Shown: piece by piece, positions 1 through 64,000 of the stretch | Numbering within the stretch: the first letter of the stretch is position 1 | Layout of the letters: each line of letters opens with the position of its first letter | Program-made: the position numbers and the translations under genes | From: a virus | Lineage: Duplodnaviria > Caudoviricetes | DNA: 64,000 nucleotides | Strand: one strand, 5' to 3' | IMG/VR virus record: IMGVR_UViG_2643221568_000002 | Span: 12,333 to 76,332 of that record | The notes under the pieces: model-generated | The model's database searches: none | Seen by the model: only the letters and a program-made list of their open reading frames with translations | Told to the model about the DNA's origin: nothing

Positions 1-1
1 A

Positions 2-304
2 TAGGCACTGTCCTTTTGGGGCCACCATTGTCTCGATGTGAGCGTTGCGCACCGTCTCGCCCATGCCGATCGCTGCCGAGACGCTTCCGCCCGGCGAGGA
101 GAGCACCACCATCGAGATTTCAGGAAGTGAAGCGATCATGCCTGCCAGGACCAATTCATCCTGTGGACGAATGTCGCCGGTGCCAAGGATATACTGCTTC
201 TCGTCGCCGATCTTGCCGACGGAAAAATCCATGGAAAATCCGGGCTGTGCTGTCACTAAAAAGGAGAAAAGAGCGCATGTAGTAAGGTATGGTGCATTAA
301 TCAT
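2..304 (-). CDS. Exported ClpP/crotonase-like (COG3904-type) protein, N-terminal part; runs off the window start
   Basis: Hand translation MINAPYLTTCALFSFLVTAQPGFSMDFSVGK...VLSSPGGSVSAAIGMGETVR...GQCL; signal-peptide-like N-terminus, SPGG motif, GAGGTG RBS upstream; absent from the ORF track because it has no stop in the window. Confidence 0.6.
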   Translation of the reverse strand, partial: MINAPYLTTCALFSFLVTAQPGFSMDFSVGKIGDEKQYILGTGDIRPQDELVLAGMIASLPEISMVVLSSPGGSVSAAIGMGETVRNAHIETMVAPKGQCL

Positions 305-337
305 CTCTTAATTATCACCTCTTCGCTACTTGTCTTT

Positions 338-352
338 GTTCCCTCTCTGTTC
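338..352. promoter_or_regulatory. Alphaproteobacterial LexA (SOS) box
   Basis: GTTC-CCTCTCT-GTTC is an exact GTTC-N7-GTTC consensus, intergenic, just downstream of the repressor gene. Confidence 0.65.
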
Positions 353-367
353 CATTGTGTACTTAGG

Positions 368-568
368 TTGAGGGATAGATCTGTGCGCATATCCATGCTG
401 GTTGAGACGTTAAATTCGCTTTCTGTTGAAGAGAAGCAGGCATGCATTTCGAAGTTCAAGAACGCGAATTCCGAAGGATCTTTAAAAGCCCCTCGCGCGT
501 CTCAGGAGAGCCTTCCAGAAGGGAAAGTATCTCCGCAGTCTCAGGCGACATCTCGATCCCATAAATGA
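368..568 (+). CDS. Small ORF behind the LexA box, partly antisense to the repressor (candidate antirepressor)
   Basis: 66-aa ORF starting 16 nt after the LexA box; function inferred from position only. Confidence 0.3.
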   Translation: MRDRSVRISMLVETLNSLSVEEKQACISKFKNANSEGSLKAPRASQESLPEGKVSPQSQATSRSHK

Positions 569-758
569 TCTGGGACAGAGTGACGTCTAGCACCTTGCAG
601 ACCGCGACCAGGTTGTCGACGGTGGGGTCTTTCCCCTCTTTTAGGATCGAGTGAACATACCCCTGGCCTTTGCCGGCAGCTAATGACACCTCGCGCGCAG
701 ACATGCCGCGCCGATCCATAGCGTCGCGAAGACGCGCTCTCCAGTCCGCATTATCCAT
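456..758 (-). CDS. XRE-family HTH prophage repressor (CI-like, no peptidase domain)
   Basis: MDNADWRARLRDAMDRRGMSAREVSLAAGKGQGYVHSILKEGKDPTVDNLVAVCKVLDV is an HTH_3 pattern; divergent from a cro-like gene; start re-placed at ATG 758. Confidence 0.85.
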   Translation of the reverse strand: MDNADWRARLRDAMDRRGMSAREVSLAAGKGQGYVHSILKEGKDPTVDNLVAVCKVLDVTLSQIIYGIEMSPETAEILSLLEGSPETREGLLKILRNSRS

Positions 759-764
759 GCGGGG

Positions 765-839
765 AATATCCTCTATTTCGGATATTTTCGCACGTCCTTC
801 ATAGCGAGCGGTTGACGTGTCCTCTATCGAGGATATATT
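765..839. promoter_or_regulatory. Immunity region: two palindromic operators and a rightward promoter
   Basis: AATATCC-TCTATTTC-GGATATT (765-786) and TGTCC-TCTATCGA-GGATAT (818-836) share TCC-N8-GGATAT; TTGACG (812-817) and TATATT (834-839) overlap the second operator. Confidence 0.65.
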
Positions 840-848
840 GCTCTCATC

Positions 849-1085
849 ATGACTGAACAAAGCGCAGATCTCCTCTCGAAAATTGATAAGTTCCTGTCCG
901 ATACCGGTATGGGGGCGTCCTACTTCGGCAAACGCGCTGTGGGTAACTCTGAGCTGGTCGGGCGCTTGCGCAGCGGCGGGCAGGTCTATCTCGATACCGG
1001 CGCGAAGGTCGACGAGTTCATTGAGAGAGAACGGAAGCGCCGCAATGTCCCAGAACGGACCTCTGAAAAGGAGGCAGCGCTGTGA
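849..1085 (+). CDS. Cro-like DNA-binding protein
   Basis: LLSKIDKFLSDTGMGASYFGKRAVGNSELVGRLRSG is typical of alphaproteobacterial phage Cro-like proteins; divergent from the repressor. Confidence 0.75.
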   Translation: MTEQSADLLSKIDKFLSDTGMGASYFGKRAVGNSELVGRLRSGGQVYLDTGAKVDEFIERERKRRNVPERTSEKEAAL

Positions 1086-1330
1086 CAGGTGTAACCGGCG
1101 ACGACCTCCCAGAGCTGTTGCAGCAGAAGCACGATGATCTTGTGCGCGAGCTGAGCGCCCGCGCCATTGCTGACTGCATCGTGCCGGTGCCGCTGGAATA
1201 CGCGAACCGCTTTTGGCCTGCGTCCGACATGGACGCCTTGGCTCAGCACGAACTGGAAGGCCGCTGCCGCCATCATCCACACCGCGTGTTCGACCGGAAC
1301 CGCTATGCAAAGTCGGAGACGCGCCCATGA
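1082..1330 (+). CDS. Hypothetical phage protein
   Basis: GTGA overlap with the cro stop, GGAGG RBS. Confidence 0.55.
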   Translation: MTGVTGDDLPELLQQKHDDLVRELSARAIADCIVPVPLEYANRFWPASDMDALAQHELEGRCRHHPHRVFDRNRYAKSETRP

Positions 1331-1962
1331 CCGTCATCCCGTTCCCATCCTCGCCAGCACTCCCGCCGAGTGTTGGCCGTGGTCCCGAGGCATCAGGTAG
1401 TGCGTCCGCCTCGGGCAATTCCCTCCTTTCAAAGTTCCTGCGGAACATACGACAGGCCATGATCGCGGTTTCTGTCCGCAACAACCCTTGCCGCCTGATT
1501 GCCCTGTCGTCGCTCCGCACCGCCTCTACCCCTCTCGATCGGGTTGTCTTCGGTTTTGCCGAAGAAGAACCCCTACGTTTCGACATTGCACCGAAACGTA
1601 GCGGCGGTTCCGCAGGAAAAATCCCGCAGATATGCGGGTATGGCCCCGCAACGCAGTTCGACGTTGAAGGCCTTATAGCCTGGCTCAGACGCACGTTCCC
1701 TCGAGCCACGACGCATCACGTCGAGGCAAAGACGGGAATTCCCGCAGCCAGCGTTGAGAATTGGCTGCACCGGCGCTCTCAGCCGTCGGTGCATCATTTT
1801 TCCCTTCTGATTTCTGTCTTCGGCCCATCACTCCTGGAATCGTGTTTCGAAACGCCTCCGGTCTGGGTGAGTGACGCCGTGACGTTGGAACGTCGCCGAG
1901 AAATCGACGACCAGATAATGCGCCTTCAGCGTGAGCGCGCCAAATTTGGCGAGGTCGCGTGA
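1327..1962 (+). CDS. HTH-containing regulatory protein (CII position)
   Basis: ATGA overlap; C-terminal HTH-like TTHHVEAKTGIPAASVENWLHRRSQPS. Confidence 0.55.
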   Translation: MTVIPFPSSPALPPSVGRGPEASGSASASGNSLLSKFLRNIRQAMIAVSVRNNPCRLIALSSLRTASTPLDRVVFGFAEEEPLRFDIAPKRSGGSAGKIPQICGYGPATQFDVEGLIAWLRRTFPRATTHHVEAKTGIPAASVENWLHRRSQPSVHHFSLLISVFGPSLLESCFETPPVWVSDAVTLERRREIDDQIMRLQRERAKFGEVA

Positions 1963-2249
1963 TGGCAGGGCAATCGACTTCAGTCAGTTCATTGATCCGC
2001 GAAGCGGAAGAACGTCAGCTGCAGGAGGTGGTGGCAGGGGCTCGCACACCATCCCTCAGTGTAGAGCAGATCCGGCAACGGCTGGACGAAATGATCCGAA
2101 GCAAGAGCGGCTGGATACAGCGCTTTTCTGAGGGTCGCAGCAAACGTCCCGATCATGAGATCGTCAAGGCACGCGCTCAACTCGCCGCACTGGTGCAGGC
2201 CAAAGACCTTCTCAAGGGGGACCGAAATGCACCAGACCGCGGAGGATGA
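1959..2249 (+). CDS. Hypothetical phage protein
   Basis: Coupled ORF in the early operon. Confidence 0.6.
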   Translation: MMAGQSTSVSSLIREAEERQLQEVVAGARTPSLSVEQIRQRLDEMIRSKSGWIQRFSEGRSKRPDHEIVKARAQLAALVQAKDLLKGDRNAPDRGG

Positions 2250-2643
2250 CCGGCAAAAGGTCAGCTACCACGCCGTTGCGCGTTACGTGCAACACATACT
2301 GCTCATTGATCTACCGCAGGAGTTTTTGACCGAGAAAGCGAAGGCGCAAGCCTTGGCGGATGCGGCTGGCTTCACTGTTGCAGAGATCAGGGGCCTAATT
2401 TGGACGAAGGGCATGGCTGCCGCGTCTGCCCTTGGACTTGAGACTTTCGGGAACCGTGAGTTCTCGGCCCGGATCGCTCAGCCCGAAGGTGTCGTCGTGA
2501 CGGTCTATCTGCCAAGGCCAAGGCCGTTTGGCAAGCTCAGGATCCTTTCAGAAACAGAGCTGAAGCACAGGACGAGCCGCATCGCTCGCCGTGAAAAAGC
2601 ACGTCTCGCAACAAGGCAAAGTCTCGAAGAGGTCGAACAGTGA
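2227..2643 (+). CDS. Hypothetical phage protein
   Basis: AAGGGGG RBS before ATG 2227; VSYHAVARY...VVVTV pattern resembles RelE-like folds (weak). Confidence 0.55.
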
Positions 2644-3035
2644 CGAACACCGTAACATTCACGCTTGAGAATGGGCACGCCCCAATATTGAGGGACGCGG
2701 CGCGGCGATTGACCGCCGACGCGATGGGTAAGGCCCACAAGCCCCGTGATCCTCTTCAGGCAGAGGCGTTCGACCGTGACGAGACCGGAGAGACGAAGGT
2801 CGAAACGGTAGCCGCTGCCGAGCTGCGCCAGATCATTGAGCGCGTCGAGCGCCTGGAAGAAGAAAAGGCCGCTATCAGCAGCGACATCAAGGACGAGCTT
2901 GGTAATGCGAAAGGCCGAGGCTACGACACGAAGGCCATCCGCACCATCATCCGACTTCGCAAGAAGGATGCCAACGAGCGCCTCGAGGAGGAGAGCATTC
3001 TCCAAACCTACATGGCCGCGCTAGGGATGGAGTGA
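2640..3035 (+). CDS. gapR: GapR/DUF2312 family nucleoid-associated protein
   Basis: [27 protein letters not shown]...[21 protein letters not shown]...[15 protein letters not shown] is the DUF2312 signature. Confidence 0.9.
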
Positions 3036-3040
3036 GGGAC

Positions 3041-3649
3041 ATGTCAGCCCACTGGACCGATATGACCTCCGCCGAGCGGTGCGTCGCCATCGCCGAGGTT
3101 TACCCTTCCACCAAAGGGACCGGCAGAACGATCGCTGAAGCGCTCTCATCCCGATTCAAGGTGCAGATCACGCGCAGCTCTGTCATCTCAATGTACGCCC
3201 GCCACGCCGATAAGCTCACGGCGGTTCCCCTAAGCGGGAAACCAAGGCCCACCTCTGGCGGGGTGTCCGCACCGGCCAAGCCAGCAGCGAAGAAGATTAG
3301 GAGGCCATCGGCCCTGATGGTCGCCAGCGGTATGCAGTTTGTGTCGCCAAAGCCTAAGCCTGTGCCGGCGCCTAAGCGCGTTGACCAGTCCGTACCCGTG
3401 CGCCGTGCGGCTCAACCAGCGCTTCCTGAAGTCGCTTCGTTGTCGGTGCCGGTGCCGAAAAACATTCTGCTCTATCAGCTCAATCACTGCGATTGCCGCT
3501 GGCCCGTCAGTGGGGACAGGGAGAAGACACTCTTCTGTGCCCATCCCACGCGGCTCGAGTCTCCATATTGCGATTTCCACGCGACACTCTCCGTCGGGGA
3601 AGGCTCCAGGGCTGAGAGATCAGCAGTGCCAGCGAGGTTGATGCGATGA
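3041..3649 (+). CDS. gcrA: GcrA-family cell-cycle regulator homologue
   Basis: N-terminal HTH-like IAEALS...ITRSSVIS and C-terminal LNHCDCRWPVSGD...LFCAHP...SPYCDFH GcrA motif. Confidence 0.8.
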   Translation: MSAHWTDMTSAERCVAIAEVYPSTKGTGRTIAEALSSRFKVQITRSSVISMYARHADKLTAVPLSGKPRPTSGGVSAPAKPAAKKIRRPSALMVASGMQFVSPKPKPVPAPKRVDQSVPVRRAAQPALPEVASLSVPVPKNILLYQLNHCDCRWPVSGDREKTLFCAHPTRLESPYCDFHATLSVGEGSRAERSAVPARLMR

Positions 3650-4521
3650 ATGCACCGACGCGTCCAGTGCTGCGATGGCATGGAGGGAAGTGGTTGCTTG
3701 CACCATGGATCATTTCGCATTTCCCCAAGCATCGCATCTATGTTGAGCCGTACGGTGGGGCTGCTTCAGTTTTGTTGCGTAAGCAGACTGTTTTCTCCGA
3801 GATCTACAACGACCTCGATGGAGAGGTAGTCTCTCTTTTCAGAGTGCTGCGAGACAAAGGGCAGGCGGCTGAGCTTGTCCGAATGCTCGAGCTGACCCCT
3901 TTCGCGCGGGAGGAATTTGACGGGTCATACGAACAGTCAGATTGTGTTGTCGAAAGAGCGAGAAGGCTTGTCGTCAGATCCTACATGGGATTTGGCTCTG
4001 ATTCCGCGCACACCAGCGGAACTACCGGGTTTCGTGCTCAGAGCCCTCAGTCATGCAGGTCGCCCGAGAAGGATTGGCGCAATTATCCACCGAAGCTGGC
4101 GGCAACCATCGAGCGCCTGCGCGATGTTGTAATCGAGAACCGCCCAGCTACGGAAATCATGGCGCGGCATGACAGCTTGGACACGCTGCACTATGTCGAT
4201 CCGCCTTACATGCCTGAGACACGATCAAACAAATCTCGAAAAGGTGGCGCGTCTTATCACTCATACCGGTTCGAGCTGAGCACAAGTGACCACGTCGATC
4301 TCCTCGCCTTCCTCAGAGGGTTGAAGGGGATGGTGGTTTTGTCGGGGTATCCGACAGCTCTCTATGACGAAAGCCTTCCAGGTTGGCACAGATTAGAAAA
4401 GAACGCTTTCGCAGACGGCGCCGCGAAGCGCACGGAGGTGCTTTGGCTCAATAGGTCGTGTTTGGATCGTCTTCAACAGCGCTCGCTTCCTCTCCTCCAT
4501 GACTTGGAGGCTGCCGAGTGA
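3646..4521 (+). CDS. D12-class N6-adenine DNA methyltransferase (Dam-like)
   Basis: LRWHGGKW, YVEPYGGAASV, YNDLD and DPPY motifs. Confidence 0.92.
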   Translation: MNAPTRPVLRWHGGKWLLAPWIISHFPKHRIYVEPYGGAASVLLRKQTVFSEIYNDLDGEVVSLFRVLRDKGQAAELVRMLELTPFAREEFDGSYEQSDCVVERARRLVVRSYMGFGSDSAHTSGTTGFRAQSPQSCRSPEKDWRNYPPKLAATIERLRDVVIENRPATEIMARHDSLDTLHYVDPPYMPETRSNKSRKGGASYHSYRFELSTSDHVDLLAFLRGLKGMVVLSGYPTALYDESLPGWHRLEKNAFADGAAKRTEVLWLNRSCLDRLQQRSLPLLHDLEAAE

Positions 4522-5297
4522 CCGCAGAGCCTCGCATCGTCTGCCGGTTCTCTTGTGGCGCAGCCTCGGCTGTGGCCACGAAACTTACGTTGGCACAAGT
4601 CGACCGCGACCGCGTCGTTATCACCTACAGCGACCCTGGGAGCGAGCACCCCGACAACAAGCGGTTCCTGGCTGATTGCCAGCGCTGGTTCAATCACCCA
4701 ATCGAGACACTGCGGTCGACGGAGTATCGCGACACTTGGGATGTGTTCGAAAAAGAGAGGTTTCTTGTCGGCCATCAAGGCGCAAAATGCACTGGTGTTC
4801 TCAAGCGTGCCCCCACCTACGAGTTTCAGCAGCCAGGTGACATCCTTGTTTTCGGATACACGATCGAGGAAACGGCCCGTGCGCAATCATTTCGAGACCA
4901 AAACTTCGAGCAACCTCTCATCACCCCGTTGATCGACGCAAATCTAACGAAAGCGGACTGCTTAGCGATAATTGAGAGAGCAGGTATCGATCTCCCTGCG
5001 ATGTATCGGCTTGGCTACCACAACAACAATTGCATAGGCTGCGTGAAAGGCGGAATGGGCTACTGGAATAAGATCCGGCGCGATTTTCCTGAAGTTTATG
5101 AGCGTATGGCTGCCCTCCAACGTGAACTTGGTCCAGGCTCATTCTTCTGGCGTGAACGCGATACGAAGGAAAGGATCAGCCTCGATGCGCTAGCACCGGA
5201 TCGCGGCAACCACAGAGAAGAGCCGAGCATTGAGTGCTCACTCTTATGCCACCAGGCCGAGGCGATAATTGCCGACGATGATTGCGAGGCTGCATGA
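4518..5297 (+). CDS. Phage PAPS-reductase-family (adenine nucleotide alpha hydrolase) protein
   Basis: FSCGAASAVA PP-loop-like motif; EHPDNKRFL; YRLGYHNNNCIGCVKGGMGYW. Confidence 0.8.
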   Translation: MTAEPRIVCRFSCGAASAVATKLTLAQVDRDRVVITYSDPGSEHPDNKRFLADCQRWFNHPIETLRSTEYRDTWDVFEKERFLVGHQGAKCTGVLKRAPTYEFQQPGDILVFGYTIEETARAQSFRDQNFEQPLITPLIDANLTKADCLAIIERAGIDLPAMYRLGYHNNNCIGCVKGGMGYWNKIRRDFPEVYERMAALQRELGPGSFFWRERDTKERISLDALAPDRGNHREEPSIECSLLCHQAEAIIADDDCEAA

Positions 5298-5644
5298 CGC
5301 GCATCCCATCATCGGAATACAAGAAAGACATTAAGGCCAAGAAGCGCACCACGATGGCGCGCCGCAACGCCAAGCGCGACGCAGCAGAGCCCGAGATTGT
5401 GAGGGCGCTTGAAGCTCTCGGCATGTCCGTCTTCCTCCTGCATGAGCCAACCGATGCCCTCGTGGGCTTTCGGGGCATCACGCATGTCGTCGAGTTCAAG
5501 TCCGGCCACACGGGTTACGGGAAAGCGCTCAACGACAACCAGCAGGCCTTCGCCAACGAATGGCGAGGCTCTGCCGTGGTCACTCTCCACAGCCGCGACG
5601 AGGCCATCGCCTGGGCGCAGCAGATCAGCAGGGGGCAGCCATGA
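5294..5644 (+). CDS. VRR-NUC-like PD-(D/E)xK nuclease
   Basis: KRDAAEPEIVRALEALG...PTDALVGFRG...VEFKS...LNDNQQAF...W. Confidence 0.65.
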   Translation: MTRIPSSEYKKDIKAKKRTTMARRNAKRDAAEPEIVRALEALGMSVFLLHEPTDALVGFRGITHVVEFKSGHTGYGKALNDNQQAFANEWRGSAVVTLHSRDEAIAWAQQISRGQP

Positions 5645-5859
5645 GCAACAGCAGGCTGGAACAAGCCGTTGCCGAGCTGGTGAAGCACGAGATTGAGCAA
5701 TTCGCGGAGTGGTGCGCCAAGGAGTGGACCATCACGCCGGAAGTTTTCTCCCGCGAGAACGTCGTTGACACAAAACCGGAGGGCTACCGCGAGGGCTACA
5801 ACACTGCCCTTGAAGGCCTGCCGCTGGCGCTCGAGCACTACTTGGAGGGCAAGCATTGA
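5641..5859 (+). CDS. Hypothetical phage protein
   Basis: ATGA overlap with the upstream stop. Confidence 0.55.
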   Translation: MSNSRLEQAVAELVKHEIEQFAEWCAKEWTITPEVFSRENVVDTKPEGYREGYNTALEGLPLALEHYLEGKH

Positions 5860-6602
5860 CGCGCTCCCTTGATGAACAGGAAATCCGGAACGCCGTCGTG
5901 GCTCGCCTGCGAGAACTGGTGCCTGGCTATCGCATTGTCCACGAGCTGAATGTCGCGGGGCAGGGGTCTAACCGCATCGACGTCGCCGCGATCGGTACCG
6001 AGCATATCGTCGGCGTGGAAATCAAATCGCGCAAGGACGTGCTGAAGCGGCTGGACGAGCAGTGGAAGGCGTTCAACAGAGTTTGCCATCTCGTAATCGT
6101 CGCCGCCCATGAGAAGCACTTCGCTGATTACAGACAAGATGGATGGCGCGCTGATGTGCCGTCGGAGCGCCACCTCAACCATCCTCTATTCTTCGGGCAT
6201 CCAAGAGGTCGCAAGAAGGTATGGCATTTTCCACGCCCAGATTACGAGGCAATGGACTACTACCGGCGTCGCGATGCCGATGATTGGCGCTTTGATCGCT
6301 TTAGAGATCTGATGCGCATTCCCCACGCCACAGAGATGCTCGACATGCTTTGGGCCGCGGAGCTTCAGGCTGAATGCTGGCGGCACCGCGTCTCATGCAC
6401 GTCACGCTCTACTCGGCCCGACATGATCCGCGCCTTGGCTTGGAACCTTACCGGCAAGGAGGTCACCCACGCGGTCTGCCGCCAGCTGCGCCAGCGATCG
6501 TTCGCTGAAGCCGATGCCCCAATTTACCCTGACCAGCCTGCGCCGGCACCACAGCCGGCGCAGGAGCCGCTTTCTCTGCCATTTGAAGGGACGCCAGCAT
6601 GA
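5856..6602 (+). CDS. PD-(D/E)xK nuclease-like protein (sce7726/MmcB-like)
   Basis: RIVHELNV...RIDVAAI...GVEIKSRKDVLKRL motif. Confidence 0.65.
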   Translation: MTRSLDEQEIRNAVVARLRELVPGYRIVHELNVAGQGSNRIDVAAIGTEHIVGVEIKSRKDVLKRLDEQWKAFNRVCHLVIVAAHEKHFADYRQDGWRADVPSERHLNHPLFFGHPRGRKKVWHFPRPDYEAMDYYRRRDADDWRFDRFRDLMRIPHATEMLDMLWAAELQAECWRHRVSCTSRSTRPDMIRALAWNLTGKEVTHAVCRQLRQRSFAEADAPIYPDQPAPAPQPAQEPLSLPFEGTPA

Positions 6603-7222
6603 GCCGCCGTACCATGCCCTATCACCGCCGATACCACGGCGACGCGCTGCAAGGATATCGCAAGCTCACACTGGAGCAGCGTGGCGCGTACACGACGATC
6701 CTCGACCTGATCTACGATGAAGGTGGCCCAATCGATCGCAATGAGCGCTGGCTCGCCGGTGAGCTGAATTGCTCTCTCCGGAAGGCTAAGGTTCTCCTCG
6801 ACGAGTTGATCCAGTTGCGCAAAATCTGCGTCACCGTTGGTGGAAAACTGAGCAATCATCGTGCCGAAAGTGAGATAGAAAATTCGCTGAAAATCTCGCG
6901 AAAACGCGCTGAAAACGGATCGAAACGGAAAGATAATTCAAACGATAAACCGAAATCGTCCAATAAATTCAATGATCCAGTCAAGCAATTGCTGAACAAT
7001 TGCGCTGTAATACCAGTACCAGAGCCATATAAGAATAATAATAGCTCTTCGGAGTATGAGGATAGGAGGGCAAGGAGGGAACAGGTTCTAGCCGTTCCCG
7101 ATGAGCCTCCACCAATCACAGCATCGCATCGATTGATCAGCAGCCTGGACGGAAGAACCGGATCGGGTGCAGCCGCAGCTCAAGCCGCTCGTCGAGCGAG
7201 GTCGGGAGGGCGTTTGTGGTGA
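6599..7222 (+). CDS. DUF1376/YdaU-family replication initiation protein
   Basis: MPYHRRYHGDALQGYRKLTLEQRGAYTTILDLIYD...LSNHRAESEI. Confidence 0.75.
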   Translation: MSRRTMPYHRRYHGDALQGYRKLTLEQRGAYTTILDLIYDEGGPIDRNERWLAGELNCSLRKAKVLLDELIQLRKICVTVGGKLSNHRAESEIENSLKISRKRAENGSKRKDNSNDKPKSSNKFNDPVKQLLNNCAVIPVPEPYKNNNSSSEYEDRRARREQVLAVPDEPPPITASHRLISSLDGRTGSGAAAAQAARRARSGGRLW

Positions 7223-8037
7223 GCAAGAAGCCATCGAAGTCGGATGAGGTTTTGTCACCCCTAAAGCGGAAATCCGGCAATCGTGGAGTGTCGGCAAAGG
7301 CTGGTGGCAAGGTTGCAAATCCGAAGGTGCGGAAAGCAGGGGTTGAGAAGGATGCCGAGCCCAAGCCGGTGAAGTACGACAAGCGGTTCATCGGTCTGGC
7401 CAGGACGATGTTCCTCGCCAAGGTCTCCGACGAGGAGATCGCCGGCATCATCGGCATCGACGTCGAGGAGCTGGAGTGGTGGAAGGAAGAGCACCCCGAG
7501 TTCGGCAACGCGTTCCGGCCAGATCCGCGCAATTACGGCGGCAGGCCCACGGTCTGGGAAGATCGCAACATCACGATCGCTCAGTCGCTCGCCAGCCTCG
7601 GCGCCACGGACCTCGAGATCGCGCAGGCCTTCGAGGTCAGCATCCGCACGATCCACCGTTGGAAGCTGGACTATCCGGAGTTCCGCGAAGCGCTCGAGCT
7701 GGGCAAGGATGCAGCCGACAAGCGTGTCGAGACAAGCCTCTTCCAGCGTGCCACCGGCTATTCGTTCGACAGCGAGAAGATCGTCGTCATCGAGGGCGAG
7801 GCACAGCGCGTCGAGATCATCGAGCATGTCCCGCCCGACACCAAGGCGGCTATGTGGTGGCTGCAGAACCGGAAGCCCGACGCGTGGCGCGCCGTCCAGC
7901 ACATCAAGCACGATGTCGAGAAGGATAGTCCGCTTGGATCGTTCCTGAAGAAGATAGGCGGCAGCACATTCATGCCCGTGGAGGAGGATGCCACCACGCC
8001 CAACGCGTTCTCGCCCGTCGAAGAAGATGAGGCGTAA
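7216..8037 (+). CDS. terS: Terminase small subunit
   Basis: GRPT...LGATDLEIAQAFEVSIRTIHRWKLDYPEF...VETSLFQRATGY...PPDTKAAMWWLQNR; directly upstream of terL. Confidence 0.85.
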   Translation: MVSKKPSKSDEVLSPLKRKSGNRGVSAKAGGKVANPKVRKAGVEKDAEPKPVKYDKRFIGLARTMFLAKVSDEEIAGIIGIDVEELEWWKEEHPEFGNAFRPDPRNYGGRPTVWEDRNITIAQSLASLGATDLEIAQAFEVSIRTIHRWKLDYPEFREALELGKDAADKRVETSLFQRATGYSFDSEKIVVIEGEAQRVEIIEHVPPDTKAAMWWLQNRKPDAWRAVQHIKHDVEKDSPLGSFLKKIGGSTFMPVEEDATTPNAFSPVEEDEA

Positions 8038-9584
8038 TGTACGAGCATCTTGCCGGTCTTACTGAAGAGCAGTTCCTCGAGAACCTGAAAGACCCGAACT
8101 GGCGCATCCGCAACCTCTATTACATCCTCGACAAGTTTCACCAGACCGTCGTGTTCAAGCCGAATGAGGCTCAGGACAAGTTCTTGAAGCGCATCTGGCA
8201 CAGGAACATCGTGCCGAAGGCCCGCCAGCGCGGCTTCTCAACCGTCATCCAGCTCCTGATCCTCGACGCTTGCCTGTTCAATCCAAACCAGCGTGCGGCA
8301 ATTATTGCCCAGGATCAGTTCACCGCTGGCAAGATCATGCGCAACAAGATCGAGTTTGCGTATGAGCGGCTGCCAGACTTCATCCGCCGTGACGTGAGCA
8401 TCGTGACTGACAACGTCGCTGAGAAGATCTTCAGCAACGGTTCGTCAATACAGGTGTCCACGTCTGCGCGTGGTGACACGCTCAATTGGCTCCACGTCTC
8501 AGAGTTCGGCATCATCTGCTTCGAGTCGCCGCAGAAGGCCGAGAAGATCGTAACCGGCGCGCTCGCGGCAGCCGGGCAGGGCATCACCTTCATCGAAAGC
8601 ACGGCGAAAGGCAGGGACGGCGCATACTACAAGATGGTCATGGAGGCGAAAGCCAATGCCGATTCCGGCAAACGCCTGTCTCGCCTCCAATACAGGCTGC
8701 ACTTCGCGTCGTGGTGGGATGCTGACGAGTATGAGGTTGATCCGACCGGCATCACGATCTCTGCGAAGGATGAAAAGTATTTCGACGAGCTGGAGCGCGA
8801 GATTGGCCGCGAGATATCGCCGCGCAAGCGCGCTTGGTATGTCGCGACCAGGCTGAACGACTATTCCGACGAAGACGAAATGATGTGGCAGGAGTACCCA
8901 TCAACCGTCGAAGAGGCATTCAAGGTTTCCACCGCCGGCGTGATCCTCGCCAAGCAGCTCACCAGAGCCCGAAGCGACGGGCGCATCACTCGCGTTCCGT
9001 GGCGGCCAAACCTCCCGGTCAACACGTTCTGGGACTTGGGCGTGGATGACGATATCGCCATCTGGTTCCACCAGTCCGTCGGCATGATGGACCACTGGAT
9101 CAATTACTTCGAATGCAGCAGCGAGCCCTACAGCTACGTCATCGCCGAGATGCAGAAGCACGGTTACGTGTGGGGGCATCACTTCCTGCCGCACGACGGA
9201 GACCAGCGTCGGCCAGGCGCTATCATCATCGAGACGCCGCGGCAGATGCTCGAGGGCCTCGGCCTCAAGAACGTCCACATCGTTCCCCGAACCACTGACC
9301 TGATGGCGATCGGCATGCCCGCGCTGAAGGATGACATGGTCAACTATGTCTTCGACGAGCAGAACTGCGCCAAGGGCATCCTTCATCTCGATAACTACCG
9401 GAAGTCTTGGAACACCAACATGGGCGTGTGGTCCGAGACGCCGGCAAAGAACGGCCACCAGCACGCCGCCGATGCGCTGCGCCAGAAGGCACAATACCGC
9501 GACGAGGTCGCGCGCCTGTGCGGCACTGTTACCGCTTCCTCCTCCTCATCGCGCCGTCGGGCGCGTGACCCCATGACCCTCTGA
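8037..9584 (+). CDS. terL: Terminase large subunit
   Basis: Walker A KARQRGFST, Walker B LHVSE, ESTA coupling motif, nuclease WDLG...LPHD...HAADA. Confidence 0.93.
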   Translation: MYEHLAGLTEEQFLENLKDPNWRIRNLYYILDKFHQTVVFKPNEAQDKFLKRIWHRNIVPKARQRGFSTVIQLLILDACLFNPNQRAAIIAQDQFTAGKIMRNKIEFAYERLPDFIRRDVSIVTDNVAEKIFSNGSSIQVSTSARGDTLNWLHVSEFGIICFESPQKAEKIVTGALAAAGQGITFIESTAKGRDGAYYKMVMEAKANADSGKRLSRLQYRLHFASWWDADEYEVDPTGITISAKDEKYFDELEREIGREISPRKRAWYVATRLNDYSDEDEMMWQEYPSTVEEAFKVSTAGVILAKQLTRARSDGRITRVPWRPNLPVNTFWDLGVDDDIAIWFHQSVGMMDHWINYFECSSEPYSYVIAEMQKHGYVWGHHFLPHDGDQRRPGAIIIETPRQMLEGLGLKNVHIVPRTTDLMAIGMPALKDDMVNYVFDEQNCAKGILHLDNYRKSWNTNMGVWSETPAKNGHQHAADALRQKAQYRDEVARLCGTVTASSSSSRRRARDPMTL

Positions 9585-9595
9585 AAGGCATCGAC

Positions 9596-10018
9596 ATGGC
9601 AGTAGATTTGGACCTCAATAAGCGTCTCTGGACTTTCCGGAAAGACGGCCTTATGGCTATCGGTACTTGGATACGGATGGATGATCGATTCCGCCCGTGT
9701 ATGGTTCTTATTCCAGCGGACAGGGAATATGACGACAGGCTGACGCCGTGCGTGGTCACTATGGACCGAGCATGGATCTGGTCAGAGGAAGTCGGCGACC
9801 CTGCCCAAGCCGCACACGCGGCATTCCAGTTCGCAAACACCCTTGGCCTCTCCACAGACCGTCGCACCGTGATCCGGCTGGCAATGTTCATTGCCGACCA
9901 CTTGGGCGACCTCCTGTCTATCCCCCCTTACACGCCAGATGATCAGCAGACCGTGGCCGAAGTCACCATGCGTGACCCCACCTCCGGGCGCACGATCGAA
10001 GCCGAAATAAGGGAATAG
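9596..10018 (+). CDS. Hypothetical phage protein between terminase and portal
   Basis: 140-aa ORF with AAGG RBS in the packaging operon. Confidence 0.7.
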   Translation: MAVDLDLNKRLWTFRKDGLMAIGTWIRMDDRFRPCMVLIPADREYDDRLTPCVVTMDRAWIWSEEVGDPAQAAHAAFQFANTLGLSTDRRTVIRLAMFIADHLGDLLSIPPYTPDDQQTVAEVTMRDPTSGRTIEAEIRE

Positions 10019-10019
10019 A

Positions 10020-12239
10020 ATGTTTTCACTCGACGCTGACGATGGATCGGTGCGGAAGAAGCGGTACGAATCGCCAATCCCGGCAGACACGCCAGCGTCG
10101 AAAAGGCCACAGACGGGCAACGCGCTCGACAATGGCAAGAATACCCAGCTGCACAAGCGGCTTCTCGGCTTCTATACCCGAGAGCTGGACCGCCAGGCTG
10201 AAAACCGCCGCGACATGGCGATCGATGCGGACTTCTACGATAACATCCAGTGGACAGAGGAGCAGGCAGCGGTTCTTCAAGAGCGCGGCCAGTCGCCTCT
10301 CGTATTCAACGTCACCGCCACCACCGTCGATTGGGTGATCGGTACCGAAAAGCGCGCGCGCACCGACTTCAAGGTGCTGCCTCGCCGTAAAGAAGACGGC
10401 AAGCCTGCGCAGCGCAAATCCGAGCTGCTGAAGTATTTGGGCGACGTGAACCGCAGTGGGTTCCACGTCAGCCGTGGATTCGAGGACGCTGCCAAGGTCG
10501 GCGTTGGCTGGATGGAGGACGGGTACCAAGGCGATGACGAGGGTGAGCCACTGTTCTCTCGCTACGAATCGTGGCGCAACATGCTCTGGGACAGCGCGGC
10601 AACTGAGTACGACCTGTCAGACGGTCGTTACGTCATGCGCTCCAAGTGGCTCGATCTCGACGTCGCCCAAGCAATGTTCCCTAAGCGCAAGTCGCTTTTG
10701 ACGCGCAGCGTAGACGACGCTGACAATTTCGCGATGATCGACGGCTATGGCGATGAAGCCATGGACGGCCCAGAATTGGAAAATCAGGGCAGGGGCGATG
10801 GCACCTTTATTTCCGACCGAGTGACAGGGTATCAGAGACACCGCGTCAGAGTGATCGAGTGCTGGTTCAAAATGCCCGTGCAAACCGAAAAGATTTCGGG
10901 TGGCACGTTCGCCGGCGACATCTACGACGATATGTCGCCCGGACATCTCTCTGCAATCGAGGAAGGCGACGGCGAAATCGTCAAGAAGGCCACGATGCGC
11001 ATGTATGTTGCGCTGTTCACCACAGCGGGCATGCTCTGGCTTTCGCCGTCTATATACCGCCATAACCGCTACCCCTTCACGCCGATCTGGAACAAGCGCC
11101 GCGATCGCGATGGCATGCCTTACGGCCTGGTGCGCAACATCCGCGACATCCAGAGCGACATCAACAAGCGCGCATCGAAGGCCCTGCATATCCTCTCGAC
11201 GAACAAGGTCGTGATGGACAAGGGCGCAGTCGATGACATCGACGAACTTCGGGAAGAGATCGCCCAGCCCGATGCGATTATCGAGGTGAACGTTGGCAAA
11301 AGCTTCAAGTTCGACGTCGATCGAGAACTGAGCCAGTGGCACCTCGAGATGATGTCTCGCGACATCCAGATGGTGCAGCAGGTCGGCGGTGTGACCGACG
11401 AGAACCTTGGGCGCAGCACCAACGCCGTGTCGGGTATCGCCATTCAGGCCCGTCAGGAGCAGGGCGCGCTTGCAACGGCCAAACTGTTCGATAACCACCG
11501 GTTTGCCCAACAGGTGCGCGGCGAGAAGATCCTCGCCAACATCGAGCAGTTCATGTCGGAAGAGAAACAGTTCCGCATCACCAACATGCGCGGCAATCCG
11601 GAATACGTGACCGTCAACGATGGTCTCCCCGAGAACAACATCGTCCGCACCAAGGCAGACTACATCATCGACGAACAGGACTGGCGCGCAACGGTCCGTC
11701 AGGCCCAGGTCGCCGAGCTGCTCGACCTCCTCGGCAAGCTTGCGCCGGTCAACCCCCAAATCGCGATCGTGCTCCTCGATCTGGTCGTCGAGGCGATGGA
11801 CATCCCGCAGCGCGAGGAAATCGTGAAGCGCATCCGTCAGGTCACGAACATGAAGGACCCTGATGCCGAAGATCAGCCGCCGACACCGGAAGAGGAGGCA
11901 CAGGCGCAGGCTACAGCACAGCAACAGAAGCTCGCGCTTGAAACAGCAATGGCGCAGCTGCGCAAGATCCAGTCTGAGGCTTCACGCAACGAAGCTCACG
12001 CCTCCGACATCAAGGCGAAGACGGTTGCGGCCAACGTTGGCGCGCAGAAGTCGGCGCTCGAGGCAGCCAGCGCTGTGATCGTTGCGCCAGGCATTGCCGA
12101 TATCGGCGACGTCATCTTGCACGAATCCGGTTTCGTCTCTCGCTCTGAGGGCGAGAAGGACATGCAGCAGCAGCAAGCAGCTCAACAACCACCACAACAG
12201 CAACAGCAGGACGCCATGGCTATCGGCCTCGGCGCATAA
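10020..12239 (+). CDS. Portal protein (P22-like, podovirus)
   Basis: DFYDNIQW...PYGLVRNIRDIQSDINKR...SGIAIQARQEQG; 739 aa with a Gln-rich helical C-terminus. Confidence 0.9.
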   Translation: MFSLDADDGSVRKKRYESPIPADTPASKRPQTGNALDNGKNTQLHKRLLGFYTRELDRQAENRRDMAIDADFYDNIQWTEEQAAVLQERGQSPLVFNVTATTVDWVIGTEKRARTDFKVLPRRKEDGKPAQRKSELLKYLGDVNRSGFHVSRGFEDAAKVGVGWMEDGYQGDDEGEPLFSRYESWRNMLWDSAATEYDLSDGRYVMRSKWLDLDVAQAMFPKRKSLLTRSVDDADNFAMIDGYGDEAMDGPELENQGRGDGTFISDRVTGYQRHRVRVIECWFKMPVQTEKISGGTFAGDIYDDMSPGHLSAIEEGDGEIVKKATMRMYVALFTTAGMLWLSPSIYRHNRYPFTPIWNKRRDRDGMPYGLVRNIRDIQSDINKRASKALHILSTNKVVMDKGAVDDIDELREEIAQPDAIIEVNVGKSFKFDVDRELSQWHLEMMSRDIQMVQQVGGVTDENLGRSTNAVSGIAIQARQEQGALATAKLFDNHRFAQQVRGEKILANIEQFMSEEKQFRITNMRGNPEYVTVNDGLPENNIVRTKADYIIDEQDWRATVRQAQVAELLDLLGKLAPVNPQIAIVLLDLVVEAMDIPQREEIVKRIRQVTNMKDPDAEDQPPTPEEEAQAQATAQQQKLALETAMAQLRKIQSEASRNEAHASDIKAKTVAANVGAQKSALEAASAVIVAPGIADIGDVILHESGFVSRSEGEKDMQQQQAAQQPPQQQQQDAMAIGLGA

Positions 12240-12250
12240 GGAGCTTTCCC

Positions 12251-13219
12251 ATGGTTGGCAAACCAAATGCCGCAGAACTGGACATGCTTACCGACGAAGA
12301 GCGCGAAGGCTTGCTCGACGAAGACACCATCGACGAGGGCCTTGAAGAAGAGGGCGACGGAGACGGAGACGGCGAAGGTGATGCCAACACGGATGCTGGG
12401 AACGGTACCGACAAGGAGCAGGACAAAGCCGGCGACGGTGATGGTGAAGGCGAAGGCGATGGCGATGGTGACGATAACACCGACGCCGCCAAGGCCGCAG
12501 CAGATGCCGCAGCGGCGGCTGAAGCGGCAGCGGCAGCCGCCGCAGCTGCATCGCAGGATGCCGAGCAGAAGAACGTAGCACAGGAACCGCAGGAGCGTGC
12601 ACCCTCTTGGCGCATCGATCCAGCGGTACCGGACAAGATTACAGAGCTGGACAAGCAGCGTGACGAGATTGTCGCGAAGTTCGACGACGGCGAAATGACT
12701 GGCGCCGAGATGCGGGCCCAGCTGAAGCCAATCGAAACGGAGATCCGGCAGCTCGAGACGAAAGTCATGGCGGCCGACATCGCCAAGGCGAACGCGATCG
12801 ACCAATACCGCGACGTCACCATCCCGAATTTCATGTCTGCGCATACCGAGTATCAGCCTGGGACGATCTTGCACACGATGCTCGACGCAGAGGTTCGCCG
12901 CCTGCAGCAGACCGCCACAAACCCGCTGAGCCCGAAGATCCTCGAGCAGGCGCACACGAATCTCTCGTCGCAGGTCGAGAAAGCCTACGGCGTGAAGAAG
13001 GCGGCTCCTAAACAGGACACGCCGAAACCAAACGCAAGCGGAACAGGTCGTCAGGTGCCGCCGACGCTGGGCACCGTGCCGGCAGCGGATGCCAATGACG
13101 CAGACGACGGCGGCGAGTTCGCCTGGCTGGACCGTCTCGCAAACTCTGATGTCGAGAAATACGAAACCGAACTCGCGAAACTCTCAGATGAGAAACGCGA
13201 GCGATACATGGCTGAATAG
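12251..13219 (+). CDS. Probable capsid scaffolding protein
   Basis: Very acidic, low-complexity, helical protein following the portal; AAGGAG RBS. Confidence 0.65.
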   Translation: MVGKPNAAELDMLTDEEREGLLDEDTIDEGLEEEGDGDGDGEGDANTDAGNGTDKEQDKAGDGDGEGEGDGDGDDNTDAAKAAADAAAAAEAAAAAAAAASQDAEQKNVAQEPQERAPSWRIDPAVPDKITELDKQRDEIVAKFDDGEMTGAEMRAQLKPIETEIRQLETKVMAADIAKANAIDQYRDVTIPNFMSAHTEYQPGTILHTMLDAEVRRLQQTATNPLSPKILEQAHTNLSSQVEKAYGVKKAAPKQDTPKPNASGTGRQVPPTLGTVPAADANDADDGGEFAWLDRLANSDVEKYETELAKLSDEKRERYMAE

Positions 13220-13227
13220 GAGCCTGA

Positions 13228-13416
13228 ATGTTGCGACTTGCCGTGAAGCTGGGGGACGCGGTGCGGATCGAAGGTTTTGGCCTGATCCACGTCGAAGAGA
13301 AGTCGGGGCGCAGCGTGCGCCTCGGCTTCGAAACGGATCAAGGTCCGATCACGATTATCAAGCGGGAAGACACTGAGGCCGCACTCACGCGGCGTCAGCA
13401 GCACATGGTTTACTAG
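13228..13416 (+). CDS. csrA: CsrA/RsmA-like RNA-binding protein (divergent)
   Basis: MLRLAVKLGDAVRIEG...VEEKSGRSVRLGF...ITIIKRED aligns by eye with CsrA MLILTRRVGETLMIG...VKGNQVRIGV...VSVHREE; 62 aa; AGGAG RBS. Confidence 0.7.
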   Translation: MLRLAVKLGDAVRIEGFGLIHVEEKSGRSVRLGFETDQGPITIIKREDTEAALTRRQQHMVY

Positions 13417-13709
13417 GGCGCGCCGCTAAGGTGCGCTTTGCACTTTTCCCAAAATTCTTCGCATTTCTGGGTGGCGATGCGGGCGTTCGCTACCCATCCT
13501 GTGTTAGGGAGCGGCGGCGAACCACGGAACGGTTTTGGGTACCATCCAGACCACTGCCATTTGCCTTTTGTCAGGCCGTGCATTTCCTTCCTGATGCGGC
13601 CCAGCGCGGATTCGCCGTCGTAGCCAGTCCAATCATAATCGGTCGGCGGGTCGCTTGCGTCTATCTGCGTTCGGCGCCACTGGTATTTGGGCTGATACTT
13701 GGTCGTCAT
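13413..13709 (-). CDS. Hypothetical Trp-rich protein (moron-like, convergent with the csrA-like gene)
   Basis: 98-aa ORF MTTKYQPKYQWRRT...GRIRKE...WQWSG with protein-like composition, filling an intergenic gap. Confidence 0.7.
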   Translation of the reverse strand: MTTKYQPKYQWRRTQIDASDPPTDYDWTGYDGESALGRIRKEMHGLTKGKWQWSGWYPKPFRGSPPLPNTGWVANARIATQKCEEFWEKCKAHLSGAP

Positions 13710-13743
13710 GTGAAACCCTTGATATATTCCAAGAACACCGCCG

Positions 13744-13772
13744 TTGATCGCCTTCGTCTAAGCTGGTATCAA
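13744..13772 (+). promoter_or_regulatory. Putative sigma70 promoter
   Basis: TTGATC-N17-TATCAA upstream of leader element copy 1. Confidence 0.45.
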
Positions 13773-13789
13773 ATCGAGATGTAAACTCG

Positions 13790-13822
13790 GCGCATGAGTG
13801 CCCTCGCAAGGATAACGCGATG
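13790..13822 (+). promoter_or_regulatory. Late-gene leader element copy 1 (GCGCATGAGTGC plus RBS-pairing hairpin)
   Basis: GCGCATGAGTGC at 13790-13801; CCT/AGG and CAT/ATG pairing with the RBS and start 13820; weakest stem of the five copies. Confidence 0.7.
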
Positions 13823-14134
13823 GCTCTCCCCTCTGTTCACATCATTTGCGGCTTTGCAGGCGGCGACGGCAACCAGCCGACGTCGAAGCAGGCGCTTCTG
13901 CGGCTCCCTCAGTGGTCGGAGGAGCCCGCCACCGGCGTGCCGACGACGAACGGCGCAGCTGATAACGGCGCGATGAAGCCGATCCTCCGCATCACCAACA
14001 CCGTGGACATCTACCTGAGTGTCGGAAAAGCGCCGAATCCGGCGATAAGCCCGCGTTTCGCACTTCGTGCGGTCGATGCCCCGCATGACATTTACGTCGA
14101 GCCCGGCGACAAGGCGGCTTGGGTGGCCGCGTAA
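13820..14134 (+). CDS. Small putative virion protein
   Basis: 104-aa beta-rich ORF with AAGGA RBS; coupled to the downstream spike gene. Confidence 0.65.
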   Translation: MALPSVHIICGFAGGDGNQPTSKQALLRLPQWSEEPATGVPTTNGAADNGAMKPILRITNTVDIYLSVGKAPNPAISPRFALRAVDAPHDIYVEPGDKAAWVAA

Positions 14135-16398
14135 TGGTCGGGCTGCGCCGGGCTCTTGGTCCACTTACTCTTCCCAGATCGTTGAGGAACCTTGCAAAGG
14201 GTAGGAGCAGGGCCAAACAAGTCGATTTGCCAGTCATCACCGCTGATCTCGTTGTTTACGGCGCGAACATCGGCGGCGAGTTTGGGAGCATCAAATTCGA
14301 TCGGCTTGCTCAAGCCGCGGCTATGGGCGTCAAGGTCGTAATCATCAACGACATGCCGGTCGATCGTGCCCATGGCATGATGATGGCGATCCTCAACTTC
14401 GATACTGACATAGCGCGCGGCAAAGGTGTCCAGCGCGGCATAGGCAATGAACTTTTTCGGCGACTTGCAAACCTGTATTTGAGCGGCGGCCTGGCACAAG
14501 AAACATTCCTCGCATCATCGAATTATGGTTCTCGGCCCGACTTCATCAAGCCGACGCTTGATGCAATGATGGCAGAACACCCGAACATCACCTTCTATCA
14601 TGATGAGCCACTCGTATCCGTTCAGAAGAGTGGCACACGCATTACCAGCCTCAGAACCGCTAAGCGAGAATACCGGGCGACCACCTACATCGACAATCAC
14701 TACTGCCTTGATCTTGCACCAGCAGCTGGGTGCGACACCTTTATTGGCCGCGAGTCGTCGGCTGAGTTTGGTGAAAGCAACGCGGGCATACGGCCCCCAA
14801 CCAACGCATTCTCCGTCAACATCAGCCCCTACAACATCCCCGGCAACCCGGCCAGCGGGCTCCTTTACGGCATTCGTGACGAGGCATATGGCAATGTCGG
14901 CGACGCCTCTCTCGATGTCCAGGCTATGGCCTATAGGCAATGGGATTATGCTGCTGCGAATACCCAAAGCCCAATGCCAGTCGGTTACGATGCTTCGCGA
15001 TACACTCTCGCCAAACGCAACATTCTAGCACGTGGGCTCACCTCTTTTGCCCAAGTCGTCACGCTCTATGTCGTTCGTCATGGCAACGACGTAAACTCGA
15101 ATGGCGGCAGTTCTGGCGTTGGACAGGCATTCAATTTCACCGGCCCAGAAATCCGCGAGTACATCACCGCCACACCAGCACGCCGTAAGGAAATCGAAAA
15201 GCTCGTAATGGAGTGGTGGCTTGGCTACCTCTATTTCCTGCGCACGGATACCGACCTGCCATCCGCCATTCGCACGGGTGCCGCGGCGGTAAGGGTCATG
15301 AACACCTCGATTTGGCCTAACACGCCAGACTATCCAGGGTTCAACCCTAATTTCTATGTGAGGCAGGGACGGTTGCTGCGCGGCGACAAAGTTTTAACGC
15401 AGCAAGACGTTGTGAACGCTCGACCGGCATGGCCGACACCTGATCCATACGAAGCAATTCAAATTGGACGCATTACCTATGCCGGAGACCGCCACTGGTC
15501 TCGCACGCTGGTGGTGGACGATGCAACCGCAGTCGACGGCAAGCGTGTGGTAAACGAGGGCGGCATGGCCATCGCCACTCGGGTGGGAGAACCGATCCCA
15601 GCATGGGTCTTGTGGCCCAAGAAGAGCCAGTGTTCCAACCTCCTGAGCACGTTCGGAATCAGCGCGTCGGCCATAGCGCATGGATCCACCCGCATGGAAG
15701 GCCTCTCCATGCACTTCGGTGAAGCTTGTGCGGTCCTGGCTTTTATGCAGATCAAAAACCCGAGCCTGGACATTCAAGATATTCTCGGCAGTTTCGATGC
15801 CAACGGAAACTACATCATCAACGAGGCTCGTGTTGCAGAGTTTCGGAAGCTGCTGGACTTCTGGAACGTCTACGACACCAATGGGGGCGCTGTCGTTCCT
15901 GTCCCGTCAACCTATCCTTCGCCAAATGTGCCGCCGAACGTCAACGGTGGCACAGTCACAAGCACCGGGACGTGGACGACGCCGTCTGGCGCGCCGCAGT
16001 TCACTATCCCGTTCGGCTCTGCCGTTGGGCAGGCGGGGGCAACAAAGCGCTTCCAGCCGAAGCTAGAACAGACCGGTGTTTACGAGGTCCGTCTAAGTTG
16101 GGCGGTATTCACGGGCAATGCCAGAAACACAGCGACGATAGTCCGCGTGGTTCACGCCGGAGGCACATTCTCAACAACAAAGAACCAGAACGCTGGGAGC
16201 ATCGATACGGGTGATTGGGGCTATGTCGGCCCGCGCCCGACGACAGGAACGGCTGCTGAACGTGACGCTGGCGAGATTGCCGCGTCTCGCTTCACCTTCA
16301 ATGCCGGCGATCCGAGCGAACACTACGTCGAGATCGAAGTGCCATCGTCAGGGGGGACAGGAACTATCGCAGCGGTCAAGTTCATCAAAGTCGCATGA
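14134..16398 (+). CDS. Putative tailspike/appendage: FAD-dependent oxidoreductase-like domain plus Golvesin/xanthan-lyase-type C-terminal carbohydrate-binding domain
   Basis: ADLVVYG, TFIGRESSAEFGES, FYVRQGRLLRGD, ISASAIAHGSTRME match the FAD_oxidored family; C-terminal FQPKLEQTGVYEVRLSW...VVHAGG...NQ...FTFNAG is Golvesin-like. Confidence 0.65.
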   Translation: MVGLRRALGPLTLPRSLRNLAKGRSRAKQVDLPVITADLVVYGANIGGEFGSIKFDRLAQAAAMGVKVVIINDMPVDRAHGMMMAILNFDTDIARGKGVQRGIGNELFRRLANLYLSGGLAQETFLASSNYGSRPDFIKPTLDAMMAEHPNITFYHDEPLVSVQKSGTRITSLRTAKREYRATTYIDNHYCLDLAPAAGCDTFIGRESSAEFGESNAGIRPPTNAFSVNISPYNIPGNPASGLLYGIRDEAYGNVGDASLDVQAMAYRQWDYAAANTQSPMPVGYDASRYTLAKRNILARGLTSFAQVVTLYVVRHGNDVNSNGGSSGVGQAFNFTGPEIREYITATPARRKEIEKLVMEWWLGYLYFLRTDTDLPSAIRTGAAAVRVMNTSIWPNTPDYPGFNPNFYVRQGRLLRGDKVLTQQDVVNARPAWPTPDPYEAIQIGRITYAGDRHWSRTLVVDDATAVDGKRVVNEGGMAIATRVGEPIPAWVLWPKKSQCSNLLSTFGISASAIAHGSTRMEGLSMHFGEACAVLAFMQIKNPSLDIQDILGSFDANGNYIINEARVAEFRKLLDFWNVYDTNGGAVVPVPSTYPSPNVPPNVNGGTVTSTGTWTTPSGAPQFTIPFGSAVGQAGATKRFQPKLEQTGVYEVRLSWAVFTGNARNTATIVRVVHAGGTFSTTKNQNAGSIDTGDWGYVGPRPTTGTAAERDAGEIAASRFTFNAGDPSEHYVEIEVPSSGGTGTIAAVKFIKVA

Positions 16399-16566
16399 AC
16401 CTCACTAATCTCACCTAGTTTGCCTCGCTCACCTTGAGACTTGCGGGGTTTACTTTTGCTAACCAGTATCGAAATCAGGACGCATAAAGTATTATTTCCG
16501 GCCCAATAGACTAGACAGGAACTGACCAATCTAGCAGTGTAGCTCCCGATTATATAGCTGGGGACT

Positions 16567-17610
16567 TTGTCGGTGGGGGAAACTCAAAAGAAGAGGTTGG
16601 ATTGGGTGGATGCTGCTAAGGGCATATCCATCCTCCTTGTAGCGCTCTACCACATAGGTCTCTATTTAGAACATGCGGCGTTCAGCGCACGCACCATCGT
16701 GGCCATTAATACGCTTCTTCTTCCAATACGCATGCCGGTATTTTTTGTTGCATCGGGGTTTTTCGCACGATCAGCAATCGATAAGGACTGGAGCTTCGTG
16801 GTGAAGCATAGGATAGCCTTCTACTTCTATCTTTTCCTTATCTGGTCTGTAATACGATTTGCTTTCTTTGGAGTTGTCCCTAACCCGCGGAACCTCAGTG
16901 AAGGAACCGACATCTTATGGTTGGTCCAATCGTTCTTCAGCCCAAGCACAGGAGCATGGTTTCTATGGGCATTAGGGTTCTTTTTTCTGATTGCAAAACT
17001 GCTGCGCACGATAGACCATCGATATGTTCTTGTCGCGGCCGCTCTTGTGTCCGTTTTGGGTTACTCCGGGACATTGCATATCCCTTTCACTCATGAGAAT
17101 TTGTTCAAGTACTTCTTCTTCTTTTATGGCGCATGCTTTTACCGAGAAACGTTTGAACGCATGCAGAAAAATCCTTCTTTGTTAATAATTTTGGGCGGCT
17201 GCTTGTTTGTCGTTCTCAGTCTTTTGGCTTATAAATCGCAGTTGTCTTGGATAGATGGTCCTTCCCTCTTTCTAGCTGCCGTCGCAGCCGTCTTTGCGGT
17301 CTCATCCATTTGCGTCCTCGCACAAGGTACCTCTATAAGCCGAGCTTTCGCTTTCCTTGGCACCCACACGCTGCCAATCTATGTCATCCACGTGATGGTC
17401 GTGGTGGCGTGCATTAGCATAGCTGTAGCTGTTGAGTGGCCACGTTCAGAGATAGCGACGATAACCCTCTGCTGTTTAACTCTGTTGATCGCAATAGGCA
17501 CCCCTCTCATGCTCGAGCGACTGATGAACTTCATCGGAATATCGAGCGTGCTGTTTAGGCTTCCTTCAAGCCGAAAAATGGCGGCGTCCAGCCAGATGCG
17601 CCAAGCGTGA
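16567..17610 (+). CDS. Acyltransferase-3 family membrane O-acyltransferase (lysogenic conversion moron)
   Basis: RLDWVDAAKGISILLVALYH, RMPVFFVASG, WFLWAL, LGTHTLPIYVIH; many hydrophobic segments; visibly lower GC. Confidence 0.9.
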   Translation: MSVGETQKKRLDWVDAAKGISILLVALYHIGLYLEHAAFSARTIVAINTLLLPIRMPVFFVASGFFARSAIDKDWSFVVKHRIAFYFYLFLIWSVIRFAFFGVVPNPRNLSEGTDILWLVQSFFSPSTGAWFLWALGFFFLIAKLLRTIDHRYVLVAAALVSVLGYSGTLHIPFTHENLFKYFFFFYGACFYRETFERMQKNPSLLIILGGCLFVVLSLLAYKSQLSWIDGPSLFLAAVAAVFAVSSICVLAQGTSISRAFAFLGTHTLPIYVIHVMVVVACISIAVAVEWPRSEIATITLCCLTLLIAIGTPLMLERLMNFIGISSVLFRLPSSRKMAASSQMRQA

Positions 17611-17631
17611 GGTAACTGCTTTTCCTACGTC

Positions 17632-17657
17632 AAGGCTCGATTCGGTGGCCTTTTTTT
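17632..17657 (+). terminator. Rho-independent terminator after the acyltransferase
   Basis: AAGGCT...GGCCTT stem followed by a T-run. Confidence 0.55.
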
Positions 17658-17784
17658 ATACCCGCCCCATGGATCGCTGGTTGGCAACAGATCGGGGGCG
17701 CTCGAGCGACCACAAGCGGGCAGAACGGAATGTCACGTCCTTCCATTTCAACGTAACGCAATCTATAACCGGAGCATCACGCCC

Positions 17785-17823
17785 GCGCATGAGTGCGGCT
17801 TCTCGATAGGAGCCCACGCATGC
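17785..17823 (+). promoter_or_regulatory. Late-gene leader element copy 2 (darB-like leader)
   Basis: GCGCATGAGTGC at 17785-17796; GCATG-A-GTG-C-GGCTTCT-cgat-AGGAGCC-CAC-G-CATGC buries AGGAG and ATG 17820; TATAAC at 17764. Confidence 0.8.
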
Positions 17824-20800
17824 CAATCGTTATCGGACTCGGCGATGATGCCGAGTGGAAAGACCCGCTCAACCTTTTCGGCGGCGAAGCACCGGGTCTA
17901 GCGCCTTTAACCGGTAATGTAGATCAACAAAAAACAGACCAGAATATGCGCGTTTCTATGCCTGAAGGCATGTCAGAGCGCGATTGGAACGACACCGTCA
18001 ACACGGTGATTGCCGAGGCCGCGGGCGAGGGCGATGAGGGAATGGCGGGGGTCGCCCACGTCATTCAGAACCGTTCGAAGATTCGCGGTCAGTCGATCGG
18101 CGATGTCGTCAGAGATCCAGACCAGTTCACAGGCTATTCCAAGCCGGGCCCCAAAGCGCAGGAAGCAATGCGCGACCCGCAAATGCGGGCGAGGGCGGAG
18201 AACATCGTCCGATCGGTGATGGCGGGAAAAGGAGAGGACCCGACTGGCGGCGCAGATCACTACCACGCCGACTATGTCAGCCCTTATTGGGCGAGGTCCA
18301 TGGCCGAGACGAAGCGCATCGGCAATCACCTCTACTACAATTCCAAGGCAGGCAATAAGCCGCTCAGCTCCGAGACCGCGTTCGTTTCAGAGAATGATGG
18401 TTTGGGCCTATTGGGGCCGAAAGGCCAGTTTGGAGACCTGCTGAAAGGTGAACCTTCCGGCCAGACGAAGCCAAAAGGAAGAGGGCTGGCTGACCTGCTC
18501 CCCAAGGATCAGTTCGATGCCGATCCCGACAGCGAGAAGAGTTTTGACACGCTGATTTCGAAGCTTCAGCCTGGGAAGCCCAAGAGCTACATCACCGATA
18601 TGCAGCCGCAGCTGCGGAATGGCCTGACAGCCATGTTCGAGAACGCGCCGGATTACGTCAGAGAAGGCCTTGATCTGCTATCTGGCGCGCGCTCGCCAGA
18701 ACGGCAGGCACAGATCATCGCCGACCATGCCAACAAGTACGGTTTCGATCGTGAAGCTTGGGTTGCCGACGTCGAGAAGCTCGGACCGGTAGAGGCAGGA
18801 AAGAAATGGCGCCCGCAGTTCAGAGCGATCGGGCTGACGAGAAACATCGGGATGCCGGGGACGTCCAAACACCAGACCGGTGAAGCCGGCGATCTGGGCT
18901 GGAAGGGCAAAGCCTTCTCCAGCGCGCCGAGGGAAGTCCGCGAGTGGGTCCACGCGAATGCAGGAAACTTCGACCTGCGTTTCCCTATGGCGCACGAGCC
19001 TTGGCACATCGAGCACATCAATGCTCGCAGCGGAAAGACCGATGGTTCCGCTGTTCTCGCTACCGCTTTTGTTGACCAAAAAGGCGACGATGCCGACCGC
19101 TCACTCAACTCTACGAATAGCGACCAGAACATGAACCGTACTGCTATCGTCATGGACGAAAATTATAAAGCTGGCGACGCTTTCGGCCTCTTTTCCGGCG
19201 CCACGAACCCGCTTGAGGCAGAGGCGAAGGCGACAGCCCAGGCCCGCACCGATGCTGCAGCAGCCGAGGCGCAGCGGGTCGAGCAAGAGCGCGTCGCGGC
19301 AGAAACAGCAGCCAACAATCAGTCCGTTGATGCCCGCATAGCGGACGGCAAGGGTCGCTATGTGGCGGTCAATGAGAGCGAGCTACCGGACTGGCAGAAG
19401 CAGTGGGACGAAAAGAACCGCTCGTCCGGCATCGTTGGCGATATCGTCCGGCGCTTCGGTATGGGCGCTGGTAGCACCAGCCAGTCCATCAACAACCTCA
19501 ATCGGCTTATCGTCTCCAAATTGCCTGGTGGCGACGGGATCAACGAGGCGCTCGATGGGATTGACCGCTGGTGGGCTGGAAAGACCCAGAACGAGCAGAC
19601 CCAAGAGAGTATCGATCGGATGTCTGGCAGTCTTTCGCCAGAAGGCGAGGCGGCTCGAGAGAAGAAGTGGTGGGACGAAGAAAACAAGACGCTCGGACCG
19701 GCGTGGAAAGATCCGCGAAGCTATATCGGCACCATTGCTGAAAGCGCCCCTGCGACGATTGCCACTATGGCACCTTCGGGCCTGCTCGCTCGAGGCTCCT
19801 TTATGGCCGCACGGGCAGCTGGCGCAACGGCAGAGGCCGCAGCAGCGACCGCCGCAAAGACAGCAACGATCGCCGGGGGCATCTCAGAAGGTCTTTTGGG
19901 CGGTGCAGATGCTGCTCTGTCAGTCAAACAGCGCATTGCTGAAATCCCGCGTGAGCAGCTTGTCGCCTCAGAGGCAGTAAAGCAGCTCGTCCAGGGCGGA
20001 TTGTCGGAAGACGACGCCATCAAAGCGCTCAGTGAAGATGCTCAGGTGCAGGCCATGCTCACGGCTGGTGTCATCACCGGAGCCTTTGGCGGTATGGGTG
20101 ACCGCGCGCTCGCGAAGATCATCGCAGAAGGCGTAGAAGGGGGTATTGCCCGACGGATTGGCGTCGGTGCGGCGAAGGGAATGGTTGGCGAAGGCATCTT
20201 CGAAGAAGCGCCGCAAAGCGCAGGCCAGACCATCGCCGAAAACGCTGCGGTAGCGCGCGTGAAGCCTGATCAGGATCTGACGGAAGGTCTGGGCGAATCC
20301 GTGGCGAGCGGCGTTGCAGCTGGTGGCGCGATGGGCGGCGGGATGGGTGCCGTCGGGGGCGTCGCTCGTCCGGCCGCAAGCAACACAGGCGCATCCCCAG
20401 AGGCTGGGCAGGCAGCCCCGGAACCAACAGCGCCAGTCGAGCCAGATGACCGCGGACCTCTTCGTCGAGCAGCTGATCACGGCCAGCAGCGCCAGGCAGA
20501 CCGCGGGGCAGCCGCGAATGCTGGTGTCCCGATCGATGGCCGTCCCGGCGTCAAATCCACCGTGCGCGTCGAAGCTGAAGGCGTTGAGCCTTTCATGGGC
20601 ACGGTTGAAGGTTACGAGGGCGACGAGGCCGTCGTGGTCGATAGCGGAAGCGGGGAAGTCTATCAGGTGCCGTTGGCGAATCTGACCGAGATTGCCCCTC
20701 CGGTCGCTGACTACCAGTATCCGGAAAAATCCCAAGACGGGATGCCTGAGCACTCGGCAGACCCAGCGCTGGAGCCATTGCCGCCCATGTCGGCGGAGGT

Positions 20801-23800
20801 GACGTCAGAAATGCCGCCACGGTCCGAAGATATCCCCGCGACAGAGAAGCGCCCAACAAGGCCGCAGGCAGGCCAGCGCGTCATTGTTGATGATCCAGCA
20901 GCGGGCCGCTTCTCCGCCCGGATTGAGCGATATGAGAACGGTGGTACCGAGGCCGTCGTCGTCGATGACGAAGGCAAGCCTTATCAGGTGCCCCTCGAGT
21001 CGATGAAGGTCAACGGCCTGACGCCGGCGCAAGTCGAACAACAGGACCTCGAGCGTGATCCGCCTATCGAGCGAGAGATCGGCGATGCAGGGCCGAACAG
21101 CCGAAAGATCGGCGACAAGACTGTCGTTCTGCCGGATGAGAAGCACGCCGCGCTCTACGACCTTGCCCGCGAGCAGAACGTAGCCAAGCGCTTCTTTGGC
21201 ACTTCTCAGCTTGAGATGGATAAGGTTTTTCCAGTAGAGCGTAAGCGGCTTGCGAACGAATTTCGCATCAAGGTGTCGGATCTGGCGACATTGGCCGATG
21301 ACTACCGGTACCGGGCAGAGCGAGCCGCTAAACAGGCGAAATCCAAGCTTCCGGTCAACATGCATGCGGTGAACGATCGCTTGCTGAAACAGCGCCAATC
21401 AGCACTGGCGAAAGAGGCCGGTGAAGCACCGGCACCGACCGCCGATGATGGCGCGGCCTGGTGGGACGTCGATCTAACCGCACAGGATCGCAAGGGCATT
21501 CTTGAGCAAGCGGGCGTCAAGCGCTCTGAGCGACTGACATGGGCGGGCATGACGCCGGGCATCCGGAAGAAGCTCACCGATGTGCGGGACGCGCAGCGCG
21601 CCGCGGCGGAAGACGTTGAAACGCTCGCAGGGCAGGGCGAGAGCGCCACCGAAGCGGCAGCAAACGAAGCGGCCACTTCGCCTACCAATGACCGTCCGGA
21701 GCCCACAGAGGCCCAAAAAGAAGCCGGAAACTATAAGGTCGGGCGTCTGAAGCTGGGCGGCCTCGATGTCTCGATCGAGAACCCCGCTGGATCTACGCGC
21801 AAAGGCATATCCTCGTCTGGCAAGGCGTGGTCCGTCGATATGAAGAGCCACTACGGCTACATCCGCGGAACTGTTGGTCGCGACAAAGACCACATCGACG
21901 TCTTCGTCCGTCCTGGTACCGAAACGCTCGACGATTCCTCGCCGATCTTTGTCGTCGATCAGAAAGACCCGGCACGTGGTCGCTTTGACGAACACAAGGT
22001 CATGGCCGGTTTCGATAACGAAGCGCAGGCACGCGCCGCATATCTCGAAAACTACACCCCTGACTGGAAGGGGCTGGCAGACATCACCCAGACCACGCTT
22101 GGCGACTTCAAGACGTGGTTGAAGTCTGGCAAAACGTCAGACCCCTTCGCACCGAAATGGTTTGCGTCGCAGGAGAAGGCGGAGGGCTACGTTGCTAAGA
22201 ACAAGATGGGCGAGACCCACGAGGTTGTTCAGAGAGGCAAGCGCTTCGAAGTTCTGGAGCGCGCGCGCACCACGCCAGCGGTCCGCAGCGGGAAAGGCAC
22301 GGAGCTTGATCCAAACGCTCATCCTTGGTCCGATGTTTGGGGGAACGATGCCGATGCGGTCTCTGACGCGCTCAGCAGGATCGCCAGCACCAACGGCGGC
22401 GACACGCCAATCTCGGATGCTGTAAAGGCCAACGTCGGCAACAAGGAGCTGCTACAGCTTATCGAGCAGCGTTGGGGCGAAGGCGGCGCAGGTGGCAATC
22501 GCTACATGATCGAGACCCGGAAGGGACCGATCGTCACCATCACCCTCGAGAAGGACGGAGGCAACCAACGCATCGTTCTTCGTGGGAAGGAACTGGCAGA
22601 CGCTATTCGAAAGGAGTTTGCAGTTTCGCTCGAGGATATGCAGAGAGCTGCAAAAGAGCGGGAAAAGCAGGCAGAGACGCCGCAGGAAAAGGCGCAGGAA
22701 TCATCCGGGGTCGCGGACGATTTGGGCAAGGTGCGCGGCCTTGATGGTCAGACGTATCAGGCTGCTGGGCAGTCTCTCCCCAAAAAGGGGTTGGCTCCTG
22801 CAAACATCGGCGCCGATGGTGTAGTGTATGTCGGTGCCGTAGGCAGCCAGCATTTCGTAATCGCAGACAAGCATCACGAGGCCGCGCCTTTTGACAGGGT
22901 AGGATTTGTCACGCCGGAGGGTTTGTTTCTTGATCGGAAGCAGGCCTTCGATTGGGTGAATGAGAACGAAGCTCCCATTCGCTCTCGCGAAAGCATGCCT
23001 GGAGAACTGGACGCGCTCGATTACAGGGACAAATCGCGGCAGAAGACTAGACCAGCGGAAGAAAAGCTGGAAGAGGCCTCCCCGCCTGCCAGTGGGAACA
23101 AGATTTTCACCGAGGACGCCGCGGCCAAGGCTCGCGAGCTTCTACGCAAGAAGCTTGGCGTTCGCGATTTCTCTGTTGAGCAACAGAACACCGATACTCC
23201 TTTTCACACACCTACCAGCCTTATTTCGGAGATCGAGAGCGACCTGCCGAAAGAGCTTATCCAACGTCTCACTAATGCTGGTGTCCTTCATGTCGGGGTC
23301 GCACGGGACATGGGCCCTGGTATAGGCGAAACTGCATGGGCCACATTAGGAGGCACGATCCACCTCGTAGCCGACCGGATCAGGCAAGGGGCTGGAACAG
23401 CAATCCTCTTGCATGAAGCCTTCCATATCGGCCGGAATGAACTCCACAAAGACCCTTCTTGGAAAACTCTCTATCCTCGTCTTGAAGCACTCTACGAGAG
23501 TGATACCAAGGACAGCTTCTTTAACGATGCGCGCGCACACGTCGAGGGTGTTGAGGCCGCCCGTGGCCCGTATCCGCCGAAGCGAGGCCAACGGCTCGAT
23601 GTCGAGGAATTTGGCGCTTATGCCGTTCAATATTATGAGCAGGCACCATCGAGCGTGCGGCGGTGGGTCGATAACCTCATTGGCGCAATCAAATCGTGGC
23701 TACTGAGGAGGTTCGGTCGCCAGATCGGCGATGTCACCCCATCTGAACTGCGAGCCTTCGCAATCGCCGCTCTTCGCGACTCTGCGGTTAAAGGCGAAGC

Positions 23801-26800
23801 GAAAGCTACGGCAGATAAGAAGTTTTCCGTCGGGCTTGACGCAGAAGTTATGCAGGCAGGCATCACTCTGGCTGGCTATCACATCGAAGGCGGATCACGT
23901 TCTTTCGAGCGGTACGCGTCAGCGATGCTTGGAGACCTTGGTGAGGGCGTACGTCCTTACCTCAAATCATGGTACATGGGGGTTAAGTATGACCCTCGGG
24001 CTGCAGCCTTCGACGGAATGTCCAGCGCCACCGAAGTCGAGTCCGCCGACGTTAACACCTTCACTGGAGCCACCAATGAACCTGAACAATTGGATCGAGC
24101 TGGGGCGCCAGCATTGGAAGGAGTTTCTACCGAACCGGTACCGGGAGCTGAAAGCGGCCGGGACGCTGGACCAAGCGCTGAAGGAGGCCGCAGAACAGAC
24201 CTATCTGGAAGCCGACCAGCTCGAGAAGAACGGGTACCAGCCGGACGAAGCATGGCAGATGGTGAGGGAGAATTACCTGTTGCTGCCACCGGAAGGAAGC
24301 CAGCAGACCGAGCCGCAAAGCCAGACGTCGCAGGATCTGATGAGCGCGGCTCGCAGCGGACAGAGAACCGTCGAGATAAAGTAGAACGCACGGCGGCGGT
24401 ACCGGCGCAGCAGCGCCCGTCGGACTATGTCATCACAGATAGCGATGCATTGGGCGAGGGCGGTCAGAAGTCGAAGTTCCGATCGAACGTCGCCGCGATC
24501 GAGCTGGTCAAGCAGCTCGACGAGGAGAAGAGGCCAGCCACCCGCGACGAGCAGGCGGTTCTCGCTAAATGGGTAGGCTGGGGCGGCTTGCGAGCTGCTT
24601 TCCCGCGTGAAGATGGCAGTGTTGCCAAGGGCTGGGAAAAGGAAGCGGCGGAGCTGAAATCGCTGCTGACGAAGGAAGAGTATAGCGCCGCCGAGTCATC
24701 AACGAGGAACGCGCATTACACGTCGCCTGAAATCGTCGATGCAGCGTGGTCGATTGCGCAGCGCCTTGGCTTTAAGGGAGGCCAAGTGCTCGAGCCATCC
24801 GTTGGAGCTGGAAACTTCCTCGGCTTGATGCCAGGCGAAGTGCGCGGCACCTCTCACGTCACCGGCGTCGAGCTGGACCGGATCACGGGCAGTATTGCCA
24901 AAAACCTCTATCCATCGGCGAACATTCAGGCCCCGATTGGCTTCGAGAAGCTGACCGTCCCCGATTCCTACTTCGATCTGGCGATCGGCAATCCGCCCTT
25001 CGGTTCCGAAAAGCTCTATGACAAAGAGCGGACGCATCTCAACAAGCTGTCGATCCATAATTTCTTCTTTGCCAAGGCGATCGAGACTTTGCGACCAGGT
25101 GGCATCCTTGCGATGGTCGTTACCAACCGGTTCTTGGACGGCCAGTCAGCAGCAGCGCGCAACCTCATCCAATCCAAGGCGGATTTCATCGGCGCTATCC
25201 GTCTGCCGAATGACGCGTTCTTGAAGAACGCCGGTACCGAAGTCACGACGGACATCGTCATTCTACAACGCCGAGAAGCCGGCGCAGCCCCGAAGGGCAG
25301 CGATTGGCTCGAAGTCGTCGACTATCGCGGCAGGGACGGCAACGTCGTACCTCTCAACAAGTATTTCGTCGAAAATCCCGACATGATGCTGGGCGAGTTC
25401 GGCGGCTACGGCTCTATGTACGGTCCTAACGAGCCCGCCTTGATCGCTCGAGGCGGTCAGAACACCGCGGCGGAGCTGGCGAAGGCTGTTGAGAAGCTTC
25501 CCCAAGACATCATGGGCGATACTGTGCCCATGAGGGTGACAGAAACAGTCACCGTGCCGGAAACTGTCAACGACGTCCAGGTGGGCACGATGTTCTCCGC
25601 CCCGGACGGATCAATTCATCTTCGCACCCCTGATCACATCGGCCAGCCCACATCCAAGGCAGTCGATTTCGCCAACGAGACGGCGAAAGAGCGCGTCGCT
25701 GGAATGGTCAGAGTGAGGGATGCTTTTGCCAAGCTGAGACGCGCTCAGATTAGTGATACCGCATCGGATCAGCAGATTGATAACCTGCGAAAAAGGTTGA
25801 ATACCTTCTACGATGCCTTTGTAAACAAACACGGACCTATCAACAGCGACGCAAACAAGCGACTATTCCGAGACGATCCGACGTGGCCGCAAATCAGCGC
25901 TCTTGAGCAATCCTTCGACAAGGGTTTGAGCGCGGCACTTGCCAAAAAAACAGGAGAAAAGCCCCGCGCACCTACTGCGACGAAGGCGGCGATCTTCACG
26001 CGGCGGACGCAGCAGCCCTATAAGCGGCCAACCAGCGCAAGCAGCGCGAAAGATGCGCTTGCGACGGTTCTCAATGACTATGGTCGGGTCAACCTCGCGG
26101 CCATGTCAGACCTATATGGCAAGTCGCAAGAAGCCACCGTTGAAGAGTTGGGGGCTCTCATCTTTAAGACGCCTTCGGGCGCCTATGAGACAGCAGATCA
26201 ATATCTTTCTGGCAATGTGAAGCAAAAGCTTGCAGAGGCCGAACGCGCCGCCGAGCAGGATCCGGAATACCGCCGCAATGTGAATGCGCTGCGCGACGTG
26301 ATCCCAGCCGACATCGAGGCGATCGATATCGATGTGAAGCCAGGCGCTCCATGGTTGCCAGCGAACCATGTCGAAGACTTCATTGCTCACATCGCTCAGG
26401 GAGCGGTAAAGCCGCGCGCCTATTATTCCGTTGCGAATGCGAAGTGGGACCTCACGGTCTCGCAAGTCACGCCGGCGGCGCAGACACTTTGGGGGACTGA
26501 CAGAGCTGGCGTAGGGACCGTCCTGAGTGCTGTGATGAACGGTCAGACCATCACGATCTCCGACAGAACGTCAGACGGCAAGACCATCATTGATCAGCCT
26601 GCAACCGACGCAGCAAATGAGAAGGTGGAGCGCGTAAAGGCCGAATGGCGTAAGTGGCTCTGGCAGGATGACAAACGCCGCGATGATTTGGCGCGGCTCT
26701 ATAACGACACGTTCAATACCGATGTCATCCAGCAATTCGATGGGGCACACCTTACGTTGCCGGGCAAGGTTGGCGACGACATCATCGAGCTTCGCCCAAG

Positions 26801-29800
26801 CCAGAAGAATTTCATCTGGCGCACTTTGCAGAGCGGTACCGCGCTTGCCGATCACACCGTGGGAGCGGGGAAGACATTCGCGGCGATCGCCTCGGTCATG
26901 GAGAAGCGCCGAACCGGCCAGGCCCGCAAACCGATGATGGTGGTACCGAACCATCTCGTCGGGCAGTGGGCAGCCGACTTCGTGCGCCTTTATCCAGGCG
27001 CGAAGGTGCTGGCAGCCACAAAGCAGGATTTTGAGAAGGAACGGCGGAAACGTCTTTTCGCTCGCATAGCCACCGGCGATTGGGACGCGGTCATTGTCGC
27101 TCACTCCTCATTCGGCAGAATCGGCGTTGATCCGAATTATGAGGCGAAGTTCATCCAGCAGCAGATGGATGATCTGGAAGCCTCGCTGGCAGAGGTACGG
27201 CGCGAAACCGGGCAGAAGAGCCGAAACGTGGCGCAGCTGACCAAGTGGCGCGACAACCTGAAAGCCAAGATGGAGCGGCTGCTCGATTCCGGCCGCAAGG
27301 ATGACGGCCTTACCTTCGACGAGCTGGGCGTCGATGCGCTCTATGTCGACGAGGCGCACGAGTTCAAGAACCTCGCTTACTCGACATCGATGCAACGTGT
27401 GGCTGGTCTCGGCAACATGGCCGGATCCTCAAAGGCCGCCGACCTCTACATGAAGTCGCGGTTCATCCTTGAAAAGACCGGTGGCAACAACCTTGTGTTC
27501 CTCACTGGCACTCCGCTGTCGAACACGATGGCCGAAATGTACACCGTTCAGCGCTATCTCGACGAGAAGGCACTGCGGGCGATGGGCGTGGCGCATTTCG
27601 ATGCGTGGGCGCGTGTCTTTGGCGAAGTCGTCACCGATTGGGAACTGTCACCGTCCGGTCAGTATAAGCTCAACAGCCGCTTCTCCAAGTTCGTGAACGT
27701 TCCGGAGCTGATGCAGCGGTACCGCAGCTTCGCCGACGTCATCACCAACGACGACATCAAGGCGCAGCTTGCCGCACAGGGTAAGAAGTTCCCTCTGCCA
27801 AAGGTCAAGGGCGGCAAGCCTACCAACATCGTAGTGGAGCGCTCCCCAGATCAGGCAGCTTACATTGGCGTGGGGCAGGCCGATGATGCCGGCAACCTGG
27901 TGTTCCCGAATGGGTCTCTTGTCTGGCGGGCCGAGAACCTGCCGAAGAAGGCCGAGAAGGGCAAAGACAACATGCTGAAAGTCATGTCGGACGCCCGCAA
28001 GGCGGCGCTCGATATGCGTCTGATCGACCCACGCTATCCGGACCACCCAAAATCGAAGACCCATCGTGCCGCAAACGAGATGACGCGGATCTACAAGTCG
28101 TCAAAAGAAGATCGCGGTACCCAGCTCGTCTTTATCGACCTCTCGACGCCGAAGAATGCACAGGCCGCAGAAGCTGCACGTCTTCGTGACCTCATGGAGA
28201 AGGCAGACAATGGCGACGAGGCGGCCATCGAGGCGCTCGACAAGATTTCTCCCGACGAGCTGCTCGCGCTCGAGAGCACGTTCTCCGTCTACGATGACCT
28301 GAAGCAGAAGCTTATCGATCGCGGTATACCGGAAAGCGAAATCGCCTTTATCCACGATGCCAACACAGAAGCGCAGAAGGAGGAATTGTTCGGAAAGGTC
28401 CGTTCAGGCCGCGTCCGCTTCCTCTTCGGCTCTACCGCGAAGATGGGCGCCGGTACCAACGTTCAGAACCGCCTCGTCGCACTGCATCACCTTGATGCAC
28501 CGTGGCGTCCTTCCGACCTTGAACAGCGTGACGGGCGAGGGATACGCCAGGGCAATGAGCTGTATGCTGCCGATCCGGAAGGTTTCGAGATCGAAATCCT
28601 CCGCTATGCCACGAAGAACACGCTTGATGCTCGCCAGTGGCAGACCATCGAGGCCAAGGCGCGGTTTATCCAGCAGGTGCGCAAGGGCGACATGAAAACC
28701 CGCGAGATCGAGGACATAGCGGGCGAAGCCGCGAACGCCGCTGAAATGAAAGCAGCCGCTTCCGGCAATCCTCTCATCCTCGAGGAGATGGACACGCGCC
28801 GCAAGCTGAGACAGCTTGAGGGCCAGTCTATCGAGCACGATCGTGAGCAGCATCGCGTGAAGGGCAAGATCAAGTCGCTCGAAGATGAAGCGGACCGGTT
28901 GCAGCGTGGTCTTTCAAAGGTCGAAGCCGATGCCGATTTGGCGCGGAAGGTTCCCGAGGAGTTCGCCGGTACCGTCGGTGGTGAAACGTTTGAAAAGCGC
29001 AAAGACTTTGGCGCGGCCGTCGTCGCGGCGATGCGAAAAGAGCTGATCGACAAGGAAGGCGTTCGCGAGATCGGCGAGTATGCCGGTTTCAAGATCGGCA
29101 TTGACCCTTTGGGATTTGGCAGAGCGTTTAACGTGACGCTTGAGGGCGCGCGGGAATACACTGTTCCAGTCGACGACGCTTCCGACGTCGATGCTGCTGG
29201 TCTCGCGCAGCGCATCATTAATACCGTGAAGCGCCTCGCAAACCAGCCAGCGATCGACAAAGAGCGCATCAGCGAGGCAAAAGCGCAGGTCCCCGCCCTG
29301 CAAAAGCAGATCGGCGCGTGGGAAGGCGCTCAGGAGCTTGCCGATATAGCCGCTCGTCATCGCCGGATTTTGGACGCGCTGAAGCCTCAGCCCAAGAGTG
29401 CCAAGACGTCAGTCAAGGTCGAAGCTGGTGAGGTGGACGCCCCGATCGCGAACAAGCGTCCTGATCCTGTCGTCATAGCTATAGCCAATGATCTGCAAAC
29501 CGTCGGCATACCGGCTGCGCCCAATAGCACGGCCATCTTCCAGTGGGCGAAGGACACTATCGCTCGCTTCGGAAAGTCTGGGCACGAATACCTTATGGCA
29601 GTCGATGACGATGGAAGCGTGGTCGAGTTTGGTACCGCCAAGAAGAAGGCAGCGACCGGTATCAACAACAAGCTCTATGGCGCGCTCCTAAATCCTGATC
29701 GCCGTCTGGTCGTGTTCCACAATCACCCGAGCAACGGCCCGCTGAGTGTCGCGGATATCTCAATGATGGGCTTGCCCGGGTTGCACTCGGTTTGGGCCTT

Positions 29801-32800
29801 CGGTGCCAATGGCATGCAGATGCGCGCCGTTCTCACCCCGGAGGCGGAAGCCGTCATGCGTGCCGCAGCGGACCCCAATCAGACCGTGAAAGCGTGGCGC
29901 GACATCTTATCTTCAGCGCTTGAGCAGGTCGATGCGTTCTTACGCCCTCTCGTCACTGGCGGTTCGATCGATGTTGATGCTGGTAATACGGCCTACACCA
30001 ATACGGCGACAATTCTGGCCCAAAAGGCCGGTCTTATCGACATTTCCTCAAATACGAACTATGATACCTCCGCCATCGAGGGCTTGAATGCCAAGCTCGA
30101 TAAATTGGCGGTCGCTCTGAAGGAACAGATCAGCGATGGCACAGCAGGCAGCACCGATAAGGGGATTTCACGACGACCCGCCCGCGACGTTCGACACGTT
30201 GCAGAGGTGGAGGGATTGGCACGCATCGGTGAGCCAGTGGTCGGCACGCGACCCGGACCGGCAGGCCTATCTGAAACAGGCGCGCCAGATTATCAGAGAA
30301 AAGAGCGCCGAGCAGAACGACAGCCAGGCCGTGTCGAACGCGTAACCCAATCGCGCATCGTCGAGGAGCTGCGCGGTAAGCTGACCGATTTGCAGCCTGC
30401 GCTCCTGAAAACCATCCCTCTCAACTATTTCTCAGAACTTGCTCGATCGAACATGACGGCGGTTGGCGACTATCTGCGCGTCAAGCGCTTGATGGATGCC
30501 TTCAGGGGGACGAAGCATGCCGAGGCCGATTCCGTGGCACAGGAGTGGTTGAAATACACCCGCCTGGGCTACGCTGGTAAGGACAAAGCCAAGGCGCAGG
30601 AACTTGCTGACCTGATGCATGACGCTACCCTCGCTGGCGTCGATCCAGCGGCCACCGACAAAGAGACCAAGGCTCTCGCCGGCTATGACCATTTGCGCAA
30701 GCGTTTCATGGCGCTGCCGCCAAAGGGGCGCGATCTCTACGTGAAGGTCAGGGACGCATATTGGGAGCAGTCGATGGAGCTTGACGAGATCTTGCTCGAC
30801 AATGTGCGCAAGGCGCAACAGATCGCCGAGAAAAACGCCGAGGATCGTTACAAGCTCACGATGCAGAAGATCAAGGACGCTGGACTGAGCGGCATTGATC
30901 GCAAGAACGCCGAGGAAGACGCCACCAGCGCCTACAAGGCGGAGACGACAAAATCCCGCTGGGCCGCGAAAGCCCGCCTGACCAGAATGCGCATTGCGTT
31001 CGAATCCAGCCGGGTGCAGCCTCCATATTTTCCTCTTGGCCGTTTCGGTCGGTATTTTGCGACCGTGCGGGACATCGATGGAAGGGTGCTGAGCTTCTCA
31101 AAGCACGAGACCGTCGCTGAACGCGATCGGATGGCGCGTGAGCTGCGAGCTGAATATCCGGCCGGAAAAGTCGAAGTCGGCGTGATGGAAGCCGGCGGTG
31201 ACATGCGCAAGGCTATGGACCCGCGCATCGTCGCAGAAATCGAGGAGATTTTGGGCGGCGCGAACATTGGCGGCGACGTCATGGATCAGATATGGCAGCG
31301 ATACCTCGAGTCGATGCCAGACTTGTCTACCCGCAAGCGCTTCATCCACCGTAAGGGCACTGCGGGTTACAGCAAGGATGCGCTGCGCGTCTTCTCCTCA
31401 CACATGTTCCACGCCGCCCACCAGATGGCACGCCTGAAATACGGCCTCGAGCTTCAGGAGCTGGTCAACAACACGGTTGACCAGGCGAAGGAGAGCGACG
31501 ATCAGACCCGCGCCATGACGTTGGCGAATGAGCTTTCCAGCCGCCACAAGTGGGTGATGAACCCGACTGGCAGCAAGGTCGCTCAGACGATGACGAGCAC
31601 CGCCTTCGTGTGGTACCTCGCTGCATCCCCCGGTGCCGCTCTGATCAACATGACGCAAACTGTCATGCTTGGCCTGCCTATTCTGGCTGCCAAATTCGGA
31701 GGCTTTAAGCAGGCAGCAGTAGCGCTCAGTAAAGCTTCCGCCGATTCTGTAGCTGGCAAGGGCAGTGTGGTTAGCGATCGCCTCGCACCGGACGAGCGGC
31801 GAGCGATGGACGCGTTCTACGAATCCGGGTTGATCGACAGAACACAAAGCCACGACCTCGCCGGCGTCGGCGAAACTGGCGTAGAGTACACCCCGCTGCG
31901 AGCGAAGGTGATGGAGAAGATTTCGTGGGCGTTCCACCGCGCCGAGGTCTGGAACCGTGAGGTGACTGCACTCGCTGCCTACCGCATGGCCCGCGCTGCA
32001 GGTCAAAACATGTCCGATGCGATCGACACCGCCCACGATCTGACGTGGAAGACGCACTTCGACTATTCCAACAGCTCGAGGCCCGCCGTCCTGCAGAACG
32101 ACTTCGCAAAGGTCGCTCTCGTTTTCCGCCAGCACAACATCAACATGCTTTATCGCGTGGCGCGTGACATCCACCAGTCGGTAAAGGGCGAAACTGCGCA
32201 AGCTCGCCGTGAGGCCCGGTACCAGCTCGCCGGCGTGATCGGGATGATGGCGGCTATGGCTGGTGTGACAGGGACGATGGGCTTCAGCGTTGCCATGATG
32301 ATCGCTGGGGCGATGTTTGGCGACGACGATGACCCAATGGCGTTCGAAGATCAGTTCAAGGCCGACGTCGTCGATATCCTTGGGCCGCAGCTGGGTGGCG
32401 TTCTCCTGAACGGCGTGCCAGGCCATTATCTCGGAATCGACCTCTCCTCACGCATCGGCATGCCGGATCTGTGGTTCCGCTCGCCGACAAGGGAGCTCCA
32501 GGGGAAAGACGAGTACCAATACTGGCTATCGCAGAGCCTCGGCGCAACGGTCAGCTTGGGTGAACAGCTCTACACCGGCTTCAAGGTTATGACGGATGAT
32601 GGCGACGTGGCCCGCGGCATTGAGATGATGGCGCCGAAGGCGGTTCGCGACCTGATGAAAGCCTATCGATATTCGCAGGACGGCGTTGCGACGATCGGCA
32701 AGGATCAGATACTCAGTGCCGACCAGATCGACGCGACAGATATTGTCGCGCAGGCCATGGGCTTCACCCCCGCCAAGATTGCAGAGACGTGGGAGCGAAA

Positions 32801-33098
32801 CAGCGCACTGAAGAACGCAGAGACCCGCGTCAAGCGAACCCGGCAGTCGTTGATCAACAGATGGGCGATGGCGACGATGGCGGGGGACAAGGATGCCGCG
32901 GCAGAGGTGCTGGAAAGCATCAAGCGGTTCAACTCTCTCCCTGTCCACGCTGGTTTCCCGATCAAGGGAGAAACCCTCAAACGCTCGATTCAGACACGCG
33001 CCACCAACGCGGCAAAAAGGGAAGACGGCGTTCTGATCGGCAACAAGGCGTTGGGGGCGTCGCTGAGAGAGAGATTGGCTGATCCAGTCTACCGATAA
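17820..33098 (+). CDS. Giant DarB-like polyvalent virion/ejection protein (~5090 aa)
   Basis: In order: SleB/Hydrolase_2 (IAEAAGEG..VAHVIQNR..QF..HYHA..IGNHLYY), M15 peptidase (SKHQTGEAGD..EPWHIE), InPase-like (YGYIRGTVGRDKDHID..DEHK), HExxH (HEAFH), N6-methyltransferase (LEPSVGAGNF..NPPF), SNF2 helicase (HTVGAGKT..DEAH..QRDGR), JAB-like (HNHPS..SVAD), PLxRFG (YFPLGRFG); start re-placed at ATG 17820 behind AGGAG. Confidence 0.9.
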   Translation: MPIVIGLGDDAEWKDPLNLFGGEAPGLAPLTGNVDQQKTDQNMRVSMPEGMSERDWNDTVNTVIAEAAGEGDEGMAGVAHVIQNRSKIRGQSIGDVVRDPDQFTGYSKPGPKAQEAMRDPQMRARAENIVRSVMAGKGEDPTGGADHYHADYVSPYWARSMAETKRIGNHLYYNSKAGNKPLSSETAFVSENDGLGLLGPKGQFGDLLKGEPSGQTKPKGRGLADLLPKDQFDADPDSEKSFDTLISKLQPGKPKSYITDMQPQLRNGLTAMFENAPDYVREGLDLLSGARSPERQAQIIADHANKYGFDREAWVADVEKLGPVEAGKKWRPQFRAIGLTRNIGMPGTSKHQTGEAGDLGWKGKAFSSAPREVREWVHANAGNFDLRFPMAHEPWHIEHINARSGKTDGSAVLATAFVDQKGDDADRSLNSTNSDQNMNRTAIVMDENYKAGDAFGLFSGATNPLEAEAKATAQARTDAAAAEAQRVEQERVAAETAANNQSVDARIADGKGRYVAVNESELPDWQKQWDEKNRSSGIVGDIVRRFGMGAGSTSQSINNLNRLIVSKLPGGDGINEALDGIDRWWAGKTQNEQTQESIDRMSGSLSPEGEAAREKKWWDEENKTLGPAWKDPRSYIGTIAESAPATIATMAPSGLLARGSFMAARAAGATAEAAAATAAKTATIAGGISEGLLGGADAALSVKQRIAEIPREQLVASEAVKQLVQGGLSEDDAIKALSEDAQVQAMLTAGVITGAFGGMGDRALAKIIAEGVEGGIARRIGVGAAKGMVGEGIFEEAPQSAGQTIAENAAVARVKPDQDLTEGLGESVASGVAAGGAMGGGMGAVGGVARPAASNTGASPEAGQAAPEPTAPVEPDDRGPLRRAADHGQQRQADRGAAANAGVPIDGRPGVKSTVRVEAEGVEPFMGTVEGYEGDEAVVVDSGSGEVYQVPLANLTEIAPPVADYQYPEKSQDGMPEHSADPALEPLPPMSAEVTSEMPPRSEDIPATEKRPTRPQAGQRVIVDDPAAGRFSARIERYENGGTEAVVVDDEGKPYQVPLESMKVNGLTPAQVEQQDLERDPPIEREIGDAGPNSRKIGDKTVVLPDEKHAALYDLAREQNVAKRFFGTSQLEMDKVFPVERKRLANEFRIKVSDLATLADDYRYRAERAAKQAKSKLPVNMHAVNDRLLKQRQSALAKEAGEAPAPTADDGAAWWDVDLTAQDRKGILEQAGVKRSERLTWAGMTPGIRKKLTDVRDAQRAAAEDVETLAGQGESATEAAANEAATSPTNDRPEPTEAQKEAGNYKVGRLKLGGLDVSIENPAGSTRKGISSSGKAWSVDMKSHYGYIRGTVGRDKDHIDVFVRPGTETLDDSSPIFVVDQKDPARGRFDEHKVMAGFDNEAQARAAYLENYTPDWKGLADITQTTLGDFKTWLKSGKTSDPFAPKWFASQEKAEGYVAKNKMGETHEVVQRGKRFEVLERARTTPAVRSGKGTELDPNAHPWSDVWGNDADAVSDALSRIASTNGGDTPISDAVKANVGNKELLQLIEQRWGEGGAGGNRYMIETRKGPIVTITLEKDGGNQRIVLRGKELADAIRKEFAVSLEDMQRAAKEREKQAETPQEKAQESSGVADDLGKVRGLDGQTYQAAGQSLPKKGLAPANIGADGVVYVGAVGSQHFVIADKHHEAAPFDRVGFVTPEGLFLDRKQAFDWVNENEAPIRSRESMPGELDALDYRDKSRQKTRPAEEKLEEASPPASGNKIFTEDAAAKARELLRKKLGVRDFSVEQQNTDTPFHTPTSLISEIESDLPKELIQRLTNAGVLHVGVARDMGPGIGETAWATLGGTIHLVADRIRQGAGTAILLHEAFHIGRNELHKDPSWKTLYPRLEALYESDTKDSFFNDARAHVEGVEAARGPYPPKRGQRLDVEEFGAYAVQYYEQAPSSVRRWVDNLIGAIKSWLLRRFGRQIGDVTPSELRAFAIAALRDSAVKGEAKATADKKFSVGLDAEVMQAGITLAGYHIEGGSRSFERYASAMLGDLGEGVRPYLKSWYMGVKYDPRAAAFDGMSSATEVESADVNTFTGATNEPEQLDRAGAPALEGVSTEPVPGAESGRDAGPSAEGGRRTDLSGSRPAREERVPAGRSMADGEGELPVAATGRKPADRAAKPDVAGSDERGSQRTENRRDKVERTAAVPAQQRPSDYVITDSDALGEGGQKSKFRSNVAAIELVKQLDEEKRPATRDEQAVLAKWVGWGGLRAAFPREDGSVAKGWEKEAAELKSLLTKEEYSAAESSTRNAHYTSPEIVDAAWSIAQRLGFKGGQVLEPSVGAGNFLGLMPGEVRGTSHVTGVELDRITGSIAKNLYPSANIQAPIGFEKLTVPDSYFDLAIGNPPFGSEKLYDKERTHLNKLSIHNFFFAKAIETLRPGGILAMVVTNRFLDGQSAAARNLIQSKADFIGAIRLPNDAFLKNAGTEVTTDIVILQRREAGAAPKGSDWLEVVDYRGRDGNVVPLNKYFVENPDMMLGEFGGYGSMYGPNEPALIARGGQNTAAELAKAVEKLPQDIMGDTVPMRVTETVTVPETVNDVQVGTMFSAPDGSIHLRTPDHIGQPTSKAVDFANETAKERVAGMVRVRDAFAKLRRAQISDTASDQQIDNLRKRLNTFYDAFVNKHGPINSDANKRLFRDDPTWPQISALEQSFDKGLSAALAKKTGEKPRAPTATKAAIFTRRTQQPYKRPTSASSAKDALATVLNDYGRVNLAAMSDLYGKSQEATVEELGALIFKTPSGAYETADQYLSGNVKQKLAEAERAAEQDPEYRRNVNALRDVIPADIEAIDIDVKPGAPWLPANHVEDFIAHIAQGAVKPRAYYSVANAKWDLTVSQVTPAAQTLWGTDRAGVGTVLSAVMNGQTITISDRTSDGKTIIDQPATDAANEKVERVKAEWRKWLWQDDKRRDDLARLYNDTFNTDVIQQFDGAHLTLPGKVGDDIIELRPSQKNFIWRTLQSGTALADHTVGAGKTFAAIASVMEKRRTGQARKPMMVVPNHLVGQWAADFVRLYPGAKVLAATKQDFEKERRKRLFARIATGDWDAVIVAHSSFGRIGVDPNYEAKFIQQQMDDLEASLAEVRRETGQKSRNVAQLTKWRDNLKAKMERLLDSGRKDDGLTFDELGVDALYVDEAHEFKNLAYSTSMQRVAGLGNMAGSSKAADLYMKSRFILEKTGGNNLVFLTGTPLSNTMAEMYTVQRYLDEKALRAMGVAHFDAWARVFGEVVTDWELSPSGQYKLNSRFSKFVNVPELMQRYRSFADVITNDDIKAQLAAQGKKFPLPKVKGGKPTNIVVERSPDQAAYIGVGQADDAGNLVFPNGSLVWRAENLPKKAEKGKDNMLKVMSDARKAALDMRLIDPRYPDHPKSKTHRAANEMTRIYKSSKEDRGTQLVFIDLSTPKNAQAAEAARLRDLMEKADNGDEAAIEALDKISPDELLALESTFSVYDDLKQKLIDRGIPESEIAFIHDANTEAQKEELFGKVRSGRVRFLFGSTAKMGAGTNVQNRLVALHHLDAPWRPSDLEQRDGRGIRQGNELYAADPEGFEIEILRYATKNTLDARQWQTIEAKARFIQQVRKGDMKTREIEDIAGEAANAAEMKAAASGNPLILEEMDTRRKLRQLEGQSIEHDREQHRVKGKIKSLEDEADRLQRGLSKVEADADLARKVPEEFAGTVGGETFEKRKDFGAAVVAAMRKELIDKEGVREIGEYAGFKIGIDPLGFGRAFNVTLEGAREYTVPVDDASDVDAAGLAQRIINTVKRLANQPAIDKERISEAKAQVPALQKQIGAWEGAQELADIAARHRRILDALKPQPKSAKTSVKVEAGEVDAPIANKRPDPVVIAIANDLQTVGIPAAPNSTAIFQWAKDTIARFGKSGHEYLMAVDDDGSVVEFGTAKKKAATGINNKLYGALLNPDRRLVVFHNHPSNGPLSVADISMMGLPGLHSVWAFGANGMQMRAVLTPEAEAVMRAAADPNQTVKAWRDILSSALEQVDAFLRPLVTGGSIDVDAGNTAYTNTATILAQKAGLIDISSNTNYDTSAIEGLNAKLDKLAVALKEQISDGTAGSTDKGISRRPARDVRHVAEVEGLARIGEPVVGTRPGPAGLSETGAPDYQRKERRAERQPGRVERVTQSRIVEELRGKLTDLQPALLKTIPLNYFSELARSNMTAVGDYLRVKRLMDAFRGTKHAEADSVAQEWLKYTRLGYAGKDKAKAQELADLMHDATLAGVDPAATDKETKALAGYDHLRKRFMALPPKGRDLYVKVRDAYWEQSMELDEILLDNVRKAQQIAEKNAEDRYKLTMQKIKDAGLSGIDRKNAEEDATSAYKAETTKSRWAAKARLTRMRIAFESSRVQPPYFPLGRFGRYFATVRDIDGRVLSFSKHETVAERDRMARELRAEYPAGKVEVGVMEAGGDMRKAMDPRIVAEIEEILGGANIGGDVMDQIWQRYLESMPDLSTRKRFIHRKGTAGYSKDALRVFSSHMFHAAHQMARLKYGLELQELVNNTVDQAKESDDQTRAMTLANELSSRHKWVMNPTGSKVAQTMTSTAFVWYLAASPGAALINMTQTVMLGLPILAAKFGGFKQAAVALSKASADSVAGKGSVVSDRLAPDERRAMDAFYESGLIDRTQSHDLAGVGETGVEYTPLRAKVMEKISWAFHRAEVWNREVTALAAYRMARAAGQNMSDAIDTAHDLTWKTHFDYSNSSRPAVLQNDFAKVALVFRQHNINMLYRVARDIHQSVKGETAQARREARYQLAGVIGMMAAMAGVTGTMGFSVAMMIAGAMFGDDDDPMAFEDQFKADVVDILGPQLGGVLLNGVPGHYLGIDLSSRIGMPDLWFRSPTRELQGKDEYQYWLSQSLGATVSLGEQLYTGFKVMTDDGDVARGIEMMAPKAVRDLMKAYRYSQDGVATIGKDQILSADQIDATDIVAQAMGFTPAKIAETWERNSALKNAETRVKRTRQSLINRWAMATMAGDKDAAAEVLESIKRFNSLPVHAGFPIKGETLKRSIQTRATNAAKREDGVLIGNKALGASLRERLADPVYR
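24076..24384 (+). CDS. Nested +1-frame gene inside the darB-like ORF, TnpV-like helical protein
   Basis: GGAG RBS before ATG 24076; MNLNNWIELGRQHWKEFLPNRYRELKAAGTLDQALKEAAEQ...EAWQMVRENYLLLPPE is globular-looking while the host frame is a G/R/P-rich linker. Confidence 0.7.
   Translation: MNLNNWIELGRQHWKEFLPNRYRELKAAGTLDQALKEAAEQTYLEADQLEKNGYQPDEAWQMVRENYLLLPPEGSQQTEPQSQTSQDLMSAARSGQRTVEIK
30136..30345 (+). CDS. Second nested +1-frame gene inside the darB-like ORF
   Basis: AAGGA upstream of ATG 30136; DDPPATFDTLQRWRDW...DRQAYLKQARQII amphipathic helices over a low-complexity linker in the host frame. Confidence 0.55.
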   Translation: MAQQAAPIRGFHDDPPATFDTLQRWRDWHASVSQWSARDPDRQAYLKQARQIIREKSAEQNDSQAVSNA

Positions 33099-33100
33099 CG

Positions 33101-33128
33101 AAAAGCGCCGCAGATGCGGCGCTTTTTT
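33101..33128. terminator. Bidirectional rho-independent terminator
   Basis: AAAAGCGCCGCA-GA-TGCGGCGCTTTTTT between convergent genes. Confidence 0.9.
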
Positions 33129-33153
33129 GATTTATGCTGGACTTTCTAGTGGG

Positions 33154-34488
33154 CTAAGGATTTAGCCCGATGCCGACTTGCCGGGATCGCAGCTGCTCTT
33201 GAACCGCTTTCGGCCACTGCCATTCGGGAATGCCCGCCTCGCTAAGCGCCGCGCCTATCCTTTCAGCAGGCACACCTTGTTCAAGTGCAGCGTTGGCCTG
33301 CGCCAGCGCTTGTTCGGGGCTCGGCGCGTTCGCCGCCTGGGTGCCACCGCTCGCGGCAGCCTTTGCTTTCATGTCTTCAAAGCGTCGGGTCACGCCTTCT
33401 TGAGCGCGTGGAGAAACCCCTCCAATGGTCCGCGTTTTTGGCTGAGAAGTTGCTTCGTCGTCTTTCACCCGACGATCATTTGTTTTTGCGGGGGCCGCTT
33501 TCCCTTGAGCCTGCTGAACAGGTTTCCCGGTGGCCGTATCGACAAGCACCTTCCGCTCTGTGGGAGGTTTAGCACCAACGCCAGCTAGGCCGACCTGACC
33601 GTCCCCACGTTGCAGTGAGACCTCTTGGTCGATCAGCTTTTCCTTCTCCTCTGCCGACATGTCGTCGAACTTCTTGTCGGTACCGCCCAGGCCACCGTCG
33701 AACCTTTTGCGCAATGATGTGATGGCGTCGCCGCGATGCTTGTTATCGCCAACGCCGTATTGCTTATCGATTTTCTTCTTCTCTTCGTACTGGCGCAGCT
33801 CGCCGGCATCTTTATCAGCCGCTGCGCGAGCTGCTCTCTGGCTTTCCCACGCTGCCTCGGGGTTTGCGAACCGCGCAATGACGTCAGGAATCCTGTCGTT
33901 TGGAACGTCAGAATAGCTTTCCTTTCCATCAGGGCCAGTGGCGTAGATCCGCATCCCGACCGCGGGGCCTCCTGCCTCTCTCACGATGGGCTCGTATCGC
34001 AGGCCTTTGAGTGGGTTGTTGCCATACCCTTTCAGACCAGCGATTGTGACGGTGTCATTAAGGGCTCCGGCATAGTCGCCGGTCTGTGCCTTCGTGATAG
34101 CGCCGGCAAACAGGCGCGCGCCAGTCTTCGCATCCTCAGTTTCTCCCCATTTCTGAACCCGGTCTGCGTTCTCAATGTCACCATTGGCGAGATAGGTGTT
34201 TCTCATCTTCGGGAGAGCGAACTTGTTCCAGAACTGGTCGAAGTCGCCCGGCTGCTGAGTGCCGGCGTTGACCTGCGCGTCGAACGTGGTCTTGGCGTCG
34301 GCGTTGATCTTGTCGATCTCAGTGCGCTGCGCGATCGCACGGTTATATTCGACGTCCTGTCGATCTGCCAAAACCTTGGCACGCTCATCAGCGACCTTCT
34401 TCCGCTCTTCGTTCTCCCAGCCTTGCCGGATCTGTTGACCCTTGGCAAACCCGTCCATGAAACCGCCCAAACCGATTGCGAAGCTCAT
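33154..34488 (-). CDS. Putative DNA ejection/internal virion protein
   Basis: MSFAIGLGGFMDGFAKG N-terminus and helical body; podovirus ejection-gene position. Confidence 0.6.
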   Translation of the reverse strand: MSFAIGLGGFMDGFAKGQQIRQGWENEERKKVADERAKVLADRQDVEYNRAIAQRTEIDKINADAKTTFDAQVNAGTQQPGDFDQFWNKFALPKMRNTYLANGDIENADRVQKWGETEDAKTGARLFAGAITKAQTGDYAGALNDTVTIAGLKGYGNNPLKGLRYEPIVREAGGPAVGMRIYATGPDGKESYSDVPNDRIPDVIARFANPEAAWESQRAARAAADKDAGELRQYEEKKKIDKQYGVGDNKHRGDAITSLRKRFDGGLGGTDKKFDDMSAEEKEKLIDQEVSLQRGDGQVGLAGVGAKPPTERKVLVDTATGKPVQQAQGKAAPAKTNDRRVKDDEATSQPKTRTIGGVSPRAQEGVTRRFEDMKAKAAASGGTQAANAPSPEQALAQANAALEQGVPAERIGAALSEAGIPEWQWPKAVQEQLRSRQVGIGLNP

Positions 34489-35648
34489 GCTGCTTTGTCC
34501 TTCTGAGTTTTAACCTTTGGTACAGAACCCTTGCGGGTGGCGGCTTCGGAGCCGCCGAGGCCGATTGCTTCGATGACAGCGTCCAGCTTGTTGTCGACGT
34601 CCTGGACGGCCTTCATTGTGATACCGATCGCATCCTGCGCAGCGATGTTCTGCCCGTCGCCCAAGCCAGTCTGCTTGGTGAAGTCTTGGGCATAGGTGCC
34701 GATGTGGCGCCCTTCGTCGGCCACGCCTTCCTTATAGTCCCAAGCCTCAACAGGCATTGCCTTCAGCGCCTCGAGCGCTTCGCCGTCTTCGATGGTCTCT
34801 TTGTTCTCTTTCGCGTTCTCGTCTGACTTGAATAGCAGCCCGCCGATTCCGCCCAAAAAGCTGCCGATGCCTTGCGCCCCAGCCGCATTCATTTGCTGCT
34901 TCGTCTTCCAAGCGTCCAGCTGCAGGCCATACTGCTGGTTCAGCGTGCTCGCCTGGCCAGCATATCCCTGCATAGCACCGCTAAATCCAGAGTTCATGAT
35001 GGTGGAAGCAGCAAGCGCCTGGCCGTTCGTCGCTTGGTTGCCCGATAGAGCGGTACCGCTCGCCGCGACGCTGCCGCCAGCACCCGCAGCGGCCTGCGCT
35101 GGCAAGCCTTTCCCGAGGTTAACGACGTCGGCCTTCAGAGCGAGCGCCTTATCCCTTACGCCCTGCCTTGCCGTATTGGCCGCGCCAGCTTCAGCAAGTG
35201 AAGCGCCGAGGTCAGAGGCTGCCTGGACACCGGCAAATCGACCGCTGCCGGGTGTGACACCCATAGAAGCATTGGCGCGCTCTGTGGCCGCGCGATTGGT
35301 TGCTGCTGCGGTCTGGACGTCGGCGCGGGCCTCTGCAGCTGCTTCTGCCTGCTTGGCCTCGGTACCGTAATTTTTGGCCTCATTGATGAACTCGTCTTCA
35401 ATGGGCTTGTAGACGCTCTCATAGCGGGCACGGTCCTCTTTCGACCATTTAGCCTGGTCAGTCGCGAGGCCGAGCTGCTGTTCGGTGACTTTGTTGGTGA
35501 GGGCGTCCAGCTCTTTCTGGCGAACTTCGGATACCGCGAAAGCATCCTTGGCGAACGCAAGCCAGTTTTCACCGGTCTGCGCCTGCATGAGAGCGGCTTT
35601 GCCAATCTGAGGATCTGGTGCTGGTGCTGAATTGCTGCTTTTGCCCAT
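34485..35648 (-). CDS. Ala/Gly-rich ejection (pilot) protein with a C-terminal peptidase S74 chaperone-like domain
   Basis: MGKSSNSAPAPDP start; KSDENAKEN...LEALKAMPVEAWDYK...HIGTYAQD is S74-like. Confidence 0.7.
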   Translation of the reverse strand: MGKSSNSAPAPDPQIGKAALMQAQTGENWLAFAKDAFAVSEVRQKELDALTNKVTEQQLGLATDQAKWSKEDRARYESVYKPIEDEFINEAKNYGTEAKQAEAAAEARADVQTAAATNRAATERANASMGVTPGSGRFAGVQAASDLGASLAEAGAANTARQGVRDKALALKADVVNLGKGLPAQAAAGAGGSVAASGTALSGNQATNGQALAASTIMNSGFSGAMQGYAGQASTLNQQYGLQLDAWKTKQQMNAAGAQGIGSFLGGIGGLLFKSDENAKENKETIEDGEALEALKAMPVEAWDYKEGVADEGRHIGTYAQDFTKQTGLGDGQNIAAQDAIGITMKAVQDVDNKLDAVIEAIGLGGSEAATRKGSVPKVKTQKDKAA

Positions 35649-35684
35649 AGTGCTGCCTTCTGGTGAGGGTCAGCGCTCATGCGC
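35646..35684 (-). promoter_or_regulatory. Late-gene leader element copy 3
   Basis: Minus strand GCGCATGAGCGCTGACCCTCACCAGAAGGCAGCACTATG; GCTG/CAGC, AG/CT and CAT/ATG pairs cover AAGG and start 35648. Confidence 0.75.
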
Positions 35685-35694
35685 AATTTGCTAT

Positions 35695-36147
35695 CTATAT
35701 ATCGCGATGCCCGGTTTTTCCAGCGAAGCGTTCTGGTAGCCAGCGGCATTCCTCTCGCAACATACCGTAGACAATCAGATCTTCGCCGGCGTCGCCGGCC
35801 TTACGCATGAGACCTTCGCGCTTGAAGCCGAAATGCTCGTTAAATCTGATAGCATCGGCATTGTTGACCGAGACAAAGCTGTTGAGGCGAGGGTAGGCAA
35901 GTTGGATAAAGGGGTAGGCAAAAACCTTGATGATCAACTCGCGCGTGATCCAGCGCCGGCCGCCATCGGAAACGACAGATACCCAACAGCCGCGGGTGGT
36001 GAAGGAATCGAAGACAACAATCCCGTGGACGTCGTCGCCCGTGCATATTGCAATGGCCTTTGCGTCGTCGCGAAAGCTCAGCTTGCCGCGCTTAGCTGCT
36101 AGCGCCACCAGCTCGTCACTCGGCGAGTAGATAACCTGCTTCTTCAC
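35695..36147 (-). CDS. GNAT-family acetyltransferase
   Basis: FAYPFIQL...VSVNNADAIRFNEHFGFKREGLMR...DLIVYGML. Confidence 0.85.
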   Translation of the reverse strand: MKKQVIYSPSDELVALAAKRGKLSFRDDAKAIAICTGDDVHGIVVFDSFTTRGCWVSVVSDGGRRWITRELIIKVFAYPFIQLAYPRLNSFVSVNNADAIRFNEHFGFKREGLMRKAGDAGEDLIVYGMLREECRWLPERFAGKTGHRDI

Positions 36148-36386
36148 CGTAGAAGCTTCCCCTGCAAGGCTTGAGCGACGGCGTTAAGCCGGTTCGATAT
36201 CTCCTTGATGTCCTTGAGCAAGGAGTTGAAGTCGTCTGGGGTCGGTGCCGCCGTCACCTCTTTCGTCTTCACCTGGGCGAGCTGGAGCAGCTCACGCACG
36301 TCCTCGAGCCGAACAGCGGCTCGCTCTCGCGACCCGGAGCGTGAACCGTCAAGCACTTCGAGCTTTTCGATGTGATTTGGCTGCAT
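36144..36386 (-). CDS. Hypothetical virion-associated protein
   Basis: 80-aa coupled ORF with APTPDDFNSLLKDI. Confidence 0.65.
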   Translation of the reverse strand: MQPNHIEKLEVLDGSRSGSRERAAVRLEDVRELLQLAQVKTKEVTAAPTPDDFNSLLKDIKEISNRLNAVAQALQGKLLR

Positions 36387-36388
36387 CG

Positions 36389-38122
36389 TTAGACTCGCAG
36401 TTCATCGACGGAGGTCGCCAAGGATATGGATCCGATCGGGATGTTCGACTGAACTGCTATCTCCCAGCAGCGCGCGTTTTTCGCCGCCAACCGGCATACG
36501 GAACCGATTTTGGTTGCGGTACCGACGAGCACGCCGTCAGCAAACACACTGATGCTCGCCGACATGGGGGCAGGTAGCGGTAGGAGGGCGTCGTCGGCCA
36601 GTACCATCTCTCCGAGAGCGCTGTCATTGACAGCCGACATGAGGTGCCCAGACGCAAATATCACAGCGTTCTCTGCGGTTATTCTCGCTCGCTCGGCTTC
36701 GATCCTGGCACCATTGCTCGCGTCGCCGATCGAGCCCTGATCCACCAGAATTGCGCCAAACGTGCCAGGCCGCGGCATCCAGAACTCTTTCGAGCGCCAA
36801 GAGTAGCGCTCCGGAAAACCTGCCGGATCATCAAAACGATAGACGTTTGTGTCTCCGGGCCGCTTAAAGAAAAGCGCCGAGGTCTCGATGTCGAAAAACA
36901 CTGCATCGGCGGTCTCGCCGGATCGGGTAAGGAATGGCGCGGCGTTGATGTTGATGAATAGCGCGCCGGCAGATCTGTTCCCAGCGACGTCTGTCTTGTC
37001 ATAGAACATCAGATAAATGTTGCCATGCTGAGCGCCAAGGGCGGTCTGCGGGGAAAGCGCCTGCCACTCATCGCGGCGGAATAGCTGTTCCGTGACGAAA
37101 TCGACCTCTCCCGATGCTCTGACGGAGACCAGCCCGTCATTGCTGGGGTAGCAAATAGCGAAGCCCAGATCGACGATGCCGCGGGCATTTATGCAGGGGA
37201 AATTCGCCTCTAGCTTTACAGCCTGCATGGAATCGGGGTGAGAGCCGGTCATCATGTAGGGGTTCGCTTTGGTCAGCACCACGAGAACCGCACCGATGGA
37301 GGCAAGACCGACAACATCGCTGTCGCATGCCATGACATACTTTTCAGGCCAGGCATGGGGGCGCCATGGTTCGCAGAAGTAGACATCGCGCCCGACAAAC
37401 GCTGCCATCATACCGTTGGGCATCGACGTGATGCCAGACAGGCCGTCTTTGGGCTCATCCCAGCCAGCTGACGGTAAAGCTTCCTGAAACGCGTCTACAG
37501 CAATATTGTCGACGAAGTCGCTGGCCGATGCTGCCCGTTCTTTGATCAGGTAAAGATATGTGCCGCTTGATCCGGTCTGCGACCGGTAGATGCGTTGAAG
37601 AGTGATAGATCTGCCCGCAGGCGCAGCAGCGAAACCGCTCAACGTGACGGTTTGACCCGGCTTCCAGTCCACGCGCGGAGACGCGGGGGATGGCGCGGTC
37701 TCCTCGCCGAAGCTCGTCACGAAGGTGTAGACGTAGGTGCGCGTCTGGGTATCGCCTGTGCCCGCTCCTCCAACGGCTGCTGCCAGTGCCGAAGTGGGGC
37801 GAGGGACGCGTAGCGGGTAAACGGCGTTCGCAATGCGGACCTTGGGGGCGCCGTCGCCGGTGTAATAGAGGCGGTCCTGCGCTACAGGGCCGGGGACTGC
37901 ATCAACGTCGGTAGGCCACGACAGCCATTCGCCCTGGTGACGATAAATCGTCTTTGCGCCAGTGGTGACGCTTTCGCCGGTTTGCAATGAACCGTTGATA
38001 GGCGTCAAACCGCCGTCGTCGAGACGCACGCCGATCGCTTCTGTTGCGGCCGTTTCGGGCAAAAGACGCGGGATGATCAGCGGCTTTTCGCCGGCAAAGG
38101 CGGACAGGGTAATACGAGCCAA
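36389..38122 (-). CDS. Podovirus tail nozzle/stabilisation protein
   Basis: 577 aa, beta-rich; TRTYVYTFVTSFGEETAPSP, RIYRS, FCEPWRPHAWP; GGAGG RBS with TTG start. Confidence 0.7.
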   Translation of the reverse strand: MARITLSAFAGEKPLIIPRLLPETAATEAIGVRLDDGGLTPINGSLQTGESVTTGAKTIYRHQGEWLSWPTDVDAVPGPVAQDRLYYTGDGAPKVRIANAVYPLRVPRPTSALAAAVGGAGTGDTQTRTYVYTFVTSFGEETAPSPASPRVDWKPGQTVTLSGFAAAPAGRSITLQRIYRSQTGSSGTYLYLIKERAASASDFVDNIAVDAFQEALPSAGWDEPKDGLSGITSMPNGMMAAFVGRDVYFCEPWRPHAWPEKYVMACDSDVVGLASIGAVLVVLTKANPYMMTGSHPDSMQAVKLEANFPCINARGIVDLGFAICYPSNDGLVSVRASGEVDFVTEQLFRRDEWQALSPQTALGAQHGNIYLMFYDKTDVAGNRSAGALFININAAPFLTRSGETADAVFFDIETSALFFKRPGDTNVYRFDDPAGFPERYSWRSKEFWMPRPGTFGAILVDQGSIGDASNGARIEAERARITAENAVIFASGHLMSAVNDSALGEMVLADDALLPLPAPMSASISVFADGVLVGTATKIGSVCRLAAKNARCWEIAVQSNIPIGSISLATSVDELRV

Positions 38123-38153
38123 AACTAGCCTCCTTGCTCACGCGTGCGAAGCG

Positions 38154-38570
38154 TTAGGCCACCATGGCCTTCACCCACATCTCGTCCACTTTGGCAGGAG
38201 ATAAAGCTAGCGCCTGTGCGATCAGCAGAAGCGTGGGGTGATTCCTGTTGAAGCTTTGAGCATCGGCCCATTCGATCTTGGCCTCTTCCTTCTGCAATCC
38301 CTCGGGCATCGCCTCTATGAGCGCCTCCACACCTGCGAGGGCAATGCCTTCGCGAACGAGCGTTAGGCGGAGTTGACGCCGAGTGACAGGAGAGAGAACG
38401 ACCTCGGGCGTAAAGGGGAGCCACGCGCCGTCCTTCCAGACTTGCCGGGCATCCTGCGGAGAGGTCGGCACCTCAACACCCGCCGACAACTCGGGGGGCA
38501 GGTTCTCAGTGGGGCCATCGTAGCTGCCGATATACGCGCCTTCTTTATCGACAAAAAACCGCTGTTTCAT
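38154..38570 (-). CDS. Tail fibre assembly/associated protein
   Basis: Directly after the tail fibre gene; VTRRQLRLTL...IEWADAQSFNRNHP. Confidence 0.6.
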   Translation of the reverse strand: MKQRFFVDKEGAYIGSYDGPTENLPPELSAGVEVPTSPQDARQVWKDGAWLPFTPEVVLSPVTRRQLRLTLVREGIALAGVEALIEAMPEGLQKEEAKIEWADAQSFNRNHPTLLLIAQALALSPAKVDEMWVKAMVA

Positions 38571-40021
38571 AGCCACGCCCTCACTTTCAGTTTCCAGCTC
38601 GCTACTGTGAGACCGAATAAGACCCCGGTAGACCAGTTACCGACTACGCCAATGCCTCCGGTGCCTACCTTGCCGTAAACGTTGGATGCGTCTGCTTTAA
38701 GAGCCACGCCGTAGCTGCCGTTTCCGCCGTTGACAGCCCATTGATGGTCAACTCGAATTTCGTCACCTACCGAGTACCCCTGATCCGCTGTGGCGCACAC
38801 GAGATAGCACTCAAGTCTTTTAGGTTTCGCGCCAAGAGGATGGGCGAGCGTCAGGTTTCCGCCCGCCGCAATGGTCTGCTCACTACTTGCCCAGCCCGCC
38901 TGCTTGTCTGTCAGACTGGAGAGATTTGCTGTCAGTGTCTGCACGCTATTGGTCAAGGCCGCGAGGTCCAAGCTCCCCGGCACTTGATCCGCCGCATATG
39001 CCTTGATCCAGTAGGTAAAGGTCTTGTTGACCGGACGCGTTTCGGCAGCAACGCGTGGGGTGCCATTGTTGCCGTCCGGTAGGGTTGGACCGTGTCCGTT
39101 AGCCTGCGGCTGAGCGACGTTCGTCACGTCGTCATATAGTTGGTAGACGGTGTTGTATTGATTGTTGTTGACGACAGCAGAACGGTAGCCCCCCGCCGCT
39201 AGGTTGACGGGATGCCTGTGGCCCTGAAGCGCGTCCTGCTGCGCTGAACCGAATACACGCCCACTGTCTACAACCTGACCAGAACGCCAGCCGCGCGGAA
39301 AATAACCGCCCATGTCTTCAATGATCGGGTTGCCGCTGCCATCGACGCTCGCCCCATTCGCCAACAACCAAGCTCTGAGCTGGGGGTAGGCGGTAGTGCA
39401 AGGGGCGCCATTATGGAGAAGAAAGCCAGGCGGTGGGGTGCTCCCGTTGCTTTGCATCATGATCGTAGTGCCGATAGGCAGCTCGATCTGTTGGACTTTG
39501 GTCGTGAGGTTCGTTATCGCGGTGTTCACGTTGGCTAAGGCGGTTGCCATAGTCGTCGCGAACTGGGGATCATTTCCTAATGCGTCAGCCAGCTCCTTGA
39601 GTGTGTCCAGCGTAGAAGGCGAGCTGGCGACTAAGTCAGCGATCTTTTGTTGAATGAGCGCAGTCATCGTTGCGGTGTCGGCTTTGTCATCCAAGGCGGT
39701 GTCAACGCTAGCGATCGAAGTCACCAGGTCGGCGATCACTGCATTGGTCACCCTGATGTCGATTCGAGAGCCAGCAGGAAACTCCTTCGCCGTTGTCCCC
39801 TCCTGCGCGCGCAGCAGGGTAAGGGTCGGCCCAGTGCGTGCAGTAACTCGCACGATTTCGCGATTGCCCGCTGCGTCGACGATAGTGGCGGGGTGCCAGT
39901 CACCGACGGTAAGCACCGGGAATTTACCCGCGTCACCGTTCTGGATCGACAGCGTCGTCGCGTCCAGCGTGATCGACGATGCCAGGGTTGAAATAGCAAG
40001 GTTGGCGAGCTTGAGTGCCAT
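38567..40021 (-). CDS. Tail fibre protein
   Basis: N-terminal EIVRVTAR..LRAQEGT anchor, LDTLKELADALGNDPQFATT, collar-like PPGFLLHNG..FPRGW..GSAQQDALQGHRH..ETRPVN. Confidence 0.9.
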   Translation of the reverse strand: MALKLANLAISTLASSITLDATTLSIQNGDAGKFPVLTVGDWHPATIVDAAGNREIVRVTARTGPTLTLLRAQEGTTAKEFPAGSRIDIRVTNAVIADLVTSIASVDTALDDKADTATMTALIQQKIADLVASSPSTLDTLKELADALGNDPQFATTMATALANVNTAITNLTTKVQQIELPIGTTIMMQSNGSTPPPGFLLHNGAPCTTAYPQLRAWLLANGASVDGSGNPIIEDMGGYFPRGWRSGQVVDSGRVFGSAQQDALQGHRHPVNLAAGGYRSAVVNNNQYNTVYQLYDDVTNVAQPQANGHGPTLPDGNNGTPRVAAETRPVNKTFTYWIKAYAADQVPGSLDLAALTNSVQTLTANLSSLTDKQAGWASSEQTIAAGGNLTLAHPLGAKPKRLECYLVCATADQGYSVGDEIRVDHQWAVNGGNGSYGVALKADASNVYGKVGTGGIGVVGNWSTGVLFGLTVASWKLKVRAWL

Positions 40022-40647
40022 CAGTAATAGCTCCCCTTGGTTCGTGGGCGGGCGCCCTGTTGGCCTTTGGCGACTTTCATGGGGAGACTGTCGAGAAATG
40101 CGGCGAATTCGCTCTGCAACAGCGTTCCCATCTGCGGATTGGGCCCTGTGTCATCTGTCGGCAGCATCAGGACACGCGCCGCCGCGCCTTTTCCGATCTC
40201 GGTGCCATAATTGTCGACGAGGAAATCTGGAAGCGTGAGGGCAGATCTCGAGGGTTTCAGGATAAGCCGAACATTCAACGTCCCTGCATTGAACGGGACG
40301 ACTTGGATCACACCAGGCTTGATCTGAGTGATGAACCGGGATGTGGCACCGGTTGGTTCTTCCTCGTCCCAGCCTGGAGAATTCTCGTCGAGCCATTCCG
40401 GTGTCTGCGGGGTGAGCGGGACACCATTGATGGTTGCTTTCTCGATACGAACGATCTCCGCGTCCGTTACCGACGTCAGTTCGCTTCCTTCGTCATCGTC
40501 GATCGTGATCGAGGTGCGCTCGCGCCAGAGATCGACCTTCTCGCAGATGGCGCGTGCCGCCTCACGAAGGTAACGCACAGCGGCAGGATCAGAACAGTTT
40601 GGCGCGTGGATCAGGACTTCAGGAAGCAGCTCGTCGATGTCGCGCAT
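40021..40647 (-). CDS. Head-tail adaptor-like virion protein
   Basis: 208 aa, coupled; position between adaptor and tail fibre. Confidence 0.6.
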   Translation of the reverse strand: MRDIDELLPEVLIHAPNCSDPAAVRYLREAARAICEKVDLWRERTSITIDDDEGSELTSVTDAEIVRIEKATINGVPLTPQTPEWLDENSPGWDEEEPTGATSRFITQIKPGVIQVVPFNAGTLNVRLILKPSRSALTLPDFLVDNYGTEIGKGAAARVLMLPTDDTGPNPQMGTLLQSEFAAFLDSLPMKVAKGQQGARPRTKGSYY

Positions 40648-41351
40648 CAGCGCCTCCTATTCGGATTTGCTGCGGTTTCGACCTGTACCTTGATGCCGAT
40701 CGCTGCGGCGAACATCTGGTAATGGGAGAGTGCCTTGTTCGGGTCGCCGGCAATGTCATCTTTGGAGAAAGCACGGAACAGCACATAGTCAAGCAGTGGA
40801 ACGGAGTAGGGCTCTGGTAGACCTGTCTCAACATTCCATGCGTCGAGCGTCGCCTCGTCCGTGTTTGCGATGGGTGAGACCGGGGCAGGGAGGTAGGATA
40901 TCGCCGCTTCGACTATCCCGGTGCCGTCATTGCCTGGGTAGGAGTAGAACTCGAGCGGCAAGTTCTCGTCGAACACGACCTGGCGCACTTCCTTCCGGAA
41001 TGGTTGAGCGGTGGGGCTGTGCCAGTTCGGCTCCTGTGCATCCAGCAGCGCTCGAGCCGCCGTCCGGATTGCCCTGCCACCAATGCGGTTTGGGCCAGCA
41101 TCGACGAGGTTGCGATTGACCCCAAGAAGCTGCAAGGGCGTCACACCATCGATAGTATCCGGCAGAACGTGATGCGTTCCAGCGCCCAGCGCGATCGGTG
41201 CGGTCTTTGAGGATGATGATGGCTTTGCGAGAATGACGGCCTTGACGGCTTCATTCAGCCAAGCGGCCAGCTCTGGGAGAGGCCAGCGCACATACTCCTG
41301 ATCAAGGAGCTGGACGCCGGCGTTCTTTAGGATGTCTTTTGCCTTCGGCAT
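40647..41351 (-). CDS. Head-tail adaptor (DUF6682-like)
   Basis: LLDQEYVRWPLPELAAWLNEA...FYSYP...LLDYVLFRAFSKD. Confidence 0.7.
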   Translation of the reverse strand: MPKAKDILKNAGVQLLDQEYVRWPLPELAAWLNEAVKAVILAKPSSSSKTAPIALGAGTHHVLPDTIDGVTPLQLLGVNRNLVDAGPNRIGGRAIRTAARALLDAQEPNWHSPTAQPFRKEVRQVVFDENLPLEFYSYPGNDGTGIVEAAISYLPAPVSPIANTDEATLDAWNVETGLPEPYSVPLLDYVLFRAFSKDDIAGDPNKALSHYQMFAAAIGIKVQVETAANPNRRR

Positions 41352-41354
41352 AGA

Positions 41355-41766
41355 TCACGCTTTGCTGGTTGCGCGGGCCTTTTTCGGCTTGACTTCAGGG
41401 GCAGGGGCAACACCTTCTTCGGTGCCTTCGGTGCCTTCGGTGCCTTCGGTGCCTTCGGTGCCTTCGGTGCCTTCGGTGCCTTCGGTGCCTTCGGTGCCTT
41501 CGGTGCCTTCCTTCGGTGCCTTCGGTGCCTTCGGTGCCTTCGCCTGGCGTTCCGCCGCTCAGAAACGCGGGGAGTTCAGTTTCTTCCGGCTGCTCTGGCA
41601 CCAGCGGAACTTCACGGTAGTGCTGTACATTCAGGAAGATCGAACGATGAAGCATGCTGCCAACGTCGTTGACGAAGCGGCCATATTCATCGCGTTCGAA
41701 ATAGTATGACGTTCCGCCGATGGTCTGTTCGGTATAGCCGGTGGTGCACTCGATGACTGTCTTCAT
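41355..41766 (-). pseudogene. Small virion-module gene frameshifted within a (EGT)n repeat (true frameshift or assembly error)
   Basis: Reads MKTVIEC...GEGTEGTEGTEG then slips to (RHR)n at a partial repeat unit; the EGT frame continues EEGVAPAPEVKPKKARATSKA* to 41355, just before the next start at 41351. Confidence 0.65.
41417..41541. repeat. 9-bp tandem repeat (CTTCGGTGC)x13 with one internal 4-bp partial unit
   Basis: 10 units 41417-41506, CTTC 41507-41510, 3 units 41511-41537, CTTC. Confidence 0.95.
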
Positions 41767-41780
41767 GACAAGCTCCTTTG

Positions 41781-41803
41781 AAAAAGGGGGCTCGCGGCCC
41801 CCT
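41781..41803 (-). terminator. Rho-independent terminator after the capsid and decoration genes
   Basis: Minus strand AGGGGGC-CGCGA-GCCCCC-TTTTT. Confidence 0.8.
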
Positions 41804-41825
41804 CATTGATGCGCCGTGACGGCTG

Positions 41826-42287
41826 TTACTCAGAGACGAGGAAGACGGTCAGACCCATCTGTCCGGCCACGAACGTTGCGGCTGCCGCCGTGAACTTGAT
41901 GCCGATCGAGCGATCGTTGTTCGCGGAGCTGGTGCGGTAGGCGCCCTTAGTCAACGGGCGAGCCGCGACACCGTTCTGAGAAATCGTCGAACCGGCGAAG
42001 AACTCATTGCCGCACGTGCGTGCCTGGTTCTCTTCGCCGAAAGAGCCGCTCATGATGCCGACGTCGAAGGCAATCGTCGGCGCGGCGTTCGAATCGAGAT
42101 CGTCGCTGTCAGCGATGATTTCAGCGACACGGCAGTTGGAGGGGATGCAGGCAAGCTCCAGAATGTCGCCAACGGCTGGGTTGGCGGCGATCTGGTGCGA
42201 GAAGCGGATAGCGACCACTTCGCCAGCGGTGGATGGGTAGGAAATGGCTTCCGTGCCCTTGGCATATTTGCTCTGAATGAGCGTCAT
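41826..42287 (-). CDS. Capsid decoration/minor capsid protein
   Basis: 153 aa, beta-rich (GDILELACIP..DDLDSN..FDVG), directly after the major capsid gene. Confidence 0.65.
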   Translation of the reverse strand: MTLIQSKYAKGTEAISYPSTAGEVVAIRFSHQIAANPAVGDILELACIPSNCRVAEIIADSDDLDSNAAPTIAFDVGIMSGSFGEENQARTCGNEFFAGSTISQNGVAARPLTKGAYRTSSANNDRSIGIKFTAAAATFVAGQMGLTVFLVSE

Positions 42288-42362
42288 CTCGAAAGTCCTT
42301 CAGGTGGAAGGGTCGCTAAGACCGATGGAAAGGTGAAAGCCCGACCGAAGCCGGGCCAATCG

Positions 42363-43460
42363 TTAAGCGTTGGGGTCCTTCGCGGCGGTATCGACCGAGA
42401 TCACACCATAATCGCGACCGTTGAAGCGCGTCTTCTTCACACCGGCGATGACACCGGAAGCGACGACGGGCTCGTTACCGTGGTCCTTGGTTTCTTCCGT
42501 CCATGTGTAACGGAAGCCACCGGCAGAGCCGAACGCGATGACGGCGGCTTGGCGGCCGATGAAGAGTGCGCGGCCAGCTTTGACGTTCCCGCCAGCACCG
42601 TAGTCACCAAAGCGGATTGCCCACTCGTGGCTGTGAAGCACAGTGTTGTTGACCATGCCGAGGCCACCCTTGAAGATCGGATTATTCCGTCCTTCTGCCG
42701 TCGCCGCTGCCTTCTGGATTTCAAGCCAGCCACCGGCGTCGTTGGTGCGCAGGTCATGTTCCTGGAACGGGTTCATGACCATGACGTAGTGCGCTTCGCC
42801 ATTGATCATGATCGGCATCATGTTGGCGTTCTTCGGGTCTTTGGCCGACATCATGCGGGCCTTGACCTGTGCGCGCTCGATCAGCGACCGGGACATGATG
42901 TCCGACGCATCGATCGAGGCCTTAGAGGTGGCGTCGCCACCGTACAGGATGTGATCGGCGTCGGGCGCCTCGATCGGGTTTTCCGCGTGGCCGGTCCATT
43001 CAACCGACTCGATGAAGTCTTCGTTGGTGCCGCGCGAGCCGGACAGGTAGATGAAGGTCATCTGGTCGTTGAATTTCGACCAGTAGTCAGAAAGGCGGTT
43101 CTTGCCGATCTGGCGCATGTTGTGGGCGGTGCGCTTGCGGGACATTTTGCCGCCAGCAGAAACACCGTGGCGCATCTGGTCAATCTTCAGCTGGTCGCTG
43201 AAGAAGCGCAGGCTCTCTTCCTTGCCTTCCAGGCGGTTGTCGCCGTAGGTAGGCTTGTTGCGGAGCTGGACGGACAGGTCGAAGGTGATGGTATCGCCGG
43301 CTTCCGATTCGAGATCGGTAAGACGCTGGATCGCGAATTCGTCAGACGTGCCGACGAACTTACGGTCGAAGTAGCTCTTCTTGGTGATGTCAATGAAAAG
43401 CCCACCAGACCACTTTTTCTGGGCTTTCGGATCGCCAAAGGCAACCACGGTCTTGGTCAT
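42363..43460 (-). CDS. Major capsid protein, N4-gp56/DUF4043 family
   Basis: IQRLTDLESEAGDTITFDL...LEGKEESL...IDQMRHGV...NPIFKGGLG...DYGVISVDTA; start at ATG 43460 behind GGAG. Confidence 0.9.
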   Translation of the reverse strand: MTKTVVAFGDPKAQKKWSGGLFIDITKKSYFDRKFVGTSDEFAIQRLTDLESEAGDTITFDLSVQLRNKPTYGDNRLEGKEESLRFFSDQLKIDQMRHGVSAGGKMSRKRTAHNMRQIGKNRLSDYWSKFNDQMTFIYLSGSRGTNEDFIESVEWTGHAENPIEAPDADHILYGGDATSKASIDASDIMSRSLIERAQVKARMMSAKDPKNANMMPIMINGEAHYVMVMNPFQEHDLRTNDAGGWLEIQKAAATAEGRNNPIFKGGLGMVNNTVLHSHEWAIRFGDYGAGGNVKAGRALFIGRQAAVIAFGSAGGFRYTWTEETKDHGNEPVVASGVIAGVKKTRFNGRDYGVISVDTAAKDPNA

Positions 43461-43501
43461 GAGTGATGTCTCCGGTTCAGGAACAAACAGCACTCATGCG
43501 C
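43457..43501 (-). promoter_or_regulatory. Late-gene leader element copy 4 (major capsid leader)
   Basis: Minus strand GCGCATGAGTGCTGTTTGTTCCTGAACCGGAGACATCACTCATG; CATGAGTG pairs perfectly with CACTCATG containing the start codon, TGTTT pairs with AGACA of the RBS. Confidence 0.8.
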
Positions 43502-43572
43502 ATTGATACTCTGATTACTGGAAATGCTGGATTGTTGCAACACGTAACGCGTGATACTGGAGGAGATCGCTA

Positions 43573-43610
43573 GCGCATGAGTGCGGCCTCTTCTTCGGAG
43601 CGCACACATG
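43573..43610 (+). promoter_or_regulatory. Late-gene leader element copy 5 (lysis operon leader)
   Basis: GCGCATGAGTGCGGCCTCTTCTTCGGAGCGCACACATG; CATG/CATG, GTGCG/CGCAC and CTC/GAG pairs bury GGAG and ATG 43608. Confidence 0.8.
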
Positions 43611-44543
43611 ACAGCAGCAATCACCAGCACATCCCCCAAAGGCCGGACCTTCATTCGAGGTCACGAAGGCAATCCTCTCACCTGCTACCTTGACCCCGTT
43701 GGTATTCCGACGATCGGTACCGGCTACACCATGCGCAGTGCAGCGGTGCGACGCGCGCTGGCGAAAATCGGCATAACCAAGCTGGTTCCCGGAAAGACGA
43801 AGATCACAGCGGTGCAGTCCGATGCCATCTTCATCGAGGTGCTGGCAGAGGAATTCGAGCCAGCCGTCGTCAAGAAATCTCCGAACGATCGTCTACAGCA
43901 CGAGCTGGACGCGGGGGTCTCAGCTGTTTTCAATCTGGGCGTAGGCGCCATGGATTGGCAGTGGGCCAAGCTCTGGCGGAAGGGCGATAAAGGCCCGGCT
44001 GCTGACTATCTCGGCACCCATTACAACACTGCTGGCGGCAAGAAGCTGCCGGGGCTGGTTAGGCGTCGCAAGGAAGAAGCGGTCCTTTTCAATCTCGGCA
44101 TCTACACCGGTGCGGGTGAGGGCGTTCCACGTACCGCTACCGAGACAGCACCAGCTCTTCCGGATCCAGTCGTGAAAGAGGCGCAGACGATCCTTTCGGC
44201 AAAGGGCTTCAACCCGGGCGCTATCGATGGGTGGATGGGAGAGAAAACCGCTGCCGCGGTAAAGGCCTATCAGAGTTTTCACCCGCACCTGGTCGCGGAC
44301 GGTGTTATCGGCTCTGCAACGCTGGCCCAGCTGCGTCGTGACGCCGTTGCCACCAAAGAGGTGGTGCAGGAAGGCGCGGGTTCGCTCATTGGCTCTGGCA
44401 CCGCTGCATGGGCAATGGGCCTTCCGTGGGGATGGGCCGCTGCCGTCGTGACGATCATCGTGCTGGGGATATTCGTCTATCGGAAGCGCGACGTGATTGC
44501 TCGCCGCATCAATACGTTGCTGGGCCGTGAGGTGCCGGTTTGA
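43608..44543 (+). CDS. Endolysin: GH24 lysozyme plus peptidoglycan-binding domain plus C-terminal transmembrane segment
   Basis: HEG..CYLDPVGIPTIGTG catalytic E-D-T pattern, LPGLVRRRKEEA, IDGWMGEKTAAAVKAYQ..L.ADGVIG. Confidence 0.92.
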   Translation: MTAAITSTSPKGRTFIRGHEGNPLTCYLDPVGIPTIGTGYTMRSAAVRRALAKIGITKLVPGKTKITAVQSDAIFIEVLAEEFEPAVVKKSPNDRLQHELDAGVSAVFNLGVGAMDWQWAKLWRKGDKGPAADYLGTHYNTAGGKKLPGLVRRRKEEAVLFNLGIYTGAGEGVPRTATETAPALPDPVVKEAQTILSAKGFNPGAIDGWMGEKTAAAVKAYQSFHPHLVADGVIGSATLAQLRRDAVATKEVVQEGAGSLIGSGTAAWAMGLPWGWAAAVVTIIVLGIFVYRKRDVIARRINTLLGREVPV

Positions 44544-44782
44544 TCTCTCGGCTAACGCTCTATCTCTTGGCTGCGGCAGCCGCAGCATCCTTCGTCGCCA
44601 CCGGCGTCATCGTCATCAGCCGCAACGCCAAAGAGCGCACGGTCATCAAAATAGAAAGACAGAACAATGCTGCAGGTGACGAAGCGGATGGCGCTCGTGG
44701 TAGTTTTGACGATTGCGCTGGCGGGGTGTGGGATTTCGGGTCCGGCGAGTGTCGCCGGGCTGCGCCGAGTGGTCGGAACTGA
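44540..44782 (+). CDS. Putative i-spanin (Rz-like)
   Basis: N-terminal transmembrane segment, periplasmic tail with two Cys; follows the endolysin. Confidence 0.6.
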   Translation: MISRLTLYLLAAAAAASFVATGVIVISRNAKERTVIKIERQNNAAGDEADGARGSFDDCAGGVWDFGSGECRRAAPSGRN

Positions 44783-44933
44783 TCTGATCGGCGCGCGCGG
44801 AGCCACGCCAGCAGATCAGCGGCGTATTGATAGAACCGTCGTCGGAATTTGCGCCGGCAAGGTCTGGACGCAGCGTGAATGTGCGAGACATGGGGAAGTC
44901 TCTCGTGCCGCCTCGATCGCGGGGGCTGAATGA
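44688..44933 (+). CDS. Putative o-spanin lipoprotein (Rz1-like)
   Basis: Lipobox LAGC after a hydrophobic stretch; overlaps the i-spanin 3' end. Confidence 0.65.
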   Translation: MALVVVLTIALAGCGISGPASVAGLRRVVGTDLIGARGATPADQRRIDRTVVGICAGKVWTQRECARHGEVSRAASIAGAE

Positions 44934-45265
44934 TGTCATTCTGGGACTGGCTTAGCACAAGTGAAGGCAAGGTTGCCTTGGCTGGCATTGCAGGATCTGC
45001 GGTATCGGTTGCTATGGAGTGGACCGGCGCGCTCTCGAGCCTGCGCAAGTTGTTCGTCGGCGCAGTGACGGCCTACTACCTGAGCCCGATCGGAACCACG
45101 CTCTTCCAGTGGGCGTTCGGAGCATTGAGCGTACCGGAAGAGCAATCTGCCAGCGTGGGTGGTTTCATCGTAGGAATCGGCGGTATCATCATCGTCGAGA
45201 TCATTTTGAAGGCATTTCGCCTCCGCCACGCGGAGATCGGGAGAAGCCGACATGACCAGGCCTAG
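44930..45265 (+). CDS. Putative holin
   Basis: 111 aa with about 3 hydrophobic segments and a basic C-terminus, in the lysis cassette. Confidence 0.7.
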   Translation: MMSFWDWLSTSEGKVALAGIAGSAVSVAMEWTGALSSLRKLFVGAVTAYYLSPIGTTLFQWAFGALSVPEEQSASVGGFIVGIGGIIIVEIILKAFRLRHAEIGRSRHDQA

Positions 45266-45362
45266 AGCGAGACACATCAAAGAAGCAGCCAAGCCGCAAG
45301 GCCGAGTCGTCGCCGTTGCGGCCATACTCGTCGTGGTCTGGCTGTTCTGCATGCACGTTTAG
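45252..45362 (+). CDS. 36-aa single-pass membrane peptide at the end of the lysis cassette
   Basis: MTRPRARHIKEAAKPQGRVVAVAAILVVVWLFCMHV; GGAG upstream. Confidence 0.45.
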   Translation: MTRPRARHIKEAAKPQGRVVAVAAILVVVWLFCMHV

Positions 45363-46669
45363 GCGGCGGACCGCCCGCGCGCCATCTTCGGCACTCCCTG
45401 ACCGGTCTCGAGCTTCCCCTTCAGAACCTTGATCGGCCCCATCAGAAGTTGGCTCGCCGTAGGCGCGCCCTTCAAGATCCAGTCGGCGTAGATCTGATAT
45501 AGCTCGCGACGTCGGCGCATATGCTCTGCGCGATCGTAGGCGGCCTTCACAGCGTCTTTTGGCTTATGGGCGAGCATCAGCTCAATGATCTTTTCCTCGT
45601 GGGGGAAAGCTTCGTTCATGATCGACGAGAAAGACGATCGGAAGCCGTGAGGAACATGCCTCGAGTGATAGCCAGCTCTGTTCAGCAAATATCCCATCGT
45701 ATTTTCTGACATCGGCTTTTGCGGCTTTCTGAGATTGGGGAACGCAAATTCAAACCGCCCCGTCACCTTCCTGAGCGCGGTGATCAGCTCCACCGCCTGA
45801 TCTGACAGCGGAACGTGATGATCGTACGCTTCTTCCGTTTTCAGATGCAGCTTCAGCTTCATGCGATGGGCTGGGATGACCCATATCGGATTTGACGGGT
45901 CGATCGCATCCAGCTCGGCCCACGGTGTTTCTGCGAGGACACCTGGTCGAACCGCAGTCAGCGCCAGAAGGCGTATCGCAAGCTTCGTATAGCCGCGGCT
46001 GGGCGTGGATGCGACGTCGGCGAGAATCTGCCTGACGCCGTCCAGGGTGATGATCGCCGGCTGGCGACCCTTCTTCAATGGCGCGAGCGCACCTTTGACA
46101 ATCGATGCGGGGTCCGCGTCGGCGCGGCCGGAAGAAATGGCGTAGACGAAGACGCTCGAAATCCGCTGCCGCAAGCGCTTCGCGGTTTCGATCGCACCAC
46201 GCTTCTCAACAATCTTCAGCACCCCGAGGACGGTCGGCGCGTCAATGCTCCGGATCGGCATGTCGCCGACGAGGGGAAACACGTCTCGCCTCAAGGTGTC
46301 GAGTACGTCACTCGCATGCCTGTCGGTCCAAGTAGGCTTGGTCAGCTCGTGCCACTCTTCCGCAATGACCTGAAACGTCTCCTCGGCTTGCTTCCTGCCG
46401 ATGACCTTTTCGAGCTTCTTCATCGCCGACGGGTCCTTACCGCCTTTGACGAGCGTCCTGGCATCGTCACGAAGTCGCCGCGCTTCGAAGAGTGTCACCT
46501 CTGGATATTGCCCGAGGCCAAGCAGCTTCTCTTTGCCGCCGAAATAGTAGCGGTACCGCCAGATCTTCACGCCTGTCGTGGCGACGAATAAGTGTAGACC
46601 GTTGCTGTCGGTGAGCTTGTAGGATTTCTCCTGAGCTTTGGCTTTTCTGATCGCTGTGTCTGTCAGCAC
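45359..46669 (-). CDS. int: Tyrosine integrase, P4-like (IntA/DUF4102 arm-binding domain)
   Basis: LTDTAIRKAK..YKLTDSNGL..WRYRY..LGQYPEVTL; catalytic TAVRPG, HGFRSS, LAH, AAY; start at GTG 46669. Confidence 0.95.
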   Translation of the reverse strand: MLTDTAIRKAKAQEKSYKLTDSNGLHLFVATTGVKIWRYRYYFGGKEKLLGLGQYPEVTLFEARRLRDDARTLVKGGKDPSAMKKLEKVIGRKQAEETFQVIAEEWHELTKPTWTDRHASDVLDTLRRDVFPLVGDMPIRSIDAPTVLGVLKIVEKRGAIETAKRLRQRISSVFVYAISSGRADADPASIVKGALAPLKKGRQPAIITLDGVRQILADVASTPSRGYTKLAIRLLALTAVRPGVLAETPWAELDAIDPSNPIWVIPAHRMKLKLHLKTEEAYDHHVPLSDQAVELITALRKVTGRFEFAFPNLRKPQKPMSENTMGYLLNRAGYHSRHVPHGFRSSFSSIMNEAFPHEEKIIELMLAHKPKDAVKAAYDRAEHMRRRRELYQIYADWILKGAPTASQLLMGPIKVLKGKLETGQGVPKMARGRSAA

Positions 46670-46683
46670 GCTTGTTCTCACGA

Positions 46684-46728
46684 TACCCGCTTTTGAAAAT
46701 CAAAGTACCCGCATTTGTACCCGCTTTT
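46684..46728. repeat. Three TACCCGC direct repeats (probable integrase arm-type sites)
   Basis: gaTACCCGCtttt, agTACCCGCattt and tgTACCCGCtttt just upstream of int. Confidence 0.55.
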
Positions 46729-46837
46729 TCACGAGATTGTATCGGAACGCATGGGAACGGGCGGGAACAAAGAAACCCAAAACGATCCGCTGCGCAAGAC
46801 AAAAACGGAACATATGGGAACGTATGAGAAACATTCG

Positions 46838-46927
46838 TGGCGGATGGGGTGGGATTCGAACCCACGGTACGGTCTCCCGCACGCCGGTTTTCAAGACCGG
46901 TTCCTTAAACCACTCGGACACCCATCC
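46838..46927 (-). tRNA. tRNA-Ser (anticodon UGA)
   Basis: GGATGGGTGTCCGAGTGGTTTAAGGAACCGGTCTTGAAAACCGGCGTGCGGGAGACCGTACCGTGGGTTCGAATCCCACCCCATCCGCCA; 90 nt, long variable arm, encoded CCA. Confidence 0.97.
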
Positions 46928-46983
46928 ATGTGATTGATATAGTTGAGAAATCTACTTTTTGTTGATTTCTGAAAAACGGCAGT

Positions 46984-47002
46984 TGCTACCGCTTTGCTAC
47001 CC
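46984..47002. repeat. TTGCTACC direct repeat pair (probable arm-type sites of the second integrase)
   Basis: gTTGCTACCgctTTGCTACCc immediately after the int stop. Confidence 0.55.
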
Positions 47003-47004
47003 AA

Positions 47005-48159
47005 TCATTTGGTCGATGGCTTTCTAGCAGATTGGATTGCGGCGTCAACCTGCTCCGCGGCGTTTGCTTGCATCCCCGGCATTACGTGGGAATAGAGGTC
47101 GAGCGTGATCCCGATCGTCGAGTGGCCAAGGCGTTCACTGGCAATCTTTGGGTGGACTCCGGCGGCAAGCAATTGGGTGGCGTGCGAGTGACGCAGATCG
47201 TGAAACCTGATCTTGGGCAAAGAAGTCTTTGCCAGCAAGCGCGTCCACTCGTGGGTGAGCGATACAGGTTTGAGCGCGCTACCGTCCACCTGCGCAACCA
47301 CGAATGAGTCATCATCCGGCCGGATCCCGATTTTCAGTTGTTCCTCTGCCTGGGCGACCCGATGGCGCCTCAGCTCCTCGATCACAGATGAAGACAGAGC
47401 AACGACGCGAGACTTACCGGATTTGGTCTCTTTGTATCGAACGACTGTTCCAACCTGTTCGGCGCTTTGCCTTACTGCGATGGTGGCACCTGTCAGGTCG
47501 ATATCCTTCCAGCGCAAAGCTAGAATTTCCCCTCTGCGAAGCCCGCACAATGAGGCAAGCAGGGCAGGGATGAATACACGGTTCTCGCGGAAGTCATCGA
47601 GCATGATCGCCGTCTGTGGCGCGTCGAACGCTTCCATCTGTTGCTTCTCGACTTTCGGCGGTCGCGTGAGCGCCACAGGATTTCGCTTGAGCAAATCCCA
47701 CTTCACGGCCTGATCCATCGCTGTCAGCATCACGCGGCGGCAGTGATGGACCGTACGTGGCGATAGACCGCCTTTGCCGTCTCTGCGACCATTCTCCAAC
47801 AGATGGCCCCATGCGCCGTCGATACGGGCTGCAGTGAGCTTGTTGAGGGTAATAGAGCCTATAACCGGCGCGATGTTCTTGAGCAGCAGCTCTTCATAGC
47901 GCTGGTGAGTCTTGGGTGAGACGTTGGCTTTCTCATGCTTCAGCCAGCGAATGAAGTAATCGCGCACCGTGGCCTTCGCCGGCTCGACATAGTTGCCGCC
48001 GTTGACCTCGGCCACCAGTCTTGCGCACTCGGTCTCAGCTTGGCGTTTGGTGCCGTGGAATGTGTGCCACTTGCGACGACGCTTGCCTGTCTCGGGATCT
48101 GGAACGTCAAGGACGATTGCCCATTTCCCGGGAGAACGTTCTGTGATGTGGCCTTTCAC
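47005..48159 (-). CDS. int: Tyrosine integrase (ICEBs1/phage-type)
   Basis: GLRRGEILALRWKDID, RFHDLRHSHAT, RLGHSTIGITLDLYSH. Confidence 0.95.
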   Translation of the reverse strand: MKGHITERSPGKWAIVLDVPDPETGKRRRKWHTFHGTKRQAETECARLVAEVNGGNYVEPAKATVRDYFIRWLKHEKANVSPKTHQRYEELLLKNIAPVIGSITLNKLTAARIDGAWGHLLENGRRDGKGGLSPRTVHHCRRVMLTAMDQAVKWDLLKRNPVALTRPPKVEKQQMEAFDAPQTAIMLDDFRENRVFIPALLASLCGLRRGEILALRWKDIDLTGATIAVRQSAEQVGTVVRYKETKSGKSRVVALSSSVIEELRRHRVAQAEEQLKIGIRPDDDSFVVAQVDGSALKPVSLTHEWTRLLAKTSLPKIRFHDLRHSHATQLLAAGVHPKIASERLGHSTIGITLDLYSHVMPGMQANAAEQVDAAIQSARKPSTK

Positions 48160-48602
48160 TTCTTGTCATCCTCTTCGCTTTTAAGCCGCTCTTCGAATAT
48201 GAGAATTCTTTCTTCGATGCCCCACTGTAAAACACGCTCTGCCGCTGCGATTGCTTCTTTTGTGTCTCCGTGTGTTCGCAGCTCGTGTGCAGCGTGGGTG
48301 ACCTTCATCACTTCAATCCAAGCAAGATTAATCGCCTGAGCGATCGCTTCGATATCCTTCTTCTTCTCTGGATGAAGGTCTGCGAACTGAGCGACCTTGT
48401 CGAGAAATGTGTCGAGCGCCACGTCGATCGTTCGCCCTGCATCAATAATCCACTCATCGGTTATCATCCCAATTTTCGCGAGCTTTCTGACCGCGTCTGA
48501 GCGGGTGGATATCCTATTGTTGAATCTCCAATCGTCTATCGCCTGCAGTTCGTCATCCGACATCATAATCGGAACTCTGTTCTCTCGCGGCTTAACCATC
48601 AT
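48156..48602 (-). CDS. Ribbon-helix-helix-like repressor
   Basis: RVPIMMSDDELQAIDDWRFNNRISTRSDAVRKL; divergent from the xis-like gene. Confidence 0.7.
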   Translation of the reverse strand: MMVKPRENRVPIMMSDDELQAIDDWRFNNRISTRSDAVRKLAKIGMITDEWIIDAGRTIDVALDTFLDKVAQFADLHPEKKKDIEAIAQAINLAWIEVMKVTHAAHELRTHGDTKEAIAAAERVLQWGIEERILIFEERLKSEEDDKK

Positions 48603-48620
48603 GCACCCCTAAAGCAGTTT

Positions 48621-48719
48621 CGGGACAAACCATAAAAAATCGGCACAAAAAGCACAAGTGACGCTTGACGGATTCTTTTACGTGGTTAATGATTAAAAAA
48701 CGGCACAACTAATGCCGTT
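48621..48719. promoter_or_regulatory. Divergent promoter region with CGGCACAA-type operator repeats
   Basis: CGGGACAA 48621, CGGCACAA 48641 and 48701, AGCACAA 48651; inverted AACGGCA-N7-TGCCGTT 48699-48719; CTTGAC at 48664. Confidence 0.55.
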
Positions 48720-48745
48720 AACGCTGATTTTTCGGAGCATGTAAA

Positions 48746-48952
48746 ATGACACTCGATGAAGCACTAACAAAACCGACTATTTCGGTACCTGAGGCAGGAA
48801 GACTTTTCTTCGGTCTCGCCCGCAACGCTGCATATGAAGCAGCCAGGAAAGGCGACATCAGCACGATCAAGGTGGGTGGTCGCATTGTGGTGCCTGTCGC
48901 ACCTCTTGCGGCGAAGCTTGGCCTGCATGCCCGCATCGGAGCGGCAGCATGA
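48746..48952 (+). CDS. Excisionase/HTH_17-like DNA-binding protein
   Basis: TISVPEAGRLFFGLARNAAYEAARKGDISTIKVGGRIVVP. Confidence 0.85.
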   Translation: MTLDEALTKPTISVPEAGRLFFGLARNAAYEAARKGDISTIKVGGRIVVPVAPLAAKLGLHARIGAAA

Positions 48953-49389
48953 TCGAACGCCCAGCACTCCCCGATTGGATGCTCGGTCGATCCGACTACG
49001 GCCAGAACGCAAAAGGCCCGGCAGAGGCGGCAACCTCTCCGAGCCATGGTCAAATCCACTCCCCATCACAGGACATAGAAATGAACAAGGCAAGCGATAC
49101 CACGGACGTTTTGAAAAAGAAAGTAAGCGACGAGGCTGTGGCAGATGCCATGCGCACATTGGACGGCGATATCCATGCGTTGCACCACATGTCGGACATC
49201 ACCGCCGAAAGCTTCGATGCCATTTTCGGCCCAGGCAGCCGCATCGAGAAGAGCAAGGAAGGCGTGGCTTTCCGGATCACGCAGCACGAGTTCAATCAGA
49301 TGGCCTTTCTCGTGAACAACGTGGCTGAGCGCTGCCATGACCTCCACAAGCGCTTTCAGTCGGCATGGAGCGGGGAGAAGCTGGCATGA
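48949..49389 (+). CDS. Hypothetical protein (start may be ATG 49081)
   Basis: Coupled ORF; AGGA precedes the internal ATG 49081. Confidence 0.55.
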   Translation: MIERPALPDWMLGRSDYGQNAKGPAEAATSPSHGQIHSPSQDIEMNKASDTTDVLKKKVSDEAVADAMRTLDGDIHALHHMSDITAESFDAIFGPGSRIEKSKEGVAFRITQHEFNQMAFLVNNVAERCHDLHKRFQSAWSGEKLA

Positions 49390-49628
49390 GACAGGCACCC
49401 ATCGAAATCACCCGCGCCCGCATCGAAGCAAAGATCGAGGAGTTGATCGCTCTCCTCGACCTTCTCGACGGGGACGAAAACTTGGAGCCGTATCTTGCTG
49501 GTACCGATCCGGCCCACGTGGACCGAGAGTTGGACGACGAGCGAGAGCCTGAGGAAACCGATCAAAACGGTGACGAGCAGGATACCAGCTTCACCGAGGA
49601 CGAATTTCACACGAGGTTTTTTCAATGA
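49386..49628 (+). CDS. Small acidic hypothetical protein
   Basis: RARIEAKIEELIALLDLLDGDENLEP; ATGA overlap. Confidence 0.65.
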   Translation: MRQAPIEITRARIEAKIEELIALLDLLDGDENLEPYLAGTDPAHVDRELDDEREPEETDQNGDEQDTSFTEDEFHTRFFQ

Positions 49629-49921
49629 CAGATACTCTCACCAACGAAGAGATGGTCGCTCATTGCAACGAGATGTTCGACCGGATTGGTAAAGCCTTCG
49701 GAAGAATTATTTTCGGTAGAGCTGTGATGCTTCAAATCCCGCCTGATGAGGTTGAAGAAGGTATCAACGCTGCGGTGGAAGATAGCCGGGATTACTTCAA
49801 GGAAGGAGGTCTCTGCGACCACGACGCGGATTTAGCCTGCCGCCAGATCAAGTTGGCGATCGTGCTTGAAGGGCAGCGGATCATCAGTGCCCTTCCTGAC
49901 GAGATTGGGGGGATACATTGA
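49625..49921 (+). CDS. Hypothetical protein
   Basis: ATGA-coupled 98-aa ORF. Confidence 0.6.
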   Translation: MTDTLTNEEMVAHCNEMFDRIGKAFGRIIFGRAVMLQIPPDEVEEGINAAVEDSRDYFKEGGLCDHDADLACRQIKLAIVLEGQRIISALPDEIGGIH

Positions 49922-50088
49922 CCAACACCCGCATCGAGGAGGCAGCCAAGTGGCTGTCTCTTCAACAACAACCGCCACAACCGATCATGCAATTTCTTCG
50001 GGATAAGTATTCTCTATCCACCTCAGAAGCAGCAAAAACGTGTACACTAGCAAACTCGTTTCGGGCCGAGCGGAGGACGCGGGATTGA
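49918..50088 (+). CDS. Small hypothetical protein (56 aa, TTG start; below the ORF-track cutoff)
   Basis: Hand translation MTNTRIEEAAKWLSLQQQPPQPIMQFLRDKYSLSTSEAAKTCTLANSFRAERRTRD; TTGA overlaps at both ends. Confidence 0.55.
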   Translation: MTNTRIEEAAKWLSLQQQPPQPIMQFLRDKYSLSTSEAAKTCTLANSFRAERRTRD

Positions 50089-51335
50089 AGGCAGCAAGCA
50101 TTAGTGGGAAACAAGGATCCGAGCGAAATATACTCGGGGCTGCTTCCGCATCTGCACCTGATGATAGCGTCGCGAGAGATGCTGATCTTGGCATCATGCA
50201 CCATCCCAAGCTTTCGCATGTGCTTACGGGAGAACTGTTCCGCCTCCACAATGCCGGATTTTCACTGCTGCCACTCGGATTAAAACGTGAGCCACTGGTG
50301 AAGTTCAGTACCGCAGTTGGTAAGCCTACAAAGCGACTTCCTTTGTCGCTTGTAATAGAAAAAATGGCTGGGGCGGGAAGTGCCAATTACGCCATTCGGC
50401 TTGATGGGCTGTTGGTTGTCGACGTGGATACTGACACTCCAGAGGCCCGCTCCTACGTCGAGCGCCGCTTTGGAAACTCCGCTGTTCAAGTCAAGAGCCC
50501 GCGCGGTATCCATCATTACTTCCAACACGATGGCAAAACGCCGAAAGCGATCCGCCTTCCTGGCATCTCTATCGACTTCAAGGCGGGATGCCAGTCCCTT
50601 ATTGCCGGGCCTTACGCTGAGCGTGCCGATGGGCAGCAGTATCTGCCTTTAAAGGGCAAACTCTTGAGCGTCAGTGCTCTACCACTTTTCACCGATAACG
50701 ATCTGGCGGAGGAAGAGGATTTCGAAGAACCTATGCCACGCTCCGCAACCGGAAAGGTTGCCAGAGGTGATCGCCACCAAAGCCTCAAAAAGCGCGGCAT
50801 GCAGTTGGTTCACACTGCCGAAGACGAGGCGGATCTATTCGACAATTTGCGGCTCTTTCGCGACTGGGAGTGCGATTTCCCGGAAGAGGTCCCGGATAGC
50901 GAAATTGTCTCTCTAGCGCGATGGTTCTGGTTCAAGCGCTGCAATAACGAAATTTGGGGTGGAAGGAATTCTCCCATGGGCATGACGCGAGCTTCGTTCG
51001 ATCAACTAATCAATGTCAGATACGGCGATCAAGCCTGGCTGCTTTATTCGTTCGTGCATTCCAATCACGAACATGTGGGTCGAGAGTTTTCCATTGTCCC
51101 AGAGGCCATTCTCGCCGCGGGGAAGCTGCAAGCTCTCTCCAAAAAGGACATTTACAGAGCCGCCAAGATACTGGTCGATCAAAAGCTTTTGTCCCGAAGG
51201 ACAGTCAGAGATGGCAAGAAGTGCAAGTACCTGTACCGGATAGCTGGGGGGAGACAGAGAGAGAGGTCTGTTGATTACATCCATGCCCATAATGGGAACC
51301 CCAAATTATCGGTTATTGATGGAGGCCAACAATGA
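50085..51335 (+). CDS. Bifunctional primase-polymerase (Prim-Pol) replication protein; start uncertain
   Basis: LLVVDVD, KSPRGIHHYF, IDFK AEP motifs; PriCT-like GDRHQSL...EIVSLARW. Confidence 0.8.
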   Translation: MKAASISGKQGSERNILGAASASAPDDSVARDADLGIMHHPKLSHVLTGELFRLHNAGFSLLPLGLKREPLVKFSTAVGKPTKRLPLSLVIEKMAGAGSANYAIRLDGLLVVDVDTDTPEARSYVERRFGNSAVQVKSPRGIHHYFQHDGKTPKAIRLPGISIDFKAGCQSLIAGPYAERADGQQYLPLKGKLLSVSALPLFTDNDLAEEEDFEEPMPRSATGKVARGDRHQSLKKRGMQLVHTAEDEADLFDNLRLFRDWECDFPEEVPDSEIVSLARWFWFKRCNNEIWGGRNSPMGMTRASFDQLINVRYGDQAWLLYSFVHSNHEHVGREFSIVPEAILAAGKLQALSKKDIYRAAKILVDQKLLSRRTVRDGKKCKYLYRIAGGRQRERSVDYIHAHNGNPKLSVIDGGQQ

Positions 51336-51514
51336 AGCAGCTTGATTTATTGGAGTGGGCCGAAGCTCGCCCGACTGCAGAAATCCTCGACTGGCACGCA
51401 CCATTCGCTAAGCGGGCGATGTCTCGCATCCATGAATACGATGACGATTGGCCGAAGTCGTTTTACCCGGAGAGCGTCATATCGTTTCCGTCGAGGAAGA
51501 AAGGCGCTGCATGA
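51332..51514 (+). CDS. Hypothetical protein
   Basis: GGAGG RBS, ATGA overlaps at both ends. Confidence 0.6.
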   Translation: MKQLDLLEWAEARPTAEILDWHAPFAKRAMSRIHEYDDDWPKSFYPESVISFPSRKKGAA

Positions 51515-51780
51515 CACTACCGAAGCTGACGCCCGAACGCCTGGACACGATGTTTCCCTCAAGTTCGAGGGAAAGCCGCTCGTCTCTCGCCACGGAATCG
51601 CTCTGGGGTGCGAAGGCGATCAGTCGTTTCATGGGACTGTCAGAAGACACGATATTGCGCCTCGAAAAGCGTGATCCATCATTTCCGGTTCGCCGTCGTG
51701 GCGGCCGGATCTTCACGACCCGCACAGAGATTGTGCTCTGGCTTCAGCCTTCAGTTAAGGATCAGCGCGTAACAAGCTGA
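51511..51780 (+). CDS. HTH DNA-binding protein (candidate late-operon regulator)
   Basis: LWGAKAISRFMGLSEDTILRL...GGRIFTTRTEI. Confidence 0.65.
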   Translation: MTLPKLTPERLDTMFPSSSRESRSSLATESLWGAKAISRFMGLSEDTILRLEKRDPSFPVRRRGGRIFTTRTEIVLWLQPSVKDQRVTS

Positions 51781-51846
51781 TTTTTGCGGCTTTTTGCGGT
51801 TTCTTGCCCGATGGCTAAATGTGCCTGTGGGCGACATTATCCGGCC

Positions 51847-53088
51847 ATGAGCTGGAACCCTTTCAAACGCACGAAGAAAGCACTGACCGACGAGCAGATC
51901 CTCGAAATGCTCGGTGGTGGCATCCCGACAGCAACGGGTCTTGCCGTGTCAGCGGAATCGGCGCTGTGCACGCCAGCGGTCGCCGCCGCAGTCCGTACCA
52001 TCTCGGAAGCCGCTGCATCACTCACTGTCAAGGTCGTTGAGATCAATCCCGACCGGACAGAGACAGAAGTTAAGGATCATCCCGTCACTGCGCTCCTGCG
52101 CGACGAAGCAAACGAGTGGACTTCTGGTTTCGAGTTCATCCGCTCGATCATCGTGGATGCGCTCTGTCGGGACCAAGGCGGGCTTGCCTACGTCAACCGC
52201 GTCAGCGGCGAGGTCCGAGAGATCATCAGATATCGCCCCGGCTTCATCAACGTCGATTATCCCGACGATACCCTGGCACCGCGCTACAGGATCAACGGCT
52301 TCATCCGCAATCCGGCGGACATCATCCATCTGCGCGGACCTTTCGCAAAATCACCGCTGACCCTCTGCCGAGAAGCAATCGGCGTTGCAATGGTTATGGA
52401 GCAGCACGCGGCCCGCTTGTTCGGACGTGGTGCGCGCCCTGGTGGCGTGATCGAGAGCGAAAAGCCGCTTGGCGCTGAAGGCTCGAAGGCCATGATCAAC
52501 GGCTGGAAGACAGCCATGGAAGGCAGCGAGAACGCTGGCCGCACTGCCATCCTCTGGGACGGTGCCAAGTGGAAGCCGATGACGTTCTCCAGCGTGGATG
52601 CACAGTTCCAGCAGCTCCGACTTTTCCAGCTTCAGGAGATTGCGAGAGCGTTCAACATCCCGGCCTCCCTTCTTGGTGACATGACCCGCGCCACATGGAG
52701 CAACGCCGCCGAAATGCAGCGCCAGTTCCTCCAGCTTTGCCTTGAGCCTTGGCTGCGCGCCCTTGAAAGCGCCCTTCGCCGCGCCCTGTTCTCGAAGGAG
52801 GACCGGAAGAAATACGCCATCCGCTTTGATCGCGATGATTTCACCAATGTGGACCTGACAGCCCGCGCCACGGCCATCAGCAGCCTTGTGTCCTCCCGTG
52901 TCATCAACCCCAACACCGCCCGCGAGTGGCTGGACCTGCCGCCATATGACGGCGGGGAAGAATACGCCAATCCGAACACCGGATCGAGCCAACCCGGTAT
53001 GGGCCGCAATGGCGGCCCGACGCTGGATGCCGACGAAACCGGCAACCAAGACGATCCCGACAAGGAGAAGAACGACGATGACGCTTGA
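51847..53088 (+). CDS. HK97-family portal protein
   Basis: AVAAAVRTISEAAASL..IIHLR..SPL..EIARAFNIP..NTAREWLDLPP. Confidence 0.93.
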   Translation: MSWNPFKRTKKALTDEQILEMLGGGIPTATGLAVSAESALCTPAVAAAVRTISEAAASLTVKVVEINPDRTETEVKDHPVTALLRDEANEWTSGFEFIRSIIVDALCRDQGGLAYVNRVSGEVREIIRYRPGFINVDYPDDTLAPRYRINGFIRNPADIIHLRGPFAKSPLTLCREAIGVAMVMEQHAARLFGRGARPGGVIESEKPLGAEGSKAMINGWKTAMEGSENAGRTAILWDGAKWKPMTFSSVDAQFQQLRLFQLQEIARAFNIPASLLGDMTRATWSNAAEMQRQFLQLCLEPWLRALESALRRALFSKEDRKKYAIRFDRDDFTNVDLTARATAISSLVSSRVINPNTAREWLDLPPYDGGEEYANPNTGSSQPGMGRNGGPTLDADETGNQDDPDKEKNDDDA

Positions 53089-53470
53089 CGAGATCAAATC
53101 CAACCTTGTCGACCAGGACAAAGGCCGTTGGCTTCAGGTGGGTGACCCTTGGGACGGCAAGCCGATCGGCCTCAGCCTACTCATTGCTGGTCCCGACAGC
53201 GAGACGCAAAACAAAGCCCGCATCGCCATGATGGACGAATTGGCGGATGCTGCCGACGCCACGGGCAAGGTCTCTTACGAAGGCCGAGAGAAAGCCCGCG
53301 TCAACTGTCTGGCGCGCTGCGTCCTTAATTGGGACGTCGCCGCCGACTTCGGCCTCGATGCCAAGTTCGGCCATGCCGCTGTGGTCAAGATTTTGCAGGT
53401 GTCGTGGATACAGCACCAGGTCGATGCCTTCGCCGCCGATCGCGCTAACTTCCGCAGCGAGGTGGCGTGA
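53078..53470 (+). CDS. Tail assembly chaperone, G-type part
   Basis: IAGPDS...LARCVLNWD...WIQHQVDAFAADRANF resembles siphovirus tail chaperones; AAGGAG RBS. Confidence 0.6.
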   Translation: MTLDEIKSNLVDQDKGRWLQVGDPWDGKPIGLSLLIAGPDSETQNKARIAMMDELADAADATGKVSYEGREKARVNCLARCVLNWDVAADFGLDAKFGHAAVVKILQVSWIQHQVDAFAADRANFRSEVA

Positions 53471-53973
53471 TGGATCGCCTCTTCATCGAAACCAAAATGA
53501 TTGCGGACGACGCCGGCACAGTATCCGGTCTCGCTTGGAAATTCGGGACGCCGGATCGCGTAGGCGACTGGATTGAACCAGGTGCTTTCAAATCTGCAAA
53601 GCTGCCTATTCCGATGCTCTTCGGCCACGACATGAACGATCCGATCGGCACATGGGACATCGCGACAGAGAAGTCTGACGGCCTCCACATCACCGGCAAG
53701 CTGCTGGTGGACGAGGTTTCCCGAGCCCGCGAAGTTCGGGCCTTGGTCAAATCCGGCGCCGTCCGCGGCCTATCGATCGGCTTCATCACCAAAACCTCGA
53801 GCCCACGCAATGGCGGCGGGCGTCTCATCAAATCTCTTGAGCTTCTGGAAGCGTCTCTCGTGACGATCCCGATGCACCCCGGCGCGAAGGTGACTTCGGC
53901 CAAGTCGGCAGTTGAGGCGATTTCGATCGCCGCTGCCATCAACCGCGCAGCCGCGCATATCGGAAGGAACTGA
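53467..53973 (+). CDS. HK97-family prohead protease
   Basis: DRVGDWIEPGAF, MLFGHD..PIG.W, GLSIGF, LLEASLVTIP. Confidence 0.93.
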   Translation: MMDRLFIETKMIADDAGTVSGLAWKFGTPDRVGDWIEPGAFKSAKLPIPMLFGHDMNDPIGTWDIATEKSDGLHITGKLLVDEVSRAREVRALVKSGAVRGLSIGFITKTSSPRNGGGRLIKSLELLEASLVTIPMHPGAKVTSAKSAVEAISIAAAINRAAAHIGRN

Positions 53974-53974
53974 C

Positions 53975-55222
53975 ATGCAGCATGTCACGAAACAGGCGCT
54001 GCTCGGCAGCGTGGCAATTCTGGATCGGAAAGGCGATGACGACGATCCGTTGTCCATTGTCACGAAGTCGCTATCAGAGCTTCAGAAGGCCGTCGATGAA
54101 CGACTGAAGAAGGTGGAAGGCGGCACCGAGCTAAAAGCGCTCATGGACCGAATTGCCGAACTTGAGACGAAGGCAAACCGTCCAGGCGGCAAGGCCGATG
54201 CAAACGAGCAGATCGAGATTGAGCGCAAGGCTCTGGCCTCCATGCTCCGATCTGGTCTTTCTGCTGCCGTTGAAGACGCTGGTGGCGTATTCGAAGCGAA
54301 GGCGGCGGCATCGTCTGACAGCGATCCGGCGGGCGGTTACTTCGTCCTTCCGACCATCGATCTGTCGATCCGAACACTGCTCACCGACCTTTCACCCCTG
54401 CGCAGTCTGGCGGAAGTGGTCAGCATTGGCACTGACAAATACGAGCGCTTCTACAGCATGGGCAAACGCGGCGCTCAGTGGGTGGCCGAGCGGGATGCTC
54501 GTCCGCAGGACACCGCACGCCCTGAACTCATCAAGCAGAGCTATCCGGTCTCGGAACTATACGCCGCGCCAGTGGCAACTCGTCATCTGTTGGACGATGC
54601 TGCGACGGATATTGCTTTCTGGCTGATCAACAACGCTACCCACGATTTTGCTGAAACCGAAGCCGAGGCGTTTATGCGCGGCGACGGCGTGGAAGGCAAA
54701 CCGCGTGGCTTGCTCGATTACGGGACCGATCCAAGGAAGGACTTCGAGCGTCCGTGGGGCAAGCACCAGCACGTCGAATCCGACGCTCTCAGCGGTGGCC
54801 AGTTGACGACTGCGCAGTGGACGAAGGTGCTGATCACTCTGATCGGAGCGCTGCGTCGTCCGTACAAGTCCAATGCTCGCTTCCTGATGAATACCAACAC
54901 CGCCACGATTCTCCGGGCGCTGGTTGATAGCACAGGCCGCGCTCTATGGGCTCCGACAGGCAACCTAATCGAGGGCATTGAACACCCGCTGCTCGGCTAT
55001 CCGGTCGAGATCGATGAAGGCATGCCCGACATCGCAGCCGGTGCTCTCCCGATCGCTTTTGGCGACTTCAAGCAGGGTTACGTGATCGTGGATCGCCAGG
55101 GCGTGCGCGTGAACCGTGACGAACTCACCCAGAAGGGCCGCGTGGTCTTTGACGTCTACAAGCGTGTGGGCGGCGGTGCGGGCGACTTCAACGCCATCAA
55201 GTTCCTCAAGATCAAGGCATAA
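53975..55222 (+). CDS. HK97-family major capsid protein
   Basis: Coiled-coil delta domain, GGYFV, AQWVAE, GDGVEGKPRGLL, LLGYPV, IAFGDF, KRVGG. Confidence 0.93.
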   Translation: MQHVTKQALLGSVAILDRKGDDDDPLSIVTKSLSELQKAVDERLKKVEGGTELKALMDRIAELETKANRPGGKADANEQIEIERKALASMLRSGLSAAVEDAGGVFEAKAAASSDSDPAGGYFVLPTIDLSIRTLLTDLSPLRSLAEVVSIGTDKYERFYSMGKRGAQWVAERDARPQDTARPELIKQSYPVSELYAAPVATRHLLDDAATDIAFWLINNATHDFAETEAEAFMRGDGVEGKPRGLLDYGTDPRKDFERPWGKHQHVESDALSGGQLTTAQWTKVLITLIGALRRPYKSNARFLMNTNTATILRALVDSTGRALWAPTGNLIEGIEHPLLGYPVEIDEGMPDIAAGALPIAFGDFKQGYVIVDRQGVRVNRDELTQKGRVVFDVYKRVGGGAGDFNAIKFLKIKA

Positions 55223-55234
55223 GGAGACGAACGC

Positions 55235-55621
55235 ATGCGTAAGGATCTCTATTCCAACTTCGCTGCGGTGCAGGCTCTGCCGTCTGCATCCACCAGCGCG
55301 GCCGGCGACGGCACTGTCATCGATTTGAAGGGCTTCCAGTCGGCGCTCTTCCTGGTCAATACGGGTGCCATCACCAGCGCTGGCGACTTCTCCTTCAAGC
55401 TGCAGGAGAGCGACCAGTCTGGCGCCGGCTTTGCCGATGTAGCTGCTGCCGACGTGATCGGCGCCGCCCCAACGACCCTGGCGGCGTCTTCGGCCTACAA
55501 GCTCGGCTATCGTGGCAAGAAGCGATACATCCGCCTCTCTGTCACCAAAGCCGGTGGCACGTCGATCCAGATGGGTGCGGTTGCTATCCTCGGCCATCCT
55601 CATATTGCGCCGGTGGCCTGA
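55235..55621 (+). CDS. Head decoration/cement-like protein
   Basis: IDLKGFQSA..KLQESD..GYRGKKRYIRL; follows the capsid gene. Confidence 0.6.
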   Translation: MRKDLYSNFAAVQALPSASTSAAGDGTVIDLKGFQSALFLVNTGAITSAGDFSFKLQESDQSGAGFADVAAADVIGAAPTTLAASSAYKLGYRGKKRYIRLSVTKAGGTSIQMGAVAILGHPHIAPVA

Positions 55622-55622
55622 T

Positions 55623-55880
55623 ATGGACCCGTTCAAGCAGTTCCAGCGCGAGCAGTTGGCGACATCTCAGGATGCCTTCAATGTCACTCCGAACGACAAT
55701 GGTGATCTGCCAGCCCCTACCTACGGCGGGTTTTGGGTTTCGACGCCTGGGACCGTCAAAGTGACGACCAAAGCCGGGACAGTTCTGACACTGCCATCAG
55801 GTCAGATTTACTGGAATCTGGTCGTGACGAAGATCTGGGCGACAGGCACCAGCGCCACTGGAATTGTGGGGCTTGTCTGA
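55623..55880 (+). CDS. Head spike base protein (RcGTA Rcc01079-like)
   Basis: AFNVTPNDNGDL...GTVKV...KIWATGTSATGIVGL. Confidence 0.65.
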   Translation: MDPFKQFQREQLATSQDAFNVTPNDNGDLPAPTYGGFWVSTPGTVKVTTKAGTVLTLPSGQIYWNLVVTKIWATGTSATGIVGLV

Positions 55881-56242
55881 TGCCATATCGCGCCCCCTCA
55901 GTCTGTGGACACTGCAACAAGGCTCATCCCCGTGGTGAGACCTGCACCTCCGTTAAGGAGGCCCAGAGGGAGCGTAAGGCCCGCCATGACCTGAAGCGCC
56001 CCAGCGCCCGTCAGCGTGGCTATGACAGCACATGGGAAAGGGAGGCCAAGGCTTTCCTCTCCCTTCCTCAAAACGAGTTCTGCCAATGCGGCCAGAAGGC
56101 GACCGTCGTGATGCACATCAAGAGCATCAGGCAGCGCCCAGACCTGCGCTTGGTCAAATCCAATTGGAAGCCCGGTTGCCAGAGGTGCAACGCGATCGAC
56201 GCCGCGAATGAACGGCGCACCCTAGAAAGGAACAAGCCATGA
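55880..56242 (+). CDS. Packaging-associated HNH endonuclease
   Basis: RPSARQRGYDSTW..C.CG..ATVVMHI..NWKPGCQRCN. Confidence 0.85.
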   Translation: MPYRAPSVCGHCNKAHPRGETCTSVKEAQRERKARHDLKRPSARQRGYDSTWEREAKAFLSLPQNEFCQCGQKATVVMHIKSIRQRPDLRLVKSNWKPGCQRCNAIDAANERRTLERNKP

Positions 56243-56727
56243 CCATCAATTCGACAGCCGGTGCTAAGCTCTACATCGGCACCACCAAGGATCAGAAGAG
56301 CGAACCTTATGTGCTTGCAGACTTCTCTGCAGCCAATGCTGTCACTTGGAAGCAGATCAAGCAAATGGAAGGGCTTGGTTCTCTCGGTGATACCAGCGAG
56401 GCCATCACGTTCTCCTCGATCGACGCTAACCGTGTGCAGACACTGAAGGGCCCACGCAACGCAGGCACGATGGAAGTGGTGTGCGGCATCGATTACTCAG
56501 ATGCTGGTCAGCAGGCCCTCATCGCCGCAGAGCGCACCATCCATGATTATGAGTTTCGTCTCGTGTTCAACGATGCACCAGCAGGCGGCACTCCCTCCGA
56601 GCGTCTATTCATCGCCAAGGTCATGAGCCAGAGCGAGCAGTATGACAGCGCCAACAGCGTGATGAAGCTGAACGCCTCGCTCGCCGTCAACTCCAACATC
56701 GTGCGCATCGATGCAGATGAGGCATGA
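56239..56727 (+). CDS. Major tail (tube) protein
   Basis: AGAKLYIG..LGSLGDTSE..LKGPRNAGTM..DAGQQAL..AKVMS. Confidence 0.8.
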   Translation: MTINSTAGAKLYIGTTKDQKSEPYVLADFSAANAVTWKQIKQMEGLGSLGDTSEAITFSSIDANRVQTLKGPRNAGTMEVVCGIDYSDAGQQALIAAERTIHDYEFRLVFNDAPAGGTPSERLFIAKVMSQSEQYDSANSVMKLNASLAVNSNIVRIDADEA

Positions 56728-56749
56728 GCCATTGCCATCATGGCAACAC

Positions 56750-56830
56750 CTACCGGGGGGTGGTCTCAGACTTTCCACCCCTCAAGGGGACCGGCGGCGG
56801 GTCCACTGTGCGAAAAATTTCAGAAATGGC
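56750..56830 (+). other. Candidate cos/packaging-initiation region
   Basis: Non-coding GGGGGGTGGTC...AAGGGGACCGGCGGCGGG...CGAAAAATTTC resembles the cos regions next to HNH/terS in HK97-like phages. Confidence 0.45.
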
Positions 56831-56865
56831 TCTGATTTTGTGAACGTTTGAAAGGAGGCTGTTCG

Positions 56866-57183
56866 ATGATTGTGAACATTGAGCAGATGAAGCAGCAACT
56901 CAACCTTTCCGGCATCCCCGGAACAGACGATGACGCGCTGATCGAGCGCAAGATCAAAGCTGCTCAGGGCCACATCGAACGCCTTCTCGGCTTCAAGATT
57001 GAGGAAACCTATGGCGGCACGGATCAAGGTGAAATTCCGCCAGCACTTGTTGAGGCTGTGTCTCAACTGGCGGCGCACTTCTACGAAAACCGCGAAGCCT
57101 CGCTGATCGGGGTGAACGCTCAGGAACTCCCATTCGGTATCTGGCCGATCATCAACGAATACAGGGAGTATTCCTTTGGCTGA
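56866..57183 (+). CDS. Head-tail connector (HK97 gp6-like)
   Basis: MKQQLN..DDDALIERKIKAA..AVSQLAAHFYENREA; AGGAGG RBS. Confidence 0.88.
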   Translation: MIVNIEQMKQQLNLSGIPGTDDDALIERKIKAAQGHIERLLGFKIEETYGGTDQGEIPPALVEAVSQLAAHFYENREASLIGVNAQELPFGIWPIINEYREYSFG

Positions 57184-57595
57184 CGATGGTGGAATCGGTC
57201 GCATCAAGCAGCGGCTGGCAATGATCCCGAAGGAAGTCCGCACAGCGATGGTGCCGGAGCTGGTGAAGTCGGGCAACGACCTGGCAGTCACGGCACGCAT
57301 CCTTGCGCCACGAGACACAGGGGCTTTGCAGGAGAGCATCACAGTCACGCCGGGTGGATCGAACACCCCGCCATACTCCACGCCCGGTGGCCGCGTCTCG
57401 GTGCCCGAACTGGCCGTCGCTGTGACCGCTGGAAACAAGGATGTCCGCTACGCTCACCTCGTGGAATACGGCACACAGGAGGCCCAGGCGCAGCCGTTTT
57501 TCTGGCCTGCCTTCCGGTTGCTCCGCAAGAAGATCACGGGCCGCATCAAGCGCGCTGCGTCCACTGCCGTGAAAAAGAATTGGGGTGGCCGATGA
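57176..57595 (+). CDS. HK97 gp10-family tail completion protein
   Basis: APRDTGALQESI..YAHLVEYGT..AQPFFWPA. Confidence 0.88.
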   Translation: MADDGGIGRIKQRLAMIPKEVRTAMVPELVKSGNDLAVTARILAPRDTGALQESITVTPGGSNTPPYSTPGGRVSVPELAVAVTAGNKDVRYAHLVEYGTQEAQAQPFFWPAFRLLRKKITGRIKRAASTAVKKNWGGR

Positions 57596-58005
57596 GCGCT
57601 GAACTCGCCCTGCAGAAAGCCATCCGTGCGCGTCTAATATCGGATAATCCGACAATATCGCTCGTCCCGGCGGCGAACATCCTCGATCGCAACGAGCGAC
57701 CCAACCCTCGACCTTTGATCGTCATCGGTGAAGGCCAGAGCGTTGACGAAGGTGACAGCATCGCCCGCACCCTGACACGGGTCTACCTCGACCTGCATGT
57801 GTGGGTCGAGGAGCCATCAACAGAGATCAGCAAGCGCATCGCTGGGGCTATCCGCAAGGCTGTTCAACATGGGAAATTCCCAAGTTCAGACGGCTTCCAC
57901 TTCGCTGACTGCCGTGTGCGCGGCTCCCGCTTCCTCCGCGACCCAGACGGCAAGACCAGCCACGCCATCGTCACCATCGAAGCGCTAGTGCAGGAGGCCG
58001 CATGA
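57592..58005 (+). CDS. Tail terminator (DUF3168)
   Basis: ELALQKAIRARL..LHVW..RDPDGKTSHAIV. Confidence 0.82.
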   Translation: MSAELALQKAIRARLISDNPTISLVPAANILDRNERPNPRPLIVIGEGQSVDEGDSIARTLTRVYLDLHVWVEEPSTEISKRIAGAIRKAVQHGKFPSSDGFHFADCRVRGSRFLRDPDGKTSHAIVTIEALVQEAA

Positions 58006-58319
58006 GATCCGGAAAGCTTGACCGCTCTATCACCGTCCAGAGCTTCACCAGCACCGTGAACGACTACGGCACGCCAATCGAGACGTGGACAGATGTTGCC
58101 ACCGTGCGCGCCCAGATCATCCAGAGCAGCACCGAGGAGTTCCTGACCGGCGGCGCCAACGATGAGACCGTAATCATCTTTCGCACCCATTACTTCGAAG
58201 GCGTCAACACCTCCAGCCAAGTTCTCTACGAGGGACAGACATTCAACGTCCGCGAGGTGAAAGAGATCGGTCGCCGCAAGGGGCTGGACCTGCGCTGTGA
58301 ACGCAAGGTGTCGGCATGA
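58002..58319 (+). CDS. Head closure/head-tail adaptor (SPP1 gp16-like)
   Basis: MRSGKLDRSITVQ..W.DVATVRA..FNVREV. Confidence 0.85.
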   Translation: MRSGKLDRSITVQSFTSTVNDYGTPIETWTDVATVRAQIIQSSTEEFLTGGANDETVIIFRTHYFEGVNTSSQVLYEGQTFNVREVKEIGRRKGLDLRCERKVSA

Positions 58320-58428
58320 AAGAGCTAACCCAGTGCTTCCGCGAGTTTTTTCGGCTTAAGGTAACCTACAGTTACCTTTTAGCTTTTTCGCTTATGGGGG
58401 GATTTTGTCACCTTTTCGGAGGTGCCGC

Positions 58429-58860
58429 ATGAGCAGCAAAGGGACACGCGGGGCAAAGGCCACGCTGAAGGCGATCGACGGCGGTTTGAAGGGTGTGCCG
58501 CACCCCGGTAAAAATTTACCGACCGACATGATCGAGGAGTGGAACACGATTGCCGCCGAAATGGTGCAGCGTGAAATCCTCACGGCATCCATGACTGGCC
58601 TGCTCGAAGCCTACCTGATCGCGATCTGGACAGTGCGTGAATGCCAGAAGGCGATCGAGCAGCATGGCATCCTCACGAAGACAGCCCACGGCAATCTCAA
58701 GCCGAACCCAGCCTCTGGCCTGATGTCGAAGGCGCAGGAAACCGTTGCACGCATGTCGGCAGAGCTTGGACTGACGCCGGCAGCGAGATCGAAGCAGGGT
58801 TTTACTCAGCGTGAGGGAAACTCGAAGGCAGGAGGCGCACCCGATGGCCTCGACGTCTGA
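58429..58860 (+). CDS. terS: Terminase small subunit (P27 family)
   Basis: EEWNTI..LEAY..KPNPA..AELGLTPAARSK; GGAGG RBS. Confidence 0.88.
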   Translation: MSSKGTRGAKATLKAIDGGLKGVPHPGKNLPTDMIEEWNTIAAEMVQREILTASMTGLLEAYLIAIWTVRECQKAIEQHGILTKTAHGNLKPNPASGLMSKAQETVARMSAELGLTPAARSKQGFTQREGNSKAGGAPDGLDV

Positions 58861-60493
58861 CGTGCATGACACACATACCTTCAAGGCCACGCGCCCGGAG
58901 TGGATATTCGACGGAAGCGAGATCGAGGACACGTTCGGCTATGGTGAGCGCGCGGTGGACTTCCTGCGCCGCCTGAAGCATCCGAAGAGCGAGAGCGGTG
59001 ATTTCGAGCTGCCGTTGTTCTGGGAACGTATCGTTCGCCGCATCTACGGCCCGTGCTACCCGAACAAGCGCCGGCAGGTGAAGACGGTTTTCATCCTCCT
59101 GCCGCGTGGCGCCCGCAAGACCACGATGGGCGCAGGCCTCGCATTGCTCCATACGGTGGGCTGGGAGCGCGTTCCGGGTGGTCAGGCCATGGTTGCCGCC
59201 TCTGCCGAAGAAGACGCCCGTATCGCCTACGATGAGGCCGTGGGCATCGTTGCCGAAACCGAGTGGCTACAGTCAGCCATGAAGCCGACCGAAAGCGTGT
59301 TCTATCTGGAGCATCGTAAGAGCAAGGCCACGTTCCGGGCGCTGGCATCCGGCGGCAAGGGCAAACTCGGCAAGACGCCGAACTTCGTTCTGGCCGACGA
59401 GCTGATCAACTGGGAGGGCGAGAACAGCCGGCGTAACTGGCAGGCGATCCGCACAGGCCTGAACAAGGTGCCGAACACGCTCTTGGTCATAATCACCCAG
59501 GCAGGCCGTGGACAGGAGAACCTTGCCTATGAGCTTCTGACCTACGCCCGCAAGGTCCAGTCCGGTGCGATCCACGATCCGAACTTCCTGCCGGTGCTAT
59601 TCGAAAGCCATCCCGACGACGACTGGCAGGATGAAGACCTGTGGCACATGGTCAACCCCGGCCTGGCTGAAGGCTATCCAGATATCGACGGTTTGCGCAC
59701 CATGGCGCGAGAGGCGCAGGAGCGACCATCTGACCGCGACAACTTCCGACAGTTCCATCTGAACTGCTGGCTGGATTACAGCGCGTCCCCGTTCGTCTCC
59801 ATGCCGGTCTATGACGAGGGCAGGGGCATACCGGATATTTCCCGGTTTGAGGCCGACCAGACGCCTTGCTATCTCGGAGTTGACCTTTCCAGCACCAGCG
59901 ACTTGACCGCCGTCGTTGCTGCCTGGGGCGATCGTGAGAGCGGTTATGCTGTCCATCCGTGGTTCTTCCTGCCGAAAGATAACATTCTGCGCAAGGCAGG
60001 GCAGGACGGCGTGAGTTATCCGCTCTGGGAAGAGCAAGGTCTTATCACTCTGACAGATGGCAACGTCGTGGACTTCCATGCCGTGGAAGCAGCGATCGAG
60101 GAGCTATGCGCCCGTTTCAACGTCCGCGAGATCGCCTTCGACCCGCACCTTGCCCGAAATTCGCTGAATAACCTTCAGGACAAAGGCTTTCCCGTGGTGG
60201 AGTTTCGGCAAGGCTGGGTGTCGATGTCGCCAGCCATCAATGAGCTTGAGCGCGCCATTCTCGCCCGACAGTTTCAGCACGGCGGGCACCCGATCCTTCG
60301 CTGGCACTTCGATAACATCGCGATCCGGACCGATACGGCTGGCAACCGTTCTTTCCACAAGGGCAAGAGCAAGGATCGCATTGATGGCGCCGTCGCGACC
60401 GCCATGGCCGTGGCGCGCTGTGCGGCCGGCGAAACGAACATTTCCTCTTACGACACCTTCGACGGTGACATTGACGATTGGAGCCACGCATGA
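58844..60493 (+). CDS. terL: Terminase large subunit (Terminase_1, cos-type)
   Basis: LPRGARKTT, VLADEL, GVDLSSTSDLTA, IAFDP, RIDGAVA. Confidence 0.93.
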   Translation: MASTSDVHDTHTFKATRPEWIFDGSEIEDTFGYGERAVDFLRRLKHPKSESGDFELPLFWERIVRRIYGPCYPNKRRQVKTVFILLPRGARKTTMGAGLALLHTVGWERVPGGQAMVAASAEEDARIAYDEAVGIVAETEWLQSAMKPTESVFYLEHRKSKATFRALASGGKGKLGKTPNFVLADELINWEGENSRRNWQAIRTGLNKVPNTLLVIITQAGRGQENLAYELLTYARKVQSGAIHDPNFLPVLFESHPDDDWQDEDLWHMVNPGLAEGYPDIDGLRTMAREAQERPSDRDNFRQFHLNCWLDYSASPFVSMPVYDEGRGIPDISRFEADQTPCYLGVDLSSTSDLTAVVAAWGDRESGYAVHPWFFLPKDNILRKAGQDGVSYPLWEEQGLITLTDGNVVDFHAVEAAIEELCARFNVREIAFDPHLARNSLNNLQDKGFPVVEFRQGWVSMSPAINELERAILARQFQHGGHPILRWHFDNIAIRTDTAGNRSFHKGKSKDRIDGAVATAMAVARCAAGETNISSYDTFDGDIDDWSHA

Positions 60494-62583
60494 ACGACGA
60501 AGAACGCCTTGTCATCCTGCTCGAAGCCAGGATCAAAGACCTTGAGCGCAACATGGCAAAAGCCAGCGGCACGACCGAACGCGAGTTTCGGAAGATGTCG
60601 ATGTCTTCCAAGCGCGCCACCGACCAGATGGAAAAAGACGCCATCCGCTCAAGCACACGGATCAACCAAGCCATGGCCCAGGTCAGCACGAAGATTGGCT
60701 CGGTCGGCAAAGCATTCGCTGGTGGCCTCGTTGCCGGCGTCGTGGGCGGCGGTATCGCTGGCATCATCACCGAACTGCAGCAGATCGCAAAGGGCGTGGC
60801 CTCGATCGGCGATGAGGCAAAGCGCGCGGGCCTCAGTCTCGAGGCTTTTCAAGAACTCAAATACGTCGCCGAGCAAAACCGGATCGGTGTCGACAGTTTG
60901 GTGGATGGCATCAAGGAACTGAACCTTCGTGCTGACGAATTCATCGCGACTGGTGCAGGCTCTGCTGCTGAATCTTTCGGTCGTCTGGGATACAGCGCCG
61001 AGCAATTGAAGACGAAGCTGAAAGACCCTTCCGCGCTGTTCACCGAGATCATCGGCAAACTGGGGGAACTTGATCGTGCTGCGCAGATCCGCATTGCCGA
61101 CGAACTCTTTGGCGGGACCGGCGGCGAGAAGTTCGTTCAGTTGATCGAGCAAGGCGAAGACGGCATCAAGGCGACGATCCGCGAGGCGCATAGTCTCGGT
61201 GCGGTCATGTCGAAAGAGCTTGTCTCGAAGGCCGATGAACTCGACAGGAAGTTCAACCAGATCACCACGTCTGTCGGTACAGGCCTGAAAACAGCCGTTG
61301 TCGAGGCTGCTGGAGCGCTTCAGGGCTTCCTCAACATTTTCCAGCAGTACGAGCAAGCAAAGCGTGCGTCTGAACTTGGTGCCCAGGTCGGGGCCATGAT
61401 CAACCTACCGCCCGACCCTAACCGCGTGAAGACCGTAGGCAAGACCGGACGCCTGCCAGAAGCCAAAACGCCGCTCCCGTCGCAGGAGGAGCTATCCGCC
61501 AAGTATCTCGCGAACTACCGTGCCGAGCTGGCGCTCACCAATCGCGAACGCTCTATCGCTGCCGAGTCCGAGAAGATCCTGGCCGATGCATCATCAAAGG
61601 GGCTGAAGGTCACCAAAGAGCAGGCCGAGGCGCTTGCGCGTGAAAAGGTTGCCAGAGACGAGAGCGAGGCGTCAGCGAAGAAACTTGGCTCGGAGCGAGA
61701 GCGTGCAGGCAAGCGGGCCGAGGCTGAATCTCAGAAGATCAAAGATCTGATTGCCGAGCTTGAAGAAGAGCTTCGTATCGTCAACCTCTCGGATGAGGCA
61801 AAGCGCGCCTCAGTAGCGTCTCGCGAAGCAGGCGCACACGCCACAGAAGAAGAGCGTCAAAAGATCATCGCTTTGAACGAGGCGATATACCGTGAGCAAG
61901 AGGCTCGCGACGAGGCGGAGAAAAAGCGGGAATACTGGCGCGACATCACCCGGTCAGGCATCGATGATCTGCTCGGTGCGCTGGAGCAGGGAAAGACCTT
62001 CTGGCAGGCCATGGGAGACGTGGCCGTAAACACGCTGAAGCGTATTGCCAGCACCATGCTTGATGAAGGCTTGGACTCCCTCTTTGGCGTCGGCACCGCA
62101 GGATCCGGTGGTCGCGGTGGCATATTCTCCGGACTCTTTTCCAGCATCTTCGGTGGTGGCGGCAAGTTCCCATCCGCTCCTGCTGGTCTGTATGCCAAGG
62201 GCGGCGCCTTCGACAGTGGCGTTCAGATGTTCGCAAATGGCGGTGCCTTCACCAACAAGGTTGTCGACAGCCCCACGTTATTTCCGATGGGGGGCATGGG
62301 CGAAGCCGGTCCAGAAGCGATCATGCCGCTGTCTCGGGATGCATCAGGGCGTCTCGGCGTGAAAGCAGGCGGCAGTGGCGGCGGTGGCGGCGCGCAGCAG
62401 CAGGTTTCAGTGACCAGCGACGTCAAGGTCTCTGTAGACCAGAACGGCAATCTTCAAGCCTATGTTAATCGCACGTCCCAGGAGCAGGCGGCAAAGACGT
62501 TCGGACAAATCGTGAAAAGCAACCAGTGGCCCAATTTGGTCGCCGGCGGCTTTAAAACAGCACGGAGCCATGGAATGCTATGA
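60490..62583 (+). CDS. Short tail tape measure protein
   Basis: Helical, Ala-rich; C-terminal FANGG..MGEAGPEAIMPL..GRLGV lambda-type TMP motif; 697 aa. Confidence 0.85.
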   Translation: MNDEERLVILLEARIKDLERNMAKASGTTEREFRKMSMSSKRATDQMEKDAIRSSTRINQAMAQVSTKIGSVGKAFAGGLVAGVVGGGIAGIITELQQIAKGVASIGDEAKRAGLSLEAFQELKYVAEQNRIGVDSLVDGIKELNLRADEFIATGAGSAAESFGRLGYSAEQLKTKLKDPSALFTEIIGKLGELDRAAQIRIADELFGGTGGEKFVQLIEQGEDGIKATIREAHSLGAVMSKELVSKADELDRKFNQITTSVGTGLKTAVVEAAGALQGFLNIFQQYEQAKRASELGAQVGAMINLPPDPNRVKTVGKTGRLPEAKTPLPSQEELSAKYLANYRAELALTNRERSIAAESEKILADASSKGLKVTKEQAEALAREKVARDESEASAKKLGSERERAGKRAEAESQKIKDLIAELEEELRIVNLSDEAKRASVASREAGAHATEEERQKIIALNEAIYREQEARDEAEKKREYWRDITRSGIDDLLGALEQGKTFWQAMGDVAVNTLKRIASTMLDEGLDSLFGVGTAGSGGRGGIFSGLFSSIFGGGGKFPSAPAGLYAKGGAFDSGVQMFANGGAFTNKVVDSPTLFPMGGMGEAGPEAIMPLSRDASGRLGVKAGGSGGGGGAQQQVSVTSDVKVSVDQNGNLQAYVNRTSQEQAAKTFGQIVKSNQWPNLVAGGFKTARSHGML

Positions 62584-62948
62584 ACGTAGAAAAGCTCCTC
62601 TGCGCCGAGTTGAAGCGCCAGCTCGAAGCCAAAGGTGTGGTCATGACGGCCATACCTTTAGGCGGTGAACTGCTCTGGAAATGGTTCATGGCTCTGCACA
62701 AAACCCGTCAGTCGGGGATGTCTGGACCGCAGCCCATTCAATATCGAGAGATCGAGGCTTACAGCCGTCTCATGGGCGAGGGGATTGAGCCGCGGCACTT
62801 GAAAATCTTGATCGCCATGGATCAGACCTACCTCGATTGCGTGTACAGCCAGCAGGCATCATTGCCCGACGGCGTGAAAGCGTTGCCGCCGGTTTCTGCA
62901 GCGAACATCAACCCCGGCGCTTTCGACGCTATGTTCGGAGGCAGATGA
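62580..62948 (+). CDS. Tail assembly chaperone, T-type part
   Basis: LWKWFMALHKTRQSGMSGPQPIQYREIEAY..ILIAMD..YL resembles the downstream half of G/T chaperones. Confidence 0.65.
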   Translation: MNVEKLLCAELKRQLEAKGVVMTAIPLGGELLWKWFMALHKTRQSGMSGPQPIQYREIEAYSRLMGEGIEPRHLKILIAMDQTYLDCVYSQQASLPDGVKALPPVSAANINPGAFDAMFGGR

Positions 62949-64000
62949 TGGCTTGGAAAGATGGATACTGGAGCGGATGGGAAGAATATCGGAACGGGCC
63001 GAGAAAGAAGGTATCCCTTGCGCCTGTTATGCAGAAGGAGCAACGGAAGCACGTTGTTAGCGAGGTCTTCGATCTCCTCCAAGACTGGCGGAAAACTCCA
63101 TTCGAAAACGAGGGGCCGGTTCGCGCCGGCATTCGATCCGGTTTGTGTCTTAAGGGCGAGGACTGGCACAGAGCGGACCACGAAGTAGAAAGTATTCTGA
63201 CAGCAGCATTTCAGCGCATAGGCGTTCCTCGGCCTTCCTGGGACCAAGGGCAGCGGCAATACACGATCGCAGATGAGGACTGCAATTGGTGCGGTATCGC
63301 CATCTCTGACGAACTACGAGGCGGTGGTCGCGCGTCTCGGTTCTGCTCGACGGTCTGCGCTTCCTCAGCAATCAAGCACAGGGAATGGGAAGGCCACGCC
63401 CATGACAGCAGCGTTTACCGATCGGCTGTGTCGATGGTGAACAGGGGCGGCCGTCCAGATCAGATCTGCGCACACTGTGAGCGGGTCTTCAAGCCGTTCG
63501 GGGAGAACAAAAAGGAACAGAAATACTGCTCGGTGGCGTGCAAGAATCTCGGCATTCGGACGATACCTGAATGCGAATGTCCGACGTGCCACACCACGTT
63601 CAAGCCGCAGGTGGCTGGCAGGAGGTTCTGCTCTCATGAATGCGCTATGGCGCGACCAGTAGAGCCGCGAGAATGTCAGTGCTGCAAAAAGACATTCACG
63701 CCGAAAAACGAGCAAGGTCTAGTTTGCAGCAAATCCTGTCAGATGCGGCTGCACAGGATTCGCAAGGCTGCGAAGCACGGCACGGTCTACAAGCCATTAG
63801 GATCGACGTTTGACGGGAGCTGCCAGCACTGCCGAGAACCGTTCCTTGCGAGGAGCCCAAAGGCAATTTATTGCAGCCCCCGGTGCAATAACCTCGCGGC
63901 GAAGGCAAGGAAGAGACGCAGCGCGAAGGTCATCCCTTTGGTGCCGGTCCACATGCTCACGGCTCAGGTCATCGACGGGTGGTTTGCGAGGGCGGCTTAG
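62945..64000 (+). CDS. Protein with repeated CxxC...(F/Y)CSxxC zinc-ribbon units
   Basis: Five CxxC + CSxxC repeats; stop codon TAG ends exactly at 64000. Confidence 0.7.
   Translation: MMAWKDGYWSGWEEYRNGPRKKVSLAPVMQKEQRKHVVSEVFDLLQDWRKTPFENEGPVRAGIRSGLCLKGEDWHRADHEVESILTAAFQRIGVPRPSWDQGQRQYTIADEDCNWCGIAISDELRGGGRASRFCSTVCASSAIKHREWEGHAHDSSVYRSAVSMVNRGGRPDQICAHCERVFKPFGENKKEQKYCSVACKNLGIRTIPECECPTCHTTFKPQVAGRRFCSHECAMARPVEPRECQCCKKTFTPKNEQGLVCSKSCQMRLHRIRKAAKHGTVYKPLGSTFDGSCQHCREPFLARSPKAIYCSPRCNNLAAKARKRRSAKVIPLVPVHMLTAQVIDGWFARAA

Follow-up and report, generated by a model that had tools for sequence, protein, structure and literature searches.

The DNA analysed here, a stretch of 64,000 nt that we call the window, from the 76-kb provirus record of an Agrobacterium-type prophage, carries a string of packaging genes (terS, terL, a methylase gene, the portal gene and a 322-aa gene) that is closed by the gene for a 62-aa protein, P0001. 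This placement at the end of the terminase/portal operon agrees with the original prediction from which our analysis started. The gene is convergent with a minus-strand gene at 13413-13709 (phrog_12188), so that 13710-13819 is a divergent intergenic region, which corrects the earlier picture. The window also contains exactly five matches to the sequence GCGCATGAGYGC, hereafter the box, whereas 100 shuffles gave 0.07 matches on average and never more than 1. All five copies are intergenic and on the sense strand, with the first box base 30-41 nt upstream of an ATG (Table 1), and the shared element of the original prediction is thus far above the shuffled expectation. The whole record contains the same five copies and none of the reversed pattern used as a control. 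With up to two mismatches allowed, the window held 29 matches versus 29.9 expected, that is, nothing beyond chance. The genes that follow the boxes encode late functions, including capsid and lysis; the 104-aa gene at 13820 precedes a 759-aa FAD-oxidoreductase-like putative tail-spike gene.

Table 1. Coordinates of the genes and box-containing leaders in the window (distance is from the first box base to the ATG)
Feature	Coordinates	Strand	Box	ATG	Distance (nt)	Remarks
GcrA-like gene	3032..3649	+				Pfam GcrA PF07750, 44.2 bits vs cut-off 26.9
62-aa CsrA-family gene (P0001)	13228..13416	+				Pfam, profile, AF2 and Foldseek matches
Leader of 104-aa gene	13790..13822	+	13790-13801	13820	30
Leader of DarB-like giant gene	17785..17822	+	17785-17796	17820	35
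Leader of virion structural gene 34485-35648	35646..35684	-	35673-35684	35648	36	phrog_8003; C variant of box
Leader of major capsid gene	43458..43501	-	43490-43501	43460	41
Leader of endolysin/lysis unit	43573..43610	+	43573-43584	43608	35

P0001 is a diverged CsrA-family protein, as had been proposed from its sequence. CsrA proteins consist of five short strands and a C-terminal helix and form an interleaved homodimer, with RNA-binding residues in strand 1 and strand 5 (Leu2, Leu4, Arg44 and others). The Pfam CsrA profile (PF02599) matched only residues 1-38 of P0001, at 16.6 bits (E 0.0078) and below the cut-off of 27, which was exceeded in 6 of 39 related phage records (28.9-33.1 bits). 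A profile built from 23 phage homologues and headed by P0001 retrieved RsmE (2jpp, E 6.3e-12) and CsrA (1y00, E 2.2e-9), together with seven further CsrA entries at E <= 2.1e-5. The AF2 monomer model (pLDDT 79) has strands at residues 11-14, 18-26 and 29-36 and a helix at 46-54, and its top 11 Foldseek matches were all CsrA, RsmE or RsmA (TM 0.53-0.61), but with E values of 0.06-0.18. P0001 keeps the N-terminal ML.L and has IKRED in place of the CsrA VHREE. In the alignment, the arginine that is critical in CsrA is absent from several family members, for example those reading ..VKVLANG..

As RNA, the box can take either of two folds that exclude each other, a small hairpin or a longer helix with the start region. 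The hairpin was originally drawn as GC-AUGAG(U/C)-GC; a local hairpin does form, for which a 4-bp stem and tetraloop, GCGC-AUGA-GYGC, is the better notation. Among relatives, a hairpin whose stem has 4 bp or more and whose loop takes the form A-N-G(G)A-(N) was found in 51 of 56 distinct capsid upstream regions, compared with 16 of 56 reversed sequences and 0 of 56 reverse complements. Outer stems covary (gctgcgc/gtgcggt, gctccgc/gtggagc, atgagcgc/gtgctcat, ggtgc/gcgcc, gggc/gtcc and acgc/gtgt) and make use of G.U pairs, indicating that the constraint acts on the sense RNA. The RNAalifold consensus is the same hairpin, with one GC to CG change within the core stem. Compensatory change, which the original prediction had named as a check, is thus evident, and on the sense strand only.

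All five window copies have the loop AUGA, from which the GGA of CsrA sites is absent. Capsid-leader hairpins of relatives have loops of AGGA, AGGAC, AGGAA or AUGGAU/AUGGAC, up to CAUGGAUG, and by this comparison AUGA is a derived variant. The canonical loops at the same place in relatives tie the box to CsrA-type recognition. In beta-proteobacterial relatives the hairpin is long, stable and free of pairing to the start, and activation by opening is therefore not the ancestral mode.

We considered whether the box could instead be a DNA-level signal, in a late promoter or an initial transcribed region, that is used by a GcrA-like activator or a Q-like factor, with the RNA pairing incidental. 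Whereas no late activator had seemed obvious in the original prediction, the GcrA-like gene is a candidate for one at the level of transcription; it adjoins GapR-like and D12 methylase genes, and its Atu_ph08 orthologue, gp5, is described as GcrA (PMC6630229). Upstream of each box lies a -10-like element (TATAAC/TATTTA) without a good -35, as is typical of activator-dependent promoters, and an E. coli-type promoter scan of the box regions found no complete promoter. However, the distance from this hexamer to the box varies from 3 to 17 nt with no fixed register, the only informative upstream column being a C at -2, and the five box regions contain neither GANTC nor a shared GATC. G.U pairs in the stems and compensatory changes that work only on the sense RNA are also unexpected for a DNA signal, as is covariation of the box with the start region 20-45 nt away (see below). 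In addition, the box is equally conserved in phages of beta-proteobacteria, hosts outside the Alphaproteobacteria, the group in which GcrA is described as conserved (PMC6630229). These observations support the earlier view that the box acts as RNA and not only as DNA, and make a purely DNA-level role very unlikely.

In the closed fold, the box pairs with the start region of its own gene. The AUG is paired in the minimum free energy (MFE) structure of all five window leaders, with z-scores of -2.0 to -2.5 in four and -0.6 in one. The pairings named earlier appear in these structures: CAUGAGUG/CACUCAUG in the capsid leader (-17.9 kcal/mol, z -1.99), and GGCUUCU/AGGAGCC plus GCAUG/CAUGC in the darB leader (-21.8 kcal/mol, z -2.48), in which both the Shine-Dalgarno sequence (SD) and the AUG are paired. 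Corresponding values are -19.8 kcal/mol (z -2.04) for the endolysin leader and -19.7 kcal/mol (z -2.36) for that of the virion structural gene. We compared each box/start duplex with 12 control windows. The darB (-15.7 kcal/mol) and capsid (-14.3 kcal/mol) duplexes beat all 12, the endolysin duplex (-13.1 kcal/mol) was matched by 2 and that of the virion structural gene (-9.4 kcal/mol) by 4. The leader of the 104-aa gene makes the poorest case: its fold is no better than shuffles (z -0.6), although the AUG is nonetheless paired in the MFE structure, and its duplex (-6.4 kcal/mol) was equalled by 10 of 12 controls. The proposal that every box pairs with its own start is therefore clear against controls for DarB, capsid and endolysin, weak for the virion structural gene and not borne out for the 104-aa gene.

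The AUG was predicted to be unpaired with a probability of 0.35 in the leader of the 104-aa gene and of 0.00-0.03 in the other four window leaders, so that the claimed ability of the box to hide the start codon holds for these four and not for that of the 104-aa gene. Blocking the box in silico raised AUG accessibility to 0.50-0.90 (from 0.00 to 0.61 for darB, 0.03 to 0.55 for the virion structural gene and 0.01 to 0.90 for endolysin), and blocking a coding stretch of equal length had no such effect. For the window leaders, the closed state was favoured by 3.2-9.1 kcal/mol over the best hairpin-containing fold. Speaking against opening of the start by a protein, the SD hairpin GGCUUCU/AGGAGCC of the darB leader could persist even with the box bound.

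The same pairing was evident in relatives. For 42 distinct capsid leaders, the mean energy of the cis box/start duplex was -12.7 kcal/mol, compared with -9.47 +/- 0.40 kcal/mol when partners were permuted, and none of 10,000 permutations reached the cis mean. An optional base 3' of the loop (none, C or A) is matched by a base beside the AUG (none, G or U, respectively), and capsid leaders with the U insert pair as CAUGAUG/CAUCAUG. Of the 18 leaders lacking an insert, 14 have an exact complement of GAGUG 5-9 nt before the ATG and none has a complement of the insert classes. Across 64 leaders from 20 genomes, start windows averaged -12.9 versus -8.45 for coding windows (Wilcoxon 1.2e-9, with leaders that are not independent of one another), and in 30 of the 64 the start-window duplex beat all 12 controls. 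The predicted effect of the box depended on its loop: in 39 U-loop leaders the probability of an unpaired AUG was 0.06 in the free leader, rose to 0.58 on blocking the box and stayed at 0.06 on blocking a coding stretch of equal length, and in 25 G/A-loop leaders the corresponding values were 0.47, 0.55 and 0.49.

The AUG in the box might also serve as the start of a short upstream open reading frame (Met-Ser-Ala...) whose translation opens the helix or is coupled to the main start. Indeed, ATGAGTGC opens 6-codon frames before darB, where the TAG stop lies inside the SD, and before the capsid gene, and the integrase start codon lies within a box copy in phage PBC5 and in genome G008. But none of the five copies has an SD upstream of its AUG, the length and frame are not conserved (the PBC5 capsid and darB leaders lack an early stop), and an AUG is missing from this place in relatives whose loop is AGGA or AAGA. 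We regard such a role as highly improbable.

In Atu_ph08 the box is found at the homologous DarB, virion-protein, capsid and endolysin leaders (four exact copies). PBC5 has it at the DarB, virion-protein and capsid leaders (two exact, one with one mismatch), a 13-nt form before endolysin and one further exact copy at the integrase start. Within this rhizobial lineage, where annotation gives the gene no more than a hypothetical product (Atu_ph08 gp17, PBC5 orf39), the number of leaders with the box has grown from one to 4-6. A CsrA-like gene is present in all 32 near-complete related records (26 by Pfam and all 6 of the remainder by the phage profile). Gene and box thus occur together in 32 of 32, the co-occurrence that the original prediction had asked about; because the gene is universal in the family, this result cannot discriminate between readings. 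At 39 of 80 capsid loci a csrA-like gene is found upstream in the same orientation; at 33 of them it ends up only 64-144 nt before the capsid ATG, and the gap holds the hairpin in nearly all (four of the five capsid regions without a strict-rule hairpin belong to these 33). Both parts are also restricted to phage: none of 17 host genomes had a CsrA-family match away from prophage (all six matches were at or near prophage), and the T-form box, counted over 25.6 Mb, has 23 copies in prophage clusters and 4 outside them. The suggestion that the system is private to the phage is upheld by these counts. Within genomes, 83 of 90 leader pairs share the loop base N, versus 43% between genomes, and 0 of 10,000 shuffles reach this agreement. 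The uniform loop U could reflect selection in cis for an anti-AUG instead of a shared reader.

These data bear on a further explanation, in which the leader works in cis alone or is read by a host factor. The box would then be a 5' stabiliser or translational attenuator, with the CsrA-like protein acting on other RNAs, in line with the 'moron' and anti-defence ideas in the literature. The closed helix by itself explains covariation with the start, and the loop U provides a self-complementary CAUG that is useful in cis. Phage csrA is treated as host-directed in PMC9144972 and PMC8450108, and one record (G033/L083, 89% complete) has the hairpin and no detectable csrA-like gene. Against this, 12 box bases are identical in four of the five window leaders despite differing pairing partners (the virion structural gene has the C variant) and are kept in Atu_ph08 and PBC5, whereas a cis arm could drift with its partner. 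The relatives' loops are moreover of CsrA operator type, and the hairpin directly follows the csrA-like gene at nearly all of the 33 loci with the short gap. With four T-form copies outside prophage clusters, the box is almost absent from host chromosomes, so that no host regulon uses it. We therefore consider an explanation by cis action or a host factor unlikely.

Small phage proteins that read translational operators are known, as with the MS2 coat protein on the replicase hairpin and T4 RegA. The proposed arrangement is similar in that a small phage protein would read a short RNA hairpin or sequence at its own phage's translation starts, but the MS2 and T4 proteins act as repressors, have unrelated folds and bind operators that overlap the start. 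Closer are the CsrA/RsmE operators on bacterial leaders, such as RsmE-hcnA (PDB 2jpp) and glgC. These likewise comprise a short GC-closed hairpin with an A(N)GGA loop upstream of an SD that holds GGA, and distant phage relatives have exactly CAUGGAUG, AGGAC or AGGA loops. They differ in that the window loop is one G short, in that a Csr system and decoy sRNAs are missing from the host here, and in their usual outcome, which is repression.

Classical repression or dampening must accordingly be weighed: the phage protein would bind the box hairpin with one face of its dimer and the downstream GGA-containing SD with the other and block ribosomes, so that synthesis of capsid, DarB and lysis proteins is tuned or delayed, with relief perhaps by a structural protein, as by FliW on flagellin mRNA. 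Every window leader has a GGA-type SD (GGA or AGG) 12-22 nt downstream of the box, the usual dual-site spacing for CsrA. The stable beta-proteobacterial hairpin, which leaves the start unsequestered, makes sense only with repression or stabilisation. Most known CsrA targets are repressed (PMC7492729), and virions of phage JC1 yielded one peptide of its CsrA (PMC9144972), which would fit a structural-protein partner. The Hag-FliW-CsrA control of flagellin translation in Bacillus subtilis, as given in PMC6529632, also concerns the major subunit of a self-assembling structure controlled through leader sites. This is a conceptual analogy only, however, as that system represses and no FliW-like partner was identified here. 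Three points argue against repression in the window. In four of the five leaders the box already closes the start, and a repressor that first had to open the helix would be redundant; a single specificity would have to cover both the AUGA loop and the GGA of the SD; and a repressor of the capsid gene that is co-expressed with portal and scaffold is hard to rationalise except as fine tuning. On balance repression seems improbable for these leaders.

The reading that we favour, tentatively, is a two-fold leader switch that is read and opened by the 62-aa CsrA-family protein. A precedent is E. coli CsrA, which activates ymdA translation by opening a structure that sequesters the SD (PMC7492729). 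Here too, a CsrA-family protein on a 5' leader would destabilise a ribosome-blocking structure; in silico, the start is occluded without protein and the predicted binding site overlaps the occluding strand. The proposed switch differs from ymdA in that the binding site would be one strand of the blocking helix itself, the loop is AUGA and not GGA, and the AUG is sequestered rather than (only) the SD. Judging from sequence, it would also be phage-encoded and act on phage late genes, with one box for five operons.

In this switch the 12-mer would lie near the 5' end of the leader RNAs of five late transcription units. When the leader is closed, the CAUGAGUG part of the box would pair at and just before the gene's own AUG and block ribosomes, with the adjoining hairpin in darB covering the SD as well; in the open fold the box would close on itself as the family version of a CsrA-type operator hairpin. 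The box is probably a docking site of the phage-encoded CsrA-like protein, the last gene product of the packaging operon and the likely reader. By holding the box as a hairpin, the protein would free the start codons, and capsid, DarB, virion-protein and lysis messages might then be translated together in a host without its own CsrA. Of the CsrA-type switch first proposed, then, the RNA element, its folds and the protein family stand on the comparisons above, and we infer binding and an activating outcome from them.

A broader possibility, more speculative still, is that a Csr-like circuit private to the phage takes the place of a Q-type late switch, with the 62-aa protein licensing translation of all other late operons. 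Synthesis of the protein would have to wait until transcription has run to the end of the packaging operon, and the change of the operator loop from GGA to UGA would allow the 12-nt operator to double as an anti-start-codon.

We found no published account of this leader-box/CsrA-like system. The gene belongs to the same family as the 'carbon storage regulator' of Bcep22-like phages (Lessievirus, JC1 gp47; PMC9144972, PMC7366521) and lies at the same place, between portal/scaffold-like genes and the capsid gene. In these two sources, B. cepacia complex and S. meliloti hosts are reported to lack chromosomal csrA, and the phage gene is called a moron of unknown benefit, with no target named; our analysis differs in finding a conserved cis element beside the gene. 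If the proposed circuit is correct, the long-unexplained 'carbon storage regulator' of Bcep22-like phages would gain a role in making virions, through the ancestral pairing of this gene with a hairpin ahead of the capsid gene.

The 12-nt element GCGCATGAGYGC (the box) occurs five times in the window against 0.07 exact matches expected, with no degenerate copies beyond chance. As originally predicted, every copy is intergenic, lies on the sense strand and precedes a late gene by a short distance, the box-to-ATG interval being 30 nt for gene 13820, 35 nt for darB (17820), 36 nt for the virion-protein gene 35648, 41 nt for capsid (43460) and 35 nt for endolysin (43608). Rfam at gathering thresholds returned only the tRNA at 46841-46927 over the window and no known RNA family over the leaders. 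The provirus record (76 kb in IMG/VR, bases 12333-76332 of which form the window) has as its nearest named relatives Agrobacterium phage Atu_ph08 (75% nucleotide identity in the packaging region) and Sinorhizobium phage PBC5; more remote are the Bcep22-like phages that infect Burkholderia and Ralstonia.

Gene order around the late leaders
Feature	Position	Strand	Remark
terS	7216-8037		
terL	8037-9584		
Methylase	9596-10018		
P22-type portal	10020-12239		
322-aa protein	12251-13219		
62-aa ORF P0001	13228-13416	plus	
Gene	13413-13709	minus	
104-aa gene and 759-aa FAD-oxidoreductase-like protein	13820-16398		
Acyltransferase			listed between the 759-aa protein and the DarB-like gene
DarB-like gene	17820-33098		5100 aa
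Capsid-to-virion-protein block	43460-33154	minus	
Lysis block	from 43608	plus	
Integrase	45359-46681		beside tRNA 46841-46927; marks prophage end

The tRNA next to the integrase is the likely attachment site, and directly after it a second integrase (47005-48159) begins another mobile element that occupies the remainder of the window. Between the convergent DarB-like gene and virion-protein block lies a strong terminator, a 12-bp GC-rich hairpin with a T run (33100-33127, reported for its plus-strand site alone).

The leader-box survey covered the initial 50 kb each of Atu_ph08 and PBC5, an additional piece, and 17 of 39 related viral records. Atu_ph08 has four exact copies at homologous leaders, and PBC5 has the box at the DarB, virion-protein and capsid leaders with a 13-nt form preceding endolysin. 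All 17 further records carry it at homologous leaders as GCG[CT]-A-[G/U/A]-GA-(N)-G[CU]G[CU]. In the rhizobial lineage, where the capsid block is relocated, the box heads four to six operons, compared with one or two elsewhere. In PBC5 (L002, 961-972) and its close relative G008 (C1:285), the integrase start codon itself lies inside an exact copy, ATGAGTGC, read as Met-Ser-Ala, and whatever reads the box could also act on int translation there; no copy marks the start of the window's own integrase. A hairpin with a stem identical to that of the box and a canonical A-N-GGA-N loop, GCGC-AAGGAC-GUGC, is found at 6029-6042. It was not counted as a leader because it sits inside the coding region of a 248-aa NERD/nuclease-like gene, at the conserved ..VEIKSRKD.. 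motif, and could be a chance occurrence or an internal site.

As RNA, the box can form a local hairpin, GCGC-AUGA-GYGC. Hairpins whose stem had 4 bp or more and whose loop read A-N-G(G)A-(N) were present in 51 of 56 distinct capsid upstream sequences drawn from 80 related loci; the same rule gave 16 in reversed sequences and none in reverse complements. Beyond the GCGC/GYGC core, the stem varies by lineage with compensation (gctgcgc/gtgcggt, gctccgc/gtggagc, atgagcgc/gtgctcat, ggtgc/gcgcc, gggc/gtcc and acgc/gtgt), so that the compensatory changes proposed as a check on the original prediction are found in the outer stems, which also contain G.U pairs possible in sense RNA only. The loop is AUGA in the window's lineage and AGGA, AGGAC, AGGAA, AAGAC, AUGAC or AUGAU elsewhere, and in the most distant relatives it is AUGGAU or AUGGAC with a C-G closing pair. 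The high-affinity CsrA/RsmE site has the consensus CANGGANG, which these last loops match; by this comparison of sequences, the AUGA of the window appears to be derived, through loss of one G. In isolation the hairpin is predicted to be worth -3.2 kcal/mol in the U form (3' arm GUGC) and -5.1 kcal/mol in the C form. In the most distant capsid relative (46% identity; L083/G033), the capsid gene is preceded by a GCGC-AAGAC-GCGC hairpin. Its record (58 kb, 89% complete) yielded no detectable csrA-like gene, the upstream place being taken by a 349-aa gene on the minus strand.

The alternative, closed fold pairs the box with the start region of its own gene, and minimum-free-energy folds contain this pairing in all five window leaders. 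Four of the folds scored below shuffled sequences: darB (-21.8 kcal/mol, z -2.48, with SD and AUG both paired), gene 35648 (-19.7, z -2.36), endolysin (-19.8, z -2.04) and capsid (-17.9, z -1.99). The predicted pairing therefore appears in every leader, but for gene 13820 the fold is no better than shuffles (-14.4 kcal/mol, z -0.6). Closed folds were 3.2-9.1 kcal/mol more stable than the best hairpin-containing fold. Across 42 distinct capsid leaders, the duplex between box and own start averaged -12.7 kcal/mol, compared with -9.47 +/- 0.40 for permuted partners; 0 of 10,000 permutations attained the observed average. The two arms covary (GAGUG-CACUC, GACGUG-CACGUC, GAAGUG-CACUUC and CAUGAUG-CAUCAUG), and in 14 of 18 capsid leaders without an insert the exact complement is found 5-9 nt ahead of the ATG; in the insert-C class it occupies that spot in 4 of 18, or 6 counting G.U, and the helix is often displaced to GUGCUG/UGGCAC. 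Covariation was measured by custom scripts, since the anti-boxes of different insert classes fell out of register when 17 capsid leaders were aligned with MAFFT. The covariation and permutation counts omit 11 of the 80 capsid loci, those with no match to the motif pattern: L060, L063, L072 and L078, together with seven that still carry a variant hairpin, either by the stem/loop rule (L057, L058, L062, L075, L076 and L080) or by eye (L081, loop UGGA).

Pairing with the box is also stronger at the start than within genes. For 64 non-identical leaders from 20 genomes, the start window paired with the box at -12.9 kcal/mol against a mean of -8.45 for twelve coding windows per leader (P = 1.2e-9, which overstates independence as the leaders are related). 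Coding windows paired as well or better in 142 of 760 cases, and 30 of the 64 leaders beat all of their own controls. We consider it very likely that the RNA switch itself is real.

CAUG is self-complementary, and in the window's lineage the box thereby takes the start codon itself as its pairing partner. In 39 leaders with U in the loop, the predicted unpaired probability of the AUG was 0.06 when the leader was free, 0.58 when the box was blocked and 0.06 when a coding stretch of equal length was blocked; the corresponding values for 25 leaders with G or A were 0.47, 0.55 and 0.49. Blocking the box in the window leaders raised this value from 0.35 to 0.52 (gene 13820), 0.00 to 0.61 (darB), 0.01 to 0.90 (endolysin), 0.01 to 0.50 (capsid) and 0.03 to 0.55 (gene 35648). 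The variable loop base is the same in 83 of 90 leader pairs within a genome, compared with 43% between genomes (0 of 10,000 shuffles; one coding-region match, in L168, was dropped), and all 12 box bases agree in four of the five window leaders. This homogeneity, held despite differing pairing partners, argues at the level of sequence for one genome-specific reader of the box. Alternatively, selection in cis for complementarity to the AUG would account for loops that are uniformly U.

A shared element ahead of late genes might also act as DNA, for example in a promoter. Elements resembling a -10 (TATAAC, TATTTA and GATAAT), picked by eye before their spacing was measured, lie 3-17 nt upstream of the boxes, mostly 10-15 nt, and we infer that transcripts start a few bases upstream of the box. 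Four RNA runs with this species label gave 0 reads over 25600-45500, a result that does not bear on expression or on transcript starts. The only informative column upstream is a C at -2, and a strict E. coli-type promoter scan returned none ahead of the boxes. The element is unlikely to act as DNA, given that the distance is not fixed, that the G.U stem pairs are usable only in sense RNA and that reverse complements yielded no hairpins. An upstream ORF starting at the AUG of the box was rejected because it lacks an SD and is conserved neither in frame nor in length. Transcriptional control of the late genes probably exists in addition. The original prediction saw no late activator, which is not right: upstream of the packaging genes, a row at 2640-4521 encodes a GapR-like protein (PF10073, 102 bits), a GcrA-like protein (PF07750, 44 bits) and a D12-class N6-adenine methylase. 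The row may represent the alphaproteobacterial GcrA/methylation transcription module in a phage-borne copy, and is a candidate for activating the late genes; the sections consulted of the Atu_ph08 paper note the GcrA gene of that phage (PMC6630229).

The proposed reader is P0001, the 62-aa ORF that closes the long rightward gene string at the end of the terminase/portal operon. Alone it matches Pfam CsrA weakly (16.6 bits), and a profile of 23 phage homologues matches RsmE (E 6.3e-12) and CsrA (E 2.2e-9) over nearly the full length. The best 11 PDB matches to its AF2 model (pLDDT 79) are all CsrA, RsmE or RsmA, with TM scores of 0.53-0.61 and the weak E-values expected at 62 residues. Both its position and its identity as a divergent CsrA-like protein were thus correctly anticipated, and the orthologues Atu_ph08 gp17 and PBC5 orf39, annotated as hypothetical, are CsrA-family proteins, an annotation we correct here. 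The gene was detected by Pfam in 26 of 32 near-complete related records and by the phage profile in the other six. Gene and motif are jointly present in relatives, as proposed, but no related record lacking both was found, which makes their co-occurrence uninformative. In 39 of 80 capsid loci, the csrA-like gene precedes the capsid gene in the same orientation, with a gap of 64-144 nt in 33 of these. Nearly all of the gaps hold the hairpin; four of the five capsid upstream regions without a strict-rule hairpin belong to these 33 loci. The 3' end of the csrA-like gene (13373-13398) forms a hairpin complementary to the box and its 3' flank, but L114 and L118, the closest relatives, lack it; it was rejected as a component of the system and is probably not functional.

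Both partners appear largely confined to the phage. A search of 17 host genomes that carry related prophages (including Agrobacterium, Rhizobium, Shinella, Mesorhizobium, Rhodobacterales and Xenophilus) gave six CsrA-family matches in total, all at or within ~40 kb of a prophage capsid gene (in G047, assigned to the prophage by distance alone); the positive controls E. coli, B. subtilis and T. maritima were all detected. Excerpts of a published survey describe B. cepacia-complex species and S. meliloti as having no chromosomal csrA (PMC7366521). In five host genomes (G040-G044, 25.6 Mb), the T form of the box has 23 copies in five prophage clusters and 4 elsewhere, whereas the C form, GCGCATGAGCGC, a common GC-rich word, has 31 copies scattered over host chromosomes, of which 1 falls inside a cluster, so that only the T form is diagnostic.

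We propose that the phage CsrA-family protein would bind the hairpin form of the box, so that start codons open. As its gene closes the rightward string, activation would make translation of those late operons that are transcribed separately, among them the lysis genes, depend on that operon. That the protein pairs with the box we regard as probable, and, given binding, activation is the outcome we favour. The nearest precedent is ymdA, in which CsrA binding destabilizes an SD-sequestering structure (PMC7492729). A serious rival is dual-site repression, with the protein on the hairpin and on the GGA that each leader has in its SD, 12-22 nt further downstream. Repression of this kind is more natural for the beta-proteobacterial relatives, whose long hairpins do not touch the start. 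In beta-proteobacterial capsid leaders L043-L077, the SD often lies in (GC)AUGAGG, which resembles the GCAUGAG of the window's box; from this likeness, the protein may have another site there that overlaps the SD.

That phages carry csrA genes is known, as is the pairing of a CsrA-type regulator with an operator as a kind of system. Such genes have been catalogued for 15 years and viewed as morons or possible anti-defence tools, and the sections consulted of these papers name no target for them (PMC9144972, PMC7366521, PMC8450108). CsrA has no occurrences in the Atu_ph08 paper (PMC6630229), and in the literature on phage or viral CsrA, Bcep22, Lessievirus and Atu_ph08/PBC5 we found no hairpin and no phage-internal target or regulon (supplements and PMC3187461 lay outside this scope). 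Here, a conserved, covarying, operator-like hairpin stands beside a csrA-like gene throughout a phage family and has spread to several late operons in its rhizobial lineage, giving a concrete hypothesis that is cheap to test: a CsrA-like protein regulates the virion and lysis proteins of the very phage that encodes it. If true, a translational late switch would join the transcriptional ones (Q, late sigma factors and activators), the CsrA family would include a protein with altered, non-GGA specificity, and the phage would supply an RNA-protein pair that is orthogonal in Alphaproteobacteria, a group without CsrA.

Follow-up and report, generated by a model that had tools for sequence, protein, structure and literature searches.

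A putative alphaproteobacterial satellite with genes for a complete head and tail shaft and no recognised tail-tip or lysis genes

Positions 46889-64000 of the window (the whole 64,000-nt stretch of viral DNA analysed here) hold the left 17.1 kb of an integrated element, which is inserted in the 5' half of a tRNA-Ser gene. Its gene content points to a helper-dependent satellite that would build its own head and tail shaft on a borrowed tail tip, a reading to which we give a probability of roughly 60%. Genes for the tail tip and for lysis are absent, so these parts are most likely taken from another phage when the element spreads. Sequence comparison places it as one member of a conserved alphaproteobacterial family, in which the same arrangement recurs.

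The left arm contains the attachment site and the genes for integration, control and replication:

46838..46927, minus strand: tRNA-Ser(tga) (ARAGORN; Rfam 59.6 bits)
46889..46927: attL core of the element, 39 nt, equal to the 5' 39 nt of the tRNA-Ser gene; start of the element
47005..48159, minus strand: tyrosine integrase (PF00589 E 3e-23; phrog_1 E 4e-69)
48156..48602, minus strand: putative regulator of repressor or ribbon-helix-helix type, weak (residues 9-46 match the transcriptional repressor family phrog_4738, E 1e-6)
48949..50088, plus strand: four small ORFs of 146, 87, 98 and 56 aa, divergent from the integrase and repressor genes and partly conserved in relatives
50040..51335, plus strand: prim-pol-type replication protein (PF09250 E 1.5e-5; score 26 bits, cut-off 22.8)
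51448..51780, plus strand: excisionase/AlpA-like HTH gene (xis), first of the structural operon (phrog_66 E 7e-5, weak)

The integrase, repressor, excisionase and prim-pol genes that the original prediction had read in this arm are thus all present, the repressor and AlpA-like matches being weak. The integrase is 81% identical to that of a Martelella element at the same tRNA-Ser site. The putative repressor also matches the N-terminus of NikR, far under the cut-off (E 0.0075). None of the four small ORFs matches a Pfam family, and only the 56-aa one matches a PHROG, phrog_24797, of unknown function. The prim-pol gene is not conserved in the Martelella or Pelagibacterium relatives, so the replication module appears to be exchangeable, while the xis/AlpA-like gene keeps its position in many relatives. 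Set against the left-arm layout of capsid-forming PICIs (cf-PICIs), the element has the integrase and a weak repressor-like gene on the minus strand, divergent small ORFs on the plus strand, a weak AlpA-like match and the prim-pol gene.

The remainder of the element within the window is a single translationally coupled operon, which encodes a complete HK97-type head, the HNH/terS/terL packaging genes, all four neck proteins and a tail shaft. Its head, packaging and neck genes are as follows:

51784..53088, plus strand: portal (PF04860 E 8e-81; phrog_12)
53078..53470, plus strand: small conserved chaperone-like ORF between portal and protease (phrog_313, "tail assembly chaperone", E 2e-11)
53467..53973, plus strand: prohead protease S78 (PF04586 E 1e-22)
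53975..55222, plus strand: HK97-fold major capsid protein (PF05065 E 3e-59; phrog_10)
55235..55621, plus strand: conserved 128-aa head-associated protein (phrog_5707 E 1e-35; weak phrog_613, "head protein")
55623..55880, plus strand: head-spike base protein, RcGTA rcc01079 family (NF048002 spike_base E 7e-19; score 68 bits, cut-off 28)
55880..56242, plus strand: HNH endonuclease, packaging accessory (phrog_144, phrog_589)
56848..57183, plus strand: head-tail adaptor Ad1, gp6-like (PF05135 E 4e-15)
57176..57595, plus strand: HK97 gp10-like neck/tail-completion protein (PF04883; phrog_5)
58002..58319, plus strand: head closure protein Hc1 (PF05521 E 7e-22)
58405..58860, plus strand: small terminase, terS (PF05119 E 3e-22)
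58811..60493, plus strand: large terminase, terL (PF20441, PF03354; phrog_9 E 4e-121)

The ORF at 53078..53470 has no NCBIfam match and is conserved in relatives. The PHROGs family of the gene at 55623..55880 carries the label "tail fiber", an assignment that was rejected in view of the NF048002 match. The shaft genes and the last gene of the operon are:

56239..56727, plus strand: tail tube protein (phrog_158 E 3e-18)
57580..58005, plus strand: tail terminator, gp17-like, Tail_completion_gp17 (PF11367 E 2e-21; phrog_176)
60490..62583, plus strand: tape measure protein, 697 aa (phrog_10574 E 1.6e-140, residues 7-683)
62580..62948, plus strand: tail assembly chaperone, Phage_TAC_18 (PF23812 E 2.5e-14; score 53.6 bits, cut-off 27)
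62942..64000, plus strand: zinc-ribbon protein specific to the family, closing the operon (N-terminal domain helical; 5-6 zinc knuckles of the form CxxC...CSxxC)

Profile matches, together with the predicted fold of the tube, bear out the HK97 head, packaging, neck, tube and tape-measure genes named from the letters alone. The AF2 model of the tube (pLDDT 87.6) gave 72 Foldseek matches in the PDB at E<=0.001, with gpV, the tube protein of lambda, as the best (8k36_A, E 1e-9, TMq 0.73). The start codon of the tape measure (ATG at 60490) overlaps the terL stop; the protein is 41% identical to the tape measure of phage phi2LM21. The gene order had to be corrected, since it is permuted: the neck genes are followed by terS and terL (58405-60493) and only then by the tape measure, and the PF23812 chaperone lies 3' of the tape measure (62580-62948), not in front of it. 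The zinc-ribbon ORF is complete, its TAG at 63998-64000 being the final three bases of the IMG/VR virus record (76,332 nt, ending at window position 64000), and an alignment of 24 homologues shows 16 invariant cysteines and a conserved C-terminal peptide.

As had been claimed, this zinc-ribbon gene stands where distal tail, hub and fibre genes would be expected. Searches of 47005-64000 with Pfam, PHROGs and NCBIfam profiles gave no match to a family of lysins, holins, Dit, hub or fibre proteins, and hydrophobic segments outside the tape measure occur there only in antisense shadow ORFs. The suggestion that the missing genes might lie beyond 64000 was answered by the contigs of the probable source run (X1). 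One contig of 19,064 nt covers 46898-64000 and then runs for only 1,961 nt more; both of its ends are 30 nt of the att core, the right one a copy of 46889-46918. The core itself (46889-46927) forms a 39-nt contig with a depth of 244, against 106 for the element, and a 62.8-kb host contig with a depth of 104 starts with the att core. A second copy of the 39-bp core therefore ends the 1,961-nt extension, and the element measures 19,043 bp between its att cores. Gene content was read over 46889-64000. What remains of the element, its length being known from X1, is at most 1,931 nt, a stretch that could not hold both a tail tip and lysis genes; for scale, the phi2LM21 genes that begin with Dit and end with the final annotated tail fibre gene take about 7.2 kb (locus 15686-22889), and more genes follow through to the holin.

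Related elements have the same dimensions. Runs X2 and X3 contain relatives about 93% identical as discrete contigs of 19,487 and 19,031 nt, with about 2.3 kb 3' of the zinc-ribbon gene. The copy in Martelella limonii, at the same tRNA-Ser site, spans 19,243 bp end to end between exact 39-bp att repeats, immediately outside of which lie the host genes rlpA, holB, metG and tatD.

Several ORFs lack a known function, and the 1,931 nt beyond 64000 belong to the element, so that an autonomous miniature siphovirus could be imagined, in which the zinc-ribbon protein, small ORFs or genes in the remaining 1.9 kb are unrecognised tip and lysis proteins. The zinc-ribbon model (AF2, pLDDT 79.6) is, however, helical with knuckle repeats and finds no PDB fold at E<=0.001, there are no transmembrane candidates outside the shadow ORFs, and the ORFs that relatives carry 3' of the zinc-ribbon gene are small, lie mostly on the minus strand, and belong to DNA-binding families or to families of unknown function. 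Those members of the family that keep Dit also display what a recognisable ancestral tip looked like. This explanation seems highly improbable.

The family was surveyed in 58 loci. In 38 of them the tape measure comes directly after terL, and in 34 of those 38 the sequence goes on for 2 kb or more past it. Of these 34 relatives, a tube was found in 29, a terminator in 31, the chaperone in 26 and the zinc-ribbon gene in 27, and across many genera the order recurs as terL, tape measure, optional Dit, chaperone, zinc-ribbon gene and att; the junction of tape measure, chaperone and zinc-ribbon gene was met in Rhizobium, Shinella, Agrobacterium, Martelella and metagenomes. No J/hub/fibre homologue (0/34) and no lysis gene (0/34) was found in these syntenic relatives, while 3/3 phages of canonical order from the same tape-measure scan, taken as controls, have J-like genes. 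Pfam (143 downstream ORFs of 12 loci) and PHROGs (141 ORFs of 36 loci) likewise gave no lysis families in family members, and no tip families besides the matches to Dit and to a second distal-tail protein. These two occur in 6/34 and 2/34 relatives, are 50% and 62% identical to phi2LM21 p45 and p46, respectively, and keep the same gene order. Because Dit is retained in 6/34, the shaft-only state is one end of a graded family. On the satellite reading, living intermediates would be the members with Dit, those with a further tip gene besides Dit, and related islands that encode heads only.

Such a gradient also resembles stepwise loss. It could be that the elements are a defective prophage lineage, descended from a phi2LM21-like siphophage, that has lost tip and lysis, forms no infectious particles and persists by integration and vertical descent or by occasional co-mobilisation. 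Broken copies exist (L021, L047 and L048, and L026 with an interrupted tape measure), so some family members are decaying; no signal of excision, replication or packaging was seen in X1, where the element has a depth of 106 against 99 and 104 in its flanks, and terminal repeats were found in 0/19 whole-contig loci of the family. On the other hand, the right-hand junction recurs in 26-27/34 loci over several genera, so that it represents inherited architecture rather than independent decay. Integrase type (tyrosine or serine) and integration site vary among members, and head modules have been exchanged between them, with capsids of 93% or about 32% identity beside similar neck genes. The ORFs are intact, and dN/dS for tube (0.09-0.21), terminator (0.11-0.33), tape measure (0.12-0.26) and chaperone falls within about 0.1-0.3, values that are approximate because dS often exceeds 1. 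By this measure the tail genes are under purifying selection comparable to that on the head genes. With the exact att repeats of the Martelella copy and the same architecture in 34 relatives, the element does not look like the deletion remnant of a full prophage that had been envisaged as the alternative, and a defective lineage is an unlikely account of the family.

The preferred reading of a helper-dependent satellite would work as follows. Induction would occur by, or together with, a co-resident siphophage having a tip of the lambda/phi2LM21 type. The element would then excise, replicate through its own prim-pol and package its 19-kb genome into small self-made capsids. Tail-tip initiator complexes of the helper (Dit/hub/J/fibres) would serve as the base on which its tube polymerises round its own tape measure. 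Its terminator would cap the shaft, which would be joined to its own neck, and the particles would leave by means of helper lysis. As a rule of thumb, a tape measure sets 0.15 nm of shaft length per residue. In the resulting chimeric tail, the satellite would set shaft length (about 105 nm for 697 aa) and the helper host range. To our knowledge, no satellite providing the entire shaft has yet been shown to assemble its tube on the tip of another phage. Hence, of the original idea of an own shaft with a borrowed tip, the shaft and the absent tip are borne out by the genes, with Dit in 6/34 relatives as a qualification, and dependence on a helper is what we infer from them.

As to the helper, Martelella also carries a full siphophage prophage with a J-like gene, whose tape measure is 60% identical over its last 78 aa to that of the element. 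Counted against the proposal, no helper can be named for the element in the window from the 76-kb virus record, and the neighbouring prophage does look podovirus-like, as had been stated; a second tape measure with a related C-terminus was not found in R. deserti, and the family query for the second distal-tail protein found none in 5 host genomes.

The original prediction also named gene transfer agents as tip donors, for which support is weak. The element shares with RcGTA-type agents an HK97-type head, a siphovirus-type tail, alphaproteobacterial hosts and a homologue of the head-spike base, and its capsid and protease are 38-40% and 42-43% identical, respectively, to those of co-resident GTA clusters; no homologue of its integrase was found in the two clusters compared. 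In general, GTAs are not known to carry an integrase, att sites or replication genes; they pass vertically at a single locus, with a tape measure of about 200 aa and with their own Dit, hub and megatron. The element, by contrast, has an integrase, att sites and a prim-pol gene, and its family sits at varied sites. It was nevertheless considered whether an RcGTA-type agent of the host, rather than a phage, supplies tip and lysis. A 1,257-1,299-aa Phage-tail_3 ORF, typical of RcGTA g15, is present in 5/5 host genomes; Phage-tail_3 also matches in the E. coli and Caulobacter control genomes, so this result does not discriminate. The C-terminus of the tape measure is 43-50% identical to GTA tape-measure ORFs of about 195 aa in 3/5 genomes and matches NF058675 (RcGTA_tape) with 52 bits, but the likeness spans only a 59-aa motif, the score is far under the cut-off of 220, and the same region matches the lambda tape-measure C-terminal model, also under cut-off. 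While the element does have the RcGTA-type head-spike base gene, the Dit and second distal-tail protein of the family match phi2LM21 and not the two GTA clusters. A GTA donor therefore seems improbable.

Among complete phages, Sinorhizobium phage phi2LM21 (MF614627) is the closest found for the tail module. Unlike the element, it is an autonomous phage of 46.6 kb, with a lambda-type head and its genes in canonical order; it has p47, J, fibres, a chitinase and a holin, and the element carries none of these tip and lysis genes. Among satellites, the cf-PICIs (prototype EcCIEDL933) are described as elements of 10-15 kb without tail genes, whose transfer needs the tube and tape measure of a helper (bioRxiv 10.1101/2022.09.08.507074). 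The element resembles them as a small integrative island with an integrase, regulators and a replication gene, an HK97-type capsid, HNH/terS/terL and connectors (51784-60493), the lack of lysis genes, and the presumed strategy of making its own head and taking the remainder from a helper. It differs in its size of 19.0 kb, in encoding tube, terminator, tape measure and chaperone, in its permuted order, in its prim-pol replication gene and in its alphaproteobacterial hosts. In the cfPICI model of SatelliteFinder, tail profiles are forbidden components (PMC10085698); as described there, the model should reject this family of elements. Putative tmp genes in some cf-PICIs are mentioned in the legend of Extended Data Fig. 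10 of PMC12987554.

That article (PMC12987554, Nature 2026) describes chimeric tails for the PLEs of Vibrio cholerae, which combine their own tape measure, chaperone and hub with helper proteins. The element likewise has genes for a tape measure and a tail assembly chaperone of its own. As described in PMC12987554, the PLE helper is lytic with a contractile tail, and PLEs modify helper capsids and hijack tube, sheath, baseplate components and fibres, whereas the element has no hub but has its own head, neck and whole non-contractile shaft, and there is no sequence relationship between the two. The EPIPs of Mycolicibacterium aichiense are small satellites with a tape measure, terS, adaptor and stopper, and their particles have a tail length that differs from the helper's (PMC12822802, preprint); in that account, unlike in the element, the tape measure is the only tail protein, no tube or terminator is reported, the integrase is of the serine type and the hosts are actinobacterial.

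The PLE work also bears on a different role for the tail genes, which might be mainly weapons: tube, tape measure and chaperone would poison or divert tail assembly of the helper, and the element would ride on complete helper tails in the manner of cf-PICIs. Island-encoded proteins that interfere with tail assembly have been described (PMC11364771), in PLE11 an inhibitor of tail assembly is coupled to the satellite's tape measure (PMC12987554), and relatives of the element carry cargo of defence or toxin-antitoxin type at their right ends: L012 has a RelA_SpoT protein, and L016 a Gp49/HTH_37 pair. Yet the full matching set of tube, terminator, gp10-like protein, Hc1, Ad1, tape measure and chaperone has been kept, as would be needed to construct a shaft and attach it to the element's neck, which goes beyond the needs of interference, and such a role is judged less likely than a defective lineage, although somewhat less remote than a GTA donor. 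The gene set of the element was not found described in the literature searched. Chimeric satellite tails being already known from PLEs, this gene set would extend them.

Satellites are usually sorted by the share of the virion that they take from a helper, which is everything for P4 and PICIs and the whole tail for cf-PICIs. If the present reading is true, this series of borrowing would be extended nearly to its end, with only tip and lysis taken, and a satellite would set its own tail length while inheriting the host range of its helper. The chances appear about even that the family is a widespread alphaproteobacterial class of satellites that takes only the tail-tip initiator complex and lysis from the helper, and whose intermediates record the stepwise reduction of a temperate siphophage. 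It would then become possible to ask by what means a tube and its tape measure recognise the tip complex of another phage, and whether satellite and helper compete for tips; because 0, 1 or 2 distal-tail genes are found in different coexisting members, the reduction from phage to satellite could be followed as well. Detection rules that forbid tail genes should discard such elements, so counts of alphaproteobacterial satellites are probably too low, including those in plant-associated Rhizobium, Agrobacterium and Shinella; prophage callers would report such elements as small "proviruses".

The satellite-like element occupies window positions 46889-64000 and a short stretch beyond the window end. 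Its genes were mapped from the translated ORFs, which were scanned against Pfam, PHROGs and NCBIfam, and the structural genes form a single tightly coupled plus-strand operon 3' of the excisionase/AlpA-like gene.

Gene map of the element and its tRNA gene (window coordinates; operon genes in 5' to 3' order)
46838-46927, minus strand: tRNA-Ser(tga)
47005-48159, minus strand: tyrosine integrase
48156-48602, minus strand: repressor-like gene (weak)
Between the repressor-like gene and the prim-pol gene: four small ORFs, divergent
50040-51335: prim-pol gene
51448-51780: excisionase/AlpA-like gene
Operon, part 1: portal; small ORF (chaperone-like PHROG match); S78 protease; HK97 capsid
Operon, part 2: 128-aa head-associated protein; 85-aa head-spike base protein; HNH; tail tube
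Operon, part 3: Ad1; gp10-like; tail terminator; Hc1; terS; terL
Operon, part 4: 697-aa tape measure; PF23812 chaperone; cysteine-rich (zinc-ribbon) protein

All genes that the original prediction had listed, from the integrase arm to the tape measure, were confirmed by the scans. The order it had given was not, as the tape-measure gene is separated from the neck genes by the terminase genes and is followed by the chaperone gene. The 85-aa product of 55623-55880 is labeled "tail fiber" in PHROGs, a mislabeled family; it is instead a head-spike base protein (NF048002, 68 bits vs a cut-off of 28 in NCBIfam). None of the three scans detected a lysin, holin, Dit, hub or fiber family in the visible element, and hydrophobic segments are limited to one in the tape measure and to others confined to antisense shadow ORFs.

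Because the identity of the tail tube rested on PHROGs alone, the protein was folded from an alignment of 31 family members, giving a model with pLDDT 87.6 and pTM 0.80. A Foldseek search of the PDB returned 72 matches at E≤0.001, the best being 8k36_A, the gpV tail tube of phage lambda (E 1e-9, TMq 0.73), and the next best the tubes of 80alpha/SaPI1, SPP1 and T1. Some relatives, not the window, have a divergent second tube paralogue (26-35% identity) directly 3' of the tube gene (L026 7592-8059, L027 7598-8065, L029 7598-8065 and L038 7364-7810; L numbers denote relative loci from the contig scans). The zinc-ribbon protein (62942-64000, plus strand), product of the last operon gene, gave no family in Pfam and NCBIfam scans and unnamed clusters alone in Atlas; its fold search had no match at E≤0.001, the best rows being non-significant zinc-finger arrays. 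In the alignment of its homologues (A2), the number of CxxC...CSxxC units varies, but conservation is strong in the helical domain at the N-terminus and across the final ~15 residues, suggesting a docking peptide at the C-terminus.

The original prediction had allowed that the missing genes might lie beyond position 64000. The zinc-ribbon ORF is closed by a TAG at 63998-64000, the final bases of the 76,332-nt virus record, whose last 64,000 nt make up the window; this end point suggests that a provirus call was trimmed to the end of a gene. The 34-nt pattern at the window end had no exact match in genome contigs, and the zinc-ribbon protein found a single relative in metagenome contigs (L063, 45% identity). 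Contigs of public sequencing runs reach farther. Run X1, the probable source of the window, contains a 19,064-nt contig that spans 46898-64000 and continues for 1,961 nt, known from contig coordinates alone, of which the final 30 nt repeat 46889-46918. The same run has a separate 39-nt contig (46889-46927) at a depth of 244, compared with 106 for the element, 99 for the left flank and 104 for a 62.8-kb contig that opens with 46898-46927. On the assumption that such contigs end wherever a repeat exceeds the word length of the assembler, the X1 contigs are read as a unique 19,004-nt segment between 39-bp direct repeats, formed by the 5' 39 nt of the tRNA-Ser gene. The excised element would therefore measure 19,043 bp, with 1,931 nt from the zinc-ribbon stop codon to attR. 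This is to be set against ~7.2 kb from Dit to the last annotated fiber gene in the nearest complete phage, Sinorhizobium phage phi2LM21 (locus 15686-22889), which has more genes through holin. Relatives ~93% identical by mismatch counts form separate contigs in runs X2 (19,487 nt) and X3 (19,031 nt), both from other organisms, and ~2.3 kb lies 3' of the zinc-ribbon gene in them.

A Martelella limonii element (strain NBRC 109441; G001:C1, ~610.6-629.8 kb) at the same tRNA-Ser(tga), whose integrase is 81% identical to that of the window, is bounded by exact 39-bp repeats, which here too are the 5' 39 nt of the tRNA and lie 19,243 bp apart end to end. From its zinc-ribbon gene to attR there are two small minus-strand ORFs only, and host genes follow. 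In Martelella and Shinella, a 222-aa ORF separates the tape-measure gene from the chaperone gene; its reading as a divergent Dit was considered and set aside, being without Pfam, PHROG or BLAST support. The window's prim-pol was not found in the Martelella or Pelagibacterium genomes (G001 and G002); as the Martelella copy does without it, the replication module is exchangeable.

The att core (46889-46927; 8586-8624 in the Martelella locus L010) is the 5' half of the tRNA gene vs the usual 3' end, so that on integration this half of tRNA-Ser must come from the element, as presumably must the promoter. One tRNA-Ser gene is common to two elements (window 45359-48159): the satellite-like element takes up its 5' 39 nt, and directly at its 3' end lies a prophage that has a P4-like integrase. 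Two IMG/VR records contain this pair of integrases as well (L032 and L048, 63-64% identity), and the prophage is missing in Martelella and in L001. In the latter, a MAG contig (6137-11002), the tRNA-Ser is the same and the integrase protein is 97% identical; ~2.5 kb on comes a tape-measure segment that matches window 61188-62155 at 94% DNA identity, and the contig ends inside the gene. It was rejected as a near-identical copy extending the element, since only the int region (87% nt) and this 968-nt segment are shared, and their surroundings differ and are truncated. The contig represents a mosaic element of much smaller size or else a mis-assembly.

Four scans collected 58 loci: genome contigs gave 8 with the tape measure as query and 14 with terL, IMG/VR gave 35 with terL, and metagenome contigs gave 1 with the zinc-ribbon protein. 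The family signature, terL directly followed by the tape measure, was present in 38 of the 58, and 34 of these have at least 2,000 nt 3' of the tape measure. Synteny from portal to zinc-ribbon gene is kept in Rhizobium deserti, Shinella kummerowiae, Agrobacterium burrii and Martelella limonii and in many records from metagenomes and proviruses. Pelagibacterium, Rhizobium sp. Leaf371, Ancylobacter, Roseovarius and Pseudogemmobacter carry more distant versions, of which some lack the chaperone and zinc-ribbon genes. Family members in IMG/VR have record lengths of mostly ~15-24 kb, and the zinc-ribbon gene (E≤1e-10) was found in seven of 301 sampled genomes of Martelella's order, G001 included.

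The 34 loci were searched by BLAST (E≤1e-5) with the window proteins and reference tail proteins and by PHROG matches, an approach by which divergent homologues can be missed. The tube was found in 29, the terminator in 31, the chaperone in 26 and the zinc-ribbon protein in 27; a J, hub or fiber homologue was found in none. Dit is present in six (L018, L033, L036, L041, L042 and L054) and a second distal-tail protein in two (L036 and L042). The tape-measure scan also gave three loci whose genes stand in canonical phage order (L004, L005 and L006); in these controls, J-like genes were found in all three and Dit with the second protein in two. L008 may be a complete relative: this 9.8-kb contig opens inside the tape measure and continues with the chaperone, which is followed by J-like and 1,034-aa tail proteins.

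Pfam matches in the downstream ORFs (143 from 12 loci and 29 from L002, L003, L007 and L008) were to tyrosine or serine integrases, cargo (a RelA_SpoT protein and a Gp49/HTH_37 pair) and host genes, with no tip, fiber, lysin or holin family inside an element. The sole "lytic transglycosylase" match (DPBB_1, L003 15248-16273) is located outside attR, with holB, metG and tatD as neighbors, and presumably represents host rlpA. PHROGs gave no lysis family in 141 downstream ORFs of 36 loci, and tail matches there were limited to Dit, the second protein and L008. These 141 ORFs are 139 of 189 candidates plus two further L008 ORFs, the 50 omitted being genome-locus ORFs already scanned with Pfam. The expectation that homologues would consistently lack tail-tip and lysis genes was borne out in these searches for J/hub/fiber and lysis genes, and not for Dit or the second distal-tail protein.

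Other loci vary in content. Five from Ancylobacter/Xanthobacteraceae and IMG/VR (L022, L024, L058, L059 and L060) have a terL ~55% identical with portal, protease, capsid, HNH and terS, and no BLAST-detectable neck, tube or tape-measure gene; they resemble cf-PICI-like cousins of the family that encode heads only. In L022, a protein kinase and a helicase lie 3' of terL. Among L026-L043, two head-module types (capsid 77-93% or ~30-37% identical to the window) occur with similar neck and tail modules, gp10-like being 86-96% identical in many of the same loci, a pattern that indicates modular exchange within the family. In L026 (11668-18655), the tape-measure region is split, contains two ORFs of equal length (499 aa) and looks disrupted by an insertion. 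Right-end cargo includes the RelA_SpoT-domain protein (L012 15768-16829, minus strand), the Gp49/HTH_37 pair (L016 13813-14587) and an O-acetyltransferase (L041 17181-18179, minus strand), suggesting an accessory or defense hotspot near attR.

The origin of the tail module is best seen against phi2LM21, the nearest deposited phage, whose tape measure is 41% identical to that of the window. The family Dit and second distal-tail protein are 50% and 62% identical to the products of the two phi2LM21 genes 3' of its tape measure, where the phage continues with a small gene, J, fibers, chitinase and holin. Judged by these identities, the family tail resembles one of the phi2LM21 type that breaks off behind the tape measure, behind Dit, or one gene later. 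The same chaperone and zinc-ribbon pair lies 3' of the cut point in every case.

A truncated tail might also mark a defective lineage that is no longer transmissible; this is the main rival reading, and it is rated improbable. The X1 culture gave no sign of excision or replication, as element and flank have equal depths, and terminal repeats indicating circular or packaged forms were found in none of 19 whole-contig loci. Nei-Gojobori dN/dS values between the window and ten relatives (eight for the tape measure) were 0.09-0.21 (tube), 0.11-0.33 (terminator), 0.12-0.26 (tape measure) and 0.18-0.34 (chaperone), similar to terS, Ad1 and Hc1 (0.09-0.31); the many comparisons with dS >1 are approximate only. 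Five tube comparisons with dS 0.77-0.87 gave 0.17-0.21. Intact family tape measures range from ~633 to 909 aa, that of R. deserti having 909 aa.

The gene content and boundaries of the element are established, and hub/J, fiber and lysis genes are absent family-wide. The most economical reading, given a probability of about 0.6, is a helper-dependent satellite with a chimeric tail, in which its own shaft receives a borrowed tip. The adjacent prophage, excluded from the outset as tip donor, is indeed podovirus-like, with terS, terL, portal, internal virion proteins, tail fiber, endolysin and P4-like integrase and without a tube or tape measure. It contains a single 5,101-aa ORF (17793-33098, plus strand) with a PHROG match to DarB-like antirestriction proteins (5,466 bits); as further matches span endolysin/transglycosylase, DNA methyltransferase and helicase families, the product is probably a giant ejected multifunctional protein.

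A gene transfer agent had been proposed as an alternative tip donor. An RcGTA-g15-like ORF of 1,257-1,299 aa is present in all five carrier genomes examined, and the C-terminus of the window tape measure matches ~195-aa tape-measure ORFs of GTA clusters in three of them. This likeness is a 59-aa motif, the RcGTA and lambda tape-measure models of NCBIfam both match below cut-off, and the family Dit has no match in the two GTA clusters compared, so that this donor is considered unlikely. Sipho_tail (PF05709) was found in none of five host genomes and, among controls, in Lactococcus only; the family query for the second distal-tail protein was likewise negative in five host genomes. As for a siphophage helper, Martelella carries a complete siphophage prophage with a J-like gene on another contig (C6), and the tape measure of this prophage (672 aa) shares 60% identity with that of the element over its last 78 aa. 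The same type of query found no second tape measure with a related C-terminus in R. deserti, and the Martelella likeness is suggestive as one case, not a pattern.

No description of a satellite with tube, terminator, tape measure, chaperone and full head was found in the full-text literature searched. Transfer of cf-PICIs is abolished by helper tube or tape-measure mutations (10.1101/2022.09.08.507074; cf. 10.1101/2025.02.11.637232). Judged from its published model description, SatelliteFinder should reject the family because its cfPICI model treats tail profiles, along with holin profiles, as forbidden components (PMC10085698). The December 2025 EPIPs preprint states that tape measures have otherwise not been found in satellites (PMC12822802). 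Mathur, Boyd and colleagues then showed that PLEs make contractile tails of chimeric composition, for which they supply the tape measure, chaperone and hub themselves (PMC12987554), and the legend of Extended Data Fig. 10 there mentions putative tmp genes in some cf-PICIs, some of which might resemble the family. The family is rated as falling among the satellites that contribute structural parts to hybrid virions.
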